Shown here: in pieces, positions 1 through 54,283 of the stretch
Layout of the letters: the number at the start of each line of letters is the position of its first letter
Numbering within the stretch: position 1 is the stretch's first letter
Source of the DNA: a virus
Taxonomy: Duplodnaviria; Caudoviricetes
Reading direction: 5' to 3' (one strand)
Virus record (IMG/VR): IMGVR_UViG_3300017747_002036
Coordinates: 1-54,283 of that record
DNA: 54,283 nucleotides
The notes under the pieces: generated by a model
The model's input: the letters and a program-made list of their open reading frames with translations, nothing else
What the model was told of the DNA's origin: nothing
The model's database searches: none
Translations under genes and position numbers: made by a program

Positions 1-123
1 AAGTCTGCGAAGGATTTCAGAAGTCTGTCACAAGAAGATGTGATGAAGATAACGAAGTCATTTGTAGACCAAGTGCAGGGTAGTTACGATGGCCGCAACT
101 TACCTCTTGGTATCATGGAAGGC
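1..123. repeat. Terminal overlap, copy 1 (identical to 54161-54283); indicates a circular or complete contig
   Basis: Bases 1-123 (aagtctgcga...tatcatggaaggc) recur exactly at 54161-54283, and the reading frame is continuous across the join. Confidence 0.97.
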
Positions 124-1068
124 CCTGCTGCGCCTTTCTTCGCGCTTAGCAGGTGGTCTGTAGAAAAGGCGAATGTAATCAGGAAAGATGTTCTGGAACC
201 TCTTGCTAGAGGTAACGTGAAACCCTTCTTAATGTATTCGCTTGGTTCTATCTTGACTGGCGCTGTAGTTGAGAAGCTTGCCGAGGAAGTAAACAATAGA
301 CGTGCTGCTGACCCAACTCTGAATGAGGCGTTTAAGAACTCGCAAGCTGATACAGATGACCAAGTAGGTTGGGCTATTAAAGCCCTACAACTAGGCTCAT
401 TTGCGGGTATTATGTCTGATGTAGTAAAAGGTGGATGGGACTTAAAGGAGGGTAAAATTCCGCAAGGTTTTACTTACCCGGCGGCAGATTTTATCTCGAA
501 TACGTTAGGTCAAAACTTGAGTGATGCACTTGCTGCGATTAAAGAAGGAGAAGATGCTGGTAAAGTTATGTCCCTATTCGTAGAACAAGTTGCTAAGAAC
601 TCTTTGCAGGGTTACCGCCTAGTTAATAACAACTTCTTGAATGAGGAAGATACAGAGAGAAGTGAGAAGTTCCGCGACAAGGCTGTATTTGAGACTATGA
701 CTGGCCAGAAGCAACCTACTTCATTTGGTGCTGCACGGAGTAATCCATTCATGGACACAGACTACAAAGAATTCAAGAGAGCGGGAACGCCAGAAGAAGC
801 AATAGCTGCATTGAAGCCTGCTATTGACGCGGCGATAAGGAAGAGTGAAGGTAATCCACAGAAGTTGAAGAGGGAACTGGAGAGTTTAAAGCGTAACTCT
901 TTCCAAACTATGCCATCTCCTGAAAATATGCCACAGGAGTTTCTTAATTACGTGTTGTTCCTGAGGGAGACTCAGGGAGAGGAAGTAGCAACTGCACGGG
1001 TGCAGGAGTATTTGACGATGAATCAGTTGAACAAGATGAAGTCAAAGGCAATTCCAACTGCACGATAA
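1..1068 (+). CDS. C-terminal part of the giant polyvalent/ejection protein that starts at 48506 (not an independent gene)
   Basis: ORF 40..1068 is in frame with the ATG at 48506 across the circular join (position 40 = 54200). Confidence 0.9.
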   Translation, partial: KSAKDFRSLSQEDVMKITKSFVDQVQGSYDGRNLPLGIMEGPAAPFFALSRWSVEKANVIRKDVLEPLARGNVKPFLMYSLGSILTGAVVEKLAEEVNNRRAADPTLNEAFKNSQADTDDQVGWAIKALQLGSFAGIMSDVVKGGWDLKEGKIPQGFTYPAADFISNTLGQNLSDALAAIKEGEDAGKVMSLFVEQVAKNSLQGYRLVNNNFLNEEDTERSEKFRDKAVFETMTGQKQPTSFGAARSNPFMDTDYKEFKRAGTPEEAIAALKPAIDAAIRKSEGNPQKLKRELESLKRNSFQTMPSPENMPQEFLNYVLFLRETQGEEVATARVQEYLTMNQLNKMKSKAIPTAR

Positions 1069-1237
1069 GTCTCGGACAAAGATAGTTCCACTTATCTCTA
1101 AGTTCTGCAAGTGAATCTCCTCTTGTGTATCTGCAACATTGGCAATACCAGTAGGACTTCATTCCGTAGAAGCCTAGAACTAGGGTTGGCACTACAGTCT
1201 TGCTACAACCAATACAAGGATTAAGACCCTGACTCAA
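944..1237 (-). CDS. Possible Lar-like zinc-ribbon protein
   Basis: LNPCIGC...YCQCC...AELRDKWN resembles the Lar-family pattern (LKPCPFC..CxxC..A..WN); probable TTG start at 1237; 3' end overlaps the convergent giant gene. Confidence 0.4.
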   Translation of the reverse strand: MSQGLNPCIGCSKTVVPTLVLGFYGMKSYWYCQCCRYTRGDSLAELRDKWNYLCPRLIVQLELPLTSSCSTDSSSNTPAPVQLLLPLPESPSGTTRN

Positions 1238-2174
1238 GTCTAACCCCAACAAATATTGGTGTTCTTGGTTTGTCTTTTGTTCCATAAGGTTTGTATTTGA
1301 ATGTTACTTGTTTCTTGAGGTAGAAATCTCTTCTGTCCCAAATCTCGGCACGTTCTTCACGTGTGAATCCGCTTCCAATGTTGAACGTCTCGGTGCAACC
1401 TTCCCACTTACAAACTAGTGCGCCGAGTGAGTTAGCTGGTCGGAGGTTTTCTTTTTTGGTGCAGGATGTGTCATCGTTAATTAGCTCTTCTTCAAAGCCT
1501 ACGATGGTTGCTTCAGTGCGACGCCAAGGTGTTACTTTAAGCAGGTATTGTTCAGTAAGAGTAGACCTTCCGAATTTATACTTACCTGTTGTAGACCGTA
1601 TCATGTAGCCTTCATACTTATCTTCGTAGTTGTTTATGTAGCGTGCAGAACAGAATTCAAAATCTTCTTCAGTAATAGCCAAGAACTGCTCTACTACATA
1701 CAGTGGAATACTTTTTATATCCTTAGCTAGTAACTCTAGTTTCTCTAACCTATATTCAAAAGCAAGGTTACAAGTCGGCATATCAGGAGCATAATCGAAT
1801 ACATGGTATTCAAACGCTGGTTCTCCATCTTCCGACATTACGTCTGACTGTATACCGTGGAATGTTTTCCTTGTTCTATCTACACGTAGAGTAATTATTT
1901 CTCCGTCAAAGCCCGCAGGCAACTGTGCTTTGATTATCTGATTGCGTATCCAATGGTTAGGAATCATCTTATTGTCACGCGTCCGTGGTATGCCACCTTC
2001 ATGTATGATGCAGCGTATACCATCTATCTTCTCAGAGACGTAACAAGGAAGCCTAACATCACGTAGGTCGAACTCCTTATTATACGCTAACATAGGTTTG
2101 AACTTCTTATTCCAGAATTCGGCTGGAGTAAGAGGTTTAGTGGGAGTTAGTTGTAACTTAAGTTGAGTTGTCAT
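1221..2174 (-). CDS. lig: ATP-dependent DNA ligase
   Basis: Motif I EKIDGIR, III FDGEI, IIIa YHVFD, IV EGYMIR, V LLKV, and a C-terminal OB fold (IGSGFT...RTPIFVGVR). Confidence 0.95.
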   Translation of the reverse strand: MTTQLKLQLTPTKPLTPAEFWNKKFKPMLAYNKEFDLRDVRLPCYVSEKIDGIRCIIHEGGIPRTRDNKMIPNHWIRNQIIKAQLPAGFDGEIITLRVDRTRKTFHGIQSDVMSEDGEPAFEYHVFDYAPDMPTCNLAFEYRLEKLELLAKDIKSIPLYVVEQFLAITEEDFEFCSARYINNYEDKYEGYMIRSTTGKYKFGRSTLTEQYLLKVTPWRRTEATIVGFEEELINDDTSCTKKENLRPANSLGALVCKWEGCTETFNIGSGFTREERAEIWDRRDFYLKKQVTFKYKPYGTKDKPRTPIFVGVRLESGS

Positions 2175-2371
2175 AGAACTCTTTTACGTGAATATACCTG
2201 AAGTTTTGTATTACAATTAGGACAATGTGCGTAGTCATTCATACAGAACTCGAAAATAGACGAGTATGTTTCGTGCTTCTCACATTCAAATCTACAGCTA
2301 CAATGATAGCATTCTCCCTCAAAGTAATAAGTAATCGTCTTGTTTTTGTTTGGATTCTCTAGTATAATCAT
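2171..2371 (-). CDS. Small zinc-ribbon protein
   Basis: CYHC...CPNC; ATGA overlap with the ligase gene. Confidence 0.7.
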   Translation of the reverse strand: MIILENPNKNKTITYYFEGECYHCSCRFECEKHETYSSIFEFCMNDYAHCPNCNTKLQVYSRKRVL

Positions 2372-2374
2372 AGC

Positions 2375-3763
2375 TTATTCCTTCACTCTATAAAATACAT
2401 CCATCTGTCCATCTTTGTTCGGTAACGAAACTATCTCCACAGTTCCCGTTTCCTTAAGGTAGTCTAGGGCCTCGTCTAATTCTGTAGTTCGTAAGTCACC
2501 AACGAATGCTGCCCATATCTGGTTACGTGTAGCAGCGCGCATTTTGTGATTCCGGAGGAATTTTACTATATTCTTAATAGGGCCAGACAGAGGATTATTC
2601 CCATCAAAATCAAGAGCGTGGTGCATATTACGTTCAAGATAGAGTAGTATAGACTGAGCGTCGAGTATGTCTTGCAGAGTGAGCTCAAAGTCAAGGCTAC
2701 GAGAGAAGTGGATAGCCATAGCAAACTTAGGCAGATGAATATTCTTACGTGCATACCAAGGAATTAGTTTAATGTTTTTGTTAAGTCGAATCTCAGATAT
2801 ATCTTGCGAGAAATATTTATGTAAGTAGTCTTGCGCTTCTGGAGTTAGAGTAACACGGCCGTAAAGAGTAGATAGCTTCTTAAGGTGGTCTAGGATTGCA
2901 GCGCGGCATTGTTTCTGAGTGTCGTCTAGGTCTTTGAATTCTGGGAACTTATTTACCCTGTTGGCGAATTCGTAAACGAAAGTAATACGTGCAGATAAGC
3001 CCTCTTCAATAAGAGAACCACGGAATGATTTACGCAAGAATCCCGGCGTTGTGCCAGCGAGCAAGTTAAGGCAACACTTCCTTACGAGGTCGGAACCTCT
3101 GCCAATAGTTTCGTAAGAGTAGTTCTTGCAGTCAAACGCTGTAAGGAGATAGTCTGCTACATCTTCTGTCTTTCTCTTAAAGAGAGATGACATTTCTTCA
3201 AGAGAAAAGAATACAGAAGCATGTAAGTATTTCTTCTCTTTGCCGTCTAGTTCGCATTTATACTTGAGAGCTTTAAGGGCTTTAGCATGGTTAGATACTA
3301 ACTTCTCGAAGGTTACAGAGTCGGGCATCTGTCTAAATAGAGAACGCTCTTCGTGAATGATGTTCTTATCTTTCCCTGCTAACGCTCCTGCCATCATAGC
3401 CTCGGATAGAACTGTATCTTTAAGAGCTTGTGCTTTCTGCTGATGTTCTACCATGTCTGGAGTTAGAATCTTAACGTCATTCTTTTCTCCTTTGAAGTCT
3501 TTGTGGAACGTTAAGAACTCCGTTACTGGACCAATGACTTGGCCTTTACCTATACCGGGTTCGCCGACTAGAACGAGGAATAGGTTAGGGAATAGAGGCT
3601 TCTCTGCGGGACCTAACCAGACACGTCTCTCTAAAGCGGCTGCTATCATATAAATGAATCCCAAATCAATGTATGAGTCTGGTGATATTGCATCTTTATT
3701 ATAATAGCGCCATAGGTCAAGCTGGTGCCATGTATTGTAATGACTAGCTGATAAGGTTTCCAT
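2375..3763 (-). CDS. DUF3987/YfjI-like P-loop ATPase, probable replicative helicase component
   Basis: Walker A GEPGIGKG, Walker B-like FFSLEEM, LLTAFD..Y.Y.TIGRG and LNLLAGTTP blocks, C-terminal winged-helix-like segment. Confidence 0.75.
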   Translation of the reverse strand: METLSASHYNTWHQLDLWRYYNKDAISPDSYIDLGFIYMIAAALERRVWLGPAEKPLFPNLFLVLVGEPGIGKGQVIGPVTEFLTFHKDFKGEKNDVKILTPDMVEHQQKAQALKDTVLSEAMMAGALAGKDKNIIHEERSLFRQMPDSVTFEKLVSNHAKALKALKYKCELDGKEKKYLHASVFFSLEEMSSLFKRKTEDVADYLLTAFDCKNYSYETIGRGSDLVRKCCLNLLAGTTPGFLRKSFRGSLIEEGLSARITFVYEFANRVNKFPEFKDLDDTQKQCRAAILDHLKKLSTLYGRVTLTPEAQDYLHKYFSQDISEIRLNKNIKLIPWYARKNIHLPKFAMAIHFSRSLDFELTLQDILDAQSILLYLERNMHHALDFDGNNPLSGPIKNIVKFLRNHKMRAATRNQIWAAFVGDLRTTELDEALDYLKETGTVEIVSLPNKDGQMDVFYRVKE

Positions 3764-3766
3764 GCG

Positions 3767-4261
3767 TTAGAAAGTATTTAAGACTGCAAATTCGCCGTGT
3801 AATTTCAGCATCAATTCATTTGCGCTCTTTGCAGCTTCAACTTCAGTTTTGAATCTACCTCCGAAATAGCCTTTCTTGTCCTTCGTAATATGCACTTGCC
3901 ACAGACCGCGCGCTGCTGACCAAGAAACTCCCTTAAATTTTGAAGTCGTATTTGGTCTTATATACTTTTCAGTATTAGCTGCATTTTGCGAAACATTACA
4001 AGTTCTTAAATTACATTTTCTATTGTCTAACACATCTCGATTGATATGATCTACATAAAGGTGCTTATCAGTAATTGCAATTCCAAGCACTAATCTATGT
4101 AACCATATAACTCTTCCGTGTGTGCCTTTACGAAATATCTTGCTACTAGCACTTAGTCCTTGCTTCGCATAAGCCCATTTAGTATTATGCGAAATAATAG
4201 TTTCGTATAATTCGTCGTCTACAATTGCAACTAAGCTTGTGTTAGATAATTTAAGCTCCAT
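3767..4261 (-). CDS. HNH-AP2 homing endonuclease
   Basis: LHR...DHINRDVLDNRKCNLR followed by AP2-like SKFKGVSW...GRFKTEVEAAK. Confidence 0.92.
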   Translation of the reverse strand: MELKLSNTSLVAIVDDELYETIISHNTKWAYAKQGLSASSKIFRKGTHGRVIWLHRLVLGIAITDKHLYVDHINRDVLDNRKCNLRTCNVSQNAANTEKYIRPNTTSKFKGVSWSAARGLWQVHITKDKKGYFGGRFKTEVEAAKSANELMLKLHGEFAVLNTF

Positions 4262-5297
4262 ATGGAATAGCCCTTAAGCCGTTTGGATTTTTCTTTTCAT
4301 GCTGCGGCATCCAGTTCATGCCCCATTGTGCTTCTGATTTCATGTGAAAGATTTCTCCACGTGGAGAAGTTAATACTTGAGAGGAGATAGCTAGCTGTGC
4401 TTGCTTAGCACATTCCTTAATTTCCTCCATATTATTTGGACACTGTATCAACATAGAGTCATGTTTGTTGTTCAGTATATGCCAGTCTAACTTATGTTCT
4501 GCGATATACGCATATATCTTAGTGATAGCAACGTGTATTATAATGCCAACAGTAGCTTGTGGAACGGCAGAATACAATTCCTTTTTTTTCATCTCACGAA
4601 GAGGAACTGTTATCTGAATAGGAAATCCTTGCAGGGTATAAAGGACTCCTTCTTCCCTTGCTATCCTATCTACTTCACGTTGCCACTCTGCTAGTTCAGG
4701 AAACAGTTCATGGTATACTGCCAAGAAATAATCTGCTTGCTTCCTTGTTAGGACAATTCTTCCCTCCGACTTAATCAACACGTTCAGTTGAAGTGCGCCG
4801 CCCTTAATGTCATAGTTCGATGCATGACAGACCATCTTTGCGATTGCATAGTAGCGTTCTTTCGCTGGCCAGTTGTCAGAGTCACGGATAAGTGTGTCTA
4901 GTTCTTTCCATTGTGGGTGTTTCTTGATTAGTTCAATAGGCAGGAGTGAGATACCCTCAACATCAACATGAGGTAAACGCTTAATCCACTCGCTCTTAAA
5001 GAAGTGCAGAGCTACATACACGTGAACTTTAATTCCGTTAAGAAACAGTTTCCTGTAGTTGCCTTCTCTGCATAAGTAAGCTACGCACAACGCATCTGCT
5101 CCTGATTCGTCTGGTTGCACAAACGCATATCCATCATCTGGTATATAGAGTTTGCAGATACTCTTAGAAGGATTCTGCAAATTCGTGCCCCACCTGCTCA
5201 TTACTTCCTTGCTAGCTGCACGAAAGAATGTAGTGCCACCTAGTTTGTAATCGGTGGTAGAGCGAGGGTGAGCGAGAGATGAGAAGGAGGTTATCAT
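4251..5297 (-). CDS. polA: Family A DNA polymerase, C-terminal palm/fingers part (split gene)
   Basis: GTNLQN, motif A QPDESGAD, motif B RYYAIAKMVCHASNY, motif C NKHDSML. Confidence 0.9.
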   Translation of the reverse strand: MITSFSSLAHPRSTTDYKLGGTTFFRAASKEVMSRWGTNLQNPSKSICKLYIPDDGYAFVQPDESGADALCVAYLCREGNYRKLFLNGIKVHVYVALHFFKSEWIKRLPHVDVEGISLLPIELIKKHPQWKELDTLIRDSDNWPAKERYYAIAKMVCHASNYDIKGGALQLNVLIKSEGRIVLTRKQADYFLAVYHELFPELAEWQREVDRIAREEGVLYTLQGFPIQITVPLREMKKKELYSAVPQATVGIIIHVAITKIYAYIAEHKLDWHILNNKHDSMLIQCPNNMEEIKECAKQAQLAISSQVLTSPRGEIFHMKSEAQWGMNWMPQHEKKNPNGLRAIPYGA

Positions 5298-5298
5298 C

Positions 5299-5598
5299 TT
5301 AATCTAGTCCGTGCATCCTCAACGCTGTAATGAACTTACAAAATGGAGAAGAGCAATTCGACCTGTAGGGGTAATTAGGAGGGATTACTTCTTCCTTAAT
5401 GTATTTGATTACTGCATTACATTTAGCAGAGTAATTACGTTCATAAATTATTCTCTCAGTTAACGTAGTTAGTTCTAAGTTGTAAGCTAGTTTAGCTCTA
5501 GCGGCGGCATTCTTGTGAGAAGTTAGCTCGTCTTGTAGATGACGAATTACAGCGTGTGCCTCAGTCAGGGCTTGTTCATTTGCAGTCTCGTTACTCAT
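5299..5598 (-). CDS. Hypothetical coiled-coil protein lying between the two polA halves
   Basis: 99 aa; its start overlaps the upstream stop and its stop is 1 nt from the downstream ATG. Confidence 0.75.
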   Translation of the reverse strand: MSNETANEQALTEAHAVIRHLQDELTSHKNAAARAKLAYNLELTTLTERIIYERNYSAKCNAVIKYIKEEVIPPNYPYRSNCSSPFCKFITALRMHGLD

Positions 5599-7285
5599 CT
5601 CCTTTATCCTCCACTTTGTCTAGTTCCATAAGCTCTCTTGAGTTACCAAGCTCTGTGAACATAGGATTAAATTGTATGCTACCAGTTTCTTTTTGCAACC
5701 GGCGAAATGCTAAGACGAAATCAATTACAGGATTGTCAGGATACTGCAACTTAAGTTTATACATAGCCTCCTTAGCTAGAGACGGCTTCCTTGTTTTCAT
5801 CGACCGTGCCATAACCTTATACCCTAAGAGGTTGTGGAAATACTCACAAGATTGTTTGTTACTTGAAGCAAGAGCGAATATCTTCTTACCTGTCTTGTTC
5901 AAGTTAACAAGGTGAGCAACTGTTCCCTCTCCAAGCAATGCACGAAGTATCCTATTGTATTGCATCATCAATCTATCATTCGTATCTATCCGCTTTTTCC
6001 ACTCTTCGCCATCTAGTCTCATTCCTGTGAACTCGATGCTCAAGTATGGCTTAGATGAAGCATTGACTTGCGCTATAGATTCTGTAAGTCCACGTCTGGC
6101 CGCCGCGTAAGCTACTTGTGCTTCTTTCACAAGCCTCATAGACCATACATCTTTACCACAGTAGCGTAAGAGTGCTTCATCTTGGAAACGATTCTTGGGG
6201 CAGAACACACCCTCATCTTTGTGGAATTCTAAGTATGTCCACAAAGATACACAATGCGAGAGGGATTTCTCAGGCCAAGGGAATATCCTGTGTTGGGCTA
6301 ACATTGTATCGTAGGTAGACTGTCCGACGGCAATGTTGTATTTCCAAGCTAGCACCCACCAGTCGAAAGACTTGCCGTTGTGGGATACTATTATGTTGTC
6401 ACGAATAGCGATTCTTAAAGCCCACAATATTTTGCCAACATTTTGATAAATGAACTTATAGTTATAATCCAAGATGCCAACGACATACACCCTATTACTA
6501 TTCCCAAAGTTGAAAGCAAAACACCGCATATTGAGTGCCTCGTCTGTTTCCATGTCAAAGTAGAAGTCGTTTCCTTTACAGCTAGTGAGAGCTGTAATAA
6601 CATCCACGAGAGGAGGGTTAATGATATACTCAGGATTGATGCGATTAGTATTTGTTTCATGTTCTCCTTTAGATATACGGATTGCTTTCTTGAAATCTTG
6701 TTGCATCCAGAAGCGCCAGTTTACACGCTGCGTCCTGCCATGACGTGCTTTAGAATGTTCGTTCTCTGACAGGACTATCTTCTCGTCGTCTTCATACTTA
6801 GCATCTATGTCTCCTACTTCGTTTTCTTTAACAGTAGAATGAGAAAAGTTATTGAGACGAGACTCGTAATCAATAAAATCAAAGGTGTCCTGTGGAAGAT
6901 AGCTAGGGATATAGTAGATACCTGTATTCCTGTCAGGAAGGGCATAACCTCTTTGTTCCTGCAAAGTATACTTCTTAAATTCTGTAGGTGCATATTGTGT
7001 CATTGCTTCTTGTCCTAGGAGTAGGACAACTTTAGTTCCTTCTAGGAGTGGAGCGGTTACTGTCCTCGTCCTAACGTCACACTTAAATACGTTAGTTTCA
7101 GGCCGGAGACATTCATTATTCACGTAGTCGCCAGCTAAGCCTTGTAGTAACTTACCTTTATGCAGGACGTCAAACCTACTTGGATTAGACATAATGATTG
7201 TTATGCCATTATATCCTAATTTAGGCGGACAATGAACTGCTGGACAAGGGAGCTTGATTACTGGAAGTTGTTTGTCGTCTGACAT
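5591..7285 (-). CDS. polA: Family A DNA polymerase, N-terminal part: UDG-like domain, 3'-5' exonuclease and thumb
   Basis: UDG-like blocks (IIMSNPSRFD, KVVLLLGQEAM, EQRG, IPSYLPQ); ExoI DMETD, ExoII HNGKSFD, DTMLAQH, ExoIII YCGKDV; thumb GMRLD...SSNKQ...RRLQK. Confidence 0.88.
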   Translation of the reverse strand: MSDDKQLPVIKLPCPAVHCPPKLGYNGITIIMSNPSRFDVLHKGKLLQGLAGDYVNNECLRPETNVFKCDVRTRTVTAPLLEGTKVVLLLGQEAMTQYAPTEFKKYTLQEQRGYALPDRNTGIYYIPSYLPQDTFDFIDYESRLNNFSHSTVKENEVGDIDAKYEDDEKIVLSENEHSKARHGRTQRVNWRFWMQQDFKKAIRISKGEHETNTNRINPEYIINPPLVDVITALTSCKGNDFYFDMETDEALNMRCFAFNFGNSNRVYVVGILDYNYKFIYQNVGKILWALRIAIRDNIIVSHNGKSFDWWVLAWKYNIAVGQSTYDTMLAQHRIFPWPEKSLSHCVSLWTYLEFHKDEGVFCPKNRFQDEALLRYCGKDVWSMRLVKEAQVAYAAARRGLTESIAQVNASSKPYLSIEFTGMRLDGEEWKKRIDTNDRLMMQYNRILRALLGEGTVAHLVNLNKTGKKIFALASSNKQSCEYFHNLLGYKVMARSMKTRKPSLAKEAMYKLKLQYPDNPVIDFVLAFRRLQKETGSIQFNPMFTELGNSRELMELDKVEDKGDE

Positions 7286-7289
7286 AGCA

Positions 7290-7766
7290 TTAGTTAGGAT
7301 GCATACAAGCTATAGCCCAGGCGGGAAGAATAGTAAATGTCTCACGAATCTTCTCTTGATGAAACACATACATGCTCTTGTCTGGAGTTGGTCCTTTGTT
7401 AGGAACAGCTAGTAACGTCATATCATTCTCATAGCCACTCATGCTCCAACTACGTTTAGTCTTATACCATACTTCACTTGGGTCACGTTCAGAGTATCCG
7501 ACAAAGTTAATACCAGTAGACGTAATTTCGTAGTTGTATTGATGAGTAGAGTTCTTCGTTATATCTAATGTGTTAACTCCATGCCTATCGTGCCACTGTG
7601 TATACACAAGTTTCAAATCTGCATCATGATAGAACGTAACTCGCAAGCCAGCTTGCTTCTTCGCCTGTTCTACCATCTGCGTAAATCTGGAGAAGTTATT
7701 AACTAGTTCTTGAACTGCATACAAAAGTTTAGTTGCAGTCGGAATTGGTTTCTTTAGTTCTTTCAT
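7290..7766 (-). CDS. Hypothetical protein
   Basis: 158 aa ORF tightly packed in the operon. Confidence 0.7.
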   Translation of the reverse strand: MKELKKPIPTATKLLYAVQELVNNFSRFTQMVEQAKKQAGLRVTFYHDADLKLVYTQWHDRHGVNTLDITKNSTHQYNYEITSTGINFVGYSERDPSEVWYKTKRSWSMSGYENDMTLLAVPNKGPTPDKSMYVFHQEKIRETFTILPAWAIACMHPN

Positions 7767-7792
7767 ATTGTGATGCTATAGTAAGCTAAAGG

Positions 7793-7822
7793 TAGCCCTC
7801 CTACAACCTTGCAGAAGGGCTA
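7793..7822 (-). terminator. Hairpin after the SSB-like gene
   Basis: tagccct...agggcta inverted repeat just downstream of the 7843 stop. Confidence 0.5.
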
Positions 7823-7842
7823 TTGTTTAACGCACTAGTAGC

Positions 7843-8337
7843 TTAGTTGGTGGGCGGTGGAACTTCCCCGATGATGTCGAAGATTTGAGCGTTGGGCTTG
7901 AACCCACGACTGACTGGCTGGCCACTTGCATCAAGGATGTTCTCATACTTCCCTTCTGCATTCTTCTTCTGTAGGAATTGCTCTTCACTAGACAGGACTG
8001 CATCGAAGAACTTACCATTCATCCACTGAATGTCAGGATTCTCCAAGTCAATCTCGTCTACATTGTTACCGAGCTTATCCCACAGAGAGAACAAGTTAGC
8101 GAGGTTAGGTTGTGTGCAAGGAGCGTAGTAGATAACTTCCATCCCCTCAATCTTAGCTTGCATACCGGATGCTTGCGTAACAATTCGGGGCGCTACGATT
8201 TCAGTAACGAGCGTCACCATAGGTTTACCAGATGACTTACTCTCACCGAACTTAGCTTCCTTAACACGCAGAGTGTAGCGGTCGCGTTCGAGTGCCACGT
8301 TGTTACCTTGCAGGATTGCGTCTTCACGTTTTGCCAT
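7843..8337 (-). CDS. Putative single-stranded DNA-binding protein (DUF669-like)
   Basis: RYTLRVKEAKFGESKSSGKPMVTL N-terminus typical of DUF669-type phage SSBs; adjacent to the Sak4-like ATPase. Confidence 0.65.
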   Translation of the reverse strand: MAKREDAILQGNNVALERDRYTLRVKEAKFGESKSSGKPMVTLVTEIVAPRIVTQASGMQAKIEGMEVIYYAPCTQPNLANLFSLWDKLGNNVDEIDLENPDIQWMNGKFFDAVLSSEEQFLQKKNAEGKYENILDASGQPVSRGFKPNAQIFDIIGEVPPPTN

Positions 8338-8520
8338 ATGTTTTATATTGGTAGTAAGATACCAGCTATCTTGTGTTGTTGTTTTTGTTTACCGTATATC
8401 ACTAGCTCGTCGCTAGCAAATTCCGGTGTTAGTAGTTTGCTACTATGTCGGGACACCCGGCTCCGTCACGCTGTTGTTTTTAACGTCTGTCTGCTACCGT
8501 GAACTCATATACATTGACGT

Positions 8521-9351
8521 TTAGCTATTGCTAGCCAAAGTGTTTTGAGTCTTATACTTCTCAAAAATTCTGTAGTTCTGTTCTACGAACATAGGGATAT
8601 CCCGCAACCTACTTCCGCAGTCTGCCGTCCCGTCTGGTTTAGTTTGCCAGAAATAGTCTACTACAGGAGTCTTGCCATCTTTCTCGAAGAGTGGTTTCTT
8701 GTCAGCGTCACGCTGTTGGATAACGTGACAACGGAAGAAGTCAGAGAAGTAGAGTGCTATTTTATTCACGAACTTACCTTGCATCAGCGGCTCTATCTTA
8801 CCCGTAATGTTCTTCTCTTTATCCATCTGAGGTTGTTCGTGGAATGTAACTACTACTTGGCAGTTAAGTTCCTTAAGTGTATTCAGAATCTTCTGAGCGT
8901 AATCTACTTTCCTTGCCCAGAATGCGAACTCATCAATAGAACCTTGCTTAGTATAGACCGGTTCTAAGTCAGTTTGAATGTCGAAGGAATCTTGAAGAGT
9001 AGTCCAACTGTCAAGCACAAGAGTCTGCTCGGCAGAGAATTTAGATGCTTCCTCGCTAAGCCAAACTTGGAGTAAGTCGCGGCGATTTATGACGTTGGCG
9101 TTGATGCCAGTGTTAGCTTTTACTTTCCACTTAGCTTGGTTAGCTAGGCACCATTCTTTCTTATAGAAGGGAACGACTATAATGTCACGACCTAAGTGCC
9201 CAGTTAAGTTGCCATCGAAGTCAGCTACAATAGGATTAGGAAACGTAAGAGCAGAAGTAGTCTTGCCAGTTTTAGTCTTGCCTTGCAATCCTACCATTAG
9301 TTTCTCAGCAGGTGCAGTTTGCAAGTTGATTGCGTAGGGTGGTTTATACAT
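8521..9351 (-). CDS. AAA_24/Sak4-like recombination ATPase
   Basis: Walker A GKTKTGKTT, LVLDSWT, VVVTFHE. Confidence 0.85.
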   Translation of the reverse strand: MYKPPYAINLQTAPAEKLMVGLQGKTKTGKTTSALTFPNPIVADFDGNLTGHLGRDIIVVPFYKKEWCLANQAKWKVKANTGINANVINRRDLLQVWLSEEASKFSAEQTLVLDSWTTLQDSFDIQTDLEPVYTKQGSIDEFAFWARKVDYAQKILNTLKELNCQVVVTFHEQPQMDKEKNITGKIEPLMQGKFVNKIALYFSDFFRCHVIQQRDADKKPLFEKDGKTPVVDYFWQTKPDGTADCGSRLRDIPMFVEQNYRIFEKYKTQNTLASNS

Positions 9352-9402
9352 AGTGTAGTGGAATATGATGCTTGTTGTATCAGGAAAGGTTATTGGACAA
9401 GA

Positions 9403-9417
9403 GCTAGAACTATGCCA
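9403..9417 (-). promoter_or_regulatory. sigma54-type -24/-12 promoter TGGCATAGTTCTAGC
   Basis: GG-N10-GC, intergenic, about 50 nt upstream of the ATG at 9351. Confidence 0.85.
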
Positions 9418-9418
9418 A

Positions 9419-10063
9419 TCAAAGTTTGGTGTAGTCTATATCCTCATAATGTTTAATGTTCTGTCCGAAAGTTAATTTGAAATGACGGATTGATAAGTAG
9501 ATAGTTCCAGCTAGCTGCTTAACATCGCCTGTGTTAAAGAATACTTTATCAGGTGATATGGACTCCAACTCCGTCTCACTACTGTGTGTGTCAGTATTCT
9601 CTTTATCTACATCTGGCCGCCGGATACGCCAAAGGACGCCACCTTGGGAATTTATCCACGCTGCCTGTTTAGGATACCTAACGTCTGTAACAACTACAAT
9701 AGTTGGTTGTGTGTAGTCACCAGATAAAAACTTCTCAGCTAGTTGCCTATCCCAATAGTCTAGGCCAGACTCCAGTAATCTGCGTTGGTAGAATTCTTGC
9801 AATAAGAAACGAAACTCAGAAACATTTTCTTTAAGGTTATCTATCCATTTAATTCTATCTTCATTAGTTTCCATCCCAGCCATACCATCAAAAATCATAT
9901 GTTGTATTAACAAATTGGCCAATTCTAACTTCATTAAGTCTCCGTATGAAAGCCTAACTATCCTCCTATCTACACACATTTCCCTAAGGAGTTTGCATGT
10001 TGTATCTTTGCCTGATTGTTTCTTACCAACTAGGCCGATGATTGTTAATGATTTGTTATTCAT
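9419..10063 (-). CDS. Deoxynucleoside monophosphate kinase
   Basis: GKKQSGKDT P-loop, VTDVRYP, HSSE. Confidence 0.9.
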   Translation of the reverse strand: MNNKSLTIIGLVGKKQSGKDTTCKLLREMCVDRRIVRLSYGDLMKLELANLLIQHMIFDGMAGMETNEDRIKWIDNLKENVSEFRFLLQEFYQRRLLESGLDYWDRQLAEKFLSGDYTQPTIVVVTDVRYPKQAAWINSQGGVLWRIRRPDVDKENTDTHSSETELESISPDKVFFNTGDVKQLAGTIYLSIRHFKLTFGQNIKHYEDIDYTKL

Positions 10064-10239
10064 AATAGTTTTACTCCAATTGTTAATAGATCGTGATTCA
10101 CTTTAAAGATTTCTGCTTTATGCCCAAAGCTCAAGGTTAGTTTCTCGCCTATCTGGGGTTCATGGCTAAAGAACATAGTCCCTTCCAACTCAGGATAGTC
10201 ATGATAGACTGTAACTTCGTATCCAAATATTATGCTCAT
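10060..10239 (-). CDS. Small hypothetical protein (59 aa, not in the ORF track)
   Basis: MSIIFGYEVTVYHDYPELEGTMFFSHEPQIGEKL...; ATGA overlaps at both ends. Confidence 0.75.
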   Translation of the reverse strand: MSIIFGYEVTVYHDYPELEGTMFFSHEPQIGEKLTLSFGHKAEIFKVNHDLLTIGVKLL

Positions 10240-11300
10240 ATCTCAACTTCCACAGGGTTATAAGGTTTCTTGATGAAATTATTCTTTAGCATACCTCTCG
10301 TAGCAATATCGTCCGGCATACCACAAGGAACAGCAAACTTGCACATACCGTATACTGTTTGGCAAGCTCCATTAAGGACTCCCTCTGCTGGCGCGTAGTC
10401 TAGTAACGCATCCTCTAGTCCATCTTCGAATGTCTGCTCGCTTCCCTTCGCCCTCGCTGCTACTGACTGTAGCGTATCTACGAACCTATCTACAGTCTTA
10501 CCTAGCTGAACTTCAAACCTAGCAAGCTGGTCTTCTTTGAAGAGGAAGGGGCGAGATGATTTGAATATAGCGTCCTTATCTTTACCTTTCAAAAAGATTC
10601 CATCCACGATGCAAGATAGTGGACGAGAGACTACGTGAGAGTATATGTTATTAGGTTGGCCGCAAGCTTCAAGTAGAGCAGCAAGTTGCTTAACGCAGTA
10701 GACGTAGAAGTAGAGTTGAGGAGACAGTATGTAGTTATTAAGATATTCATCCTCATCATACACAGCAGTAGTCTTGTAGTCACGTATTGCGTAATGTTCT
10801 CCATTCTTAAACTTCACTATTCTATCCATAGTCCCAGCGAACATAACGTCGAAATCTTCACAGGAGTAACAAGGAACTACGAACTTGAGTTCAGTAAGAG
10901 CCGTCCCGTCATCCTTACGCGCTACTGTGAACAGCTTATTCTCAGCCTTCTTCTGCACTAATGCGTAGTGCATACAAACTTTAATGAGGTAGTCTTTAGT
11001 AAGATAGAGTTTATGTTTTTTATAGAAGATGTTGGGCGTATTGTCATAATACGCTATAGCTGCTTGCAGAGCTTTAGGTATTAGATGTTCGTAAGCTCCT
11101 GTGTCTGGGTCAGCTTCCTCGTCTAGTATCTGCGCGAACTTGTGGAAGCCCCAACCGAATACGATGTCTACGCTACATGTGCGGTCACTGTATCCTTGCG
11201 TTACTTGCCAGAAGAATCTACGAAAGCAAGAAGATATCTTAAGGGAGGATGCGTTAATGTAGAAGGTAGGCTTCTTTAGTTGTGATGCTGTGGTGGTCAT
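10236..11300 (-). CDS. PD-(D/E)XK exonuclease (RecB/Cas4-like)
   Basis: INASSLK..SC.R, GTMDRIV...IRDYKTT, QLYFY, C-terminal C...CKF..PC. Confidence 0.85.
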   Translation of the reverse strand: MTTTASQLKKPTFYINASSLKISSCFRRFFWQVTQGYSDRTCSVDIVFGWGFHKFAQILDEEADPDTGAYEHLIPKALQAAIAYYDNTPNIFYKKHKLYLTKDYLIKVCMHYALVQKKAENKLFTVARKDDGTALTELKFVVPCYSCEDFDVMFAGTMDRIVKFKNGEHYAIRDYKTTAVYDEDEYLNNYILSPQLYFYVYCVKQLAALLEACGQPNNIYSHVVSRPLSCIVDGIFLKGKDKDAIFKSSRPFLFKEDQLARFEVQLGKTVDRFVDTLQSVAARAKGSEQTFEDGLEDALLDYAPAEGVLNGACQTVYGMCKFAVPCGMPDDIATRGMLKNNFIKKPYNPVEVEI

Positions 11301-11301
11301 A

Positions 11302-11703
11302 TTAAGTAGTGAGCATTTTGCGTGCTGTGCGTAAGTCTTTAAGACTATTGACTATTAAAGTCTGAGCTACATATTCTGATAGAGCTTTGTGCAATGTGCG
11401 AATAAGCTGCTTGTCGTCTCTGAATAATTCTTCTGAAAGAATAGTTTCAAACTTATAGTCCTTCCCATTCAATCTAAACTTGCAGATAGCAACTACTTGA
11501 AACAACTGGAACTCTTCAATAAGAATCCAAGTTGCATGGAAGTTATTGTTAGTTGTTTCTATTCGTGCTACAATTGCATCCTTAGTTTCCTGCGACATTT
11601 GATGTGCTAACTTAATAGACTCATCAGTGGGTGCATGTTTATGCTCATGCGTAACATGAGTTGGAACATACTGAGTTGGCTTAATTACGGTTACATCAAA
11701 CAT
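11302..11703 (-). CDS. Hypothetical protein
   Basis: 133 aa ORF, operonic packing. Confidence 0.7.
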   Translation of the reverse strand: MFDVTVIKPTQYVPTHVTHEHKHAPTDESIKLAHQMSQETKDAIVARIETTNNNFHATWILIEEFQLFQVVAICKFRLNGKDYKFETILSEELFRDDKQLIRTLHKALSEYVAQTLIVNSLKDLRTARKMLTT

Positions 11704-11708
11704 AATAT

Positions 11709-11996
11709 TTACTTTCCTCTATTCTTAAGCAGGTCTTTCATAAACTCAAACCCTTCTAAGTTCTCTAACTTATCTAGCACTGCTTGCTTCTCAGCTACTC
11801 CCTCAATCTTCTTCTTCCTCGCTTCCTTCGTCCCTTGCGTTATGTGAGACGTTCCACCAAACTTAAGTCCTTGCGGATTAGCAAGGTGAGGGATAGTCAT
11901 CTTTTGGTAGGGGGCGGCAAAGGCTGCTATGTCAGCGTCAGATAGAGCCTCTAGTTCTTCTGGCTTGTAGTTTAAGAGTTGTTCGAGGGAGGGCAT
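11709..11996 (-). CDS. Hypothetical protein
   Basis: 95 aa ORF, operonic packing. Confidence 0.7.
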   Translation of the reverse strand: MPSLEQLLNYKPEELEALSDADIAAFAAPYQKMTIPHLANPQGLKFGGTSHITQGTKEARKKKIEGVAEKQAVLDKLENLEGFEFMKDLLKNRGK

Positions 11997-11997
11997 A

Positions 11998-12696
11998 CTA
12001 GGTAACTATGTCAGTTGGTAACGTGAAGTTCGCTGGTTTCATTACTGGTCCAGCAGGTAACAGGCCAGCTTCCTGTAGGTTACCACGAACTATCTTAACA
12101 GTTTCTTTATCCATAGTAAGTATAGAGAACTCATCTTCTCCGCCTACTTGGTCTATGTAATACTGGATTAGTTTGATGAGGGGTGGAGTTAACTTAATGT
12201 TGTCTATCACCAATGTCTGACCCACTTCCGCAACCTCCAAAAACGTAAGCAACTTATCCTTCCAATCAGCTTCACCTATCGCTGTATCTATCTCTACTTG
12301 CTCTCCAGTTTCAGGGTCTAGTTCGACTGACTTGCAGTTATCTTTCGTTATGTCGGCGGTGGTTGCAACAAGGCCTTTCTGCAAGAACTCTTCAAACATC
12401 GCGTTACCAATTAGTTCGTTGTGAACTGCGGCAGAAGAACGAAGGTAAACTTTAATGCAATTCACACTCTTTCTATCTAGACACAGGTCATACACCTTCT
12501 CTTTGTATGATGGGTCTATCTTCTGCCACAGGTATTTACCTCCCTGTTGCAATTTAGAATAGATTGTATTAGATGACATTTTCAACATGTTGTAGTTGAA
12601 GACGAGTCTCATCTTCTTACGTTCTGGCGTAGCATGTAAGAAGTCAATCAACTTCTTAACATGGTATGCTGCGTCAGGTTTGTAGTAGGGTTCCAT
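11998..12696 (-). CDS. Hypothetical protein
   Basis: 232 aa ORF, operonic packing. Confidence 0.75.
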   Translation of the reverse strand: MEPYYKPDAAYHVKKLIDFLHATPERKKMRLVFNYNMLKMSSNTIYSKLQQGGKYLWQKIDPSYKEKVYDLCLDRKSVNCIKVYLRSSAAVHNELIGNAMFEEFLQKGLVATTADITKDNCKSVELDPETGEQVEIDTAIGEADWKDKLLTFLEVAEVGQTLVIDNIKLTPPLIKLIQYYIDQVGGEDEFSILTMDKETVKIVRGNLQEAGLLPAGPVMKPANFTLPTDIVT

Positions 12697-12700
12697 AACC

Positions 12701-12934
12701 TTAGACTACCTTAAGTCCATGCACATTAAGTTGTGCCTCAGTTAGATATTGTCTATCTGAATCTACTGGTGTGACTACATCTATCTTGTGTCCGCAGTTG
12801 TCACAGCGCCACTTCTCAATGAAAGCTAGGTCTTGTCCGTGGCCTAGTCTTGGCTCTCGACTAGCAAAAGGACACAAGTGGTTAGGCTTGTCTAAAGGTT
12901 CGTGGCGGCAGTTGTGATGCTTATGGTTTGACAT
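12701..12934 (-). CDS. Small Cys/His-rich putative zinc-binding protein
   Basis: CRH...CP...CDNCG. Confidence 0.65.
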   Translation of the reverse strand: MSNHKHHNCRHEPLDKPNHLCPFASREPRLGHGQDLAFIEKWRCDNCGHKIDVVTPVDSDRQYLTEAQLNVHGLKVV

Positions 12935-13238
12935 GATAATAATTTGGTAACTTTGTAAATTTCACTACTCCACACATTACATCTACTTGAACATTAAATC
13001 TATCCTTACCATCCCATTGCAGAGTTTTACCTACAGAAGGGTCGTGATGAATTATCCAGTTAGCCCTGTGTGCGTTTGCTTTCAACTCTTCTACTGTATG
13101 GATAGATTGTGTAGCTAAGAACTCTTTAACACAGTCTTCTTCTATTTCTGCAACACGCTTATAAATTTCGTTTGACAGAGTTTGGAGCTTTCCACTAAAC
13201 TCTAGTGCTTCTCGTTCTTGTGTCAAGAAATTTATCAT
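12921..13238 (-). CDS. Hypothetical protein
   Basis: 105 aa ORF overlapping both neighbours. Confidence 0.7.
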   Translation of the reverse strand: MINFLTQEREALEFSGKLQTLSNEIYKRVAEIEEDCVKEFLATQSIHTVEELKANAHRANWIIHHDPSVGKTLQWDGKDRFNVQVDVMCGVVKFTKLPNYYHVKP

Positions 13239-13471
13239 GGTTTATTACTTCTCCAAACTAGGACTCCATCTTCCCTTACTCCTATCTCTATAGTGTCGTC
13301 AGTAGTAAGAGTTACTGTTTGGTTAGTTGCTGTCTTAGACGTAGTAACTGCAACAGTTAAGTTACCTTTCCACTCAACGTGTGGTGGAGATGGACGAGTT
13401 AGGAAGTAGAGAGTTGGAGTTCCTAAGAAGATACACAAAAGGACTCCGCGAACTTTAGTTTTGTATTCCAT
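13235..13471 (-). CDS. Small membrane-anchored protein (true start likely MEYKTK at 13471)
   Basis: N-terminal hydrophobic stretch GVLLCIFLGTPTLYFL; the longer track start would overlap the tRNA-like element. Confidence 0.7.
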   Translation of the reverse strand: MEYKTKVRGVLLCIFLGTPTLYFLTRPSPPHVEWKGNLTVAVTTSKTATNQTVTLTTDDTIEIGVREDGVLVWRSNKP

Positions 13472-13476
13472 ATAAA

Positions 13477-13581
13477 TGGTGGGCCTCGACAGGAATTGAA
13501 CCTGCATTATACTGCTCATGTTCACTAACTTGCCTAGGAGTTTAGCTACTGAGCTTCTATTTCCGTTTAGATACGCGGCCC
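13477..13581 (-). tRNA. Non-canonical tRNA-like element (105 nt, encoded CCA)
   Basis: GGGCCGCG-TA-TCTA AACGGAAA TAGA-A-GCTCA [31 nt] TGAGC-AGTATAAT-GCAGG TTCAATT CCTGT-CGAGGCCC-A-CCA: acceptor, D, anticodon and T stems all pair. Confidence 0.8.
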
Positions 13582-13589
13582 TAAAAGTA

Positions 13590-13860
13590 ATTAACTCTCC
13601 CGCTTTCACTAGACGAAATCGAACTAGATACTCACGGGAGAATCCCTCTCATGTTACTAATCTACTACAGAGGTTAAGTCAACGCTTAGGGATTAAGAAC
13701 TCTCTTGCGTTTGTGAGAGTTGGAGCATATGCTAGCCACAGTTTGTCAATACGGGCGACTAGCTACACTACCTTCTTACTAGTAACTAAGCACTTCACAT
13801 CTCTTAACTTCTGCCGACTAACTGTCTGACACAGACTTAAGAGATAAGGAGAAGTAGCTT
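13590..13860 (-). ncRNA. Structured non-coding tract upstream of the tRNA-like element
   Basis: No sense-strand ORF of 60 aa or more in the track; consecutive hairpins atctcttaa/ttaagagat, gctagtcgc/gtggctagc, aactctc/gagagtt, ctcccg/cgggag. Confidence 0.5.
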
Positions 13861-13862
13861 AG

Positions 13863-14174
13863 TTACAAAATCAAAAGAATGTCAGAGGGAGTGATAAGGC
13901 GCATCTCTTTGCCTGATGATTCATCGATGCCGAGTGACACTCCTGCTTTGTTGCCGATTAAACCTGTATGCGAGAAAACTAACTCTCGATGGTATGCGCT
14001 AGACTTTTCTGTTTGAAGGAGCTTTTCCGAAAGCATCCCAAGCTGAACTTCTAGCTGAGGATACTGCATGAAGTCAGGGAGGACTATCTTGCTCGCATCC
14101 TTTACACTAGTGTGTGGCCCATTTACTAGCACTAGAATCCTATTTCCAACTGGTCTAACTTGTGATGCTTTCAT
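13863..14174 (-). CDS. GroES/Cpn10-like co-chaperonin
   Basis: VRPVGNRILV...KIVLPD...MRLITPSDILLIL matches the GroES N-terminus, mobile loop and C-terminus; 103 aa. Confidence 0.75.
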   Translation of the reverse strand: MKASQVRPVGNRILVLVNGPHTSVKDASKIVLPDFMQYPQLEVQLGMLSEKLLQTEKSSAYHRELVFSHTGLIGNKAGVSLGIDESSGKEMRLITPSDILLIL

Positions 14175-14180
14175 ACTTTG

Positions 14181-14351
14181 TTATTTAGAGTAGCGCTCCT
14201 TGTAAATCTGTGAAGCAATAACTTGTATCGTCCTATAGTATTGTTCCCTCATAAACTTATATTGTGTGTAAGCTTCCACTTGCTCGCGTGTAACTGGCAC
14301 GCCAGCTTCGTGAAGGACTTTATAGACGGGGTTAGTTTTACTTGATGTCAT
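14181..14351 (-). CDS. Small hypothetical protein (56 aa, not in the ORF track)
   Basis: MTSSKTNPVYKVLHEAGVPVTREQVEAY...; fills the gap between its neighbours. Confidence 0.65.
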   Translation of the reverse strand: MTSSKTNPVYKVLHEAGVPVTREQVEAYTQYKFMREQYYRTIQVIASQIYKERYSK

Positions 14352-14517
14352 ATTCTAAATTCTTGTCAGAGTATATATGTAAAACGCCTCTATCATCTTC
14401 AACAACATAACGTATAGCTCCAGACTGTTTACAGAAAGCGGCAACTACAATACCTACAAACGTATAGTCTCCACCAACTTTCTTGACTCTATCACCGATT
14501 ATATATTTAGTCTTCAT
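14338..14517 (-). CDS. DfrB/R67-DHFR-like SH3-fold protein (start likely MKTKY)
   Basis: GDRVKKVGGDYTFVGIVV...YVVEDDRGVLHIYSDKNLE aligns with R67 GDRVRKKSG..WQGQIV...YAVESE..PGSVQIYPVAALE. Confidence 0.65.
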   Translation of the reverse strand: MKTKYIIGDRVKKVGGDYTFVGIVVAAFCKQSGAIRYVVEDDRGVLHIYSDKNLEYDIK

Positions 14518-14695
14518 CTTGCATCTCCACTTCTCTCCGTCCAAACAATCCATTGTTACTATTCCTAAATCCTTCTACTCCAGCCTTCCTACTGCGTCCC
14601 TTCTTATTCCAGAAGTTAAGTTCTGCTTGGCGAACTTCATCGTATAGTTTGCCTCTACGTCTTGGTTCTTTATTAGTTGTGATTTTACGTGGCAT
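14507..14695 (-). CDS. Small basic hypothetical protein
   Basis: 62 aa, K/R-rich. Confidence 0.6.
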   Translation of the reverse strand: MPRKITTNKEPRRRGKLYDEVRQAELNFWNKKGRSRKAGVEGFRNSNNGLFGRREVEMQDED

Positions 14696-14762
14696 ATGTT
14701 ATAGTGTGTAGATATTAAAGATTGCCGCCAGCTAACTCAACAGTAAGCTAGCAGCAAATGGT

Positions 14763-15305
14763 TTAATACCCACCAACAGGTTCAAACTTCTGGTGTGCAA
14801 CAGAAGGTTCAGACCAAGGCGTGTTAAGGATGGCAGAAGCCTTAGCACGAATGTCCTTCTCGCTATACTTCCCGCTGCTAGACAGCATGCTCTTAAACTT
14901 CTTGAAGTTGTCGTCCAGTTCCTTACCTGCGAAGAATGGATTGTAACCTTTCTTCCCAATGTATTCAGCAAGGCGACGCTTACGCTCAGCAACATGCTCA
15001 TCTACCTTAATCAGTAGTTCTGCTAGAGACAGTGAGCTAATGTCAATAGTAGGTTGTGAAGTAGCCTGCTGCACAATAGGTGGCGGCACATCTTCAACAG
15101 GAGTGAGTGATTCACCAGTTAGGACATTCACAACACTAGCTCCTACATTGGCAGAAGTTTGTGAAGCTGCTGCCCGTGCTTCTTCTTGGCGAGCTTGTTC
15201 GTCTACATTTACTACTTTGTTGTTGCCTTCTGTAGAATCTACAGACAGAGGTGAAGTGGCAACAAGTGGTTTAACTACAGGTGGTTTAAGAGATAGAGAG
15301 GACAT
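14763..15305 (-). CDS. Hypothetical protein
   Basis: 180 aa; first gene after a sigma54-type promoter. Confidence 0.8.
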   Translation of the reverse strand: MSSLSLKPPVVKPLVATSPLSVDSTEGNNKVVNVDEQARQEEARAAASQTSANVGASVVNVLTGESLTPVEDVPPPIVQQATSQPTIDISSLSLAELLIKVDEHVAERKRRLAEYIGKKGYNPFFAGKELDDNFKKFKSMLSSSGKYSEKDIRAKASAILNTPWSEPSVAHQKFEPVGGY

Positions 15306-15346
15306 AGTTTATTATGGAGTTACTCGGTTGAGTTTGACAGACTAGA

Positions 15347-15361
15347 GCTAGAAGTGTGCCA
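15347..15361 (-). promoter_or_regulatory. sigma54-type promoter TGGCACACTTCTAGC
   Basis: GG-N10-GC, intergenic, about 40 nt upstream of the ATG at 15305; identical to 21500-21514. Confidence 0.88.
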
Positions 15362-15364
15362 GTG

Positions 15365-15559
15365 TTAATCCATTCTTGATGAATCTTCGATGTCTTGAGC
15401 CAAGTCACTTTCAGTTGAAAGATAACGACAATCGTATTCATCTTCTAACTGATATACGAAATGACCCTTGGCACTAATGTCTTCGTAGATACCTACAATC
15501 TTACCTCGTCCTATAGAGGCTAAGTTGTAACTTGTTCCAATAGCATATTTTGGTTCCAT
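15365..15559 (-). CDS. Small hypothetical protein, possible SH3-like fold
   Basis: 64 aa; KYAIG...GKIVGIY...YQLED. Confidence 0.65.
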   Translation of the reverse strand: MEPKYAIGTSYNLASIGRGKIVGIYEDISAKGHFVYQLEDEYDCRYLSTESDLAQDIEDSSRMD

Positions 15560-15563
15560 AATC

Positions 15564-15788
15564 TTATAGTCCTTCCTCTCTTAGTGAATCTCGTATGTCC
15601 TGCTCCTTACTAGCATCGAACTCATCTGTCTCTTTGTAATGAACCATTGGTTCAGCATTCTCATCTACAACATAACCTTCTCCATTACAATTGTAACACT
15701 GAATGAATTCATGTGCTAAGTTAACTTCACCTCCCTCTCCATTACAAGAGGGACAGAGTATCTTATGATTCATATAGTTAGTTGACAT
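15564..15788 (-). CDS. DnaJ-type zinc-finger protein
   Basis: Two CxxCxGxG motifs: CPSCNGEG and CYNCNGEG. Confidence 0.75.
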   Translation of the reverse strand: MSTNYMNHKILCPSCNGEGGEVNLAHEFIQCYNCNGEGYVVDENAEPMVHYKETDEFDASKEQDIRDSLREEGL

Positions 15789-15794
15789 AATAAC

Positions 15795-16046
15795 TTAGCC
15801 TTCTATTGCTTTGATATTCTCCGCTGCTGTGACAGACTCAATACAAGATTGCTCTAGTTGCTTGGCAGCCAAGGCAGAATGCTGCACAACAGATTTACCT
15901 ACAGCTAACAGTAGAGTATTAGATAGTTCTGGTGTAAGTTGCAGTTTAGTTGAACCACGTTCGTTCTCAAATTCTATTTCAGCTTTATACTTACCCTCGT
16001 CAGGACCATATCCAATTTGAGTTATAAATAGATGTTTAAGTTTCAT
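15795..16046 (-). CDS. Hypothetical protein
   Basis: 83 aa, operonic packing. Confidence 0.7.
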   Translation of the reverse strand: MKLKHLFITQIGYGPDEGKYKAEIEFENERGSTKLQLTPELSNTLLLAVGKSVVQHSALAAKQLEQSCIESVTAAENIKAIEG

Positions 16047-16073
16047 AGTAATGCTTTCTTTATTTGTTGTTAA

Positions 16074-17141
16074 CTAACTAAAATCTAGTTCCCCGAACAT
16101 AGCAAACCTCTTGATGTATGCTTGCAACGCTCTCACATTACCTGACAATTGTGCTTCTGTAAACGTATGGTTCCTTGGAAACTTCCCTGCAAATGGACGT
16201 GTGCTACGTGAAGTGTCAATGTTATCTATGATAAGAGGAACGTCAGCTATACGGTCCCACAAACGCTTAGTCTTAAGTGTAAAGACTGCAACTCGCCAAT
16301 ACAAGTCCTCTCTGAACAATCCCTTAGCACATTCAACAGGTAAGTCTTTGTTGGTTGCTACTATGATACGACAGTTGATTGGTTCACTATCGTTACTACC
16401 TACTCTACGAATAGACTTCTCTTGGATTACACGCAGCAGCTTAGCTTGCATAGACATAGACAATTCGCCGAACTCATCTAGGAATATCGTCCCGTTCGTA
16501 GCTGCTTTGAACAGGCCCACCTTATCTTGTATCGCACCAGTGAATGAACCACGCACATGGCCGAACAGTTCGCTCTCAACTAACGACTCTGGTAAGCCAG
16601 CACAATTGATACTTACCATCTGAGTCATCTTACTACAGGCTAGTGCTCGGGCAATAATCTCTTTGCCAGTTCCAGTAGGTCCAGTGATAAGGACTGGTTC
16701 ATCAAGAGAAGTAAGATGGCGAACTCGTTCCTTCATCTTGATTGTATCTGGGTCAGTAGTGATATAAGTATCTAGAATACTATCAGTCCCTGATTGGATA
16801 GCTGGTTTAAAGGTAGGGTCTATCTTGTATACGTATGCACCTCCGCCGCCTGACATTCCTATCATTGCGTTATTGTTACCCTTAATATAATGTAACTCGC
16901 ATTGGTCTAGAAACTTCTCGGCTGCTTCAATAACACCGAGGTTAGCAAGTGCATTGAACTTAGATTGGTCGGCAGGAAGTAGCTTAGTAAGTCTCTCGAG
17001 AGTAAGCTTAGAAAACTTTGCTTCTATCTCAGGCGATAGCGGAGTAGTATTAAGTTTGCCTGACTCAAACTCAGCACGTAGTTTCTGAGATGGAGTAAGA
17101 GCAGGGAGTGGTTTGTATGGAGTGTTAGGTGATGCTGACAT
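16074..17141 (-). CDS. sigma54-dependent transcriptional activator (bEBP AAA+ domain) lacking HTH and receiver domains
   Basis: Walker A GPTGTGKE, INCA, ESELFGHVRGSFTGA, Walker B IFLDE, QAKLLRVIQE, RIIVATN, FREDLYWR, GNVR; the protein ends 19 aa after GNVR. Confidence 0.96.
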   Translation of the reverse strand: MSASPNTPYKPLPALTPSQKLRAEFESGKLNTTPLSPEIEAKFSKLTLERLTKLLPADQSKFNALANLGVIEAAEKFLDQCELHYIKGNNNAMIGMSGGGGAYVYKIDPTFKPAIQSGTDSILDTYITTDPDTIKMKERVRHLTSLDEPVLITGPTGTGKEIIARALACSKMTQMVSINCAGLPESLVESELFGHVRGSFTGAIQDKVGLFKAATNGTIFLDEFGELSMSMQAKLLRVIQEKSIRRVGSNDSEPINCRIIVATNKDLPVECAKGLFREDLYWRVAVFTLKTKRLWDRIADVPLIIDNIDTSRSTRPFAGKFPRNHTFTEAQLSGNVRALQAYIKRFAMFGELDFS

Positions 17142-17152
17142 AATATAGGAGA

Positions 17153-17446
17153 TTAACAGTTGCCTGCAATTAGTTGGTGGAAGTTGGTTACTTTGTGCGT
17201 AGAAGTGAGTTGCTTATAGCAACAATTGCAATAGAACATCAGCATTTGTGGAGATAGCTGCTGTTTGTATTCTTTACAAGAAGGACAGATATAGAACTCA
17301 GGTTCTTGTTTCTGGATTTCTTTGACTACACCGTTAGCAATAAGCTGAGCTTCGTCTAAGTTAAGACCGGGTGCAGTCCTCAAATGTTTCCACTCTTTAA
17401 GTGGAACCGTTAGAACTACTTTGATGTATTCAGGTTGTGGTGTCAT
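17153..17446 (-). CDS. Zinc-ribbon hypothetical protein
   Basis: CPSC...CNCC. Confidence 0.65.
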   Translation of the reverse strand: MTPQPEYIKVVLTVPLKEWKHLRTAPGLNLDEAQLIANGVVKEIQKQEPEFYICPSCKEYKQQLSPQMLMFYCNCCYKQLTSTHKVTNFHQLIAGNC

Positions 17447-17452
17447 AAATGT

Positions 17453-18679
17453 TTATTCCTCTTCCTCATCTTCTCCCTCCGTCATATCATTCTGCAAGTC
17501 CGCTACGTTATCTGTTCCAACAGACACAGCGTTCTTATCTTCTTCTGATATGAAGTCAGATTCTTTCTTGGCCTCTGTGATTAGCGAGTCCCAAGATTCT
17601 TTAGCTTGAGTTACCTTCCTAAGACAGCGCATCTTTAAGTTAACAATAGCATACACTGCTTCCTCAATAGTCCCACGGTAGAATAGAATAGTCTGTTCTG
17701 TATCCGTAAGAGACGTTAACCTGTGCGCCCTGCCTAGGCCTTGCACTATCTCAATAGCAGAGTAAGTCGGGGCCAAGAATGCCCTACGTTGCCGCGACTT
17801 AACTATCTTGTTGCCCGTCTCCTTGTCTACTTTTGCCCACTCATCAGTGTGATGTAGCGATAGACCTACACCACCAGACTTAAAGGTGAACATCGCTACA
17901 CGTGAGTTGCCAGATTGGAACCTATCAATCTCCTCCTGTCTGGCTACTCTGTTCTGTGGACCGAACTTGTTAAGGATTGCGAAGTCTCTTGCTTCACGTT
18001 CTTCTGGAGTTTCTATTGCTGGGTTACGAAGCTTCTTAAGAACTAAGTCCTGCTGTTCTTTGTTAGCTCCTGCTGCTATCATCTTAGTTAGTATTGATGC
18101 TATCTCATCCTCACTGAACTGGACAGTGTTACTCTTATTCCCAGCCGCTACCATCTCTGTGCTACCTCCCCAGATTAAGGAAATGTCAGACCTCTTGAAC
18201 CCATGCTTCTTAATTAGCCTACTTACAGTCCCGACTATAGTCTGCTTAAACTTAACTGCTAGCACTGCATCTTGGCCGTTCTTCACAGCATTAGCTGCAC
18301 GCTCTGCAAGCACATCACACCTACAAAACTCTGCTGCTTTACAGAACTGTAGCATCTCAACTAGAATCTTGAACTTCCCTTCCGGTGTTGTCTTATCTAC
18401 CTTCGCAGCCTCTAATTGAAATCTTTCCCACGCTTTAGCGTAGTAGTCTCGTGCCCAGTCAGACTGGAAGGAGATTAGTTCTGCGTTGTTTATAGATTTG
18501 AAGTCGGACCTTACATTCTTCACGTCATATACGTAGTCCTTCATTGCGAACATGAACCTCTCAATACCAGCAGGAGAGTGTTCTTTGGGGTCAATGTTAC
18601 CTCCAGAACGGAAGCCATTAGCTAAGTCTTTAGAAAGGTCGCCCCAAGTAGCTTGAGTGATGCGAGTTTTGCTTTTCAT
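17453..18679 (-). CDS. SF2 helicase C-terminal (RecA2) part, strawberry-notch-like
   Basis: IDRFQSG, SGGVGLSLHH, RQRR, YSA..IVQGLGRAHR (motifs V and VI). Confidence 0.85.
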   Translation of the reverse strand: MKSKTRITQATWGDLSKDLANGFRSGGNIDPKEHSPAGIERFMFAMKDYVYDVKNVRSDFKSINNAELISFQSDWARDYYAKAWERFQLEAAKVDKTTPEGKFKILVEMLQFCKAAEFCRCDVLAERAANAVKNGQDAVLAVKFKQTIVGTVSRLIKKHGFKRSDISLIWGGSTEMVAAGNKSNTVQFSEDEIASILTKMIAAGANKEQQDLVLKKLRNPAIETPEEREARDFAILNKFGPQNRVARQEEIDRFQSGNSRVAMFTFKSGGVGLSLHHTDEWAKVDKETGNKIVKSRQRRAFLAPTYSAIEIVQGLGRAHRLTSLTDTEQTILFYRGTIEEAVYAIVNLKMRCLRKVTQAKESWDSLITEAKKESDFISEEDKNAVSVGTDNVADLQNDMTEGEDEEEE

Positions 18680-18690
18680 AATGCTAAGTG

Positions 18691-19917
18691 TTAGTCTCCC
18701 TTATACCCCACCATATCCTCACTTCCAACTTCCGCTCGTGTTGCTAGAGCGAACGTCTTAGCCTCCTCTACAGTAGTGAAGGGCGTAGCTGAAGAGAATA
18801 ATTGCCAAGTGTTGGGTGCTGCCCACTTACTTTCAGGTAGTGGCGTGCAATGGTCTAGTGTCCAGCAAGGATGCTTGTGTAGCAGGGAATCATCTTCCAG
18901 CTTCTTATCAGCTATCCTACTATACGCACGCGCTATCTCAGTCTGTGTAGACCCCGTGTTCTTAAGAGACTGGCATTCATCCCACACTATCACGCAAGGG
19001 TGAATAGTATCTCTCCAAACAGGGAACAGAACTTCCTCACCGTTAACTATCTGTGTGTGCCACTGAATCATTATGTCACCCAGACTTGCGCGAAGTTGGT
19101 CATAGTTAGTTACGAGGACGCCGCCTACATACTTACCTACAGGTAGGCCGAACTTATCCCGGAGGACACGTTCAGTCTGTGTTACGATAGGAGCTTTCGT
19201 GACTACCATGTAAGGGAATAGAGAGTGAACAGGTCCGACGTGGAAGTTAGTATCCCAGAGCCAGCGGAGAAGTTGGCCTATGATATACGTCTTCCCCACT
19301 CCCACTCCTGCGCGAAGAAGCTGGGCTCGTTTGTTATCCCTTACAAAACCTTTAAAGTAATGTGCTGCTGCATCTACTTGGAAGTAACGGAGTTCTGCTT
19401 CTTGCTTGGAGGTATCAAGTGGAGGTATGATTCCTCCATTCTCAAGTAAGTCTTCCTCTGGGACACGAGCATACCAATTGTTGTAACGTCTATGCGCTTT
19501 CTTCTGAGCTTTCTTGTCTATGATTGTAGACTGCACTGGCGCAACTACAGGTAAAGGGGCCGCCTCCTTCTCTACTTCTGGCTGACTCACAGTCTCCTGC
19601 ACGCTAGCAGATAACGCTGTAGTAGGTTGCGACAGGGCTGAGTTAACTACTGAGGCGGCAGATAGAGACTTGATGTAGTTGTTACGGACTAGCTCAACAG
19701 CAGACTTAACTGTTAAAGGAGTAAACTCTTTTTGTATCAGTATGTGCGGAGTAATCTCAGGCTTATCTATAGCTGTTGGAAACTTAGCATCAAACAAGTC
19801 ACATAGTTTACCTGCTACATCTTGCCAAAGAACTAGCTCCTTAAACTGCACTCCCGAAACTAGAGAGTTAATAGCATACTTAAAGAACTTATCCGCTTCT
19901 TTGATGGAGGGGTTCAT
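18691..19917 (-). CDS. SF2 helicase N-terminal (RecA1) part, strawberry-notch-like
   Basis: Q-motif LRYFQ, Walker A AGVGVGKT, TNYDQL, Walker B VWDECQSLKN, motif III SSATP. Confidence 0.85.
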   Translation of the reverse strand: MNPSIKEADKFFKYAINSLVSGVQFKELVLWQDVAGKLCDLFDAKFPTAIDKPEITPHILIQKEFTPLTVKSAVELVRNNYIKSLSAASVVNSALSQPTTALSASVQETVSQPEVEKEAAPLPVVAPVQSTIIDKKAQKKAHRRYNNWYARVPEEDLLENGGIIPPLDTSKQEAELRYFQVDAAAHYFKGFVRDNKRAQLLRAGVGVGKTYIIGQLLRWLWDTNFHVGPVHSLFPYMVVTKAPIVTQTERVLRDKFGLPVGKYVGGVLVTNYDQLRASLGDIMIQWHTQIVNGEEVLFPVWRDTIHPCVIVWDECQSLKNTGSTQTEIARAYSRIADKKLEDDSLLHKHPCWTLDHCTPLPESKWAAPNTWQLFSSATPFTTVEEAKTFALATRAEVGSEDMVGYKGD

Positions 19918-20192
19918 GACTTAGGTTTGTTACGTTCTAGCCAAGCGTCTTTCCTGCAAGATATACAAGTGTATCCAGCTACACAATTACATTGAAGGTC
20001 TTCACTACACAGTCTCATAAGTTCATGTCCTTCTTCTAGTTCTGCTTCAATCTCCGCAATCGGCCTCCACGGAGAGGGGCGGTCTAGGAGGTGTTTGATG
20101 TCGTCGTATTTGACGTATTCGCCGTCACTGAATGGAATCATCCCGGCATCAGTCCCATCGGGTTCATACCGTTTAATCTTCTCGTCGCTCAT
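19914..20192 (-). CDS. Hypothetical phage protein
   Basis: IKRYE...DGEYVKYDD...WRPI pattern common in phage accessory ORFs; ATGA overlaps. Confidence 0.7.
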   Translation of the reverse strand: MSDEKIKRYEPDGTDAGMIPFSDGEYVKYDDIKHLLDRPSPWRPIAEIEAELEEGHELMRLCSEDLQCNCVAGYTCISCRKDAWLERNKPKS

Positions 20193-20716
20193 GGCTGGCC
20201 TTTCTCTTTTGGGGCGTAGGATTGGAGTAATTCAGCGTCACATTTAGGACATGCTATCCCCTCAGAATATCCATGCTTGCAATCATTAACCCCGCCTGCT
20301 GATTGCCGTGGTGTATAGCTGTTTGCTAATAAGCGCATTGCTGCATCGAGGTAGGATTTCGGCACCATCGTCTCTCCCGGCGATTGGGAGAGGGCTTTAA
20401 TTAGAGTAACAAGGCAGGCCCCTATATGGTTTCCATGTTCACCTCCGCAACAACCGCAGACACGCACACCCTCATCAATAATCACATAGCTTTCGGCTAC
20501 CTCCCTCAACCTCGCCTCCCGCTGTTTTGCTTGGGCAAGCTCGCGTTCGAGTTGTTCCATGTCCTCCACTTCAACTACATTAGAAAATTCAGGCCATAGC
20601 TTTCTGGCCCTGCAATACTTTACAATGGCAACGTTCGTCCTCGGCGTAGGTATCTCATTCTTATTCATTCGTTTATGCCTTGAATGTTTTTGAGCGAATC
20701 TCGCGGATTTTCTCAA
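20189..20716 (-). CDS. Hypothetical Cys-rich phage protein (start probably MNKNEIPTPRT)
   Basis: TPRT...LERELA pattern, CGCC and CPKC. Confidence 0.65.
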   Translation of the reverse strand: MRKSARFAQKHSRHKRMNKNEIPTPRTNVAIVKYCRARKLWPEFSNVVEVEDMEQLERELAQAKQREARLREVAESYVIIDEGVRVCGCCGGEHGNHIGACLVTLIKALSQSPGETMVPKSYLDAAMRLLANSYTPRQSAGGVNDCKHGYSEGIACPKCDAELLQSYAPKEKGQP

Positions 20717-20958
20717 TGGTTACGTTTTGAATTGTCCAGCATACCTTATACCTTCTATTGATGAAGCCCTCTGGCTCTGTCAGCATATACGCATAAACAA
20801 TTTATCTCCAATGGCCCTTACATCCCTGCTTTTACGCCTGATTCTCGGCTTGAAAAGATGCAACCAAATCCGCCCTCGAAAAGATATTCGGTTTCACCTT
20901 GTATCAATATTAGTTTAGTCATGTTCATTCGGTTTGCCTTTCAAAAGGTTGTATGTAG

Positions 20959-21459
20959 TTACCACAACTTAATAGTCTTGCCCTTATACGTAACTACTAC
21001 TTCATATGTAGTTGGTTTAGTATCGAACAAGTGATTGATGCTAGATATGTCAGCGTTAAGTGCTTTAGCTAGACACTCTCTATCAGCTTGAGTCTTAGCC
21101 GAAAACAGTAGTGAAGTAAACTTATGAGCTATGTCATCTCCGAGCTTCTTACTTAGAATACTCTTAACTTCTGAAAACTTATCACTTAAGGCTATGTTAG
21201 CCGCTCTAGTAGCATCCATCTCGGCCCTCTTGCTTTTCCTTATCTCCTCAATCGCATTCCAATCGTCTATCCTCCACAGTCTCCACTCCTTATCTGTTAC
21301 TTTCTGTAGGTGCGCAACAAGGTGTATGTTCTTAGCACGTAAGCAGAAGGAAGCTAGCTCGTAGTCAATAGTAGCATACGGCGCAGCGTTAGAGCAGAGG
21401 TTATCTACTAGTGTGCCGAGAGGGATACGTTCTAAAACTGGAAAGTTGGGGAAGTTCAT
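20959..21459 (-). CDS. Hypothetical protein
   Basis: 166 aa; first gene after a sigma54-type promoter. Confidence 0.75.
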   Translation of the reverse strand: MNFPNFPVLERIPLGTLVDNLCSNAAPYATIDYELASFCLRAKNIHLVAHLQKVTDKEWRLWRIDDWNAIEEIRKSKRAEMDATRAANIALSDKFSEVKSILSKKLGDDIAHKFTSLLFSAKTQADRECLAKALNADISSINHLFDTKPTTYEVVVTYKGKTIKLW

Positions 21460-21499
21460 AGTGATGCAATGAAATGCGTGTTAAATTGTAACGGATGAA

Positions 21500-21514
21500 G
21501 CTAGAAGTGTGCCA
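21500..21514 (-). promoter_or_regulatory. sigma54-type promoter TGGCACACTTCTAGC (heads the operon containing the helicase and bEBP genes)
   Basis: GG-N10-GC, about 40 nt upstream of the ATG at 21459. Confidence 0.88.
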
Positions 21515-21587
21515 AGAGTGGCTGAAGTTAGACTACTACGTGTTAAGTTAGTAAGCTAACTTCAACAACTGGACTACTTGTAAACAA

Positions 21588-21642
21588 ATAATCCCCAGTT
21601 ACTCACTACGTAATGCACAACGTAGCTTTCGCTGGGGATTAT
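21588..21642 (-). terminator. Rho-independent terminator-like hairpin
   Basis: ataatccccag...ctggggattat with an inner ctacg/cgtag stem, followed by a U-rich run on the minus strand. Confidence 0.7.
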
Positions 21643-21669
21643 GTTAATCTGTTATTCTACTGTTAACTG

Positions 21670-22152
21670 TTACGCCGCAACAGTTTCATCTTCCTCTGCA
21701 GTCTTGCGAGGCGCACGCTTACGCAGTTCCATGAGTTCACGCAGCTCACCAAGGCGAGATTGAATCTCAACCATACGCGGCATCTGAGCAGGGTCAGAGA
21801 AGTTAATCTTGGTGAACTCAATCACCAAAGCATCTTCCTCATCCTTCAACTCAGACAGAGAAGCAGAAGTAGTCTTCGCGTTGAGGACAAACTTCGTGAA
21901 CTTATCTACGTCAGGGTTGCCTTGTGAATCACACGATTCATTGTAGGCGTTGATGAAGAGTTGGCGGAGAGCAGCGTTAATCTTGTTGATAACGAAATCA
22001 TTACCGAAGAATTCAGTAATGAGTCCGAAGTTATTCTCATCAACAGACAAGCCAAGGAACTTCTTGCCCTTAGCGGAGCCCTTCGTAATCTCCTGCGTGC
22101 TAACGTCGATTTCAACTTTGCGTCCGTCTGCGAGTTCTTTTGCGATTTTCAT
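21670..22152 (-). CDS. Hypothetical protein in its own transcription unit
   Basis: 160 aa, flanked by its own sigma54-type promoter and terminator. Confidence 0.85.
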   Translation of the reverse strand: MKIAKELADGRKVEIDVSTQEITKGSAKGKKFLGLSVDENNFGLITEFFGNDFVINKINAALRQLFINAYNESCDSQGNPDVDKFTKFVLNAKTTSASLSELKDEEDALVIEFTKINFSDPAQMPRMVEIQSRLGELRELMELRKRAPRKTAEEDETVAA

Positions 22153-22166
22153 ATAGGTGTTATGTG

Positions 22167-22282
22167 TAGTTGTTTGTTTGCTTAGCGCACGAGATACTTT
22201 ATTTCTTGTTAAGTTAGATGCTAGAATGCGTTAGTGCATACTGTGTTCATCTTATCTACTGTGCGCTAAGAGCAAACAACTA
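22167..22282. repeat. Long inverted repeat forming a structured leader
   Basis: tagttgtttg-tttg-cttagcgcac (22167-22190) pairs with gtgcgctaag-ag-caaacaacta (22261-22282). Confidence 0.8.
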
Positions 22283-22285
22283 TAA

Positions 22286-22300
22286 GCTAGTTGTATGCCA
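22286..22300 (-). promoter_or_regulatory. sigma54-type promoter TGGCATACAACTAGC
   Basis: GG-N10-GC, intergenic, oriented toward 22152. Confidence 0.85.
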
Positions 22301-22309
22301 GAGGAAAGG

Positions 22310-22912
22310 TTAGGTGTTAAATAACTTTTTGTTTAAGAGGCCACGTTCTCTATGCCCAGCTAGGAAGACTTCTTTCTGATGTGCTATTGCGGGAGTGAAT
22401 ACGTTGTTGATTAGTATCTCTATGTAGTTATGCAACAAGTTCTTACTAATAGACAACTGATAACCTGTAGCTACCATACATTCATATACATCTTCTCCCA
22501 GCCAATCTCCAAGCTTATTACAGAATTCTACATCATCCACCTTCCAAGCGTCCTGTATGCAAAGAGTTAGGCTGTGCTTTGGTTGTGCGGCGGCTATGTT
22601 GCAAGCTGCTAGATATTCTTTAGGAAGTAACTTAAGGCCATCTAGTAGAGGTAGCCAGTTAGTTGTGTAACGGAATATGAAATGAGGACAGGGGATTGGA
22701 GTAAAGCAAAGTAATTCGTCAAATGTCCATGCGCTTATACCATCCTCTGTCTGTAAGAATACAGGATTATCTCCATGTTGTGTTATGACTGCTCTAGCTA
22801 CAGAGCCTGCTTTGTCTGCTACATAATATTCCCACCACTTATCTCTCAGTGTTTGTGGGTTCTCCTGCACGTAAGCTAGAAGCTCGGAAGTAGTCTTAAA
22901 GGGAGGAGGCAT
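22310..22912 (-). CDS. Hypothetical protein
   Basis: 200 aa ORF. Confidence 0.75.
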   Translation of the reverse strand: MPPPFKTTSELLAYVQENPQTLRDKWWEYYVADKAGSVARAVITQHGDNPVFLQTEDGISAWTFDELLCFTPIPCPHFIFRYTTNWLPLLDGLKLLPKEYLAACNIAAAQPKHSLTLCIQDAWKVDDVEFCNKLGDWLGEDVYECMVATGYQLSISKNLLHNYIEILINNVFTPAIAHQKEVFLAGHRERGLLNKKLFNT

Positions 22913-22917
22913 AGACG

Positions 22918-23118
22918 TTAGTCTCTATTTTTAGTCATGTGGTGATTCTCAACAGTGTAAACGAAACTGTTAAGCGTATCCTTAATATGACGCAAATTAC
23001 TTTGTGCGTTAATAAAGTCTAACTTAAAAGTTGGAGAAGTCTCTTTCAAGTTCGCAATAACATTTAACAAACGTAACTGCTCATCTTCTAGCCATTTAAG
23101 TGCTTCTTTAGGTGTCAT
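22918..23118 (-). CDS. Small hypothetical protein
   Basis: 66 aa, operonic packing. Confidence 0.65.
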   Translation of the reverse strand: MTPKEALKWLEDEQLRLLNVIANLKETSPTFKLDFINAQSNLRHIKDTLNSFVYTVENHHMTKNRD

Positions 23119-23554
23119 ACTTACTCCTTACTTTATGTATTCTGTTATCTCCTACTCGTCTAAACATCATCTGCGCAACTTCATCATATACGAATCCGCG
23201 CTTTTCATACCATTTTTCCAATTCCTCTACTGCCAACTCGCAACCAGCCGACGGAGATGCTACTAAGCCTATGTCATAACGCTGTGGTGACTTATCATTA
23301 GCTGTGCATAGAATGTGAAGTAGCCTAGTTGCAAGTCCTTGGCGGCGTAGTTGGATATCTATCCAGATAGATTCAACGTAAATGTAGTGTCTGTTAATTT
23401 CTGGACAGAACTGTCTTCTCCATTTTAAGGAAGCAAGTGTAGAATGATAACTAGGGAGTGTGATAACACCACAATCGGAGTGTCGTAACCCTACATGAAG
23501 TTGCCATGTAGAGTTCTCTTGGAGAGATTCTAGAGTTAAGAGGCCTTGTGACAT
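23108..23554 (-). CDS. GNAT acetyltransferase
   Basis: IYVESIWIDIQLRRQGLATRLL (acetyl-CoA motif A) and LEKWYEKRGF (motif B). Confidence 0.85.
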   Translation of the reverse strand: MSQGLLTLESLQENSTWQLHVGLRHSDCGVITLPSYHSTLASLKWRRQFCPEINRHYIYVESIWIDIQLRRQGLATRLLHILCTANDKSPQRYDIGLVASPSAGCELAVEELEKWYEKRGFVYDEVAQMMFRRVGDNRIHKVRSKYDT

Positions 23555-23556
23555 AA

Positions 23557-23781
23557 CTATTTACGTCTATAAATAGTAAATCCGCCTTTAATTCCAATTT
23601 CAGCTTTGTAACCTACTCGAACATAATCACCGCGTGCAGATGGAACGTCTAAGCAATCCTCTGGTTTTAGCGAACTAGTATTTCCAAAAATATACTTATC
23701 GCCTAATGCGACAATTTCACTAGGTTTAAGTTTGCGCCATGTTACTTTCTTGATTGCAGTTTTCTTATTTTTAGCTTTCAT
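23557..23781 (-). CDS. Small basic hypothetical protein
   Basis: 74 aa, operonic packing. Confidence 0.65.
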   Translation of the reverse strand: MKAKNKKTAIKKVTWRKLKPSEIVALGDKYIFGNTSSLKPEDCLDVPSARGDYVRVGYKAEIGIKGGFTIYRRK

Positions 23782-23783
23782 AT

Positions 23784-24347
23784 TTAATTCTTAGTTAAGG
23801 TTAGTTTAACTTGCGGGACGACATATTTGCTATCTTGCGTCCATTCTGGTTGAGGAGTTCTTTTGCGCCAAGTTGCAAATCGTGGTATCTTCTCACCAAT
23901 GTAATACCTTCTGTAAGCTGTTACGTAGTCAGAGTGTTTGTAACGAGATGGCATACATTGAGGAGGAGTTGTGATATCTATTGAATCATTAGGATTGTAG
24001 AAGGTAGAATCTTCTAATAGTCCTATTGCATGACAAGCAATATCTAAAGATTTATGTATCTTACCATATCTAGCTTTATACTGTTGTCCCATTTCGTAAA
24101 CATGAATCCACAACCACGAATAGTTAGCAGGAGATTCACGCAACCAAATAGAGCAAGGATGATTCTTGTGCGTTGACTTGTATAAACCTAACTCGTTACA
24201 TTTCTCATCTCCAACCTTATCACGTGCTAGAGTAGAAAGCAATTGTGCGCTCTCAAGTAGCATTTTAACTACGTGTTGGTCACATAGGTATGTTGCTGCT
24301 AGACGGGGATTATTGTCTAAGAAGAAAATATTTATAGAGTTACCCAT
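23784..24347 (-). CDS. Pyrimidine-dimer DNA glycosylase/endonuclease V-like protein
   Basis: NIFFLD...CDQHVVKMLLESAQLLST, THKNHPC, RYGKIHKS, PPQCMP, VTAYRRYY. Confidence 0.85.
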   Translation of the reverse strand: MGNSINIFFLDNNPRLAATYLCDQHVVKMLLESAQLLSTLARDKVGDEKCNELGLYKSTHKNHPCSIWLRESPANYSWLWIHVYEMGQQYKARYGKIHKSLDIACHAIGLLEDSTFYNPNDSIDITTPPQCMPSRYKHSDYVTAYRRYYIGEKIPRFATWRKRTPQPEWTQDSKYVVPQVKLTLTKN

Positions 24348-24910
24348 CCTTTCCGTTTTAATGTTGCGTCAACTAAACGTTCCACCATCTTAATTTCTTC
24401 GTCTGTTAAAGGTTTTAACAAAACATTTTCAAAGTAAGTGCCTTTAGGCTTAACTCTTGAAAGGGCATAGTTATATGAATAAGCTGCTTGATGAATTGAA
24501 TAACAAACAGGCAACACTGTCTTCTTATAATTTACACAGATATCTGCTTTCCATTTCTGGCTAGTTGCATTCCATGTAACACCTTTATAAGGACAGTCAA
24601 TTACTCTATGTTTGCGCTTTGCAGCTAAAGCAACATTTTGTTGTTGCGAAGTGGCTTGTAAATTACACTTACAATTATTGAGTCTGTCTCCATCTATATG
24701 ATGAACTGCGCCATATTCAGCATTAAGAATAAATCTATGCAACAGCACACTACCGTTATGCTTTCCTGCATTTAACTTTTTGTATAAATCGAAACTGTGA
24801 GCATAACCTTGCTGATGTATATACCACGAGTAAGCTGAAACTCGCTCGAAATCTTCATCATCAATTAATGCTACACAGTTTGTTTGGCCTAATAGTTTTA
24901 TTTCTTTCAT
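24332..24910 (-). CDS. HNH-AP2 homing endonuclease
   Basis: ALIDDEDF, LHRFIL..VHHIDGDRLNNCKCNL, YKGVTW...AAYSYN. Confidence 0.9.
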   Translation of the reverse strand: MKEIKLLGQTNCVALIDDEDFERVSAYSWYIHQQGYAHSFDLYKKLNAGKHNGSVLLHRFILNAEYGAVHHIDGDRLNNCKCNLQATSQQQNVALAAKRKHRVIDCPYKGVTWNATSQKWKADICVNYKKTVLPVCYSIHQAAYSYNYALSRVKPKGTYFENVLLKPLTDEEIKMVERLVDATLKRKGWVTL

Positions 24911-24934
24911 TATGAATCCTTTTTATCTTACAGA

Positions 24935-24949
24935 GCAGGATTCATGCCA
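24935..24949 (-). promoter_or_regulatory. sigma54-type promoter TGGCATGAATCCTGC
   Basis: GG-N10-GC, 25 nt upstream of the ATG at 24910. Confidence 0.8.
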
Positions 24950-24958
24950 GACTATTAA

Positions 24959-25231
24959 CTAAATAGGCTCATTATAGATTGCTGTATTACCTGCTCCGTG
25001 CATAGACTTACCTAAGTTACACGCTTTACCTGCGCGACGTGCAAACACACTTTTGGCTGCTTTGAACGTCTTAGGATGCATAATTTGTATCGCTAGAGCT
25101 GTCTTGTGGTCACTTGTCATCATTCCTTTCTTCCTTGGAATAGACAACGCACAAGTGTAACAAGTGCGGAGGCCAATTTCTACACGTGCGGGTTCTACGC
25201 TACGAGCGTAACATTTGGTGCAAAGAGGCAT
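24959..25231 (-). CDS. DksA/TraR-like C4 zinc-finger protein (start likely MPLCTKC)
   Basis: CTKC...VEPARVEIGLRTCYTC resembles CxxC..I..ARL.....CxxC. Confidence 0.6.
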   Translation of the reverse strand: MPLCTKCYARSVEPARVEIGLRTCYTCALSIPRKKGMMTSDHKTALAIQIMHPKTFKAAKSVFARRAGKACNLGKSMHGAGNTAIYNEPI

Positions 25232-25239
25232 AAAGTATA

Positions 25240-25368
25240 TCAGTAAGCTAACAACAACCAAACCATAACAGCAAATAGCACACAGCCTCCAACATCTGCA
25301 AGGAGTTGTTCATTGTCACGGATGATGTTACAGAGGCGAATGAGAAGAGGAGTGTTATCTTTGTTCAT
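25240..25368 (-). CDS. Small membrane peptide (42 aa, not in the ORF track)
   Basis: MNKDNTPLLIRLCNIIRDNEQLLADVGGCVLFAVMVWLLLAY. Confidence 0.55.
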   Translation of the reverse strand: MNKDNTPLLIRLCNIIRDNEQLLADVGGCVLFAVMVWLLLAY

Positions 25369-25376
25369 GCTATGTG

Positions 25377-25502
25377 TTAATATTTGTCGAATCTTTTCTC
25401 TATTTGCAGAATAAGACCAATAATCAAGAATACTATGGCAGTTGCTATTACTTTATCAAACCACCACGGCGAATGCCAAAATTGTTCGTAAATGGATTGC
25501 AT
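25377..25502 (-). CDS. Small membrane peptide (41 aa, not in the ORF track)
   Basis: MQSIYEQFWHSPWWFDKVIATAIVFLIIGLILQIEKRFDKY. Confidence 0.6.
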   Translation of the reverse strand: MQSIYEQFWHSPWWFDKVIATAIVFLIIGLILQIEKRFDKY

Positions 25503-25610
25503 AGAGTCAATAGCTAAAGAGTAACGTTGGATGATAGTATATCATAAATGTGTAGAAGCTTTAAATAAACCACTTGCAACCAACAAACCGCAACCAACAA
25601 ATAACGGAAA

Positions 25611-25640
25611 TAGCCGCCAAGTAAGGTAGCTCGGCGGCTA
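25611..25640. terminator. GC-rich hairpin
   Basis: tagccgcc...ggcggcta downstream of the 25665 stop. Confidence 0.55.
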
Positions 25641-25664
25641 GATTGGAAGAAGTGTGGGTGTTAA

Positions 25665-25946
25665 TTACTCTACAGGAGAGTAGATTGCGTTGTGCATTTC
25701 TACTTTATTCTTACGGCGAAATACGCGATTGAAACGAATCTTCATGTTGTGAAGTGAATCCTTAATGCAACAAGGGCAAACATAACCATTAGTGTTTGCC
25801 ATTCCTTTACCAACAGAAAGACTCCATCTACGTTTAGAGCCATCTTTGCGAATAGTTTTGCTCATAAGACGCGAAATAGAAAGAGAAGTGTGAACACGGC
25901 AAGATTTGAACTTGCTCATAATAGTGCTGCTTAAGGAACATGCCAT
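25665..25946 (-). CDS. Very basic small protein with CPCC (start may be MSKFK)
   Basis: K/R-rich ORF of 84-93 aa. Confidence 0.6.
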   Translation of the reverse strand: MACSLSSTIMSKFKSCRVHTSLSISRLMSKTIRKDGSKRRWSLSVGKGMANTNGYVCPCCIKDSLHNMKIRFNRVFRRKNKVEMHNAIYSPVE

Positions 25947-26432
25947 ACAGGACTCTTAGTGTATAAGCAGCCACATGTTCACACTTCAAAAGTAAAGTAA
26001 ACAATAACTTCATTTGTGTTTAGGTTATGTTATGGGGCACAAAATCGCCAAATTGCTGCATAAAGCATTAGCGTTTAATACCTCACTTTATGATACATAC
26101 AACAGAGATTCATACTGTAATTTTCCCTGTTTGTCTGGCTTTGTTAATGTTTACTTAAAGTAAAGCCTAGTTAGTGCTTATGGTAGCATACCTCAGCACG
26201 CTACTTTGTTGTCACCACTAGCTAGGTTGTCTTATCCTATTGGGATTTATTAGGTTACAGTGGCGGCTATTTAACAATTCGCAAATAGCAAACCGCAACC
26301 AGCAACTAACTAATTAAATCTTTGAACGCGTAGGATAAGTTGGAAACTTAGTTATACTCTCACATTGTCCAATAAAGGAGTCTCATGCTACGTTGTCATA
26401 GCATGATGTTATTGCGCTTGGTTACGCAATTA

Positions 26433-26447
26433 GCAAGAAGCGTGCCG
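26433..26447 (-). promoter_or_regulatory. sigma54-type promoter CGGCACGCTTCTTGC
   Basis: Near-consensus GGCACG-N4-TTGC in a non-coding region. Confidence 0.75.
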
Positions 26448-26744
26448 TTGTAATTTTCATACAGAGTCCAATAGAGTATACGCATCTCTACCGCAACCTT
26501 TTCGCATACAGTCTTCCAACTTGGGAATGTTAGTCTGTAGCTAGTAAGCTAGGCGCTTAAAGCTGTCTCAATGTTTTCACTTACATGCACTCACGGCATT
26601 CAGTTACTTCCACGTCTATATTTCGGTAACGCTACTAAGTAAGCTGTGGTTAACAGCGCAAAGGGTTTACTTATTCCGATTCGATGCTTTATTACTTAGC
26701 TGGCGGCTTATTGCATTCCGCCTATTACAAGCTAGTTACTGACT

Positions 26745-26777
26745 ACTGGGCAGTAGATATTTAACTTACTGCCCAGT
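26745..26777 (-). terminator. Hairpin after the 26785 stop
   Basis: actgggcagta...tactgcccagt, 11-bp stem. Confidence 0.7.
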
Positions 26778-26784
26778 GTGTCAA

Positions 26785-27342
26785 TTACTTGCTGGCTTCA
26801 TTCTTAGCGTTCACTTCCGCTGCCAAGTTAGCTTGCGCGGTAATTTCCTTTCGCACGAAGTCAAGCTCTTTCGTGATGCGTTTGATTGCCTTTTCAATCT
26901 TCACGCGTGCTTCTTGAGACGGTCCCTTGTCCAACTTCTTTTGTTCCTTCTCAAGGAGTTCCATTCCGATACGTTCTTGTGTCTCCAAAGGAACGGCCGT
27001 CTTAAGGAAACTATCCGTGCGCCGCTGGATGAAACTACCGTCTTTCATCCCTCCCCGTGGCGTAGAACGAACATGTTCCCAACCATCAGGGGAAGTGACT
27101 TGCTCTTTGAGTTTCGCTAACTCAAAGTGAACAATGGTTTTAAACTCCGTTGGGAGTTTACCCTCTATGCCACAAGCCTTACCAGTAGCATCGTAAATCC
27201 TTCCCATCGTGAAATTGTAGCTGGCGAGCTTGCCAGTTACCTTATCCAGCACCGTGCAAGTTTCAACGATGCTGGCCTTAATACGTGCCCGGAATGGTTC
27301 AAACGTATTGACGCTCTTTTGTGGTTCCATTACTTGAGTCAT
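26785..27342 (-). CDS. Hypothetical early protein
   Basis: 185 aa, C-terminal coiled coil. Confidence 0.8.
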   Translation of the reverse strand: MTQVMEPQKSVNTFEPFRARIKASIVETCTVLDKVTGKLASYNFTMGRIYDATGKACGIEGKLPTEFKTIVHFELAKLKEQVTSPDGWEHVRSTPRGGMKDGSFIQRRTDSFLKTAVPLETQERIGMELLEKEQKKLDKGPSQEARVKIEKAIKRITKELDFVRKEITAQANLAAEVNAKNEASK

Positions 27343-27396
27343 ATAGTTACACTTTCTGCGTTACCACCTAGTTAGGTAGTTTGTTTGGGTTTGACT

Positions 27397-27411
27397 TGGC
27401 ACCTAGTTAGC
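27397..27411 (+). promoter_or_regulatory. Possible antisense sigma54-type promoter TGGCACCTAGTTAGC
   Basis: GG-N10-GC, intergenic, but opposite to the local gene direction. Confidence 0.45.
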
Positions 27412-27506
27412 ACTCACGGCTTACTAGTCTACCAAGTATCAATGAGTCTTTATTGATCCATTGACTGTTAGGCACGATACTAGACCGTGCCTAAAGTGTC
27501 AAGGGA

Positions 27507-27695
27507 CTAATTGAAAGAAAATGTCCGCTTATCCCAATTATATACGCCAGCAGGATTCTTGCCAAACTTGTGGGCAATCCATTTAAAAACGAATTCATGC
27601 GGCCAATTTTCAGGAAACACAACGCAAGTAGGTTCTTCCACTGGCATACCTTGCAAGTTAGCAAGCTCATTAGCGTTAGACGGTTTAAGAATCAT
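27507..27695 (-). CDS. Small hypothetical protein, first gene of the minus arm
   Basis: 62 aa, directly behind a sigma54-type promoter. Confidence 0.65.
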   Translation of the reverse strand: MILKPSNANELANLQGMPVEEPTCVVFPENWPHEFVFKWIAHKFGKNPAGVYNWDKRTFSFN

Positions 27696-27710
27696 AGCAA
27701 GAGATTGTTA

Positions 27711-27725
27711 GCACTCCCTATGCCA
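27711..27725 (-). promoter_or_regulatory. sigma54-type promoter TGGCATAGGGAGTGC
   Basis: GG-N10-GC, 16 nt upstream of the ATG at 27695. Confidence 0.72.
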
Positions 27726-27729
27726 TACG

Positions 27730-28440
27730 CCAGAAAAACATTCTTAGGCGAGACTATACTCTGTAACTACCTAATAATGAGCTGCTTACAAACAATTCAT
27801 ACGTAAGCGTATAATGCTCAATTTTAGCCACTACTGTTTATTATTATACAGTCTGCCTAATACTAACCAACTATGTATAAATATAGTCAACTTCATGGTT
27901 AACTTTGGGCATATTGTCTAAATAGATACAGTGCAATTTGCATTCATTAGCCTTTCTTATTCCATGCCATATCTCCTATTACCTTCTACCATATACGCCA
28001 ATAGGAGAGCTTAACAGGTAACATTACTGTTCCTGTTATCTCTTTACCGGAATGGGGTTGAATTCCCTTTTCTTCTTTATATTATATATATTTTTTTATT
28101 ATTTGTATGTTATATATAACATACCTATAACCCCGCCAGCCCTGAAAAACTGCTCAAAAACGCCATTTCACAAAAAATCCCTTACGCGCTAATGCTCCTT
28201 TGCCTTGTGGCGTGGCGTCTACTTGTTACCTCCTGCTACCTAGTTGCTACCTAGCTACCTTATGACAATTCTTAGCCCGTAGTAGAACTACTTCATACGC
28301 TACTATTAGCTTACCTACTAACGACGTAGAAGTCGATGGACCCAACGGGTGAATGCCCCATTACATGCCACCTCTCACAAAATTGCAATTTTAGATTCAA
28401 GTGAACTTGAAGTGTGAAAGTGTAGAAGTAGGAGGTAAGA
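27730..28440. other. Non-coding divergence region; candidate origin, packaging site or physical genome end
   Basis: No convincing ORF; near-pure AT tract at 28075-28125; GCTACC direct repeats at about 28224-28260; lies just upstream of the terminase genes. Confidence 0.5.
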
Positions 28441-28446
28441 ATGCGA

Positions 28447-28461
28447 TGGTATACTTCTTGC
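28447..28461 (+). promoter_or_regulatory. sigma54-type promoter TGGTATACTTCTTGC heading the virion arm
   Basis: GG-N10-GC with a TTGC -12 box, upstream of the terminase genes. Confidence 0.8.
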
Positions 28462-28476
28462 TCTGTAGGAGAGTAT

Positions 28477-28590
28477 ATGAAAGATCAACTGTATAAACTT
28501 ATGCGTGTGGGAGAAGTAAATGGCTATGCCCTACAGAGTATGGTAATTGTTATGAACTGCCCAGCTCTGCGTGGATTATTCACTTCTTAA
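28477..28590 (+). CDS. Possible 37-aa leader ORF
   Basis: MKDQLYKLMRVGEVNGYALQSMVIVMNCPALRGLFTS; AGGAGAG upstream. Confidence 0.4.
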   Translation: MKDQLYKLMRVGEVNGYALQSMVIVMNCPALRGLFTS

Positions 28591-28654
28591 CAGTTGCAAA
28601 CATGCCGCCCGGTAACCAGAGCCTTGCCGTCCATTAGTCTACCTAGCATCATTT

Positions 28655-29110
28655 ATGACCTCCCTAGAACAACAAGTTATCTCTGCCTACGATGAGTGCG
28701 ACCTCTCCGTAGAAGAAATTCTTGCTGAGTTCGAGGGCCTAGAAAGGGAGTCAGTTCTAGTTACGCTACAGAAGTTCTCTAGCAAATATAAAGATGGAGT
28801 TAAGTCTGGTGAAGAGAAGAATGTTCTAACAGACAGTGAGATGGATGCACTTAAGGCAGTGCTAATGAATTTAGCTCTTGACGGAGAATGTGAGGCTGTT
28901 AAGTTCTCAGCTGCTAAATTCATGTTTAACGAAGGGAAAGGACGTAACAACCCTCAGAAGAACATTGGCCGCTCGCTAACTGTAAACATCTTACAACTTA
29001 ATGAACAGTTGAAAGCGGGTCAGTCTAGGTATCAGCAAGCACGTGAGCGTAAACTAACTTCGCAGCCAGCCCAAAACCCCTCGTCCGCCCTTACTACTGT
29101 TGATGTATGA
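28655..29110 (+). CDS. Putative terminase small subunit
   Basis: ATGA overlap with the large terminase; helical LMNLAL..ECEAVKFSAAKFM segment. Confidence 0.6.
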   Translation: MTSLEQQVISAYDECDLSVEEILAEFEGLERESVLVTLQKFSSKYKDGVKSGEEKNVLTDSEMDALKAVLMNLALDGECEAVKFSAAKFMFNEGKGRNNPQKNIGRSLTVNILQLNEQLKAGQSRYQQARERKLTSQPAQNPSSALTTVDV

Positions 29111-31062
29111 CAGAAGCTGAAGAAGTAGCCGCCTTAGCTCGTCAACTAGCCGAGAAGAAATCTTCTGGTAGACTACCTCGTAACCCTGTAGTAGAGTCTG
29201 TGGCGGCTAACTCCCCTGTTGCTGGTTGCGATTTGCGGGTTGCGGATTGCGATTCGGATACTTCTACTGCAGACCAATCTACAAATAGCAAAGGGCCCTC
29301 ACCTAAGCCAAAGGAGGGCGCGAAAGAGTATACAGAAGAGGACTTTGCTAAGCTACTAGCACCGCAAACTCAGCCGGACAAGTATAAACTAGTGGAGTTC
29401 CGTGACCCAGCTGAGCTACTTTACATTGTAGACCCTAACTTTCGAGATGGCAGACGTGACCTCTATGGTTGGCAGATGGAAACTCACGACTTATTCGTGA
29501 AGTGGAAGTATACTGAGCATGACCCACTTAAGTTCTACCTTCGTGCAGCTAACGGTTCAGGTAAAGATGCTTACGTAATCGCTCCTTTTGCTGTGTGGTT
29601 CGCCTTGTGTAAGGTTAGGTCGCGGGTAATCATCACATCTTCCTCTTACCAACAGCTAGAAACGCAAACGGAGTCCTACATTAGAACACTTTGTGCTCAA
29701 GTAAACGAGTATTTCCAAGAAGAAGTCTTCTACATAAGGAAACTTCACATCATTTGTAAGTGGACAGGAAGTGAAATCAAATTATTCTCTACAGATGACC
29801 CCGGCCGTGCAGAAGGTTATCATCCATTTCCAGATTATGCAGGGGCAGAGATGGCAATTGTAGTAAACGAAGCTAAGACTGTCCCTGATTGTATATTTGA
29901 AGCTCTAAAACGATGCACAGGATACAACTATTGGCTAGAAGTTAGCTCACCTGGACAAACATCTGGACATTTCTACAACGTAGTTACGAATGCGGTAGAT
30001 TATGTAGCCGGCACTACAACTTTCACAGGCGCGTCACTTACTAGGAAAGTCACAGCATATGAATGTGACCACTTCTCTAAGCAATCTATTGACCGTGAAG
30101 GAGAAGAAGTAGGCAGAGAGTCATCTTGGTTCCGTTCTTCTAAACTTGCTGAGTTTACTACGCAAGATGAGAGTGTAGTTATCAGTCGTGAACTGATTGA
30201 GAAAGTTCTACGACAGAATACTAGGCACATGCGAGTAAAAGGAGAAGTTAATAACAAGAAGTGTGGCACAGACTTAGGATTCTCTAAAGATGAAACAGTG
30301 TCTTGGGTAATAGATGGTAATAAACTACTGGACTCCTTCGAGATGGTGCAGAACGATACAACTGTTCAAGTAGATCGGTTATGTATGTTCTATGAGAAGC
30401 ATAATCTTAAGGGTGACGAGATAGCTGTAGATGACTCTAATTTCGGCCACTCTGTAAATGACATGTTAGGTCTGCGCGGGTATCAAGTTCGCCGCGTTAC
30501 AAACCAAAGCAGAGCATACTCTAGCAAAATCTACGGTAACAGAGGCGCTGAGATGTGGTTCAATTTTAAGCGTCTGTTGGAGTTAGGACTTGTTTGCGGA
30601 TTGGATAGAGTTAAGCACAAGATACTTATCGAGCAACTCTGTAACAGGTATTACAAGCAGACTGAATCTAACGGGAAGATATACTTAGAGAGTAAGAAAG
30701 AAGCTCGCGCTAATGGACATGGTAGTCCTGACCGTGCAGATGCTTTAGTTCTAGCGTTCTCTTTCTACAACGTAAATGATTTCCTAGAAGAAGCAGAGAG
30801 CGTAGAGGAGACTACGCTGCGGCAGAAGTCAAAAGGAAAGTTAGCAGCTGACTTTGCACGTGACTACGAAGAGAGAGTAACTTACAAGGGCCTTCATAGC
30901 TCCGGCACAGAAGCTGCTTCTTCTGATGAATCAAGTTGGAAACTAGCTACTACGTTTCAAGGTAGGATTCCTTCTGTTGTTGGATTCATTAGGAAGAGAA
31001 TCGGTAATAAGGATTCAGCAAGTCCAACTAAACCTTACAGTTTCAAAACGTCTTTAGATTAA
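29107..31062 (+). CDS. terL: Terminase large subunit
   Basis: WQ adenine-binding motif, Walker A RAANGSGKD, Walker B IVVNEA, coupling motif SSPG, nuclease GTDLG..DETV and SPDRADAL. Confidence 0.92.
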   Translation: MTEAEEVAALARQLAEKKSSGRLPRNPVVESVAANSPVAGCDLRVADCDSDTSTADQSTNSKGPSPKPKEGAKEYTEEDFAKLLAPQTQPDKYKLVEFRDPAELLYIVDPNFRDGRRDLYGWQMETHDLFVKWKYTEHDPLKFYLRAANGSGKDAYVIAPFAVWFALCKVRSRVIITSSSYQQLETQTESYIRTLCAQVNEYFQEEVFYIRKLHIICKWTGSEIKLFSTDDPGRAEGYHPFPDYAGAEMAIVVNEAKTVPDCIFEALKRCTGYNYWLEVSSPGQTSGHFYNVVTNAVDYVAGTTTFTGASLTRKVTAYECDHFSKQSIDREGEEVGRESSWFRSSKLAEFTTQDESVVISRELIEKVLRQNTRHMRVKGEVNNKKCGTDLGFSKDETVSWVIDGNKLLDSFEMVQNDTTVQVDRLCMFYEKHNLKGDEIAVDDSNFGHSVNDMLGLRGYQVRRVTNQSRAYSSKIYGNRGAEMWFNFKRLLELGLVCGLDRVKHKILIEQLCNRYYKQTESNGKIYLESKKEARANGHGSPDRADALVLAFSFYNVNDFLEEAESVEETTLRQKSKGKLAADFARDYEERVTYKGLHSSGTEAASSDESSWKLATTFQGRIPSVVGFIRKRIGNKDSASPTKPYSFKTSLD

Positions 31063-31072
31063 CTACAATATC

Positions 31073-33010
31073 ATGGCTCCATTAAATCAATCTCTAGCAG
31101 CTAGCAATGAGCAACTTGCTGCCCTCGGCCTTACTAACATGTTGCCGCCAGAAGGAACTCCAGAAGCAGGGAGTGAGCAAGACTATGCAAGTGAGTTATT
31201 TGACTTTAATAAGTTCTTAATCATTGGTAAACAACTTCACTCTGATTGGGCAAGTGAAATTGCACAGACGGAAGAGAACAGGGAACTTAGGAAGTTCGAG
31301 TGCGACCCAGAAGCCCTTCGTCAGTCTAAAGCTATTGGTGAAGATGAAACTTATGTTGCAGACAGGGTAATTGATAACAACATTAAGCGCGAACAACCCG
31401 CCTCCCTAAATTTCATTACGGCGTCTCGTAACGTAGTTACGTTCACTCGTAAGGATAACATGTCGGCTAATGAGAGGCTTGAAGAACTCTTTACGCGTGG
31501 CGCTAAGTATGTTGGTTGGGAGATGCCTTTCATTAAGGAAACAGACGGTGCATCTTGTCACGGTTGGGATTCTGTAGAGATTATCTACGACGAATCTAAA
31601 CCTCTTGGGTTTGCAATAGAACATATCGGACATGATAAGCTATTCTTCGCTTACGGTTCTAAGGAGTTAAATGCTGAAGAGGTAGTTCTCAGGGAATACG
31701 ACCTAACGTGTTCGCAACTTCGTGGATATGTTAAGAGTATTGGATTTAACTCAGAAGTAGTAGAGACTATCTTATCTGACAAACAATCTCCTACTAAGCG
31801 ATTCACAAATAACCGTATCTATAAAGTCTACTTCAAGATAGACGGAGTAGTGTTCATTGCTTGGGCCTCGTTTGATGGTAAGTCTAAAGATTGGCTTAAA
31901 GCTCCTGAGAAACTTCGTCTAGGAATCAAACACAAGGAAGTAACTCAAGTTCCAGTTCCGCCAGATGCGCCGCCGGAAGTAGCTTTAATGATAGCTGCTA
32001 GCCCAACAGTAGAGACATGGGTAGATGATGACATATCGGTGTTTCCTATCTTCCTTCTCGTTAGAGACCAAGATGAGCAGCAAGAAATCACCGCTCACTT
32101 AGGTCGTGCACACTTAGACCTTCCCGCCCAAGAAGCTTCTACAACGCTGTGGACAGCCCAAACTAACCAAGCAGTTAGGTCTAGTTACGTTATGTGGGCG
32201 GCAGATAGGGAAGATGGCGGTAGTGGTGGGAGTATCAAGCAGACGCAGATGAAGCTCGGTAATGGTATGGTTATAGACAAGCCACTGCGTCAATTTAAGA
32301 TAGACGAACCTACAGGTGGAATGTTGAAAGTTGTGCAGGCTCTTAAGATGCAGAACATTGAGCAAGCTGGGCAACAGTTGCAAGCAACTCTCTCGAAAGG
32401 TCCATCTGCGCGCACTACTGGAGAAGAGATTCAAACTGCTAAAGAGCAGCAGTCTCAACTCAGCATGATTAACCTCCTGCTACTCTCTATGCACATTCGT
32501 GATGTGTATTCGTTTGGTTGGAGGATTACTCAATCCCTCTTTCTGCAAGGTAAAGTGTGGCAAGCTACTGGTCTGACAGAAGAAGAAGTAGCAGCCGAGT
32601 ATGAACTTCGTGCAGGTGGTGATACTGACGTTATACAGCGCGCCGAGAAACTGAATAGGATGCAAGCATTCTGGCCTGTAGTAGCACAAACTCCTGCTGC
32701 TAGTTCGTTCCTTATTTCCATGTTGCAACTTGCGTTTCCTTCTGAGTGTGCTCCGTGGGTTGAAGCTCTTAAAGGACAAGACCCACGCCTTGTTGCTGCT
32801 ATGTTGTCTGACCTCCTTATGGCAACACTTACTCCAGACGAAGTAGCAGGGTTGCCTCCAGAACAGCAACAACTCATGCAGCAAGCTATCGCACAAGCGC
32901 AACAGTATAAGACTCAGTTAGCCATGCCTTCAAGTCCGAAGAACGATAACCAGCCTAGCGGCGGACCGGTTCGTGAAGATAATAAGCCGTCAACTACACC
33001 AACGCAATAA
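31073..33010 (+). CDS. Portal protein (putative)
   Basis: 645 aa directly after terL; RTTGEEI motif and Q/P-rich C-terminus typical of podovirus portals. Confidence 0.8.
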   Translation: MAPLNQSLAASNEQLAALGLTNMLPPEGTPEAGSEQDYASELFDFNKFLIIGKQLHSDWASEIAQTEENRELRKFECDPEALRQSKAIGEDETYVADRVIDNNIKREQPASLNFITASRNVVTFTRKDNMSANERLEELFTRGAKYVGWEMPFIKETDGASCHGWDSVEIIYDESKPLGFAIEHIGHDKLFFAYGSKELNAEEVVLREYDLTCSQLRGYVKSIGFNSEVVETILSDKQSPTKRFTNNRIYKVYFKIDGVVFIAWASFDGKSKDWLKAPEKLRLGIKHKEVTQVPVPPDAPPEVALMIAASPTVETWVDDDISVFPIFLLVRDQDEQQEITAHLGRAHLDLPAQEASTTLWTAQTNQAVRSSYVMWAADREDGGSGGSIKQTQMKLGNGMVIDKPLRQFKIDEPTGGMLKVVQALKMQNIEQAGQQLQATLSKGPSARTTGEEIQTAKEQQSQLSMINLLLLSMHIRDVYSFGWRITQSLFLQGKVWQATGLTEEEVAAEYELRAGGDTDVIQRAEKLNRMQAFWPVVAQTPAASSFLISMLQLAFPSECAPWVEALKGQDPRLVAAMLSDLLMATLTPDEVAGLPPEQQQLMQQAIAQAQQYKTQLAMPSSPKNDNQPSGGPVREDNKPSTTPTQ

Positions 33011-33034
33011 ACTCAAATAGAAAGCATCACATAT

Positions 33035-33358
33035 ATGTTATCAACTAAAGAAGCAATAGAGTTAAGTAAGAACAAACCTGTAGATGAGAAGAAAGCAGAG
33101 AGTGCAGCTGAATTAGCTGAGTTGCGTTTAGTTAAGTTGCAATGGTTAGAGCATCCTGTAACTAAAGCCTTGATTAAATACTTGTCTGAGCATGAACTGA
33201 ACGAAATAGCTTCAGCTGTTGCTTGCAAGAGTCTGAATAGAGACCAAGATGCGCTTAACAGATTAGTCTCATTGGAGCAGATTAGAGTTATCAAACACGC
33301 GATATCTTCGCCTAATTTCATTTTCGGTAATGCACACACTACCAACAATCAAGAATAA
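33035..33358 (+). CDS. Hypothetical head-assembly protein
   Basis: 107 aa between portal and scaffold; WLEHPVTK motif. Confidence 0.7.
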   Translation: MLSTKEAIELSKNKPVDEKKAESAAELAELRLVKLQWLEHPVTKALIKYLSEHELNEIASAVACKSLNRDQDALNRLVSLEQIRVIKHAISSPNFIFGNAHTTNNQE

Positions 33359-33369
33359 GAACACAACAT

Positions 33370-34590
33370 ATGGACCCAGAAGAAATTGATAAAGAGCCTG
33401 TAATTGAAACTCCCTCTGCCGGAGATTCTGCACCTGTTGCAGATAACACTCCTGCACCAGTTAGTAACGACAATCCATCTGTTGAAGATGTGATGGCAGA
33501 ATTTACTTCTGCTGGTTTAGCTCCGTCTATTGGCGAAACCAAGAAGCCACTTCCGCCGCCAGTTACTGTGCCTGCGCCAGGAACTAAGCCAACTCCTAAG
33601 CCAGTTGCTAAGGTTGAAGAACCAAAAGAGGAAGAGAAGAAGGAAGCTGCACCCGAAGGTGTAGAAGGGTTGTTCAAGAAGATGGGAGAGCTTGCGAAAG
33701 AGCCTGCTCCAGCCAAGGAAACGCCCAACGTAAGTAAAGGAGGGAAGCCAACACATAGAGATTACGCTAAAGACTTGCCTACTGAATTGCATGCTGTAGC
33801 AAAGGAGATGTCTAATCCTGCATATACTGAGTTCGTTAAGTATGTGCAAGAGAATAAGGCTCTTAAAGCCGATAAGACAATCAAGTCTGAGAACGGTTTG
33901 CCTGTATCTTACTTAGAACATCCCGACTCTTACATTCTATCTCCTGACTTCAATCAAGCAACGCAAGTTATTAGGCAAGCAGACAGTGTGTTAGCTCACT
34001 GGGAAGTGCAGAAGAGGAAGATTGCAGAAGGCGAAGATTGGCAAGACTTGGACGTAGATGAGAATGGGAAGATAGTCTTAGGTCGTGTGCATCCAGCTAG
34101 CGAAGAAGCTAAGTTCAAGATTGGGCAATACATTCAACATGTTTCTAGTAAGAAACAGGAAGCTCAGAGATTCGCTGGAGAAATCAAGCAGACATTCGTT
34201 GCTCGCACTCAACAGACAACTAAGTGGTTAAGGGAGCAGGAAGATATTCACATGCCTATGTTTAAAGATGAGAAGTCTCCTCTCTGGGCAGATGCAAATG
34301 AAGTCTACAAGCAACTTCCTCCTGAGTTGCGGCATTCTCCTCTGTCGTCCACTCTTGCCAAGACAGTAGCCGTCAACAGGGCTTCTATTGGCTACAATAA
34401 GATGCTGATGCAGCAAGTGGATGAACTCAAGAGTAGGCTTGCGAAATACGAAAAAGTAGAACGTCCGGCGGGTAACAATGGAGTTGTGAAGGCGTCTGCT
34501 ACAAGTGGAGGTAGGTCAACAGTTAAGCCGGGAGATGTTCCAGTAGAGAATGTTTTGGAAGAGTTTGCAGCTGCGGGATTTAAGTTGTAA
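33370..34590 (+). CDS. Scaffolding protein (putative)
   Basis: P/E/K-rich disordered N-terminus plus coiled coils; lies before the capsid gene. Confidence 0.65.
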   Translation: MDPEEIDKEPVIETPSAGDSAPVADNTPAPVSNDNPSVEDVMAEFTSAGLAPSIGETKKPLPPPVTVPAPGTKPTPKPVAKVEEPKEEEKKEAAPEGVEGLFKKMGELAKEPAPAKETPNVSKGGKPTHRDYAKDLPTELHAVAKEMSNPAYTEFVKYVQENKALKADKTIKSENGLPVSYLEHPDSYILSPDFNQATQVIRQADSVLAHWEVQKRKIAEGEDWQDLDVDENGKIVLGRVHPASEEAKFKIGQYIQHVSSKKQEAQRFAGEIKQTFVARTQQTTKWLREQEDIHMPMFKDEKSPLWADANEVYKQLPPELRHSPLSSTLAKTVAVNRASIGYNKMLMQQVDELKSRLAKYEKVERPAGNNGVVKASATSGGRSTVKPGDVPVENVLEEFAAAGFKL

Positions 34591-34637
34591 CTAACAAGTT
34601 AGTTATCAATAGCGTGCCTTGTGTAACACAATTACCT

Positions 34638-34652
34638 TGGCACGCTTTCTGC
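34638..34652 (+). promoter_or_regulatory. sigma54-type promoter TGGCACGCTTTCTGC for the major capsid gene
   Basis: Near-consensus TGGCACG-N4-YTGC, intergenic. Confidence 0.9.
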
Positions 34653-34663
34653 TTTATACTGAT

Positions 34664-34914
34664 TCGTAGGTAACAGTGCTACACAAAATCTGCTAGTTGG
34701 GCACCTAGCTAATCTTACTTACCTACAAGTAAGTTCTTCTTCGCCACATTTGGTTAGTTTTCTTTAGTGCTGGGCGACACTAAGACATAGTTGTAATTTA
34801 TGGCTTAGTAGTCGGGCAACTTCTTAGCCTTCATTGTTACTTCTGTGTTTTCTTGTTTCGTCAGCTTGTGCCCTAACAATTCAATAACAATTACGGTTTA
34901 ACTAAAGAAAACAT
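34664..34914 (+). ncRNA. Structured leader (about 250 nt) of the capsid mRNA with three GGGC-loop hairpins
   Basis: Stems at 34692-34709, 34761-34785 and 34802-34829, each capped by GGGC; outer stem gtaggtaa/ttacctac. Confidence 0.65.
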
Positions 34915-36192
34915 ATGGCAGCAATTCCAGCAATCGACGCTAATATTTGCTCTGGATGGACAGAGCAGAATATTAACTTGTTCAACAAACTCGACTTCTA
35001 TCTCGCCGCTCTTCAAGCTAAGAAGCGTAAGACGTGGATGGGGTGGAGTAAGTTCTGTGGTAAGGTTAAGTGGCAAGCCAACATGGGCGCAACCATGAAG
35101 GGTGTTCGCAAAGAACCTTCTCCTAACTTGCGGCAGTTCGCATTTCCTACAGTGTTGAGTGGTATCCCTAAGAAAGATATCATTGACATTCGAGAAATGA
35201 CTGTTACTACTCAAGTTTCTCGTCATCGTTTCGAGTCTCCAGTTCTTAACTTCTTGCCTGACTTCCAAGACTTCATGACTAATCATGTGTCTGCTCTTGG
35301 TGAAGACATTGAAGAGAAGAAGCTCCGCTACGAAGATATTTTCATTCGTGGTAACATCTTCCACAACTCTCCTAATGTGTGGATTCCTAATCGTGCAGCT
35401 GGCGAAATGGTAATCGCACCTATGGGTGATGGTAACCAAGCTGGAACTAGCGGTAAGACTACTGCTTGGTTGTCTGCTATCTTGCCTGAGATTGGTCAGC
35501 CGGGATACTTGGGTCTGCAATCTATTAACAAGTTGGTTACTGCACTTGAAGTTGACCTTCGTGTTCCTGCATTCAAGGGTTCTGGCCAACCTACAGATGA
35601 TGTTGGATTGAACGATATGTATTGTCTCGTTCTGTCTGCGGAAGCGTGGAATCAATTCACGTTTGACCCGTGGGTATTGGCTAACAAGAAACTCGACTTC
35701 GATGTTGTGAACCAATCTTTCCGTGGTTCTCTGTTCGGTCGTGTTACTTGCAAGCTGGAAGATATGCCGCTTCGTATTGCTGCGGATGGCACGTTCCCAG
35801 CTCCTGAGATTCGTGTTAGTGGTGGTGATGCTTACAACGAAGGTGAATCTGTTGTTAATCCTGACTATCAAGATGCGCAATATGAAGTTGCGTTCTTGAT
35901 TGGCACGGAAGGTTACAAGTCACTGGAAGTTGGGCCGCCTCCTACGGCATTCACGAACGGTGGTTACAATGACAAGTTCCGTAAGATGACTTGGAATGGT
36001 GAACTCATGCTCACTAAGGACTTCCTTATTGAGTGCGTGGATGATGACGGTAATGTTCGCTACGAGCAGAACTCTTATGGTGAATACCTCAAGTTCCAAT
36101 CTCAGTTGGCGCTTGGTATCATTGGTCAACAGAAACGTAATATCGTTCCTATCATCTTTAAGCGGACCCGCGGTGCTGTGGTTCCTGCTTAA
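34915..36192 (+). CDS. Major capsid protein (putative)
   Basis: 425 aa after the scaffold gene, with a dedicated promoter; position and size typical of HK97-fold capsid proteins. Confidence 0.8.
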   Translation: MAAIPAIDANICSGWTEQNINLFNKLDFYLAALQAKKRKTWMGWSKFCGKVKWQANMGATMKGVRKEPSPNLRQFAFPTVLSGIPKKDIIDIREMTVTTQVSRHRFESPVLNFLPDFQDFMTNHVSALGEDIEEKKLRYEDIFIRGNIFHNSPNVWIPNRAAGEMVIAPMGDGNQAGTSGKTTAWLSAILPEIGQPGYLGLQSINKLVTALEVDLRVPAFKGSGQPTDDVGLNDMYCLVLSAEAWNQFTFDPWVLANKKLDFDVVNQSFRGSLFGRVTCKLEDMPLRIAADGTFPAPEIRVSGGDAYNEGESVVNPDYQDAQYEVAFLIGTEGYKSLEVGPPPTAFTNGGYNDKFRKMTWNGELMLTKDFLIECVDDDGNVRYEQNSYGEYLKFQSQLALGIIGQQKRNIVPIIFKRTRGAVVPA

Positions 36193-36238
36193 GTTTAACA
36201 GTAACATAGAATCAAACAAAGAAAGAAATCGAATACAA

Positions 36239-36769
36239 ATGAAAACAAACTTCTTCTCTAATTTCTGCAAAGTGATGCTTGCAGGATGCGTAGTGGCAAT
36301 GGCTGCCTTGGCCCCTTATAAGGCTGAGGCAGCTTCCATTTCCGCTAACTACACCTCACTCAGCACTAACTCTCTGCTTACTGTTCCTGTAACGGTTAGC
36401 ACGATTCAAGTTAGTGCTAGTTCCTCGAACGCAGCTACTGTAATCTTCTACGATACTGCTTACGGTAGTAACGTATATGCAGTTGCCGCTAATGTAACTC
36501 GTAGTAACTACGTTACTAATGCTGTTAGCACGTATGTTACCACGACTGGCGTGACGAACTACCTTACTAACACTGTGTTGTATACTGCGCTGGTGACTAA
36601 CTCTGCTAATGCAAACACTCCGCTGCCAGCAGCTGCTACGTTTACAGTTCCAGCTGGGCTTACAACTACGTTCCCTGTTGAACTTGTGTTCAGCCGAGGC
36701 GTCCTTGTTAAGGCTAACACTAACGTAACAGTGAATGTTACATACCAAACTGGCCCAAGTGCTCCGTAA
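36239..36769 (+). CDS. Signal-peptide-bearing T/N-rich beta protein; candidate capsid decoration protein (start likely MKTNFF)
   Basis: MKTNFFSNFCKVMLAGCVVAMAALAPYKAEA|AS; lies directly after the capsid gene. Confidence 0.7.
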   Translation: MKTNFFSNFCKVMLAGCVVAMAALAPYKAEAASISANYTSLSTNSLLTVPVTVSTIQVSASSSNAATVIFYDTAYGSNVYAVAANVTRSNYVTNAVSTYVTTTGVTNYLTNTVLYTALVTNSANANTPLPAAATFTVPAGLTTTFPVELVFSRGVLVKANTNVTVNVTYQTGPSAP

Positions 36770-36782
36770 GTAGTTAAATATT

Positions 36783-36930
36783 GAGCTTGTTGTTTACTTC
36801 TCCACTGTGTCGGTCAGTTGCTAGTGTGCTCGCAAAGCTAAACCCGGCAAGGAGATTAAGACACAACAAATTAAGTCCACTTAGTGACGTGTTCAGCTAG
36901 GTGAGATTTAACAGAAGTAACAACAAGCTC
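36783..36930 (+). ncRNA. Multi-branched intergenic RNA structure
   Basis: 18-bp closing stem gagcttgttgtttacttct/agaagtaacaacaagctc enclosing gtgtc/gacac and cacttag/ctaggtg stems. Confidence 0.6.
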
Positions 36931-36971
36931 CCATTTAATTATTTAGGTCAACAAAACTTTACCATAACATT

Positions 36972-37325
36972 ATGTCAACTCCCGGTAATCCTCCAATTCC
37001 TCGTATTCCTTACAGTGCTCCTGCTAGGAGTATCGCAGATGTGAATGAAATCATAGCTGCTATCTCTGATAGGATAGTAAACGCTAACGCCATGAACTTA
37101 GGTGTTAACGGTGCAGTAGGTTGTGGGCCGGCAGATGTGGTAACTGGAAACTTCTTTGCACTACAAGCAATTGGTGACACTGTTATTGGAACATTGACTG
37201 CAGTTGGAGATAGTGGAGACGTTCTTACTGGAGTTACTTTACCGTCTGGTATGGTTGTGTATGGTAACTTTACTGCTGTAACTGTCACTAGTGGTTATAT
37301 TCGTGCTTACAAGAAGCAAGCTTAA
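36972..37325 (+). CDS. Small beta-rich virion protein
   Basis: GNFFALQA...GVTLPSGMVVYGNFTAVTVTSG; in the structural module. Confidence 0.7.
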   Translation: MSTPGNPPIPRIPYSAPARSIADVNEIIAAISDRIVNANAMNLGVNGAVGCGPADVVTGNFFALQAIGDTVIGTLTAVGDSGDVLTGVTLPSGMVVYGNFTAVTVTSGYIRAYKKQA

Positions 37326-37353
37326 TTTGAAGTTGGTCTGTTTATGAACTATT

Positions 37354-37512
37354 ATGTTAACTCTTGGCATAGGACTGGGAATACATAAGCAAGATGCAAC
37401 AGTAGGCCAAGGTGGCGGTGGCGGAGGGGAAGTCTATAACATAATTACAGAAGATGACATTAACATAATCACAGAAAGTGGCGATGAAATCATTCGGGAG
37501 GATGCGCCATGA
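37354..37512 (+). CDS. 52-aa virion adaptor-like peptide (not in the ORF track)
   Basis: MLTLGIGLGIHKQDATVGQGGGGGGEVYNIITEDDINIITESGDEIIREDAP; ATGA overlap with the next gene. Confidence 0.75.
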   Translation: MLTLGIGLGIHKQDATVGQGGGGGGEVYNIITEDDINIITESGDEIIREDAP

Positions 37513-37862
37513 TGTGTTTGAACTTAGGGTTAGGAATACAAAAATCAGATAATTCTGTATATAGTTCTGGTCCTCCTCCAGAAAATAGCATTACGTTATC
37601 AGCAGCAGAACTTTATATACCTGTAACGGAAGCGCGGCCAGCTAGAGCGACACTAGACTTTGTAAGATTAGTAGATACAGTTGTAGCATTGTCTACTGAT
37701 AATCCCGCAGCAGAAATTATAACTCCGCAAACAATATTAGCTGGAGATTTATTTGTAGAATTTTTTGTAGCTAATCCGGGTGGTCCAGCAGGAAATGCAG
37801 TTCTTAGTGGAACGTCAGATTTAGTAGTCAACAACACTTTAACTTTTGAATTAGGTGAATAA
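37509..37862 (+). CDS. Small virion protein with an Ig-like C-terminus
   Basis: N-terminus CLNLGLGIQKSD resembles the preceding peptide; beta-strand pattern. Confidence 0.65.
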   Translation: MMCLNLGLGIQKSDNSVYSSGPPPENSITLSAAELYIPVTEARPARATLDFVRLVDTVVALSTDNPAAEIITPQTILAGDLFVEFFVANPGGPAGNAVLSGTSDLVVNNTLTFELGE

Positions 37863-38571
37863 ACAAAACATTATCAAATATGGGTTAGTTGCTATCTTGG
37901 GGTTGCTGTCTGTGGCGGCAACAATTAAGATTAGTGACATGACTTCTGCTACCACTGTTGGTAATGCAGACCTGTTTACGCTTGTGCAAGGTGGAGCGAA
38001 TAAGAAAGTTACGCAAGCGACACTTCTTACTAACATCTTCGCTAATGTCACAGCAGGCAGTAACGTAACTGTTACTAATCAAGGAACTAACATTATTATT
38101 GCAGCTACAAGTGGTAGTAGTGGTAATACAGCTTATGCTCAAGCAATAACTGTTAGTGATACTACTAACAGAACTACAACTTCTGCTGCATTTACTAACA
38201 CTTTCGTGCAAGCTGTTTTCACAAACAACTTGGCCAGCACGAACAGCGCGGTGGAGATAACTGTTTCAGGCTATGCGGGTGGCTCGGTGGTTTCTGGCGT
38301 TCTGTTCACCATATTCGCGTGGGATGGAGCAACGGAAACAGACATCAAACCTGCTGCTGTTAATGCGCTTGGCGGTGTTCTGATAAACAGTTCGGCATCA
38401 CTGGAACCATTCAGCTTTACCTTCGTCCATACCAACATAACCAGCACCACCCCGCTTACATATCGGCTCGCATGGAATGTGAACTCAGGCACAGCCAACA
38501 TTGGACGTCGTAATTCCGATACGTTCTTTGACTTGCCAACTAATATTACTTTAAGGGAGAAAATTCGATGA
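37855..38571 (+). CDS. Fibre-like protein with an N-terminal signal peptide
   Basis: MNKQNIIKYGLVAILGLLSVAA|TIKISDMTSATT..ADLFTLVQGGANKKVT; T/N-rich; gp53-like C-terminal beta domain. Confidence 0.75.
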   Translation: MNKQNIIKYGLVAILGLLSVAATIKISDMTSATTVGNADLFTLVQGGANKKVTQATLLTNIFANVTAGSNVTVTNQGTNIIIAATSGSSGNTAYAQAITVSDTTNRTTTSAAFTNTFVQAVFTNNLASTNSAVEITVSGYAGGSVVSGVLFTIFAWDGATETDIKPAAVNALGGVLINSSASLEPFSFTFVHTNITSTTPLTYRLAWNVNSGTANIGRRNSDTFFDLPTNITLREKIR

Positions 38572-38987
38572 AAGACTTTCTAAGAACAGTAATGGTTTAT
38601 GCAGAACGTAATGGTTGCGTTGCTCAACCTCTAGATGACATATCTAGTTTTAATTGGAGTGGGCCGCTTCCTAAGCCTACTATTGCGCAGTTGGAAGAAT
38701 TTGAATCGACTGTGTTGGATGAAGAAGCACGAATAGAAGGTATTAAGAACAAAGCTTCTACACTTATTTTGACTCGCTATCCTATTTGGAAACAGAACAA
38801 TCTCCATATGAGGTTTACTGAGTTAGTCGATAAAGCACAATCTGGCCAAGAACTAACTCCAGAAGAGCAGTTGGAGAAAGAAGCTAGCCGTGCAGTCTGG
38901 ACTTGGGTAAAGCTAGTTCGTGTAGAATCTGACCGCCTAGAAGGAATTGCTGGAGCAACTGCTAATGATGGTAATTGGCCAGCATAA
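38568..38987 (+). CDS. Tail-fibre assembly/chaperone-like protein
   Basis: ATGA overlap with the fibre gene; PKPTIAQL and ILTRYPIWKQNN motifs. Confidence 0.55.
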   Translation: MKDFLRTVMVYAERNGCVAQPLDDISSFNWSGPLPKPTIAQLEEFESTVLDEEARIEGIKNKASTLILTRYPIWKQNNLHMRFTELVDKAQSGQELTPEEQLEKEASRAVWTWVKLVRVESDRLEGIAGATANDGNWPA

Positions 38988-39006
38988 CATAAAGGAAGGA
39001 ACTATT

Positions 39007-39366
39007 ATGGCCAAGGAACAAACTCAACAACATACTACAGAAGAGTCTATTTGGGAGAAGAGATTCGAGTCAATCTGTAAGTTAGTAGAAAGTCAGGCTA
39101 ATCAACAAGAACGAATCCTATCTTGCTTGGAAGGAGATGCGCTAGCAGGTAAGAAAGGACTCGTTCATTTAGTTGATGATTTGAACAATACGCAAATGCT
39201 TACCAGGAAGCAAGTTGAAGAACATGCTGCTAAGATTAAGATACATGACGACGAGATAGCTGAAAGTAAGTCACAGAGAAAGACTCTGATAACTGTCCTT
39301 TCATTAGGGAGCGGCGGCGTTGGAGCGATGCTATCTAAGTTCTTCGGGAATAGTGGAAGTAATTAA
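39007..39366 (+). CDS. Coiled-coil protein with a C-terminal membrane segment (lysis-associated)
   Basis: Start MAKEQ at 39007; ends in LITVLSLGSGGVGAML. Confidence 0.55.
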   Translation: MAKEQTQQHTTEESIWEKRFESICKLVESQANQQERILSCLEGDALAGKKGLVHLVDDLNNTQMLTRKQVEEHAAKIKIHDDEIAESKSQRKTLITVLSLGSGGVGAMLSKFFGNSGSN

Positions 39367-39407
39367 TTAAGATTTCGGTAAACAACAAACAAGAAGAAAG
39401 AACACGT

Positions 39408-39632
39408 ATGAAGAAAAGTTGGAAAACAACGGCTGGCGGTATCAGTGCAATCTTGGCAGCTATTGCTGGTGCCGCGAATCTGATGCTGGATAATAACCCT
39501 GCGACTAATCCTGATTGGTCTGTAGTTATCGCAGCGGTAACAACTGGCTTCGGCCTCATCTTCGCCCGTGACAACAACGTATCCAGTGAAGAAGCTGGAG
39601 CAGCGAAGACCGAAGTTAACATTACAAAGTAA
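39408..39632 (+). CDS. Holin (putative, two TM segments)
   Basis: MKKSWKTTAGGISAILAAIAGAANLML...WSVVIAAVTTGFGLIFARD. Confidence 0.7.
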   Translation: MKKSWKTTAGGISAILAAIAGAANLMLDNNPATNPDWSVVIAAVTTGFGLIFARDNNVSSEEAGAAKTEVNITK

Positions 39633-39658
39633 CTAGGAAAGGAGGTTGATTCTTATCT

Positions 39659-39901
39659 ATGCTAACAGCTGCCGCTCTCACTGCAATCATTGGGTTTGCC
39701 ATTTGGTTGGTGAAGCGGTGGCTGTTATCATCTGATGAGAAGAATCAGTCTCAGGCCGCCCAAGAAGCTAAAGGTCAGCAAGAGATAAGGAAAGTAATCG
39801 CTAAGGAACACAATGAAGAAGAACTTAATTCTTTGCTTGATAGTAAGTTGCGGTCTATTGACAGGTTGCGCAACGAGGCGGGAACTGATAATCATTCCTG
39901 A
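39659..39901 (+). CDS. Inner-membrane spanin (Rz-like)
   Basis: N-terminal TM segment plus helical periplasmic part; overlaps the lipoprotein gene. Confidence 0.65.
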   Translation: MLTAAALTAIIGFAIWLVKRWLLSSDEKNQSQAAQEAKGQQEIRKVIAKEHNEEELNSLLDSKLRSIDRLRNEAGTDNHS

Positions 39902-40037
39902 TACTGGTAAAGTAACTCAATTAGAGAATGGCGATTACTTAGTTCCGAAAGCGCGGATGCTAGAGATACTTGATACTTTGAACGCTTACGAAGCAATGTT
40001 GGCAGAACAGTCTAGGAATAGAAACAAATCAAAATAA
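39813..40037 (+). CDS. Outer-membrane lipoprotein spanin (Rz1-like)
   Basis: Signal peptide with lipobox LTG|C, overlapping the Rz-like gene in another frame. Confidence 0.72.
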   Translation: MKKNLILCLIVSCGLLTGCATRRELIIIPDTGKVTQLENGDYLVPKARMLEILDTLNAYEAMLAEQSRNRNKSK

Positions 40038-41305
40038 TGAGCTTCACTCCTTACAACATTCAAGATTGGTTGCGTAGAACTGCTGCTGTTCCAGTTCGTC
40101 GCAGGAGCACATACATTGAGATTCCTGCTTTTAACTACACTGACCTTGAATGGATTGGAGCAAGTGAATGTGTAGCTCAGTTTAATTTTTCAGCTAGCAA
40201 TAAGTTTACGCTGATTACGCTGCCCACTAAGCCAACAGACGCTAATTTTGGCCTTTGTATTCGTTATAGGATTGGAGATGAAGTATTTCGCTTTAAGCTC
40301 TGGGACGACGAAGCTTTCAAGCTTACTGGTGACGTTCCAGTCTATACAAACGAAATCATTCGTGCTAATTTCGTTATTGAAGTGTGGTCTTACGAGAATG
40401 AAACGACTGCACTTAACGAGGAAGCACTTCGCACAATTACGTCTGTTAGAGTTCTACCTACAGATGTAAGTCAGTTAGGTGTTAACGCTGCTTTGGCTGT
40501 TGGGGCGGAGTTTAGGGCATTGGCAAATACTAATACTACTCCTACTTCTCCGACGTCTACTGGTCGTATGGGATGGTTTAGGCCAGATGATTATGGTATC
40601 ATTGTAAATGGTCCTACTGCTACGCCGGGAGCATTAACCAATGCAGATGCTAGCGGGAATATGACAGACTTGAATGATACTGGTATTGGAGTAAGTATCT
40701 ACGCAGGAGCAAATGCACTAAATGGACATGCTTGGTTGCGATTTAACGGTTCTACAGCTTACATGGATTCTGCTTATGCTGGCGGTGTTCAAGCTGGAGA
40801 TAGGACATTTGTTGGTGTGATGCGTATCTATGCAGGGAGTATAGATTTAGATGGTTGGATAGTTGCAGATTACGATAACACACTGATGACTGCTGATAAA
40901 CTTGCTCATTTCAGTGACACAGAAGTGTATCTCATTAAGCAAGATGGAACTACAGGAGATAAGTTAACGCTAACAGATGATGAGTGGGTTGTATTCTACA
41001 TGACTATCTCTAGGAGCACTAACACAGTAATCCTGCACATAGAGGGACTTGGTGACGTTGAGATAGATAGTAGCATTGGTGACGTGCTTGCATCTTCCAC
41101 TGAGATGTATCTTGGCAATGACCCAACAGCAATTGGTGCGAATGCAGGGAAGTTCGACTTAGCTGAACTACTTGTATTCAACTCTGTTCTCTCTGCGGCA
41201 GACTTAACAACTAACATGCAGTATCTCTCTGAGAAGTTCTTTGAAGGCATTTCTCTTCCTCTCACATTTAACGAAGGTGGTCCGTGGCTCGATAACGATA
41301 ACTAA
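40037..41305 (+). CDS. Tail/receptor-binding protein with a concanavalin/LamG-like domain
   Basis: GWFRPD...LNGHAWLRFNGS...FDLAELLVFNSVLS...YLSEKF. Confidence 0.7.
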   Translation: MSFTPYNIQDWLRRTAAVPVRRRSTYIEIPAFNYTDLEWIGASECVAQFNFSASNKFTLITLPTKPTDANFGLCIRYRIGDEVFRFKLWDDEAFKLTGDVPVYTNEIIRANFVIEVWSYENETTALNEEALRTITSVRVLPTDVSQLGVNAALAVGAEFRALANTNTTPTSPTSTGRMGWFRPDDYGIIVNGPTATPGALTNADASGNMTDLNDTGIGVSIYAGANALNGHAWLRFNGSTAYMDSAYAGGVQAGDRTFVGVMRIYAGSIDLDGWIVADYDNTLMTADKLAHFSDTEVYLIKQDGTTGDKLTLTDDEWVVFYMTISRSTNTVILHIEGLGDVEIDSSIGDVLASSTEMYLGNDPTAIGANAGKFDLAELLVFNSVLSAADLTTNMQYLSEKFFEGISLPLTFNEGGPWLDNDN

Positions 41306-41316
41306 ACTACTCTAAC

Positions 41317-42426
41317 ATGAAAAAACTCCGTAATATTGTATTCTCTTTTGTCTGTCTCTTAGCCGCATATTCGCTGTATGCTGCGAATGACCCTGACCTC
41401 AGTAAAGGCTTAGACCTGACTAGCAGAACTACCGTAACTGCGTCGCAACTTAATCAGTTAGTTGACGCTGGAACACTTCGCACAAATCGCGCCGCGCTAC
41501 TTCTAACTAACGCTGCACCTAACGTTGTAGCAAATCCACGATACACGAATTGGATTTGGCTCGATCAGAGTTCTATCCCATTCGTTCTTAAAGCTTGGAA
41601 CGCTAACTCTAACGCGTGGATTGCAGTAAGCTTTGGCACTAATGCAATCACTACTGCACAGATAGGAGACGGCCAAGTTACAACTGTCAAGATTGCCAAT
41701 GGTGCAGTTACCACTGACAAACTCGGTGACAATTCTGTAACGGAAGCTAAGATTGTGGCTGGGCAAGTTTCTGCTAGTAAGATGGCTAATAATGCTATTA
41801 CTACACTGTCTATTACGAATGGTGCAGTTACAACCGAGAAGTTGGCAGTTAATTCAGTAAACACTACTAATGTAGTAGATGGTTCTATTACTTCTAATAA
41901 GATTGCTGCTGCTACTATCACTTCTGACAAGTTTGCGCCGGGAGCTATTGGTGCTGCTTCTATTGAAGATAATAGTATCACTGGTATTAAGATTGTAACG
42001 GGTGCAATTGGAACTACTAACATTGCAAATAGCGCAGTTACTACTAACAAGATTTCGTTTGGAATGTGGCTTTCTACTAACCAAACAGTTGCTATTCCTG
42101 CGGCTGCTGCTACTGCAACATTGACTCACACATTTCCTGCTCAACCACAAAGTGTTAACGTAGTGTTGGTTTGCACTTCGGCAGATTTGGGTTATTCTGT
42201 TGGAGATGAGATTCATATTCTTAGTGCTATCAACAATGCCGGTGCAGATGATTATCCTATGATTACGTATTCTGTTACTGCTGCTGGAATTACGTTTACG
42301 CGTGGGTCAACGTCTACAGCTACGTCCAACTTCATCAACAGGAAAGACACTGGAGTTCCTGATGATATTGTTACGACTAGCTGGAACATTAAATACTACG
42401 CTACGTATTTCCCTACGCCTAACTAA
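41317..42426 (+). CDS. Tail-fibre-like repeat protein with an N-terminal signal peptide
   Basis: MKKLRNIVFSFVCLLAAYSLYA|AN; about 14 ten-residue (A/S)(V/I)TxxK(I/L) repeats; C-terminal LVC..ADLGYSVGDEI domain. Confidence 0.8.
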   Translation: MKKLRNIVFSFVCLLAAYSLYAANDPDLSKGLDLTSRTTVTASQLNQLVDAGTLRTNRAALLLTNAAPNVVANPRYTNWIWLDQSSIPFVLKAWNANSNAWIAVSFGTNAITTAQIGDGQVTTVKIANGAVTTDKLGDNSVTEAKIVAGQVSASKMANNAITTLSITNGAVTTEKLAVNSVNTTNVVDGSITSNKIAAATITSDKFAPGAIGAASIEDNSITGIKIVTGAIGTTNIANSAVTTNKISFGMWLSTNQTVAIPAAAATATLTHTFPAQPQSVNVVLVCTSADLGYSVGDEIHILSAINNAGADDYPMITYSVTAAGITFTRGSTSTATSNFINRKDTGVPDDIVTTSWNIKYYATYFPTPN

Positions 42427-42435
42427 TTAATAATC

Positions 42436-43437
42436 ATGTCACTTCGTAACATACTACAAAAAGTAGCTACTAAGACTGGGGCTGATTTAACAAATCAGGA
42501 ACAGTTGGACTACTTGATTCAGGAAGTCAATGATACAGCTAAAGACGTATATGTAGCTAACGACTTCCCGAATTCACTAATAGAGCAACGCTACTATATG
42601 ACGGATGACACTGAACTAGTTCGTCTAGTTCTTCCGGCTGAAGTAGGTAAGTTACGGGCAGTTAGGTATTCTGACCTCGTAACTGGCAACATAACTCTTG
42701 TAGATATGCGGCCACGTTACTATACTGGTAACAACTGGATAGATAACAGGAACTTCCTAAAGTTTGAAGTGCAGAGTGATAATGCACCAATCAAACGAGA
42801 GATTGAGAATGCATCAAGAATTACATTCACTCTCAAGAAAGTCGAAACACAAGATGTAATTATCACTGTTGCTGGACGCACAGATTTCTCCCAGTCTTTC
42901 TCTGAGGACGTTACTATTCCAGCTGGCTCTCTGTCAGCTACTACAGTCAACAATTACGAAGATATCGTATCGTTTACTAAGAACGTAATCACTGATTCTG
43001 ACGTTCTAATTACTGACATTGACGATAACGAGATAGCTGAGATAATGAATTATGCAGCTGAGTCTCGTTACGTTTTAGTGCAAGTTTCTACTCGCCTTCT
43101 GACAGAAGTCTATTTGCAACCGGGATATACTCGCACTCTTGAAGTCCTTTATAAGAAGAAGTTCCGTCCGATGCAGAAACTAACTGATGAGTTTATGTGT
43201 CCTGATTGCGACAACATAATTGCAACTGCGTATCTAGCAGAATATGCAGCGCAGCAAGAAGGACAAGAACAACGTGCAATCCTCGCTGCTAACAGAGCGC
43301 AACAACAAGCTTCTGACTTAGCCTTCGATGATGAACAGGGCCGCCAGATGAAGCTAGAAGGGATGCAGTCTAGCGGTCTAGCAGGCTTCCAGCGAGTGCG
43401 TAACTCACGTCGTGGTTATGGTAGACGCTACTGCTAA
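42436..43437 (+). CDS. Head-tail adaptor / tail tubular protein A-like
   Basis: MSLRNILQKVA...LIQEVNDTAK helical start; position before the nozzle-like gene. Confidence 0.6.
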   Translation: MSLRNILQKVATKTGADLTNQEQLDYLIQEVNDTAKDVYVANDFPNSLIEQRYYMTDDTELVRLVLPAEVGKLRAVRYSDLVTGNITLVDMRPRYYTGNNWIDNRNFLKFEVQSDNAPIKREIENASRITFTLKKVETQDVIITVAGRTDFSQSFSEDVTIPAGSLSATTVNNYEDIVSFTKNVITDSDVLITDIDDNEIAEIMNYAAESRYVLVQVSTRLLTEVYLQPGYTRTLEVLYKKKFRPMQKLTDEFMCPDCDNIIATAYLAEYAAQQEGQEQRAILAANRAQQQASDLAFDDEQGRQMKLEGMQSSGLAGFQRVRNSRRGYGRRYC

Positions 43438-45193
43438 CATATATATGATTATTCCTCAATCTGACAAGGACGGTAATGGGCAAGCTGTAGTTCTGGAGTT
43501 CATTCAGAATAAGTTCTCAGGTGGAATGAATCGTCTAGAAGATTCTACACAGGTTGGTGAGAATGAATATCCACTACTCATAAATGGACGTAATCGCTTA
43601 GGCACTATCAAGCCTATTGCTAAGCCATTGGAGGATATGACTGGCCTGCCTAGCGTTATCACTAAGCTTCAAGGACTTTACACGGCGGCCAATTACGGGC
43701 TTGTGTTTGCAGATGGGAAAGCATACTACAAAGATTATTCTGTTCCAGCTAGTATTTGGAATGAAGTTGTTGGTTTGCAGATGGATGCTGGAGTTGATGT
43801 AATATACATCGCACTAGTAGAGTCATCTACTATCAATTATGTCCGTAAACTTGATGTTGCAGATGAGATTAACGGAGTAGTTAATATCTCAGGAGTTGCT
43901 TCTACTACTCCTCGTGCAGTAGTTGTGCAAGATGGAATTACCCAACCTTGGATAATTCTGCCCGACGCTACTGCTAGGCAGACTAAGTCCTTTGGTGAGT
44001 GGTCGCAAGATGATAGAGAGTATGTTCCTATTGGGACACTCATGGTCTATGATGAGGAAGATGCTATCCTGTATGTATACGACAATTTGAAGAAACTCCT
44101 CTATAGGTCTGTAAGTGGCCGTCCGCTTGATTTTGTAGTAAACATAGATACTACAGGTAACAAAGGAGGCGACGCTGCTACAACTGCACATGCTGTTTCG
44201 TTCGATAGCGTAACTGGCCTACAGAAACTTAACGTCCAAGAAGGTGGATTCTTCGTATCTACTCCTAAAGTATCTTATCGTGTAGTTCCAGACTTTACGT
44301 TCACTGTATTTGGCGAACCTGTATTCACTAACCGCCCGATGTTCACTACTGGAGTCCTTAACCAGTTCTCTACTATTGAGGCACTTGGCGATACAGTATT
44401 CATTGACTATAACGGAATAGTATCATTCAATGCAGTCGAACTTTACCGTAACGAAGGGCGTAACTCTCCATTCTCTCAGAAGATAGCTGCGATATTGGAA
44501 GATGTGCAGCAGGATAATTTAGTTTGTGCGGGGAAGTTTGACAACTACGTAATGTTTTCTGTTAAGACTATCTATGGGCCAGCAGTTATCGTTTATGACG
44601 AATTGAGGAACGTTATAGTAGCACTAGACATGTATGCGGACGTAGAGCGTATAGTGCAGTTCGCTGAAATTAAGACGCCTTCTCTTCGTAAGTTGCTATT
44701 CAGGACTTCCGACAACAAAGTGTATGAAGCGTTTGCAGATACAGAGGAAGTAGAGCAACTACAAATTTACATTGGTGATTGGTCCTCCACTAATCCTAAA
44801 GTTTCCATAAGGCCTAACTTCTATAAACTAGTTTTCCAAGACGCAACTAGCTCTGGCACGATAACTGCTCAATGTTACGTGGACGGAAAAGCTGGTAAGA
44901 CTTTACAGCAAGATATAGTAGCTGTTAAGAGTCCTTCAACTATTCCTGTTACACTTCCTTTCGGCGATAAAACTTCCGATTCCGTCCAACAAGTTACTTT
45001 CGATTTCTCTACTGAGAACCAAGGATGGAAAGTTGGATTGTTTATTTCTTGGAGTTCAGATGTTAAACTGAGTTCTGTGTATCTTGCAGCTAATTCGTAT
45101 AACTCTCAGACTTCTTGGGAACAGCAAGCTAACATTAGCAAGAAAGTTCTTACGCCGGGAGTGGTTGCGAATGGCAGTAAGAATATATTCTGA
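43412..45193 (+). CDS. Tail nozzle/stabilisation protein (beta-propeller-like)
   Basis: FSGGMN...LLING N-terminal motif; 593 aa beta-rich; typical podovirus position. Confidence 0.7.
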   Translation: MVMVDATANIYMIIPQSDKDGNGQAVVLEFIQNKFSGGMNRLEDSTQVGENEYPLLINGRNRLGTIKPIAKPLEDMTGLPSVITKLQGLYTAANYGLVFADGKAYYKDYSVPASIWNEVVGLQMDAGVDVIYIALVESSTINYVRKLDVADEINGVVNISGVASTTPRAVVVQDGITQPWIILPDATARQTKSFGEWSQDDREYVPIGTLMVYDEEDAILYVYDNLKKLLYRSVSGRPLDFVVNIDTTGNKGGDAATTAHAVSFDSVTGLQKLNVQEGGFFVSTPKVSYRVVPDFTFTVFGEPVFTNRPMFTTGVLNQFSTIEALGDTVFIDYNGIVSFNAVELYRNEGRNSPFSQKIAAILEDVQQDNLVCAGKFDNYVMFSVKTIYGPAVIVYDELRNVIVALDMYADVERIVQFAEIKTPSLRKLLFRTSDNKVYEAFADTEEVEQLQIYIGDWSSTNPKVSIRPNFYKLVFQDATSSGTITAQCYVDGKAGKTLQQDIVAVKSPSTIPVTLPFGDKTSDSVQQVTFDFSTENQGWKVGLFISWSSDVKLSSVYLAANSYNSQTSWEQQANISKKVLTPGVVANGSKNIF

Positions 45194-45201
45194 GTTAATG
45201 T

Positions 45202-45600
45202 ATGGCATCACGATTCGCTGTAACACCTAAAGATTTACTCGCATTCTGTGTTAAACATAGAGAAGGAACGAAAGCCTTCTGGTTTAACAAAGAGAATAGG
45301 CCGTGGACAGAAGCTGAGATTTTAGCGTATATCATACAGTGTTACCATAATAAAACTCTAGCAGTTGTGTTCGATGAAGCAACTGGAGAAATTACGGGAA
45401 TAGCAACAGGTGACATAGACTTGCCACGTAAAGTTTACAGAGTTAATACAGTCCTAACAGTGAAAGATAAAGGAGTATCTCTAAGATTGCTCCTTAAGAT
45501 ATTCAAAGATAAATATCCTTTCCTAAAACTTGAAGCAGACCGACATGGAAAATTCAAACAATATGACACAGACAGATTGCTCCGAAAAGTTTCTGTTTAA
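45202..45600 (+). CDS. Small virion-assembly protein, possibly GNAT-like fold
   Basis: Position between the nozzle and ejection genes; LAVVFDE..GEITGIA pattern. Confidence 0.5.
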   Translation: MASRFAVTPKDLLAFCVKHREGTKAFWFNKENRPWTEAEILAYIIQCYHNKTLAVVFDEATGEITGIATGDIDLPRKVYRVNTVLTVKDKGVSLRLLLKIFKDKYPFLKLEADRHGKFKQYDTDRLLRKVSV

Positions 45601-46525
45601 TCTATCTGTTGTCCTAGCTCACACTATTTGGTTTGAGCATAAACAACTCGCAGTTGCGCGTTGTGTAGACGACGCACGAATGGGTGGTGACCCTCCTGCT
45701 GCAAGTGCGAGTGAGACTACAGCACAGCAACTAATGGCGTTTACTGAGTTCTTGCCGGGACTCATGCAAACTTTGCGTCCTGAGCAAGCAGCAAGTGAAC
45801 AAGCTAATGTAGATGTGCAGCGTGCAGTTCAGCCTCAGTTGGCTGATTTGAATTTGGAGTTACTCCAGAAGTATGGCCCCGAGTATAATAAAGTTGGCGC
45901 AGATTTAGCGAGAGAGAATCAACAGTTGCAGTCCGAGAATGACTTATCTATTCTGCAAGGCACAGGTCGAGATGTAGTTACTGCTGCAACTGAAGCACAG
46001 CGTCTAGCAGACCCAGAATACTATGCAACACGTGAAGCAACTAATAAGAAGTATCTTGACCTTATTGATACTTACGACCCGACTGGGCTCTCTCCTACGG
46101 AAGCAGCTAACATAGAGAGACTTACTAATAGGTCAAATACAAGAAGCGGGACGGCAGGTTTGGGAAGTCCTACTTCAGCTATAACTAATGCGTTTGCATT
46201 TGATGCTAAGTTGCAGCAGAAGAAACAGAATCTTAGTAATGTTCTGCAGCAGTATTCTAGTTTGCAAGCAGGTAATAGGTCTGGAGTTGATGCTGGAGCA
46301 CTCACTACTGGTAAGCCTTTCATGCAAGCTTTCAATCAGAATCAATTCCAGCCTGTTCAAGCATTTGGAACTAGGTCTGCTGAGACTTCAGGCACTGCTA
46401 ATAACTTCCTCGCGCAGACTGGCGAGAATGCTCGACAGAGCAATGATATTGAATCGCAACGTCGTGATACTTTGGACAGAGTTAATGAAACACAACAAGC
46501 AGTTGGTAGTTGGTTGAGCCTCTAA
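45530..46525 (+). CDS. Ejection/internal virion protein (start uncertain; MGGDPP at 45680 is possible)
   Basis: Q/A/N-rich helical protein with a GG..PP N-terminal motif. Confidence 0.65.
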   Translation: MKQTDMENSNNMTQTDCSEKFLFNLSVVLAHTIWFEHKQLAVARCVDDARMGGDPPAASASETTAQQLMAFTEFLPGLMQTLRPEQAASEQANVDVQRAVQPQLADLNLELLQKYGPEYNKVGADLARENQQLQSENDLSILQGTGRDVVTAATEAQRLADPEYYATREATNKKYLDLIDTYDPTGLSPTEAANIERLTNRSNTRSGTAGLGSPTSAITNAFAFDAKLQQKKQNLSNVLQQYSSLQAGNRSGVDAGALTTGKPFMQAFNQNQFQPVQAFGTRSAETSGTANNFLAQTGENARQSNDIESQRRDTLDRVNETQQAVGSWLSL

Positions 46526-46535
46526 TACGCATCAT

Positions 46536-46988
46536 ATGAATGAACAAGTAGCATCACTACAAGATTGTCAGAATGAACTTGCTGAAATGCTTAAAGAGCA
46601 TCCAGTAGCACTTGAGTTTGTTAAGTTATATGTAACTTATGCAAACTTAGTGGATGACATAGTTGACGAGAAAGACTTTCAGAATTCTGAAATGTTTCTC
46701 AAACATGCAAACTTAGCTGAGACAGTTCATGCTCATCCTTACTGGATACAACATGCTGGTTGGATACGAGTTGCTCTACTCATAGTCCACAATGATTATA
46801 GTGATTCAGTTCTGTTTGAAAAAACAGAAGACGCAGGTAAGAAGCAACTGGCCGACTCGCTCCGTATAGCAGCGATACATTTAGTTTTACTAGTAGTCTA
46901 TAATGAACTTGGTTACGATGCAATGCGGCAGATTTCTCCTAAATTCAGATATGCTCTGTGGAGGAGGCACAAAGATGAAGCTCATTAA
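46536..46988 (+). CDS. Isoprenoid-synthase-fold-like protein (DDxxD)
   Basis: All-helical 150 aa with NLVDDIVDE. Confidence 0.55.
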   Translation: MNEQVASLQDCQNELAEMLKEHPVALEFVKLYVTYANLVDDIVDEKDFQNSEMFLKHANLAETVHAHPYWIQHAGWIRVALLIVHNDYSDSVLFEKTEDAGKKQLADSLRIAAIHLVLLVVYNELGYDAMRQISPKFRYALWRRHKDEAH

Positions 46989-47340
46989 CAGATATGGACC
47001 ATGCATTGGTATTAGCCTCTTCCGCTTTCGTAGAACTAATTACGAACTCTGGTGGTGTCCTGCTGCTTACGAAATTCCTGAGCATTGTCATCCTAATCAG
47101 CATATTGAACTACGCCTTATTTTCGGTAGGACAGAATTTTTTAGACGTAGCAGTAAGAGTGGGGCGTTTGAATCCGCACCAGCACAGTTTCCAGCAGACT
47201 GTGGTAGGGTTTATTCTGTTCCTGCTGGTTATTTCCACAAATTTAATACTGGTAAATGTCCTCTCGTTTTTATCAACAAAGAACAGTGGCTAGAAGGAGT
47301 AGAGATTACTTCTGCCGCGACAGACTTTAGAATTAACTAA
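46975..47340 (+). CDS. Cupin-fold protein (start likely MKLINRY)
   Basis: IPEHCHPNQHIEL (HxHxxxxE) and SVPAGYFHKF. Confidence 0.75.
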   Translation: MKLINRYGPCIGISLFRFRRTNYELWWCPAAYEIPEHCHPNQHIELRLIFGRTEFFRRSSKSGAFESAPAQFPADCGRVYSVPAGYFHKFNTGKCPLVFINKEQWLEGVEITSAATDFRIN

Positions 47341-47344
47341 TATT

Positions 47345-48490
47345 ATGGCTCCAAAAAATCGTGCTCGTTCATTTGGTGGTGGCGGTGGAGGAGGCTTAGA
47401 CCTCGGCGCACTTCTGCTTATGGGAGCGGGAATGCCAACTGAGAATCCGATGTTCGGAATGGATGAAGAATCTTTCCGTGCAGAAACTGGAGACTATAAG
47501 AGTAAGTTTGATGGAGAATCTCCATTTAAGAAAACGAATGCGATACAACGGTATGCGGGGAATGACTCTGATATACGGAACGCTGAGTATAAGTTAGGTA
47601 AGCAACAGATGCAGCAACAATTTGAACTCCAGAAGGATATGGAGAAAGTCAAGTTGGCTAATGAGTTGGCTGCTGCTGGATTCCAAAGGGAATCTGCTAT
47701 GTTGTTAGAGTCCACTTCTGCTGGTAATAGAGCTAAGTTGCAAGAAGCTTCTGACAAAGCTGCTGCTGAGAGGATTGGTTTAGGTGGGAAGGAAGATAGA
47801 ACTACACTTGAGAAGAAGTCTGAACTTACTCGCGGTGATGTAACGCACCAAGGAGAAGTAACAAAGGGAGTAACTGCTGCTGATTTGCTTGGTAAATTTA
47901 ATGCCGAGAAACTCGGTGTGTATCCATCTACTAAAGAGATGCCAGTTCTTAGTGAGAAGCTCCAGAACAATGCAATGTATAACGCAGACAAGGCTAGCAA
48001 ATTCACAGACGCTAGCTTACTACTTAACGAAAATAACGCTAGGAAGGCCGGATATTTGGATATTGGAAGCAGCGGAACAATGGATATATCGTCGCCAGAT
48101 AAGCGAGTTACACTGTTTGATAAGGGAGCAGAAGCTGGTCTTGGAACTCCCGGTCGTAAACCTTCTGTATTTACTCAACCTACTAAGCTTAACCTTGACA
48201 AGGAGCCTAAGACTGATGGAGTTGCAGGAGTTGGAGTTCAGCAAGGACAAGCCACTCCACGCACTATGCCAGCTACTTCTAATCTTATCATGCGTGATGT
48301 TGGAACACGTGATAATGGAGAGATGGTAAATGAGAATGGTAAGAAGATGGTTACGAAACAAGGTGGCCTCATTGGTCTACCTGCTACCGAAGAACAGCTT
48401 CTCGCTGAGAAACTACGGAAACGTCGTTCTATGATTGAGATACAAGACCTCTTAATGACTCCCCAATCTGGACAATGGCCGCCTCGCTAA
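47345..48490 (+). CDS. Ejection/internal virion protein (putative)
   Basis: G-rich hydrophobic N-terminus, coiled coil, position before the giant protein. Confidence 0.65.
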   Translation: MAPKNRARSFGGGGGGGLDLGALLLMGAGMPTENPMFGMDEESFRAETGDYKSKFDGESPFKKTNAIQRYAGNDSDIRNAEYKLGKQQMQQQFELQKDMEKVKLANELAAAGFQRESAMLLESTSAGNRAKLQEASDKAAAERIGLGGKEDRTTLEKKSELTRGDVTHQGEVTKGVTAADLLGKFNAEKLGVYPSTKEMPVLSEKLQNNAMYNADKASKFTDASLLLNENNARKAGYLDIGSSGTMDISSPDKRVTLFDKGAEAGLGTPGRKPSVFTQPTKLNLDKEPKTDGVAGVGVQQGQATPRTMPATSNLIMRDVGTRDNGEMVNENGKKMVTKQGGLIGLPATEEQLLAEKLRKRRSMIEIQDLLMTPQSGQWPPR

Positions 48491-48505
48491 CCTACTATTG
48501 ATTAT

Positions 48506-51500
48506 ATGGCAGACGCTAATTATCGCCGTCAACTTCTGTTAGAAGCTGGCCTTGACCCATCTCAAGTCGCACTTGATGACCAAGGTTTCGTGATTGCTGC
48601 TCCAGAGCCGCCTCAATCCCCTGTAGTTAATCAGGCAACTTCACTACAGCCGCTAACTCCTAAGCCACTTGGAAGTGCAGTTAGGCAGTTCGGTGCAGGT
48701 GTGCTTCCTGCTGCTGGCGGCCTACTTGCAGGTAGTCTGGCGGCTGCTCCATTCACAGGAGGAACATCTCTACTTCTACCTATTGGCGCTGGTATAGCGG
48801 GTGCTCTTGCGGGTGGTTATGGGGCAGCTAAGTTGCAAGAGAAAGTAATGCCTGAAGAATGGAATCAGCAACTAGCTCTTGACGCTGAGGTTAATCCCAA
48901 GGCGTCGATGCTGGGTAATGTAGCTTCATCGTTAGTGTTCATGAAGCCAGACTTGAAGTCTGTTGCGAATGCTGGACAAGGAATTAGGAATCTAGTTACT
49001 GGCGGAGCAAGTAAACTCTCTGGTCCACAAGCGGGTAATCTGCTAAACATCGGACTTGGTGGCGGACTGGGTGCTGCTAGTTCTATCTACGAAGACGTTT
49101 CGCGTGACAAAGAAATAGATTTTGGTAAGCTTGCAATTAGTGCAATTGGTAATGCACTAATTAATAATCCAAATAAGCTTGGTCAAAAGCTTGGAGCTAC
49201 GCCTAACGTATACGATGATATTGGCGAGACACAAGCTAGGCAGATGATGCAGGCAGACCAAACTACGCTTGGCGAAGAGTCACTTCAACTTCGTAATAAG
49301 GCTGACAGAGAACGTGCGGCGGCAGCTGAAGCAAGAGACAAAGAGATATTTGATGAGTTGCCTGCTAGTCTTAAGAAGAAAGTCTCTTCTAAGTCTATGT
49401 CTCTGCAAGATGCAATCATAGTTGCGCGTGAAGAGGAAGGAATTGCACAACGTAAAGCACAGGCTGCTGCTGGCAAACTACAGACTCCTTCTACTCTGGA
49501 GGACATTAAAGGATTCGGTGCACAAGAGCGTGGATACGAAGAGATGTATTCGCAATATGGCCGCGACGTATTGTCTCAAGAGCCTACTCCTAAGCTGAAG
49601 TTGGCTGAGACACAGCGTGTAGTTGAGAATCAGTTAGCGGAAAAGGCGAATGAAGTAGAACTCCAGAAGTTCGTAACTGAAAGTAAGAAGCTAGACTTTG
49701 AGAAAGCTAGACTAGAGAAGGAAGCACAGGATTTGGAAGAGATGCAGAGAGTTGCAAGCGCGCCGAAACCTGCGTCTGAGAACGCTCTTAAATACCTAGA
49801 GAGCGGAATAGTGAATCGTAGGTTGGCTGGAGAAGAAGTTCGTCCTACGGTAAGTGAGAGCGATTTGTTGCCGAGTAGGGCGGCGATGAGTGAAGATGCA
49901 GATTTGCTTGCTCCCCAGACGGAAGCAGAGAGGATTCAGGAAGACTTTGACTTAGGTAAGAGGAAGCAAGAAGGTGAACAAGCTATAAGAAAGCAGACTA
50001 CTACTCCTGAGTTTAAGAAGTGGTTTACTGGAAGTAAAGTTGTAGATGAAAAAGGTGAGCCGCTAGTAGCTTATCATGGTAACTCTGCTGACTTTAATTC
50101 TTTTGACAAAGATGTTGCAGGTGATGTAGGTTTTTATTTTACTAAAAATACAGGAGAAGCCTCTGAGTATAGCAGGTTTAATGGAGAAGGTTCTAATGTA
50201 AAACCTGTGTTCTTAAATATTAAGAATCCTGTTCCACAAGATGTATATAATGAAGTAGCTAGAATTTATGGTAAAGGCGGTAATCCGCGTAAAGCTATAA
50301 ATCAGAGATTGCGCTTAATGGGTTATGATGGAAGAATCATAGGTGATCACTATGTTGTATTCGAACCCACGCAAATTAAGTCTGCAACAGGTAATAAAGG
50401 AACTTTCGATTCTACCAATTCAGATATTAGGTATCAAGACTCTACTGTCCTCTCTGACGAACAACGTCGTGTAATCCAAGACGCTAAGGCTGAAGTAACT
50501 AAGAAGATGAAGGATGCAGGTATCTCTACTGAACCAACAGTTGGTTTTAGAGACGCTATGCAATTGCTAGCTGCTAAGCGTAAAGTTAAGTTAGAGCTGG
50601 ACCCAGCTGTAGAAGGAGCAGGTGAAACTGTTTCTGTAGCAGAACAGAAGAAACTTCGTGGTGCATTGGAAGATGTTACTGCCAAGATTAACCCACAGAT
50701 TGCAGGCATGGATACTTGGCCGCATGAGATGTTCCATGTTTTCTTTACTGACATGGAAATAGGTAAGAGTCAAATTGGGAGAGACTTAGCTAAGAAGGCG
50801 AAGGAAGTGTTTGGAGGAAGTGAAGAAGTGCTTACTGACGTAACTGGGAAAGAAGTAATTACTCGTTTACTAAATCTAGATAAGGAAGGCAAGACTAAGA
50901 AGTTCTTTAAGGATTTCTGGTCGTTTGTTAAGACTAAGTATGGTAATCCTACAACGGGAGATGTTAAGAGGCTGATGGCAAATAGACTACTTAACGAGGT
51001 CTCCTACAGCGAACTTAATCCTTCTGCCGTGGCAGGGAAAGTAGGAGTAGAGCTGACGCAAGAGGAGTCAACTGGCGAGCCAGCACTAGCACAGCGTGAA
51101 GGCCAACAGTTGCCTAAGGAGAATGTTACTTCAGAGGTAGCGAAGGGCAAACTGTCGGAGATGAAGAAGACTCTGGGGATGGAAGAAGGGAAGAATAAGG
51201 TGGACCAGAAGGACTTGAAAGCAGCTAAGTTTGCAGGTAGACAGCAGGAAGGCGATGCAACACTGAAAGATGATAGGACGTTCGCAACTGATTTCGAGAA
51301 GCAATTCAAGTCAGTCAGCACTCCATATAATTTACGTTCTAACAAAGAAGGTAAATTTACTTCTAGCGAAGTGGTGCAGTCACTGAGTAAAATCAATCCC
51401 GGAGAAGCTCAATTACTTAAGGATGCGGGGATTGAAGGTTATCTGAAAGCTAATCCCAAAGTTAGCGCAGAGGAACTTACGAAGTGGATTAAGGAGAATG

Positions 51501-54283
51501 GTCCGAAGGTTGAAGTGTTAGAGTATGGACAGAGTGGGAAGGTTAGTAAGGCAAAGGAAGAGTATGATAAGATGACTCACACTTGGTATGATAACCTTCC
51601 AGCTAAAGAAAGAAGCTATGTTGGAGATGAGTTAGGTAAGCATCATTTAGCATGGATTGGCCAAGCTCAAATGGATGAAGCTAAAACTATTGTTGCCAAG
51701 TTGCTCGCTACACCAGAAGGTAAACGCTATAAAGAACTGTCTGAAATAGTCGCTAAAGAACCAAAGGATGGCGGCCCTCGCGCAACCTCGACTTACAACT
51801 ACGTATCTCCTAAAGACCCCAAGAAGTTTCCTGTGCAGAGAGTTGATGTGGTGTTGCCTACGAAATTACGTAAGGGTGCCACAGAAGATAAACTCAATAA
51901 TAGAATTATTGATGAAGAAGGTGTTCCTCGTTACGAAGATTCTAAATATTACGATAAGCTTAAAGGTGTTCTATGGCAACCCGACAACCTCCACGAAAAC
52001 GTGCCTAACACTCTAGGTTGGGCAGCGATACAGTATGAGACGCTTCCTAGTGGCGAGAAAGTAGCTCACATATTTGAGTTGCAGAGTAGGTGGGGGCAGA
52101 AAGTAAGAGAAGAAAAAGCAACATATAAAGACAATCCAGAGTTCTATAAGAACCTACCTGATAGTATTGACCACCCCCTCCTCAAAGACTACAACCGCCT
52201 AATCCTTAAGGCCGCTATAGACGAAGCTCGTAAGCGTGGAGCTACGAAGATTGCGATTAGCGATGCAGAGACGGCGATGATTACGGAGGGGCATGATATG
52301 CACCCTGAAACTATCGACATCATTGACCATTTACCTAATCGTAAAGCTGGTGAAGCAGCACTCAAGCGTTATCAAGAGCGTAATCCAGATAAACGCTATA
52401 CGCTAGAGAAGTCTGACATGAGTTCTGAATGGGTTATTCGTGAAGTAGAAGCTCGCCCTGTGCAAGAAGGCGGTATGCGCTTCAACTATGACGAAGCCCT
52501 TCCTCGCATTGCAGAAGAACTAACTGGAAGTAAGGGAGAGAGTGTGGAGTTTGGGGAGCATAAGAATGCTGTTGAATATGTAAGCCCTACTACAGGTCGT
52601 TCGATGGGAACTGCTACAGGTGGAGATTTGGTTAAGAAGAATCGCGACAACCTAATCTTCAAGAATCCTGATGGCACTCCTAAGACTTCTATCACTGCTC
52701 GTATGTATGACATTGGTATGACCTCTATGCGTCGTGCTAGTGGTGAACCTTTCAGTATGTTTGGTAAGAGGTATCAGTCAGAGTCTGACGCGCTCCCTCG
52801 CCAGCAAGCTGACACGCAACAGTCTTATGAAAGAGAAACTCCTGCCGGCCGCATTAAGGTAGACATAGCTGAGAAGCAACCTCTGAAATTAGCGTTCCTT
52901 GACTTTATGCTTGGGCAGAGTGATAAAGTTAAGAAGGTTGATGCCGAACTTGGTGATGCGTTCGAGAAGTTCTTCCTACGTCGTAGCTATCTAGAAGGCA
53001 AGTATGCTAACACTATCCAAGACGTAGCAGTAAAGTATAAGCCAGAAGTTCGTGACAGAGTTAGCAAGTATATGATGGCACTTGATGCAGATAAGCCTGC
53101 TCCGTATACGCTGAAAGGAGATGAAGTAACTCTGCATAAAGAAATTCAGAACTACTTGAAGAATGTTCGCGCAGACCAGAACGAACTTGGTATCCTAGTT
53201 TCTGGAGTTCGTGAAGGTAAGTTCAATGAGAACTACTTCCCTAACATGATGGGCCGCGATGTAGTTAATACACTAGTGAATAAAGGTGATTCGCAAGAGG
53301 CCGCCACTTATCGTAAAGCATGGCGCGAACACATTACTACAGCGTCGCAAGGTAAGGTTACTAGTAAGGAAGCGAACGAGATTATCAATAATTACATTCG
53401 GGCGATTGGTAGTAAGAAACTATCTGGCCAGATGGAGTTTGGTGCAGTTCGGAAAGCAGAAGGTTATGGTCTGCCTCCTGAGATGCAAGAGAAAGACTTG
53501 CTAGCACGTCTAACAAGGTATGGCAAGAGAGTAGCTAAGGACTTCGCTTACTTCCAAGAGTTGCAGAGTAAAGAGAACGTAGCTGCAAAACTTGGTCTAC
53601 ATGACCAGAAGGGTAAGCTGATTACGAAAGAAGGAGTAGAGAGTGCGAAGTCCTCTAACGAAGAAGTAATCAAAGCTATCAAGATGGTGGATGACGACTA
53701 CGACTACTACCACCCAGTCACAAACGCGTTCAACAGACTAGTGACTAACTCACTGTTGGGTCCGCTGTCGGGCGCACGTGACATTGCAACTATTCCGGTT
53801 AACGTTATACCTTACATTAACAAACTCGAAGACTTCGGCGCATTCGTAAAAGCTATTCCTAAATTGGGACAAGCTTGGAAGAAGTCTTTGCAAGCTGGTG
53901 CGCGTAGAGAGAACTTGGATTCTCTGTTGTATGGTGACTCTGGGAATTCTGGCAACTACGTAGTTGACAAGATGAATCAACTAGCTCAAGGCTTGCGTGT
54001 AGTGCAGGGCAGAGAGTTTCTGGAACAGGGAGCACGGACCTATTCTTATGCTATCGGAGAGGAACTAACTAAAGCTAACATCCTCCGAGCTGCTGCTGGA
54101 GATAAGTCTTCTCAAGAGTGGGTGAAAAAGTTCGGTAAGATTGTAGACGGGAATGAGATGAAGTCTGCGAAGGATTTCAGAAGTCTGTCACAAGAAGATG
54201 TGATGAAGATAACGAAGTCATTTGTAGACCAAGTGCAGGGTAGTTACGATGGCCGCAACTTACCTCTTGGTATCATGGAAGGC
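48506..54283 (+). CDS. Giant polyvalent ejection protein (about 2,240 aa with 1..1068) containing ADP-ribosyltransferase and zincin metallopeptidase domains
   Basis: ATG at 48506 (MADANYRRQLLLEAG); no stop in the parts I translated, and the track lists no closed ORF in this frame; ART-PolyVal-like block at 50003-50437; HEMFH at 50723-50737. Confidence 0.9.
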   Translation, partial: MADANYRRQLLLEAGLDPSQVALDDQGFVIAAPEPPQSPVVNQATSLQPLTPKPLGSAVRQFGAGVLPAAGGLLAGSLAAAPFTGGTSLLLPIGAGIAGALAGGYGAAKLQEKVMPEEWNQQLALDAEVNPKASMLGNVASSLVFMKPDLKSVANAGQGIRNLVTGGASKLSGPQAGNLLNIGLGGGLGAASSIYEDVSRDKEIDFGKLAISAIGNALINNPNKLGQKLGATPNVYDDIGETQARQMMQADQTTLGEESLQLRNKADRERAAAAEARDKEIFDELPASLKKKVSSKSMSLQDAIIVAREEEGIAQRKAQAAAGKLQTPSTLEDIKGFGAQERGYEEMYSQYGRDVLSQEPTPKLKLAETQRVVENQLAEKANEVELQKFVTESKKLDFEKARLEKEAQDLEEMQRVASAPKPASENALKYLESGIVNRRLAGEEVRPTVSESDLLPSRAAMSEDADLLAPQTEAERIQEDFDLGKRKQEGEQAIRKQTTTPEFKKWFTGSKVVDEKGEPLVAYHGNSADFNSFDKDVAGDVGFYFTKNTGEASEYSRFNGEGSNVKPVFLNIKNPVPQDVYNEVARIYGKGGNPRKAINQRLRLMGYDGRIIGDHYVVFEPTQIKSATGNKGTFDSTNSDIRYQDSTVLSDEQRRVIQDAKAEVTKKMKDAGISTEPTVGFRDAMQLLAAKRKVKLELDPAVEGAGETVSVAEQKKLRGALEDVTAKINPQIAGMDTWPHEMFHVFFTDMEIGKSQIGRDLAKKAKEVFGGSEEVLTDVTGKEVITRLLNLDKEGKTKKFFKDFWSFVKTKYGNPTTGDVKRLMANRLLNEVSYSELNPSAVAGKVGVELTQEESTGEPALAQREGQQLPKENVTSEVAKGKLSEMKKTLGMEEGKNKVDQKDLKAAKFAGRQQEGDATLKDDRTFATDFEKQFKSVSTPYNLRSNKEGKFTSSEVVQSLSKINPGEAQLLKDAGIEGYLKANPKVSAEELTKWIKENGPKVEVLEYGQSGKVSKAKEEYDKMTHTWYDNLPAKERSYVGDELGKHHLAWIGQAQMDEAKTIVAKLLATPEGKRYKELSEIVAKEPKDGGPRATSTYNYVSPKDPKKFPVQRVDVVLPTKLRKGATEDKLNNRIIDEEGVPRYEDSKYYDKLKGVLWQPDNLHENVPNTLGWAAIQYETLPSGEKVAHIFELQSRWGQKVREEKATYKDNPEFYKNLPDSIDHPLLKDYNRLILKAAIDEARKRGATKIAISDAETAMITEGHDMHPETIDIIDHLPNRKAGEAALKRYQERNPDKRYTLEKSDMSSEWVIREVEARPVQEGGMRFNYDEALPRIAEELTGSKGESVEFGEHKNAVEYVSPTTGRSMGTATGGDLVKKNRDNLIFKNPDGTPKTSITARMYDIGMTSMRRASGEPFSMFGKRYQSESDALPRQQADTQQSYERETPAGRIKVDIAEKQPLKLAFLDFMLGQSDKVKKVDAELGDAFEKFFLRRSYLEGKYANTIQDVAVKYKPEVRDRVSKYMMALDADKPAPYTLKGDEVTLHKEIQNYLKNVRADQNELGILVSGVREGKFNENYFPNMMGRDVVNTLVNKGDSQEAATYRKAWREHITTASQGKVTSKEANEIINNYIRAIGSKKLSGQMEFGAVRKAEGYGLPPEMQEKDLLARLTRYGKRVAKDFAYFQELQSKENVAAKLGLHDQKGKLITKEGVESAKSSNEEVIKAIKMVDDDYDYYHPVTNAFNRLVTNSLLGPLSGARDIATIPVNVIPYINKLEDFGAFVKAIPKLGQAWKKSLQAGARRENLDSLLYGDSGNSGNYVVDKMNQLAQGLRVVQGREFLEQGARTYSYAIGEELTKANILRAAAGDKSSQEWVKKFGKIVDGNEMKSAKDFRSLSQEDVMKITKSFVDQVQGSYDGRNLPLGIMEG
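54161..54283. repeat. Terminal overlap, copy 2
   Basis: Identical to 1-123. Confidence 0.97.

What the first reader, a model, noticed from the sequence alone, without database searches (positions are those of the whole stretch)
9403..34652. Candidate sigma54-driven phage transcription programme: nine intergenic -24/-12 promoters plus a phage-encoded activator
Seen: nine intergenic GG-N10-GC boxes, each oriented with its arm. They are TGGCATAGTTCTAGC (9403, -), TGGCACACTTCTAGC (15347 and 21500, -), TGGCATACAACTAGC (22286, -), TGGCATGAATCCTGC (24935, -), CGGCACGCTTCTTGC (26433, -), TGGCATAGGGAGTGC (27711, -), TGGTATACTTCTTGC (28447, +, before the terminase genes) and TGGCACGCTTTCTGC (34638, +, before the capsid gene). 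The genome also encodes a bEBP (16074-17141), and I saw no RNA polymerase or sigma factor. Known: the sigma54 consensus is TGGCACG-N4-TTGC, and sigma54 holoenzyme cannot open DNA without an AAA+ bEBP. Inference: the phage runs both replication and virion genes on host sigma54 holoenzyme, switched on by its own activator. This differs from the textbook strategies of a phage RNAP, a phage sigma factor, sigma appropriation or antitermination. I do not know of a characterised phage that works this way.
Basis: partly seen in the sequence, partly recalled or inferred. Interest (0 to 1): 0.95.

Follow-up and report, generated by a model that had tools for sequence, protein, structure and literature searches.

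The report
Phage lineage run on host sigma-54
This complete 54-kb freshwater phage, like many uncultured relatives, carries its own sigma-54 activator ATPase and places classic sigma-54 promoters before its replication, packaging and capsid genes, which points to a way of running phage genes that no studied phage is known to use.

Summary
It is not yet supported by any expression data.

- **Boxes:** All nine boxes exist as written. Seven are strong and two (27711, 28447) are marginal. Two further candidates turned up at 44854 (+) and 27549 (-).
- **Activator:** Gene 16074-17141 is a genuine sigma-54 activator. It has the AAA+ core and a GSFTGA loop, and the protein ends at the AAA+ lid, so it has no DNA-binding domain.
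- **Lineage:** The window is a complete virus record. It belongs to a large uncultured lineage: 254 IMG/VR contigs encode a related short activator.
- **Spacing control:** Across 81 sources (1.26 Mb), the consensus at the canonical spacing gives 94 intergenic hits that point at a gene. Six other spacings give 1-5 each.
- **Conserved positions:** A box sits just upstream of the capsid gene in 10 of 13 whole genomes and in 13 of 13 capsid loci. A box also sits just after the activator gene in about half the loci.
- **Controls and absences:** Four unrelated phages show no enrichment. No sigma-54, sigma-70 region 2 or T7-type polymerase gene was found.
- **Literature:** Eight full-text searches found no phage described as working this way.
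- **Open questions:** the host, the transcript 5' ends, and how the activator is first expressed.

The parts
16074..17141 (-). Phage sigma-54 activator (355 aa). AAA+ domain at residues ~124-353, Walker A GPTGTGKE, L1 loop GSFTGA, Walker B FLDEFGE. No C-terminal HTH. N-terminal ~125 residues of unknown function.
   Evidence: Pfam Sigma54_activat 9.4e-57. Translation. Invariant columns in 43 homologues. PDB sequence matches to NifA, FleQ, ZraR, NtrC1 and PspF end at query residue 345-353 of 355. AF2 pLDDT 82, and Foldseek top hits are FleQ, FlrC, NtrC1 and PspF AAA+ domains.
9402..9417 (-). -24/-12 box TGGCATAGTTCTAGCT before the AAA_24 gene 8521-9351 and the downstream replication genes
   Evidence: 18.7 bits against 0.01 expected per genome.
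15346..15361 (-). -24/-12 box TGGCACACTTCTAGCT. It is the first box downstream of the activator gene and precedes 14763-15305 and the nuclease/kinase block.
   Evidence: 15.5 bits. In relatives a box lies just after the activator gene.
21499..21514 (-). -24/-12 box TGGCACACTTCTAGCT. It heads the transcription unit that holds the split helicase and the activator gene.
   Evidence: 19.4 bits.
22285..22300 (-). -24/-12 box TGGCATACAACTAGCT before 21670-22152
   Evidence: 15.1 bits.
24934..24949 (-). -24/-12 box TGGCATGAATCCTGCT before the HNH endonuclease gene 24332-24910
   Evidence: 20.0 bits. HNH assignment.
26432..26447 (-). -24/-12 box CGGCACGCTTCTTGCT in an 838-base ORF-poor gap. No ORF of 60 aa or more lies within about 475 bases downstream.
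   Evidence: 18.6 bits.
27710..27725 (-). Marginal box TGGCATAGGGAGTGCT at the head of the left arm
   Evidence: 12.6 bits, with 0.73 expected per genome at that score. Its position is supported by back-to-back boxes in the divergent region of relatives.
28447..28462 (+). Marginal box TGGTATACTTCTTGCT at the head of the right (packaging and virion) arm
   Evidence: 12.8 bits, with 0.65 expected. Relatives carry a box at the head of the homologous arm, before the homologue of 28655-29110.
34638..34653 (+). Best box, TGGCACGCTTTCTGCT, 262 bases before the major capsid gene
   Evidence: 22.4 bits against 0.00 expected. A box stands in the same place in 10 of 13 genomes and 13 of 13 capsid loci.
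44854..44869 (+). Extra candidate box TGGCACGATAACTGCT inside the 3' end of gene 43412-45193, upstream of 45202-45600 and 45530-46525
   Evidence: 18.9 bits. One relative (G014) has an intergenic box before the homologue of 45530-46525.
27549..27564 (-). Extra candidate box TGGCAAGAATCCTGCT inside ORF 27507-27695. It overlaps a sigma-70-like TTGGCA-17-TATAAT.
   Evidence: 16.8 bits. Sigma-70-like match 11 of 12.
34915..36192 (+). Major capsid protein (target gene)
   Evidence: No Pfam or PHROG hit. Atlas structural neighbours are Phage_capsid_4 and Phage_capsid_3 clusters, TM 0.61-0.80. It sits after the portal-sized gene and a scaffold-like gene.
29107..31062 (+). Putative large terminase (target arm)
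   Evidence: Only a weak Terminase_6N match, E = 0.037, below the cut-off. Position and size fit. Homologues are syntenic in relatives.
17453..19917 (-). Two 408-aa halves of a split helicase, in the same transcription unit as the activator and just upstream of it. This neighbourhood is conserved.
   Evidence: PHROG 62 and 16, DNA helicase. Homologues occur in 66 and 51 of 80 loci. No box lies in the 3 kb upstream of the activator in relatives.

Best explanation
The window is a complete genome of an uncultured tailed phage that transcribes most or all of its genes with the host's sigma-54 RNA polymerase.

The phage supplies the one part that sigma-54 holoenzyme cannot do without: an AAA+ activator. 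This activator is stripped to its ATPase core. It has no receiver or sensor domain of a known family and no DNA-binding domain. I therefore infer that it is active without a signal and acts from solution on any sigma-54 closed complex, rather than from an enhancer.

Host sigma-54 holoenzyme would sit on about eleven -24/-12 promoters:
- several in the early/left arm
- one heading the unit that contains the activator itself, which would give positive feedback
- one after the activator, for the replication genes
- one at the head of the packaging arm
- one before the capsid gene
- probably one inside the tail region

ATP hydrolysis by the phage activator would then open these promoters.

Shown here: the motif, its exact spacing, its placement and orientation, its conservation at homologous positions across a lineage, the activator's motifs and fold, and the absence of a phage sigma-54.

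Inferred: that the boxes fire, that they need host rpoN and the phage activator, and that the activator needs no signal.

Unknown: the host (probably a bacterium that makes little use of Shine-Dalgarno sites, such as Bacteroidota), and what gives the first activator molecules.
For: Activator
- Sigma54_activat 191.8 bits.
- Walker A, Walker B, the F-T of the GAFTGA-type loop and sensor II are invariant across 43 homologues.
- The fold matches FleQ, NtrC1 and PspF.
- The protein ends at the AAA+ lid.
- In the list, the HTH family PF02954 appears only in three long proteins (460-558 aa) and in none of the proteins of 243-359 aa.

Promoters in the window
- 11 PWM hits of at least 12 bits against 0.87 expected. 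All are sense and 9 of 11 are intergenic.

Spacing control (consensus with up to 2 mismatches)
- In 81 sources totalling 1,259,961 bases, the N4 spacer gives 94 intergenic hits with a same-strand gene within 300 bases, 27 other intergenic hits and 95 coding hits. Spacers N1, N2, N3, N5, N6 and N7 give 2, 4, 5, 2, 1 and 1 intergenic gene-directed hits.
- The same holds in 13 whole genomes: 44+15 intergenic at N4 against 1 to 4 at the other spacings.

Search without a prior motif
- TTGGCAC, TGGCACG and TGGCATG are among the most enriched 7-mers upstream of genes, at 4.6 to 5.9 times coding sequence.

Conservation
- 57 of 81 sources have at least one gene-directed intergenic box.
- Intergenic boxes are on the activator's strand 105 times and on the opposite strand 9 times. 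Forty-one of them lie within 1 kb after the start of the activator match.
- A box stands before the capsid homologue in 10 of 13 genomes whose GC ranges from 30% to 51%, and 146-181 bases upstream in 13 of 13 capsid loci.

Dependence on the host
- 0 of 1 (window) and 0 of 16 relatives have a Sigma54_DBD.

Negative control
- Four unrelated phages (199,107 bases) give 1+1 intergenic and 9 coding hits at N4, the same as at other spacings.
Against: - There are no expression data. No RNA run holding the sequence was listed, so start sites and timing are unknown.
- The host is unknown, so the presence of rpoN in it is assumed.
- The activator gene lies downstream of sigma-54 boxes and has no recognisable independent promoter. 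Sigma-70-like matches are only 1.8 times enriched in gaps (38 intergenic of 267). The Bacteroidetes -7 motif TAnnTTTG is not enriched. The model therefore lacks an ignition step.
- Two of the nine boxes are marginal by score.
- 24 of 81 sources have no gene-directed intergenic box at up to 2 mismatches, though many of these are short fragments.
- 3 of 13 genomes show no box before the capsid gene at up to 3 mismatches.
- The L1 loop reads GSFTGA, not the canonical GAFTGA.
- Gene calls in relatives are my own crude longest-ORF calls.
- The 13 capsid loci are not independent of the other sets: 8 come from contigs already in the activator set and 3 from genomes already scanned.
Confidence: 0.8

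Rival explanations
1. The boxes are real sigma-54 promoters, but host activators fire them, at least the early ones. The phage activator would be only an amplifier or a timer for middle and late genes. Infection would then be gated by the host's own sigma-54 signalling state.
For: The activator gene itself lies behind sigma-54 boxes. In relative G010 a box stands directly at the head of the helicase-activator unit. No other promoter class is clearly enriched. Among the nearest cellular relatives are 387-aa receiver-plus-AAA+ proteins of Flavobacteriaceae for which no HTH family is listed. Proteins of that kind could act from solution on any sigma-54 promoter.
Against: Most cellular activators need their own upstream binding sites, and no shared upstream element was seen (the logo is flat from -20 to -2). 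This is a refinement of the main reading rather than an alternative to it.
Confidence: 0.1
2. The motif is read by an unrecognised phage-encoded factor, such as a divergent sigma or a virion RNA polymerase, and the activator does something else.
For: Most phage proteins here have no family match. A weak PHROG 'sigma factor' hit falls on 33370-34590 (E = 7.2e-4). A protein of about 2,240 aa, probably injected, is mostly uncharacterised. The T7-RNAP search had no positive control.
Against: The motif matches the sigma-54 consensus position by position, including the flanking T and the strict spacing. It travels with a protein whose only known role is to activate sigma-54. The 33370-34590 protein has no sigma Pfam domain. 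Its model is a disordered N-terminal part plus long helices, and 0 of 262 Foldseek matches have E of 0.001 or less. It sits where scaffold proteins sit. No Sigma70_r2 was found in six frames.
Confidence: 0.05
3. The activator is mainly a host-reprogramming gene that switches on the host sigma-54 regulon (nitrogen, motility, envelope). The phage boxes would be secondary.
For: An activator without a DNA-binding domain should fire host sigma-54 promoters as well. A preprint proposes host reprogramming by a phage AAA+ protein that resembles bEBPs (10.64898/2026.10.06.757011, passages read).
Against: Boxes are conserved at homologous phage positions, before the capsid gene and after the activator gene, in genomes of 30-51% GC. 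There are about 4.5 intergenic boxes per genome, against about 0.5 per 50 kb in control phages. That is not what a host-only role predicts.
Confidence: 0.04
4. The boxes are chance matches or part of a repeated element.
For: The bare GG-N10-GC pattern is common (267 in the window). Two boxes share an identical 15-mer.
Against: The shuffle, spacing, orientation and cross-genome tests all reject chance. The flanks of the two identical boxes differ, so they are not copies of a longer repeat.
Confidence: 0.01

Closest known systems
Bacterial sigma-54 activators that lack a DNA-binding domain or do not need it: Helicobacter pylori FlgR, Chlamydia CtcC, PspF truncated to residues 1-275 (examples recalled from memory, not from a call)
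   Same: An AAA+ core with a GAFTGA-type loop that acts on sigma-54 holoenzyme without enhancer binding. PspF(1-275) and similar core fragments are among the closest solved structures.
   Different: This one is encoded by a virus, has no receiver domain, carries an unrelated N-terminal part of about 125 residues (in the window's nearest relatives only), and appears to serve the virus's own promoters.
Constitutively active, promiscuous DctD fragment used to light up the whole Salmonella sigma-54 regulon (PMC3844500; only the search listing and the start of the abstract were seen)
   Same: An activator core without regulatory or DNA-binding parts can fire sigma-54 promoters in general. That is the behaviour proposed here.
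   Different: It is a laboratory construct, whereas this is a natural phage gene conserved across a lineage.
Phage T4 late transcription: gp55, gp33 and the gp45 sliding clamp (recalled)
   Same: Late promoters need an energy-dependent, mobile activator in place of a classical DNA-bound one. The phage redirects host core polymerase to a simple promoter class.
   Different: T4 brings its own sigma-like gp55 and uses the replication clamp. Here the sigma factor is the host's sigma-54 and the activator is a bEBP-type ATPase. There is no homology.
Htm (Gp204) of an Escherichia coli phage (bioRxiv 10.64898/2026.10.06.757011; passages read)
   Same: A phage AAA+ protein with structural likeness to RtcR, PspF and NtrC and no C-terminal DNA-binding domain. 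It is hypothesised to touch sigma-54 polymerase.
   Different: According to the paper, Htm lacks the GAFTGA loop and motif and has an altered Walker B. It is discussed as a modulator of host transcription, and the passages read report no phage sigma-54 promoters. The protein here passes the Pfam family threshold by a wide margin and comes with conserved phage boxes.
Phage-encoded late-gene activators of host sigma-70 polymerase: P2 Ogr, Mu C and Mor (recalled)
   Same: A phage activator turns on phage middle or late operons transcribed by host polymerase.
   Different: Those are small DNA-binding proteins that recruit sigma-70 holoenzyme. Here an ATPase remodels sigma-54 holoenzyme.
Putative sigma-54-like gp2 of Pectobacterium phage Q19 (PMC7693777; passages read)
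   Same: A link between a phage and the sigma-54 system was proposed from sequence.
   Different: That is a weak HHpred likeness (E = 0.67) to sigma-54 itself, in a T7-like phage that has its own RNA polymerase. It has no activator and no -24/-12 promoters.

Membership tests
Sigma-54 activators (bEBP AAA+ family, Pfam PF00158) | Match to the Sigma54_activat profile above the curated cut-off | tested here: met
   191.8 bits against a cut-off of 20.2, residues 128-289 covering profile positions 3-167 of 168.
Sigma-54 activators (bEBP AAA+ family, Pfam PF00158) | Walker A, Walker B and sensor II/arginine residues of an active AAA+ ATPase | tested here: met
   GPTGTGKE, FLDEFGE and GNVRAL are present. 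G154, G157, G159, K160, E161, D222, E223, N335 and R337 are invariant in 43 homologues.
Sigma-54 activators (bEBP AAA+ family, Pfam PF00158) | GAFTGA-type L1 loop that contacts sigma-54 | tested here: met
   The loop reads GSFTGA at 198-203. F200 and T201 are invariant, and G198, G202 and A203 are at least 90% conserved in the phage family. The second residue is S, not A. Whether that matters was not tested.
Sigma-54 activators (bEBP AAA+ family, Pfam PF00158) | Fold of the PspF/NtrC1/FleQ AAA+ domain | tested here: met
   AF2 pLDDT is 90 or more over most of residues 121-310. Foldseek E = 8.5e-24 to FleQ, and E of about 1e-19 to 1e-20 to NtrC1 and PspF.
Sigma-54 activators (bEBP AAA+ family, Pfam PF00158) | C-terminal helix-turn-helix that binds an upstream enhancer | tested here: not met
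   The alignments to solved activators end at residue 345-353 of 355. No HTH family was found. The short homologues list no PF02954. The protein therefore belongs to the minority class without a DNA-binding domain.
Sigma-54 activators (bEBP AAA+ family, Pfam PF00158) | N-terminal signal-sensing domain (receiver, GAF, PAS, V4R) | tested here: not met
   No Pfam match in residues 1-127. The model shows a few helices at 17-86 and a disordered stretch at 83-115. The Atlas search of 1-125 gave no usable hit.
Sigma-54 activators (bEBP AAA+ family, Pfam PF00158) | ATP-dependent opening of sigma-54 promoter complexes | not testable with these tools
   Needs purified protein and holoenzyme.
Sigma-54-dependent (-24/-12) promoters | GG and GC doublets exactly ten bases apart within YTGGCACG-N4-TTGCW | tested here: met
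   Nine to eleven sites in the window. Intergenic gene-directed hits are 94 at spacer N4 against 1-5 at six other spacers. The logo is tTGGCAYG-N4-yTGCT.
Sigma-54-dependent (-24/-12) promoters | Placed upstream of genes, on the sense strand, in non-coding DNA | tested here: met
   9 of 11 intergenic and 11 of 11 sense in the window. 105 same-strand against 9 opposite-strand in relatives.
Sigma-54-dependent (-24/-12) promoters | Conserved at homologous positions in relatives | tested here: met
   Before the capsid gene in 10 of 13 genomes and 13 of 13 capsid loci. After the activator gene in 41 cases among 80 loci.
Sigma-54-dependent (-24/-12) promoters | Transcript starts about 11-13 bases after the GC | not testable with these tools
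   No RNA data set holding the sequence was available.
Sigma-54-dependent (-24/-12) promoters | Host encodes sigma-54, and activity depends on it and on an activator | not testable with these tools
   The host is unknown. The phage and 16 relatives encode no sigma-54 DNA-binding domain.

The most novel reading that the evidence does not exclude
A whole lineage of roughly 50-kb phages (at least 254 IMG/VR contigs) has given up housekeeping-sigma promoters. It runs its entire genome, from the first genes at the divergent control region to the capsid, on host sigma-54 polymerase. It does so with a virus-encoded activator that needs no enhancer and no signal. Ignition would come from the host's own solution-acting activators or from trace read-through, followed by positive feedback. 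Infection would then be tied to the host's sigma-54 state. This would be a fifth general way for phages to take over transcription, alongside a phage polymerase, phage sigma factors, sigma appropriation and antitermination.
Probability: 0.3. Interest if true: 0.92.

Novelty: new variant of a known kind. Interest (0 to 1): 0.82.

Why it matters
Sigma-54 transcription is the one bacterial system that is fully off until an ATPase turns it on. A virus that owns the ATPase gets a tight switch for its genes, insulated from the host, without encoding a polymerase or a sigma factor.

If confirmed, it would:
- add a new strategy to the short textbook list of phage transcription programmes;
- explain how an abundant, wholly uncultured phage group regulates itself (its polymerase and capsid proteins have no match in 50,697 GenBank phage records);
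- predict that rpoN is an essential host factor, and a route to resistance, for these phages;
- provide a family of minimal activators of about 230-300 aa with no DNA-binding domain, plus matched promoters, for synthetic biology.

It also raises a clear question about the start of the programme: what makes the first activator molecules.

Tried and rejected
- **Close relatives among cultured phages.** Megablast of 25 kb found nothing. tblastn of the polymerase part and of the capsid protein found nothing. tblastn of the activator hit 65 records, none covering 80% of it. Judging by names and annotations, the listed ones are fragmentary records or records carrying host DNA.
- **Relatives by the large terminase alone.** None found.
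- **A natural negative set** (relatives by capsid that lack the activator). All 13 capsid loci belong to the same lineage. Of the 5 records not already known to carry the activator, the only one at least 90% complete has it. The other four are 14-63% fragments and say nothing. I used four unrelated phages as the control instead.
- **Host identification.** The 80 best activator relatives in 185,579 species genomes come from many phyla at about 37-54% identity, and none carries another gene of this phage. No tRNA and no Rfam family was found in the window. Shine-Dalgarno-like words stand before only 12-26% of my called starts, against 11-20% at control positions, and the leaders are A-rich. That is a hint of a host such as Bacteroidota, but it rests on crude start calls.
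- **Another promoter class for ignition.** Sigma-70-like matches are barely enriched, the Bacteroidetes -7 word is not enriched, and no shared motif stands upstream of the helicase-activator unit.
- **A phage sigma factor.** The weak PHROG hit on 33370-34590 was not supported.
- **The N-terminal part of the activator.** Nothing informative.
- **RNA evidence.** No RNA holder listed. The two listed holders are DNA runs labelled freshwater metagenome, one of which may be the window's own source.
- **Literature.** Eight full-text searches found no phage described with its own sigma-54 activator and -24/-12 promoters. The library lacks most subscription journals, so this is not proof of absence.

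Full report
**What the window is.** The window is a whole virus record of 54,283 bases with a 123-base terminal repeat, 42.7% GC.
- Genes on the minus strand run from about 27.7 kb down to 1.2 kb. They include an HNH endonuclease, a DNA-binding protein, a helicase split into two 408-aa halves, the activator, a PD-(D/E)XK nuclease, a dNMP kinase, an AAA_24 ATPase, a family A DNA polymerase in two pieces, a DUF3987 primase/helicase and a ligase.
- Genes on the plus strand run from 28.6 kb to the end and across the repeat to 1068. They include putative terminase subunits, a portal-sized gene, a scaffold-like gene, the capsid gene, tail genes and a very large protein with an ADP-ribosyltransferase domain.
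- The two arms diverge from a 959-base gap at 27696-28654.

**The observation.** All nine boxes are there as written.
- The bare GG-N10-GC pattern is too loose to mean anything (267 against about 218).
- The sigma-54 consensus with up to 3, 2 and 1 mismatches gives 28, 11 and 3 hits against 13.1, 2.4 and 0.3 in 200 shuffles. Ten of the 28 fall in the 11% of the window that is non-coding, and nine of those ten are sense.
- To avoid circularity I built a weight matrix from 74 distinct sites found only in relatives and scored the window with it. There were 11 hits of at least 12 bits against 0.87 expected and 9 of at least 14 bits against 0.36. All were on the sense strand and nine were intergenic.
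The two at the heads of the arms (27711, 28447) score 12.6 and 12.8, where about 0.7 chance hits per genome are expected. They stand mainly on their position, which relatives share.
- Two further sites score as well as the good ones: 44854 (+), inside the end of a tail-region gene, and 27549 (-), inside a small ORF, where it overlaps a sigma-70-like TTGGCA-17-TATAAT.
- The two identical 15-mers at 15347 and 21500 have unrelated flanks, so they are not copies of a longer repeat.

**The activator.**
- The 355-aa product of 16074-17141 matches Sigma54_activat at 9.4e-57.
- It has Walker A GPTGTGKE, Walker B FLDEFGE, the loop GSFTGA in place of GAFTGA, and the sensor II motif GNVRAL. These residues are invariant or nearly so in 43 homologues.
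- Sequence matches to solved activators (NifA, FleQ, ZraR, NtrC1, PspF) cover residues about 124-353, so the protein stops where the AAA+ lid stops.
- The AlphaFold model (pLDDT 82) superposes on FleQ, FlrC, NtrC1 and PspF cores.
- There is no helix-turn-helix. The first 125 residues match no family, model as a few helices plus a disordered linker, and gave no usable Atlas hit.
- The protein is therefore an activator core with neither a recognisable signal-sensing domain nor a DNA-binding domain.

**The lineage.**
- A search of 5.8 billion proteins returned a family of short activators (243-359 aa). For many, the longest contig is 42-64 kb, which is phage-sized. None lists the HTH family PF02954; in that list it appears only in three long proteins.
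- With an alignment of these, 254 IMG/VR contigs were found to encode a relative, and 80 loci were kept.
- They share the window's replication module. The two helicase halves occur in 51 and 66 of 80 loci, the nuclease in 69, and the polymerase pieces in 41 and 47.
- Twelve complete or near-complete relatives (51-56 kb, GC 30-51%) show the same two-arm layout, with homologues of the portal, scaffold-like, capsid, tail and giant proteins.
- No cultured phage in 50,697 records matches the polymerase piece or the capsid protein.

**The motif in the lineage.** This is the core result.
- Over 81 sources and 1.26 Mb, the consensus with up to two mismatches and the canonical four-base spacer gives 94 intergenic hits with a same-strand gene within 300 bases. 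Spacers of 1, 2, 3, 5, 6 and 7 bases give 2, 4, 5, 2, 1 and 1. Coding-region counts are 95 against 46-59.
- The same holds for 13 whole genomes.
- Because the same sequences are scanned with the same words, composition and gene-call errors cancel out. Only the exact -24/-12 geometry is special.
- The logo from 93 sites is tTGGCAYG-N4-yTGCT. The T before TGG (70 of 93) was not part of the selection.
- A blind 7-mer count also puts TTGGCAC, TGGCACG and TGGCATG among the most enriched words upstream of genes.
- 57 of 81 sources have at least one such site. Many of the 24 without are short fragments.

**Conserved positions.**
- Relative to the activator gene, 105 intergenic boxes are on its strand and 9 on the other. 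None lies in the 3 kb upstream, which is occupied by the helicase genes. Forty-one lie within 1 kb after the start of the match, that is, just past the stop codon.
- A box stands directly before the capsid homologue in 10 of 13 genomes, and 146-181 bases before it in 13 of 13 capsid loci. Eight of those loci come from contigs already in the activator set and three from genomes already scanned.
- Boxes also head the packaging arm and often stand back to back in the divergent gap.
- In four unrelated phages of similar size, which were not among the records matching the activator, the canonical spacing gives 1+1 intergenic and 9 coding hits. That is no different from the other spacings.

**Who reads the boxes.**
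- Neither the window nor any of 16 relatives encodes a sigma-54 DNA-binding domain. The control rang in four of the 14 named control genomes, Bacteroides thetaiotaomicron among them.
- No sigma-70 region 2 was found.
- No T7-type polymerase was found, but that search had no positive control.
- The one weak 'sigma factor' PHROG hit, on the gene between portal and capsid, has no Pfam support. Its model is a disordered N-terminal part plus long helices with no significant structural match, and it sits where scaffold proteins sit.
- The simplest reading is that host sigma-54 holoenzyme binds the boxes and the phage ATPase opens them.

**How it probably works, and what is missing.**
- Without a DNA-binding domain the activator should act from solution. 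Truncated PspF and natural activators without a DNA-binding domain do this (recalled knowledge).
- Without a recognisable sensing domain, I infer that it is active as soon as it is made.
- The flat logo upstream of -24 fits the absence of a fixed enhancer.
- The activator gene lies in a unit headed by a box (21499 in the window; directly so in relative G010), which would give positive feedback.
- The model lacks a first spark. Sigma-70-like matches are only 1.8-fold enriched in gaps, the Bacteroidetes -7 word is not enriched, and no shared motif precedes the helicase-activator unit.
- In the window, two good sigma-70-like sites (27565-27537 and 27502-27474) and a TTGACAC at 26784 lie in the first 1 kb of the left arm. 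A strong terminator-like hairpin follows at 25640-25611. A short sigma-70-type early unit is therefore possible here, but it would stop 8 kb short of the activator gene.
- Host activators that act from solution, read-through, or a packaged activator are the candidates for the first spark. None was tested.

**Host.** The host is unknown.
- The two listed DNA holders are labelled freshwater metagenome. One may be the window's own source.
- The nearest cellular activators are spread over many phyla, and none sits next to another gene of this phage.
- Shine-Dalgarno words are barely more frequent before starts than at control positions, and the leaders are A-rich. Together with the need for sigma-54, this points weakly to Bacteroidota.
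- The GC range of 30-51% among relatives suggests many host genera.

**What is known.** Eight full-text searches found no phage with its own sigma-54 activator and -24/-12 promoters.
- The nearest item is a 2026 preprint on Htm, a phage AAA+ protein that resembles bEBPs in fold. By the authors' account it lacks the GAFTGA loop, and it is discussed as a modulator of host genes.
- A T7-like Pectobacterium phage was reported to have a faint sigma-54-like protein.
- Known links between rpoN and phage sensitivity in Salmonella were explained by metabolism and RpoS.
- Functionally, the closest textbook case is T4 late transcription, which also needs an energy-dependent, non-classical activator. Its parts are unrelated (recalled).

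**Verdict.**
- I put 0.8 on host sigma-54 polymerase plus the phage activator driving these promoters.
- I put about 0.3 on the bolder reading that the lineage runs entirely on sigma-54.
- This is a new variant of a known kind: the sigma-54/activator switch, now owned by a virus and used for its own programme.
- It ranks high in interest, and a simple reporter experiment can test it even before the host is found.

Noticed in passing
window 48506-54283 continuing through the terminal repeat to 1068: One reading frame runs off the end of the record and, through the 123-base terminal repeat, continues in frame to 1068. That gives a protein of about 2,240 aa. It has an ART-PolyVal ADP-ribosyltransferase domain at residues 514-634 and is otherwise uncharacterised. 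Most of the 12 whole relatives have homologues. It may be an injected 'polyvalent' protein. Whether it modifies host polymerase is an open thought.
   Followed up: partly
window 25262-25664 and 25947-26784: Two ORF-poor stretches (403 and 838 bases) in the early left arm contain GC-rich hairpins of the GGCGGC...GCCGCC type, and a strong terminator-like hairpin lies at 25640-25611. The good box at 26432 has no ORF of 60 aa or more for about 475 bases downstream. There was no Rfam match. These could be non-coding RNAs or very small genes.
   Followed up: partly
relatives, e.g. L004 around 4143 and 10773, L013 4408, L014 9153, L020 3849, L034 3090, L041 4436: A word yAATTTC(C), often followed by a short GC-rich hairpin, lies roughly 5-30 bases downstream of the last base of many sigma-54 boxes, within the predicted 5' leaders. 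It is also 4-7 times enriched upstream of genes overall. It could be a leader RNA element, a processing site or a translation signal.
   Followed up: partly
window 27537-27565 and 27474-27502, minus strand: Two sigma-70-like promoters (TTGGCA-17-TATAAT, 11 of 12; TTGACA-17-TATCGT, 10 of 12) lie at the very start of the left arm. The first overlaps a sigma-54-like box. They may form a short early unit read by the housekeeping sigma.
   Followed up: partly
window 4251-5297, 5299-5598 and 5591-7285; 17453-18679 and 18691-19917: The family A DNA polymerase is encoded in two pieces with a 99-aa ORF between them. The helicase is encoded as two equal 408-aa halves. Both splits are conserved in relatives.
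   Followed up: partly
window, all gene starts; 12 relatives: Shine-Dalgarno-like words stand before only 12-26% of called starts, against 11-20% at control positions, and the leaders are A-rich. This suggests a host that makes little use of Shine-Dalgarno pairing, such as Bacteroidota. The start calls were crude.
   Followed up: partly
window 28080-28130: A very AT-rich run lies in the middle of the 959-base divergent gap between the two arms. It may be an origin or a DNA-bending region between back-to-back promoters.
   Followed up: no
window 33370-34590: A conserved 406-aa protein lies between the portal-sized gene and the capsid gene. Its model has a disordered N-terminal 130 residues and long helices, so it is probably a scaffold. 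It gives a weak and probably spurious PHROG 'sigma factor' hit.
   Followed up: yes
window 36193-36971: The gap after the capsid gene holds an unlisted start (about 36238) for a protein with a signal-peptide-like N-terminus, within ORF 35996-36769. I left it out of my gene list.
   Followed up: no
GenBank record MT121960.1 (hit H35): A 41-kb metagenomic phage record outside this lineage also matches the activator's AAA+ domain (34% identity over residues 150-345). Other phage groups may therefore carry such genes.
   Followed up: no

Follow-up and report, generated by a model that had tools for sequence, protein, structure and literature searches.

The locus at 16074..17141 (minus strand) of a complete 54-kb phage record raises the question of whether a phage can govern sigma-54 promoters with an activator that has neither an HTH nor a sensor domain. 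Promoters of this class give no transcription unless an activator is present, whereupon they are tightly on, and this behaviour makes them an ideal switch. The whole record, 54,283 bp, was analysed as a single window.

The gene encodes a protein of 355 aa, which was assigned as an HTH-less, sensor-less sigma-54 activator (bEBP) on the basis of the ORF, the PF00158 profile and a bEBP central-domain fold. The Pfam family Sigma54_activat (PF00158) matched residues 128-289 with an E value of 9.4e-57 and a score of 191.8 bits against a curated cut-off of 20.2 bits, covering profile positions 3-167 of 168; a six-frame search of the record with the same profile returned 194.1 bits, and the remaining Pfam matches were generic AAA families on the same stretch. 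Walker A (G154-PTGTGK-E161), the L1 loop (E189-SELFGH-VR-G198SFTGA203, with GSFTGA at residues 198-203), Walker B (F220-LDE223), the R-finger region (F276-REDLYWR283) and sensor II (G334-NVR337) were all recovered, confirming the full AAA+ core proposed in the first-pass annotation. The early stop after GNVR was also found as described there, with a tail of 18 residues (R337 to S355) in place of the 19 given, a trivial miscount. An alignment of 21 homologues showed that the Walker A, Walker B, R-finger, sensor II and sigma-54-contact columns are invariant, including the L1 residues F200, T201, G202 and A203, and the GSFTGA of the activator aligned with the GAFTGA of NifA and FleQ.

The AAA+ core with its lid (residues 118-355; 16077..16790, minus strand) was delimited from the invariant columns, the NifA and FleQ alignments and a pLDDT of 80-93, the mean value for the whole AlphaFold model being 78.8. 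When the model of the activator alone was compared with the PDB using Foldseek, the AAA+ part resembled the solved central domains of FleQ, NtrC4, FlrC, NtrC1, ZraR and PspF, with E values from 1e-18 to 2e-23 and target-normalised TM scores of about 0.78; the top named match was FleQ 6jdi (E 1.8e-23, target TM 0.78, 235 columns). Motifs, profile and predicted fold identify it as a genuine sigma-54 activator of the GAFTGA type.

The domain make-up and the lack of an HTH can be read directly from the protein. Pfam searches at E <= 1 returned no match to HTH_8 (PF02954), REC, GAF or PAS in the activator, in agreement with the earlier claims that the protein has no HTH and shows no receiver, GAF or PAS pattern. 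A frameshifted HTH downstream of the gene had been named as a finding that would speak against this view; HTH_8 was absent from all six frames of the 54,283-bp record at E <= 10, whereas the profile was recovered in each of 14 control genomes; this rules out a frameshifted downstream HTH and led us to reject a separate one as well. Both the D domain and a REC, GAF, PAS, V4R or CARF regulatory domain, which define the classical R-C-D enhancer-binding proteins such as NtrC, NifA and NorR, are thus missing, and the NCBIfam and PADLOC models (NorR, RtcR, NifA and others) aligned only from about residue 124 and scored far under their cut-offs. No Sigma54_DBD or Sigma54_CBD was detected across the window at E <= 10, indicating that the phage encodes no RpoN, and Sigma54_DBD was likewise absent among five related whole genomes. 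The T7-type RNA polymerase profile PF00940 gave no match in the phage and none in the control genomes either, so that the negative result for the phage carries no information.

The region that precedes the core (residues 1-117; 16791..17141, minus strand) is an orphan, with helices predicted within residues 17-86 and a Gly-rich disordered linker at about residues 83-115. Residues 1-125 scanned alone matched no Pfam family at E <= 10, and phmmer against 1.84 billion representatives retrieved homologues solely from the small clade to which the protein belongs: the only real match was the own-clade representative P0003, the others being two low-complexity giant proteins. The AlphaFold model of the N-terminus alone reached a pLDDT of 61 and gave no Foldseek match in the PDB at E <= 0.001, and an ESM Atlas search with the N-terminus produced no usable match. 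Since the confidence of this model is low, the region may harbour a cryptic DNA- or protein-binding fold. Across the family the number of residues before Walker A varies from about 45 to 137, and these segments cannot be aligned between clades. The suggestion that a novel N-terminus provides specificity or timing is weakened by this lack of conservation, and any such function would be limited to the small clade of the window.

The earlier reading had also assumed that the phage carries sigma-54 promoters of its own, and these proved to be real sequence features, in the window as well as in the lineage. The strict pattern TGGCAY-N5-YHGCW (-24/-12) occurred nine times in the window against 0.5 expected from shuffles, with six of the nine sites close upstream of co-oriented genes; wrong spacers (2-4 or 6-9 nt) gave 0-2 matches and swapped halves gave one. 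Downstream of the activator gene, the nearest site is TGGCACACTTCTAGCT at 15346..15361 (minus strand), where ORF 15365..15559 stops 3 nt ahead of the site and ORF 14763..15305 follows it after 41 nt. An identical site, TGGCACACTTCTAGCT at 21499..21514 (minus strand), heads the block of genes from 21459 to 15365, in which both the split helicase and the activator are encoded. Just upstream of it, two strong hairpins (21517..21642, minus strand) showed an RNA folding energy of -50.3 kcal/mol (z -4.39; 0 of 200 shuffles as stable), and the first of them (21588-21642), with a U-rich run behind it, resembles a terminator. Further minus-strand sites were located upstream of ORF 21670..22152 (TGGCATACAACTAGCT, 22285..22300), 24 nt upstream of ORF 24332..24910 (TGGCATGAATCCTGCT, 24934..24949) and between the dNMP kinase gene 9419..10063 and the Sak4-like gene 8521..9351 (TGGCATAGTTCTAGCT, 9402..9417), the last one heading the DNA polymerase/primase/ligase block and flagged as coding only because crude gene calling placed a short plus-strand shadow ORF there.

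On the plus strand, the site TGGCACGCTTTCTGCT at 34638..34653 precedes the conserved right-arm gene 34915..36192 by 262 nt, and in G001 and G005, two related genomes, a strict site occupies the same relative place before the homologue of this gene (41-46% identity). A possible site, TGGTATACTTCTTGCT at 28447..28462 (plus strand), stands where the right arm begins; it is a relaxed match and uncertain because an ATG follows after only 16 nt. In G001, G004 and G005 the corresponding gene block is headed by strict sites. A second relaxed match, CGGCACGCTTCTTGCT at 26432..26447 (minus strand), lies in a long non-coding stretch and is uncertain because a clear downstream gene is missing. The candidate at 27549-27564 (TGGCAA...) was dropped, as it overlaps a sigma-70-like promoter, TTGGCA-17-TATAAT, which matches at 11 of 12 positions. 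A shared upstream element was sought among the 6-10-nt k-mers in the 250 nt upstream of the nine window sites, and none was commoner than in random windows; TTAGCTTACTA was rejected as an enhancer motif, since its 38 matches against 32.8 expected show no enrichment.

The same search was extended to 80 related viral loci (1.22 Mb), in which 123 strict sites were found against 10.2 expected, while wrong spacers (2-4 or 6-9 nt) returned 7-18 matches and swapped halves 15. Five related whole genomes held 5-8 strict sites each, with none in the backwards control. Intergenic sequence, which makes up 7.9% of the loci, contained 70% of the strict sites: 69 lay between genes and shared the orientation of a gene no more than 350 nt away, 17 were otherwise intergenic and 37 fell in coding sequence, so that some sites may be due to chance. 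The positions left free by the pattern showed G after TGGCAY in 60% of the sites, T before TGG in 54% and A or T after GCW, which we take to agree with the sigma-54 consensus. The orientation of the activator gene was shared by 111 of the 123 sites. In 43 of 78 loci a strict site follows the activator stop codon within 200 nt, the counterpart in the window being the site at 15346..15361, and the gap between the previous gene and the -24 element had a median of 33.5 nt and did not exceed 60 nt in 53 of 74 cases. No strict site was detected within 3 kb upstream of the activator gene in the family, and 47 of the 80 loci had none upstream of the gene within the available sequence. The presence, enrichment and placement of the promoters and the conservation of this arrangement across the lineage are direct observations, and as far as the promoters are concerned the activator and its cognate sites have the sequence hallmarks of a sigma-54-dependent regulon.

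The protein itself belongs to a sizeable viral family. At least 227 IMG/VR stretches encode a relative of the activator, and the lineage spans 28-63% G+C. Among 79 complete viral homologues, 73 measure 243-336 aa, 70 end no more than 25 residues past sensor II, and 50 carry the L1 motif G[AS]FTGA; L1-loop variants outside the G-x-F-[TS]-G-A pattern, such as GSYSGA, were observed in 25. A phylogeny against cellular bEBPs, in line with the host comparison proposed in the first-pass annotation, placed the phage proteins in a single deep clade separate from the cellular ones sampled, with the 73 short viral and five window-clade proteins on one side of a branch and 48 cellular-type rows on the other (SH-aLRT 100); identity between the phage core and the cores of cellular bEBPs amounts to 36-49%. 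The representatives P0001-P0004 are 61-93% identical to the activator. Scanning viral, metagenome and genome collections with the activator yielded nothing above about 58% identity and nothing covering the N-terminus, and no close relative or prophage was found in the genome and metagenome collections. Among GenBank records, 65 matched the activator with at most 49% identity over the core, many of them being bacterial contigs filed as phage; GenBank phages gave no DNA match around the activator gene, and neither the DNA polymerase nor the conserved right-arm protein matched any of their proteins.

Directly upstream of the activator lies a split SNF2-type helicase, encoded by two 408-aa ORFs (17453..19917, minus strand) with PHROG helicase matches. 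Homologues of its C-half occur in 60 of 80 loci and of its N-half in 49 of 80, always upstream and on the same strand, which identifies the helicase as a conserved operon neighbour. Most right-arm proteins are unannotated, and sequence searches of PHROGs, Pfam and the PDB returned no identity for the proteins of this arm; the gene 34915..36192 was for this reason not named a capsid gene. The window contains no tRNA genes and no Rfam family, Shine-Dalgarno-like motifs were seen ahead of only 10 of its 54 genes, and the Bacteroidota-type -33/-7 promoter pattern was not enriched.

Taken together, we consider it likely that the protein is a natural AAA+-only activator that switches on the phage sigma-54 promoters from solution and is timed by its own synthesis. 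The activator would hydrolyse ATP and form the usual ATP-driven ring, contact sigma-54 via the GSFTGA loop and open closed complexes pre-formed by the host sigma-54 RNA polymerase on the phage -24/-12 promoters. As the DNA-binding domain is missing, we propose that it acts from solution on every such promoter, enhancer-free, and as a recognisable sensor is missing too, that its activity is set mainly by the time and amount of its synthesis. Its gene is the last long one of the helicase-containing block, with sigma-54 promoters heading the following replication blocks and the virion arm, and its synthesis is therefore proposed to be the switch from the first to the later phases of infection. 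We assume that the host possesses a sigma-54. By analogy with DctD250, we infer that the phage protein would be independent of enhancers, constitutively active and able to activate the host sigma-54 regulon. This engineered AAA+-only fragment activated unrelated sigma-54 promoters 16- to 150-fold without enhancers, according to the cited part of PMC3844500.

Several observations count against this explanation, among them the lack of strict sites within 3 kb upstream of the activator gene in the family, the strict sites in coding sequence, the low-confidence N-terminal model and the L1-loop variants. The block that contains the activator gene is itself headed by the sigma-54 site at 21499, which lies behind the terminator-like hairpins, and the first activator molecules could arise only by read-through, from a promoter not yet recognised or with the help of an activator of the host. 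Compared with enhancer-bound NtrC, activation from solution was weaker by about 10-fold, as stated in the same part of PMC3844500, and a natural protein without a DNA-binding domain, FleT, was inactive alone in the portion of PMC11999139 considered here.

The behaviour of FleT suggests a different role, that of a co-activator inactive alone, which would form mixed rings with a DNA-binding host bEBP and redirect it to phage promoters or alter its promoter preference. FleT works in FleQ/FleT hetero-oligomers, as that portion of PMC11999139 reports, and the 36-49% identity to cellular cores makes mixed rings conceivable. However, the same minimal protein is kept across a lineage whose G+C range suggests many hosts, the phage proteins stand as a deep clade apart from the sampled cellular bEBPs, the k-mer analysis of the nine window sites gave no shared upstream element for a host partner, and at most promoters the upstream non-coding DNA does not exceed 60 nt; we regard this role as unlikely. 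The k-mer result bears equally on the idea that the activator is enhancer-dependent after all, with the orphan helical region (residues 17-86) serving as a new DNA-binding domain for sites near the phage promoters. The predicted helices would suit such a domain and a weak ESM Atlas row corresponded to a Cro/C1-type HTH cluster, although with TM scores of only 0.39/0.28, below the useful level. The region had neither a Pfam match at E <= 10 nor a Foldseek match in the PDB at E <= 0.001, and most family members, with Walker A beginning at residue 45-137, lack it or have an unrelated segment and nevertheless keep the promoters, which makes this explanation quite improbable.

The protein might also be a decoy or inhibitor that binds sigma-54 or host bEBPs unproductively and shuts down the host sigma-54 regulon, a scenario that the first-pass annotation had named as the case against its own reading. 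Phage inhibitors of host transcription such as P7 and Ocr are known from the literature, as partially covered here; a decoy, however, would not need the Walker A, Walker B, R-finger and sensor II elements, all invariant in the 21 homologues, and the phages themselves carry enriched, well-placed sigma-54 promoters, which require an activator. We find this scenario highly unlikely, and we judge very improbable also the idea that the AAA+ protein remodels a factor other than sigma-54, for instance an unrecognised phage factor, that reads the -24/-12-like sites. The right-arm proteins, being mostly unannotated, leave room for such a factor, and ORF 33370..34590 has a weak match to the PHROG 'sigma factor' family (E 7.2e-4); the same ORF has no Pfam match, the sites follow the sigma-54 consensus even at unconstrained positions, and GAFTGA-type activators are known only as sigma-54 partners in the cited part of the review PMC7175178.

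The combination of an HTH-less activator with matching promoters before gene blocks therefore suggests that, for much of its gene expression, the phage lineage probably relies on the alternative sigma factor of its host. We lean slightly towards a broader reading, namely a widespread uncultured lineage of phages of about 50 kb that use host sigma-54 as their main transcription route after the first minutes, with one HTH-less activator, which ends the early helicase block and lies directly before its first target promoter, as the only timer. If true, this strategy would differ from sigma-70 appropriation and from the use of phage-encoded sigma factors or RNA polymerases, rpoN would be an essential host factor and the entire host sigma-54 regulon would be fired as a side effect.

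A literature search, covering the main texts of mostly non-subscription journals, retrieved no description of a phage that encodes a GAFTGA-type activator and also carries sigma-54 promoters. To our knowledge, the AAA+-only, enhancer-free activator has so far been a laboratory construct, DctD250 being an example; here it would be a natural, conserved phage gene alongside its putative target promoters. If true, the proposed mechanism would add a new way in which phages schedule expression with the host polymerase and define the smallest natural working sigma-54 activator; loss of rpoN would be predicted to protect hosts from the lineage, and compact orthogonal activator/promoter pairs would become available for synthetic biology. 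The system also offers a direct test of whether activation from solution suffices naturally.

Among known systems, the engineered AAA+-only fragments DctD250 and PspF 1-275 resemble the phage protein in having a central AAA+ domain and no DNA-binding or known regulatory domain, and the 250 aa of DctD250 are close to the size of most phage homologues. Such fragments are constitutive, promiscuous and active from solution without enhancers, as described in the cited part of PMC3844500. They are laboratory truncations, whereas the phage gene represents a natural conserved family with cognate promoters in the same genomes, and the protein of the window, unlike them, bears an orphan extension of about 117 aa. 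The parallel drawn earlier with FlgR (Helicobacter, Campylobacter) and CtcC (Chlamydia) is apt, as both lack an HTH in the table of the review PMC7175178, the part cited here, which lists them in group 5 with a response-regulator domain and AAA+ and without a D domain. However, FlgR and CtcC keep a receiver domain and are controlled by phosphorylation, while the phage protein has no receiver and is not a member of group 5; the NCBIfam FlgR model aligned to the AAA+ part only, with 137.8 bits against a cut-off of 750. PspF and HrpR/HrpS (group 4 in the review table) share with the phage protein the absence of a cis regulatory domain, and their activity is set by expression or by a trans-acting partner. 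These proteins keep a C-terminal HTH and bind enhancers, whereas the phage protein has no HTH, and the NCBIfam PspF models matched the core only (165 against a cut-off of 443.55 bits). FleT of Cereibacter (Rhodobacter) sphaeroides is a small cellular bEBP likewise without a DNA-binding domain, which acts only in mixed complexes with FleQ, as the cited portion of PMC11999139 indicates. Finally, Htm (Gp204) of an E. coli phage is an AAA+ protein structurally like RtcR, PspF and NtrC, whose N-terminal domain (about 80 aa) is unrelated and whose C-terminus lacks an HTH, and in the available part of 10.64898/2026.10.06.757011 its authors describe it as devoid of a GAFTGA loop. The present protein, in contrast, has GSFTGA, scores far over the Pfam cut-off for the sigma-54 interaction domain and is encoded by a phage that carries sigma-54 promoters.

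The strict -24/-12 pattern TGGCAY-N5-YHGCW was searched in the window and returned nine sites against 0.5 in shuffled sequences, lending support to the predicted sigma-54 promoters that the first-pass annotation had taken as given. Six of the nine sites, named here by their first coordinate, lie directly upstream of co-oriented genes and are predicted promoters, five on the minus strand (9402, 15346, 21499, 22285 and 24934) and one on the plus strand (34638); the ORF-based label "coding" for site 9402 is due only to a short opposite-strand shadow ORF. Site 27397 (plus strand) falls in the non-coding divergent region, sites 35787 and 44854 lie within genes, and two relaxed matches (26432 and 28447) may be additional sites. 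The -12 element of four left-arm sites (9402, 15346, 21499 and 22285) is the unusual TAGCT, with A in place of the consensus T; sites 24934 and 34638 have CTGCT, and TTGCT predominates in related phages. These variants could mark promoter classes differing in strength or timing.

The relaxed match at 27549 was not counted as a sigma-54 site, since it overlaps a near-consensus sigma-70-type promoter, TTGGCA-17-TATAAT, located at 27565 to 27537 (minus strand) in the divergent non-coding region. A second promoter of this type, TTGACA-17-TATCGT (27502 to 27474, minus strand), overlaps the palindrome AGGCACG-N9-CGTGCCT, and three copies of a TGGCGTAT-containing motif occur near 27540, 27720 and 27995 in the region 27474-28006 (minus strand). 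Judged by their sequence, the elements of this region are candidate early promoters and a candidate operator.

The analysis was extended to the lineage by a profile scan of IMG/VR, in which 227 of 292 candidate stretches encode relatives, and the best 80 loci (1.22 Mb in total, 28 to 63% G+C) were used. The strict pattern occurred 123 times in these loci against 10.2 in shuffles, while wrong spacers (2-4 or 6-9 nt) gave 7-18 matches and swapped halves of the pattern gave 15. Of the 123 sites, 69 fall in intergenic DNA and share the orientation of a gene no more than 350 nt away, another 17 are intergenic in other settings and 37 are in coding sequence; the intergenic share of the sequence is only 7.9% as estimated by a crude ORF caller. 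Strict sites reached a density of 16.6 per 100 kb in the window and 10.1 in the family, compared with 5.7 in the surroundings of cellular bEBP genes and 2.1 in lambda. Five related whole genomes contain 5-8 strict sites each, no match to the backwards pattern and no RpoN domain. Composition at the pattern-free positions, computed from 104 unique sites, is non-random, with G (60%) or A (31%) after TGGCAY, T (54%) before TGG, C (61%) at the last spacer position and A/T after GCW, in agreement with the published sigma-54 consensus.

The arrangement of these sites around the activator gene is also conserved. Homologues of the C-terminal and N-terminal halves of the SNF2-type helicase were found in 60 and 49 of the 80 loci respectively, always upstream of the activator and on the same strand, and the exonuclease homologue in 64, always downstream. 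Of the 123 strict sites, 111 share the activator gene's orientation, and the 3 kb upstream of that gene contain no strict site. Among the 78 loci with at least 300 nt of downstream sequence, 43 have a strict site in the first 200 nt past the activator stop codon, mostly at 20-45 nt, and 54 within 1500 nt, rising to 65 with a relaxed pattern. The window counterpart, site 15346, lies 713 nt downstream of the activator, behind three small ORFs. On the virion arm of the related genomes G001 and G005, a strict site precedes the homologue of 34915..36192 by about 120-180 nt, this gene being likewise preceded by a site in the window, and in G001, G004 and G005 strict sites head a block starting with the homologues of 28655..29110 and 29107..31062.

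The activator itself is encoded by the ORF 16074..17141 (minus strand, 355 aa), whose residues 128-289 were assigned by Pfam to the sigma-54 interaction domain (E 9.4e-57) and were also matched by a second sigma-54 model and by generic AAA families. The complete AAA+ core described by the first-pass annotation was recovered motif by motif: Walker A (G154PTGTGKE161), E189SELFGH followed by the L1 loop G198SFTGA203, Walker B (F220LDE223), F276REDLYWR283 and Sensor II (G334NVR337). The NCBIfam NorR, RtcR, NifA, PspF, FlgR and other models and the PADLOC RtcR models match the protein only from about residue 124, every NCBIfam match falling far under its cut-off, and in PHROGs it belongs to the function-unassigned family phrog_7998 (E 4.7e-40). 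An AlphaFold model with an input of 21 homologues showed a mean pLDDT of 78.8, with values of 80-93 from residue 118 on, disorder at residues 83-115 and helices of moderate confidence at residues 17-86. Foldseek comparison with the PDB returned bEBP central domains throughout, FleQ being the best match (E 1.8e-23, target TM 0.78), followed by NtrC4, FlrC, NtrC1, ZraR and PspF; the alignments span about 235 columns each, i.e., the core alone, and a phmmer search of PDB sequences agreed (NifA 1.2e-47, FleQ 3e-47). The predicted core has the fold of solved bEBP central domains.

The first reading had further proposed that the protein lacks an HTH and any receiver, GAF or PAS pattern, and Pfam indeed found neither HTH_8 nor the other three domains at E <= 1. 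The early end of the chain also stood, the count being 18 residues past GNVR rather than the 19 first given. A frameshifted HTH downstream, which had been envisaged as a possible objection, was not found in a six-frame HTH_8 scan of the whole record at E <= 10, a search that was positive in 14 of 14 control genomes. Residues 1-125 matched no Pfam family at E <= 10, and a phmmer search of 1.84 billion representatives returned only P0003, the representative of the protein's own clade (E 2.5e-23), and two giant proteins aligned through the glycine-rich stretch. Modelled separately, this region gave low confidence (pLDDT 61) and no Foldseek match in the PDB at E <= 0.001, and the ESM Atlas yielded nothing usable for it. 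By these searches, the N-terminus is an orphan.

Among the matches listed in the homology search, four full-length relatives (P0001-P0004, 61-93% identity) were followed by many proteins of 243-325 aa with the sigma-54 interaction domain alone, many of them encoded on contigs of 48-57 kb, and then by Flavobacteriaceae receiver-plus-AAA+ proteins of 387 aa. The best 80 loci provided 79 complete viral homologues, one incomplete protein being left out, and 73 of these measure 243-336 aa; the N-terminal extension is a feature of the window's clade and not of the family. The chain ends within 25 residues of the last N[VI]R motif in 70 of the 79, continues for 38 residues in one and for an HTH-sized 86-99 residues in six, and the motif is absent in two. 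A quick maximum likelihood tree of the core (233 columns, LG+G4, root not known) placed the 73 short viral proteins and five window-clade proteins together on one side of a branch supported at SH-aLRT 100. The opposite side held all 37 bacterial genome-contig proteins, five cellular database proteins, five long proteins from viral contigs and a single protein of 342 aa whose tail is HTH-sized. The cellular rows had been picked for their resemblance to the window protein, and the sampling comprised complete ORFs from 37 of 43 genome loci and 9 of 120 listed database proteins.

The window is one complete IMG/VR virus record with a 123-bp terminal repeat and 54,160 bp of unique sequence. Its replication arm (1221-27342, minus strand) encodes an ATP-dependent ligase, primase/helicase, exonuclease, Sak4-like protein and dNMP kinase, a family-A DNA polymerase in two pieces (4251-7285, minus strand; 564 aa and 348 aa, separated by a 99-aa ORF) and, directly upstream of the activator, the split SNF2-type helicase (17453-19917, minus strand; two 408-aa ORFs). 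A 97-aa ORF immediately upstream of the activator (17153..17446) has paired cysteines. So has a 74-aa ORF (15564-15788, minus strand) lying between the activator gene and the sigma-54 site that follows, which shows the zinc-ribbon pattern CxxC...CxxC (DnaJ_CXXCXGXG, E 5.9e-5, below cut-off). The 80 related loci contain no homologue of either ORF. A strong terminator-like hairpin lies at 25640 to 25611 (minus strand), and 25950-26780 (about 0.8 kb) and 27343-28440 (about 1.1 kb) are without an ORF of convincing length, which is unusual in a compact phage.

The poorly annotated virion arm (plus strand, from about 28.5 kb) includes a tail-fibre domain protein and a single ORF spanning the record ends (48506-54283 into 1-1068), which has 2240 aa after removal of the terminal repeat and an ART-PolyVal ADP-ribosyltransferase domain at residues 514-634 (PF18760, E 3.5e-25). 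Judging by its sequence, this may be a polyvalent protein delivered by injection, with host proteins, for instance RNA polymerase, as possible targets of modification. The ORF 33370-34590 (plus strand) matched the PHROG "sigma factor" family phrog_5767 weakly (E 7.2e-4) and no Pfam family; lying between two large genes of the right arm, it is by position more likely a scaffold-like protein than a sigma factor. Searches of the window found no RpoN domain, no tRNA and no Rfam family. The DNA polymerase (5591-7285) and the most conserved right-arm protein (34915-36192) gave no tblastn match in 50,697 GenBank phage records, yet the module is common to dozens of IMG/VR contigs of 47-56 kb. Cultured or deposited members of the lineage thus seem to be missing from those GenBank records. 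A Shine-Dalgarno-like motif within 20 nt of the start codon precedes only 10 of 54 genes, which hints at, without deciding for, a host, for example from the Bacteroidota, in which Shine-Dalgarno usage is weak; the nearest cellular bEBP cores among the matches listed, from Flavobacteriaceae, other Bacteroidota and Acidobacteriota, are not decisive either, and the Bacteroidota -33/-7 promoter pattern is not enriched in the window.

In the mechanism we propose, the host sigma-54 holoenzyme, whose presence is assumed, would sit on the phage -24/-12 sites as closed complexes, and the activator, once synthesised, would assemble and use ATP to open them via its GSFTGA loop without binding DNA. Nine window sites were compared over their 250 upstream nt, which share no 6-10-mers beyond the level of random windows. 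In the window and the 80 loci taken together, the median distance from the preceding gene end to the -24 element is 33.5 nt, with 53 of 74 sites at 60 nt or less, so that dedicated non-coding DNA at the customary enhancer position is rare. These short gaps are consistent with the activation from solution put forward in the first-pass annotation but do not prove it. The activator's own block could gain a positive loop by auto-activation from site 21499. Two strong predicted RNA hairpins, the first terminator-like, lie upstream of this site. Since the block is headed by it behind a terminator-like hairpin, the first activator molecules would need some other source; candidates are a host activator, a promoter that escaped recognition, and read-through that starts at the sigma-70-like promoters around 27.5 kb.

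The proposed lineage-wide sigma-54 programme is more surprising than the activator protein itself. In the literature searched, mostly without subscription journals and supplements, no phage was described as encoding a GAFTGA-type activator together with sigma-54 promoters of its own, and an earlier description may exist. The nearest report, a preprint (10.64898/2026.10.06.757011), is on Htm/Gp204, a phage AAA+ protein of bEBP-like fold in which the GAFTGA loop is absent according to its authors. FleT (PMC11999139), likewise devoid of a DNA-binding domain, shows that a bEBP of this kind can lack activity by itself. DctD250 (DctD residues 141-390) is a precedent for the proposed enhancer-free activation (PMC3844500): with no enhancers present, it stimulated two unrelated sigma-54 promoters of Salmonella 150- and 16-fold, an effect about 10-fold below that of enhancer-bound NtrC, and turned on 16 of 20 predicted sigma-54 operons. 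This last result supports, by analogy, the earlier suggestion that the host sigma-54 regulon would also be fired. None of the five bEBP architectures listed in a review (PMC7175178) lacks both the R and D domains, and the phage family would add a bEBP class without R and D domains as a natural form.

Follow-up and report, generated by a model that had tools for sequence, protein, structure and literature searches.

Three genes of an uncultured, short-tailed phage begin with conserved segments that are predicted to be Sec-type signal peptides, and two of the proteins that they encode are built like receptor-binding fibres. The genes, referred to here as A (36239..36769), B (37855..38571) and C (41317..42426), lie in a window of 54,283 bp, which is the whole stretch of DNA analysed and the complete virus record, with direct terminal repeats; all features described below are on the + strand. 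Because conserved secretion signals start each gene, the three proteins are probably exported from the cytoplasm, and this prediction is well supported. Export of fibre-like proteins from the compartment in which virions are built is unexpected for the fibres of a tailed phage, the class to which this phage belongs, with an HK97-type capsid lead. No cultured relative of the phage was found in the record searches, no host was assigned, and the single genome match was a chimeric contig.

Signal peptides were called with our own crude heuristic. In A, B and C a basic stretch is followed by 14-16 hydrophobic residues and then by a small-x-small site, as a first-pass annotation had described at 36239, 37855 and 41317, and the pattern is kept in homologues. 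The predicted signal peptide of A (36239..36331; 31 aa) has an n-region of 11 residues with a net charge of +2, an uncharged run at residues 12-27 and a predicted cut at AEA|A after residue 31. That of B (37855..37920; 22 aa) has an n-region of 8 residues (net charge +2), an uncharged run at 9-24 and a predicted cut at VAA|T after residue 22, and that of C (41317..41382; 22 aa) an n-region of 6 residues (net charge +3), an uncharged run at 7-23 and a predicted cut at LYA|A after residue 22. The uncharged runs, which are 16-17 residues long with the c-region included, have the length of a signal peptide (whose h-region has about 7-15 residues) and not that of a transmembrane anchor, and the best 10-residue Kyte-Doolittle means were 2.59 for A, 2.87 for B and 2.96 for C. 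The residues at -3 and -1 are small and uncharged in A and B. In C, Leu is a less common residue at -3 of a signal peptidase I site; the junction is kept in 10/10 homologues of C.

A lipobox, [LVI][ASTVI][GAS]C where the h-region ends, is absent from B and C. Gene A has a lipobox-like LAGC at residues 14-17, which is preceded by just 5 hydrophobic residues, with the hydrophobic run going on beyond it, and the Cys is missing from most family members. Searches of Pfam and NCBIfam detected no T9SS C-terminal domain or other sorting domain in A, B or C, and none was detected in 10 signal-bearing proteins of relatives. When a crude set of 77 ORFs was scanned with the heuristic, four were flagged, namely B, C, the holin-like ORF at 39408 and the lipoprotein ORF at 39813; A passes from its start at 36239, the crude set having contained a longer upstream start. 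These ORFs (A, B, C, 39408 and 39813), together with 39659, whose product has a transmembrane domain, cluster within 36.2-42.4 kb. Comparison of the N-termini with those of homologues showed that the signal pattern is kept amid sequence drift in 141 of the 149 distant homologues of A examined by the heuristic, in 5/6 relatives of B and in all 10 close homologues of C.

Gene A encodes a 176-aa beta-sandwich protein, predicted to be exported, and lies directly downstream of the gene for a probable major capsid protein (34915..36192). The capsid assignment is based on a structure search of the ESM Atlas, in which TM-scores of 0.62-0.63 (by query) to Phage_capsid_4 / Phage_capsid_3 clusters were obtained; no sequence match was found in Pfam, PHROG or PDB. 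Homologues of the capsid gene are 48-60% identical in 12 related loci, and in 12/12 of these A is the next gene. Homologues of A comprise 405 representatives at E<=1e-3, and the signal is kept, with a changed sequence, in 5/5 close homologues. A is a core gene of the phage clade, always adjoining the capsid gene. The AF2 model of A (pLDDT 83.8) consists of a helix at residues 5-22 followed by an all-beta part, the N-terminal helix being detached and modelled with a confidence below that of the beta-sandwich. A Foldseek search of this model against solved structures yielded 0 PDB matches at E<=1e-3, decoration proteins included, and matches in BFVD were unnamed small phage proteins only. No Pfam or PHROG family was assigned to A, a weak FixG_C match falling below the cut-off. 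The earlier description of A as decoration-like was not supported, as its sole basis is the position after the capsid gene and no solved decoration protein was matched.

Gene B encodes a 238-aa fibre/RBP-like protein from a GTG start that overlaps the stop codon of the previous ORF, and has no match in Pfam, PHROG or NCBIfam. It has a conserved N-terminal module (aa 23-84; 37921..38106), which is common to B and its relatives, and a C-terminal domain (38107..38568) which differs and is mostly not alignable among them; only P0016 has the same one, at 59% identity. The proteins with this module are not annotated as fibres, and their PHROG matches are weak and mixed. In 15/15 other viral loci only 2-5 residues separate the module from the initiator Met, an in-frame stop lies <=7 codons upstream and there is no signal. 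These loci support the claim that cleavage of B would expose a module found elsewhere at the extreme N-terminus. In five of the six relatives of B, the upstream segment is open, Met-started and signal-like, with a diverged h-region and about half of the residues differing, and it is judged to be coding since it is open and signal-like in those relatives. An in-frame GTG at 37912 (the -3 position) would yield a signal-less form of B, and one relative has a Met at this position; no Shine-Dalgarno-like sequence precedes it. A true start downstream, a case already raised in the first pass, is possible in principle at this GTG but is contradicted by the same five relatives, and it is impossible in C, where the sequence that was read beyond 41317 has no ATG, GTG or TTG.

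Gene C encodes a 369-aa protein that matches phrog_892 (tail fiber, 1.4e-23) as well as 11 other PHROGs, and its shaft matches 111 cultured-phage records annotated as tail fibre, host specificity protein J or similar. By these matches C is fibre-like. It comprises a conserved N-terminal domain (aa 23-108; 41383..41640), homologous to the N-terminus of signal-less orthologues, a repeat shaft (aa ~109-250; 41641..42066), and a hypervariable distal domain (42067..42423). Among the eight closest homologues, identity is 38-85% in the first 30 alignment columns, mostly 80-100% in the N-terminal domain and early shaft, and 12-48% in most 30-column windows of the tip, the final short window reaching 41-75%. 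The N-terminal domain has seven invariant columns over 16 sequences. In the close homologues the signal varies in length and sequence and the junction before NDPDLSKG is fixed. The signal is missing in 6/6 distant orthologues, in which the same domain is at the N-terminus and no space is left for an extension upstream; C has therefore gained its signal within this subclade. The predicted cut in C lies directly before the domain that forms the native N-terminus of all six, which extends to C what the first-pass annotation had stated for B alone. Two different putative docking modules, one in B and one in C, thus each bear an added signal. The gene preceding C (40037..41305) is signal-less, its N-terminal domain and extreme C-terminus are conserved in relatives, and it has here an insertion of about 230 aa relative to them.

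The exported genes are accompanied by holin-like and spanin-like genes in a cassette that is flanked by the capsid gene and, downstream, by conserved genes. The small protein encoded at 39408..39632 has two hydrophobic segments (12-26 and 38-53) and may be a holin; no family match was found in Pfam, PHROG or NCBIfam. The product of 39659..39901, with an N-terminal transmembrane domain at 1-19 and a charged helical rest, is a candidate i-spanin, its architecture being the sole basis. A lipoprotein with the lipobox LTGC, encoded at 39813..40037 from a start inside 39659-39901 in another frame, is a putative o-spanin. The pair has the layout of a two-component spanin (transmembrane protein plus lipoprotein, overlapped genes), with no family match. 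The content of the cassette varies among relatives, whose cassettes also carry signal-bearing fibre-like proteins, one with Laminin_G_3 (2.7e-19) and another with a collagen-like G-X-Y run; lectin-like or beta-helix-like domains are present in the exported proteins of relatives. The downstream genes 42436 and 43412 are putative adaptor and nozzle genes on the sole basis of position, and PDB profile searches with them were empty or spurious.

The composition of A, B and C is distinctive, with 13.8-16.5% T, 8.9-9.7% N and 5-12% charged residues, the latter making up about 20-30% of most other ORFs. TN dipeptides and sequons were counted in the mature parts and compared with composition-matched shuffles. 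TN was observed 6 times in A against 2.9 in the shuffles (P=0.046), 9 against 3.7 in B (P=0.004) and 9 against 4.6 in C (P=0.027), a real yet modest excess of about 2-fold. The earlier observation that the mature parts are rich in T/S-N thus stood for TN but not for SN alone or NxS/T, neither of which was enriched (NxS/T, observed against shuffle mean: A 4 and 4.3, B 6 and 5.5, C 2 and 7.0). Among the other glycosylation motifs scored, D/E-x-N-x-S/T was absent from all three proteins (0, 0, 0) and D[ST][AILVMT] occurred 1, 1 and 0 times in A, B and C. With these counts, the suggestion of glycosylation by the host found no support.

The explanation that we tentatively favour is that the fibres mature in the periplasm and dock on particles once the lysis genes merge the compartments. 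The analysis shows that the three genes carry conserved signals, that those of B and C stand before native N-termini and that C has the character of a fibre; cleavage, periplasmic location, docking and timing are proposed. A, B and C would be late proteins with cleavable Sec-type (signal peptidase I) signals and, the host being a diderm, would reach the periplasm. A would be a small beta-sandwich protein exported across the phage clade, and B and C would be fibres of the receptor-binding type, in which the docking module at the N-terminus is conserved and the distal domain varies. In this subclade a signal lies directly ahead of each docking module, and its removal would restore the free N-terminus of the signal-less relatives. 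The fibres would fold in the periplasm and have no contact with the fibre-less particles in the cytoplasm until the holin and spanin-like genes of the cassette break the inner membrane, and the virions would turn adsorption-competent at the moment of lysis. Within the signal-bearing subclade of C, the N-terminal domain and shaft are the best conserved parts and the tip varies, so the docking role of C has probably been kept. Assembly after export starts from a low prior, as virion parts of tailed phages are not known to leave the cytoplasm by export; a shallow full-text literature search found no report of one. Three further points weigh against this explanation. The proteins that have the module of B in common with it are not annotated as fibres. 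The signal-less 40037, with its inserted domain, could be the virion receptor-binding protein, which would leave C free for another role, and a cytoplasmic isoform of B from the GTG at 37912, made possible by that codon and by the Met of one relative, may be the virion form.

The main rival, which we hold somewhat less probable, is that the exported proteins never join the virion and have a role in the envelope of infected cells instead. By binding or degrading a receptor, for instance nascent surface polysaccharide, they may stop phage from adsorbing to the cell and its debris (superinfection exclusion, receptor destruction), or they may, with the lysis genes next to them, assist release through the envelope. 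Such a role would agree with genuine signals, with the clustering beside holin-like and spanin-like genes, with a cassette as variable as is typical of accessory genes and with the lectin-like or beta-helix-like domains in relatives, and 40037 could then act as the virion fibre. The hypervariable tips would also suit a receptor-matching masking protein, and the known phage exclusion proteins T5 Llp and Cor are exported and encoded in tail modules. However, A keeps a fixed synteny beside the capsid gene, as a core gene and not a sporadic accessory, and the orthologue of C elsewhere is a signal-less core fibre gene, the docking domain remaining the best conserved part of C. In addition, a Sec signal alone takes a protein to the periplasm but not to the surface of the cell, and the family searches detected no surface-sorting domain.

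Two products per gene, an exported form with an envelope role and a cytoplasmic signal-less form that builds the virion, arising by internal initiation or inefficient export, are unlikely. The GTG 37912 product of B would start like the 15 signal-less module proteins, and the Met in one relative is in keeping with this, but this codon lacks a Shine-Dalgarno-like sequence and C has no alternative start codon in the stretch read. Slightly less likely still are uncleaved signal anchors that would hold the proteins at the inner membrane, on its outer face, where they might regulate lysis or serve as scaffolds for assembly. A basic N-terminus followed by a hydrophobic stretch would indeed insert with the N-terminus inside; against this, the runs of 16-17 residues include small-x-small c-regions, the segments vary in length and sequence with a fixed junction, as in cleaved signals, and the helix in the model of A is detached and less confident than the beta-sandwich. 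That the true starts lie downstream, the hydrophobic stretches being untranslated or chance ORF extensions, is very improbable and largely refuted, for although B starts with a GTG overlapping the previous stop and its downstream GTG would give the canonical N-terminus, the extensions are kept in relatives of all three genes, with about half of the residues differing in B, and C has no other start.

The coat proteins of filamentous phages (Inoviridae g8p, g3p) are virion proteins with Sec signal peptides that are assembled outside the cytoplasm, but those virions are extruded at the membrane without lysis, whereas the phage described here is tailed, with an HK97-type capsid lead and a lysis cassette. 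Like lambda gpD, phage L Dec and T4 Hoc/Soc, A is a small, beta-rich protein whose gene comes straight behind that of the capsid in all relatives; it differs from them in the signal peptide of nearly all its homologues (141/149) and in its lack of PDB matches at E<=1e-3. T5 Llp and Cor of T1/phi80-like phages, which act on the phage's own receptor, are likewise exported and encoded among tail genes, but they are small lipoproteins unrelated to fibres, whereas B and C are fibre-like without a lipobox and A is a conserved core gene. The Sec-exported lysis proteins of phages (signal-peptide or SAR endolysins, spanin lipoproteins) likewise come from late genes, carry a Sec signal at the N-terminus and act outside the cytoplasm; their genes adjoin those for holins and spanins, and a spanin-like pair sits in the cassette of A, B and C. 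In contrast to these, neither lytic-enzyme nor spanin features were found in A, B or C, and B and C have the build of receptor-binding fibres. The fibres and tailspikes of podoviruses, such as T7 gp17 and the P22 tailspike, have no sequence or family link that could be found to A, B or C, and they are cytoplasmic and lack a signal peptide. They resemble B and C in that the N-terminal part, which binds the particle, is conserved and is followed by a shaft and by a distal part that binds the receptor and varies, and they are the last components to join the particle. Tailless P22 particles can be supplied with tailspikes in vitro, and late docking is therefore biochemically plausible.

Three genes of the late region, A (36239..36769), B (37855..38571) and C (41317..42426), all on the plus strand, begin with the N-terminal features of Sec-type signal peptides, of the signal peptidase I type. 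These features were as described in the first-pass annotation, and comparison with homologues showed the pattern to be kept. In A, an n-region of 11 residues with a net charge of +2 is followed by a hydrophobic run and by a predicted cut between AEA and A, after residue 31. The n-regions of B and C comprise 8 residues (net +2) and 6 residues (net +3), and the predicted cuts, between VAA and T and between LYA and A, respectively, both fall after residue 22. Signal calls were made with our own heuristic on a crude set of 77 ORFs, four of which were positive: B, C, the holin-like gene 39408 and the lipoprotein gene 39813. A was positive if read from 36239, and all of the positive ORFs (A, B, C, 39408 and 39813) lay within 36.2-42.4 kb.

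True starts downstream of the hydrophobic segments, which would remove the signals, were looked for in A, B and C, and this explanation failed for all three. Cleavage of B would expose, as had been proposed, a module (residues 23-84) that elsewhere stands at the extreme N-terminus; in 15/15 other viral loci 2-5 residues separate it from the initiator Met, which has an in-frame stop close ahead of it. Were B to start at the in-frame GTG at 37912, its architecture would equal that of these 15 signal-less module proteins. As the sole start of B, which the 15 proteins suggested, this GTG was ruled out by the upstream segment kept in relatives. That segment was open, Met-started and basic then hydrophobic in five of the six B relatives, the sixth being called from an inner Met, and it was strongly diverged while the module was still ~80-90% identical. 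The GTG start of B at 37855 shares bases with the stop codon of the ORF before it, as is common in coupled genes. For C, the stretch read after 41317 offers no other ATG, GTG or TTG, and 10/10 of its homologues have a signal, variable in length and sequence but with a fixed junction. For A, the signal was kept in 5/5 close homologues, and in three related loci (L018, L025 and L039) the longest ORF extends upstream of it, the signal beginning at an inner Met. At E<=1e-3, a profile search with A retrieved 405 representative homologues; 141 of the best 149 of these passed the signal heuristic, and the other eight look truncated or borderline. The family of A, adjacent to the capsid gene and comprising 405 representative clusters, thus nearly always has the signal among the best 149 examined. 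These observations on B relatives, C and the A family speak strongly against downstream true starts, and the predicted export of A, B and C is well supported.

Gene A directly follows the capsid gene (34915-36192) in 12/12 related loci, and also follows it in five further viral loci, some of which are perhaps the same contigs; it is a core gene of the clade. Its AF2 model (pLDDT 83.8) showed an all-beta sandwich, from which an N-terminal helix (residues 5-22) stands apart. No solved structure matched this model at E<=1e-3, and the matches in BFVD were exclusively unnamed 90-125-residue proteins of uncultured phages. The term "decoration-like", previously applied to A, therefore stands for its position after the capsid gene and not for likeness to a solved structure. 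In the ESM Atlas, A scored 0.89, which is a lead only. Neither A nor B matched anything in Pfam, PHROG or NCBIfam. A lipobox-like LAGC in A is preceded by only 5 hydrophobic residues, and its Cys is absent in most of the family.

T makes up 13.8-16.5% and N 8.9-9.7% of the residues in the products of A, B and C, both high shares, and charged residues are scarce there, at 5-12%, versus ~20-30% in most other ORFs. Of the TN/SN richness claimed in the first-pass annotation, the TN part was upheld, at ~2x the composition-matched expectation (P = 0.046, 0.004 and 0.027 for A, B and C), but SN dipeptides showed no enrichment over that expectation in the three proteins. TN pairs occupy conserved motif positions in the A family, and we read the TN bias as a probable beta-structure composition. 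Host glycosylation, which had also been suggested, was left without sequence support by the motif counts. NxS/T sequons were as frequent as expected in A and B, C had fewer (2 observed versus 7.0 expected), the bacterial N-glycosylation sequon was found 0 times in A, B and C, and the Bacteroidota O-glycosylation motif was found 1, 1 and 0 times, respectively.

C is assigned as fibre-like from its match to phrog_892 "tail fiber protein" (1.4e-23) and to 11 more PHROGs, and its shaft has counterparts in 111 cultured-phage records, under annotations such as tail fibre and host specificity protein J. Identity among the eight closest homologues was mostly 80-100% in the N-domain and early shaft, and 12-48% over most of the final ~110 residues. 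A conserved N-terminal part with a variable tip is the usual pattern of receptor-binding proteins. In distant relatives, the orthologue of C occupies the same place, between the homologue of 40037, the gene before C, and the homologues of the downstream genes 42436 and 43412. These orthologues had no signal in 6/6 loci reaching the gene (L017, L019, L021, L024, L028 and L037), and their longest possible ORF starts 2-8 residues before the conserved N-terminal motif. Their N-domains can be aligned with that of C, with seven invariant columns over 16 sequences. Given these alignable, signal-less orthologues, the signal of C is best read as an addition within the subclade of the window, and its predicted cleavage would recreate the ancestral free N-terminus. 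B is interpreted as the same arrangement, a signal before a native N-terminus, with a different module. It is modular like C, with an N-module shared among relatives and unrelated C-terminal domains. The N-terminal placement of this module was confirmed; its label as a fibre N-terminus was only partly backed, as proteins elsewhere with the module, and their neighbours, gave weak and mixed PHROG matches (minor tail, head decoration and virion structural).

The record, 54,283 bp long, represents a complete virus; it has direct terminal repeats and no tRNA genes. The minus strand carries the genes left of ~28 kb and the plus strand the late genes, which, as judged by database comparison, are very divergent. 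No informative match was found for the putative terminase, portal and capsid genes in Pfam, PHROG or PDB sequences, and PDB sequence and profile searches returned nothing usable for capsid, portal, 43412 or 42436. An ESM Atlas structure search placed 34915-36192 beside Phage_capsid_4 and Phage_capsid_3 clusters (TM 0.62-0.63 by query), a lead that makes it a candidate major capsid protein. For 43412, AF2 modelling with five aligned sequences reached a pLDDT of 41.8. By tblastn, no cultured-phage relative was found for the capsid gene, A or the B module. Related uncultured loci, whose capsid protein was 48-60% identical, came from viral, metagenome and genome collections. A metagenome scan with the capsid protein as single query gave no match, and viral scans with either C itself or its alignment matched distant shafts only. 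Scans for promoters and terminators gave results at or below chance, and a Shine-Dalgarno sequence was absent at most starts. A giant ORF of >1926 aa (48506-54283) runs past the record end, and a 5'-open frame at 1-1068 may continue it across the terminal repeat; residues 514-634 of the giant ORF match an ART-PolyVal ADP-ribosyltransferase domain (PF18760, 3.5e-25). Two adjacent small ORFs (37354-37512 and 37509-37862), with a family match in neither, share the N-terminal motif L-x-L-G-x-G-L-G-I-x-K-x-D, which may mark them as paralogues or as carriers of a common N-terminal module.

A lysis-like cassette (39408-40037) is located between the capsid gene and the conserved genes further downstream. 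It encodes a holin-like 74-aa protein with two hydrophobic segments (39408), an 80-aa protein with an N-terminal TMD (39659) and a 74-aa lipoprotein with the lipobox LTGC (39813), which starts inside the previous gene in another frame. From their architecture only, 39659 and 39813 look like an overlapped two-component spanin, and this spanin-like pair suggests a diderm host. No endolysin was recognised among the ORFs scanned in the window. In relatives, several other signal-bearing, T/N/S/G-rich fibre-like proteins occupy the interval from the capsid gene to the 40037 homologue, together with holin-like proteins and a lipoprotein. One of them has a Laminin_G_3 domain (2.7e-19), and another, at the same cassette position (L024, 11948-12631), combines a signal with a collagen-like G-X-Y run. 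Surface-sorting domains, T9SS or other, were absent from the Pfam and NCBIfam matches of A, B and C and from the domain matches of 10 signal-bearing proteins of relatives. Gene 40037 (40037-41305) corresponds to a ~210-237-aa protein of relatives plus a ~230-residue insertion; the parts conserved are the N-domain and the last ~25 residues, and the protein may be a second receptor-binding protein. A "LamG" label for 40037 was rejected, as the BLASTP comparison with the L017 LamG protein yielded E=1.7 and Pfam gave nothing.

Gln follows the predicted cut in many signal-bearing proteins of relatives (L019-L039), and in 32 of 147 A-family proteins (P0022-P0170) according to a crude site picker. 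Gln behind the signal cut recalls the "Q-rule" of Bacteroidota. A, B and C of the window lack this Gln, as do most signals of L017, and the clade may therefore span different host groups. The sole match from the genome collection, L039, was binned as an alphaproteobacterial MAG. Its GC content rises from ~40% to ~63% at ~12.2 kb, in mid-cassette, which suggests a chimeric contig rather than the edge of a prophage, and the Alphaproteobacteria label was discounted as host evidence.

The reading we tentatively favour is that the B and C fibres would mature in the periplasm after Sec export and dock on particles at lysis, the steps beyond export being ones that we infer. Docking at lysis is favoured because two different docking modules each acquired a signal exactly at the native N-terminus, because the docking domain is the best conserved part of C in the signal-bearing subclade, because the orthologue of C in distant relatives is a core fibre gene with a cytoplasmic product, and because lysis genes lie in the same cassette. 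A wider proposal, possible but held with some doubt, is that a tailed-phage clade Sec-exports receptor-binding fibres and a capsid-linked beta-sandwich protein, with particles armed only when lysis merges periplasm and cytoplasm. This would be a two-compartment assembly in Caudoviricetes, with the signal as a movable add-on gained by a core fibre gene in one subclade.

The main rival, which we consider somewhat unlikely, is that the exported proteins act at the envelope without virion membership, in receptor masking or destruction or as a help to release. Prior knowledge and the variable cassette speak for such a role, as does the signal-less 40037, which with its ~230-residue inserted domain could be the virion's own binding protein; the placement of both signals exactly before docking modules speaks for docking. 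Dual isoforms, to which the inner GTG of B and a Met at the same position in one relative might point, are distinctly unlikely. Uncleaved anchors are less probable still, since the uncharged runs of A, B and C measure 16-17 residues with the c-region counted in, a length of signal peptides and not of anchors. An annotation artefact is highly improbable, with the signals kept across homologues of all three genes.

A limited full-text literature search turned up no tailed-phage fibre described with a Sec signal, which does not imply absence, and passages of PMC3556154 and PMC3426561 held nothing on exported fibres. If the fibres do not dock, they would make up a novel class of envelope effectors, exported and derived from fibres. 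If they still dock on particles, a new assembly checkpoint would exist, with particles armed only at lysis, and caution would be needed in excluding virion proteins during annotation by their signal peptides. Assembly of tailed-phage virions is taken to be confined to the cytoplasm. The conserved secretion signals exactly before the docking modules of two unrelated fibre genes would challenge this cytoplasm-only assembly for one uncultured clade. In P22, late addition of the spike to finished particles works in vitro.
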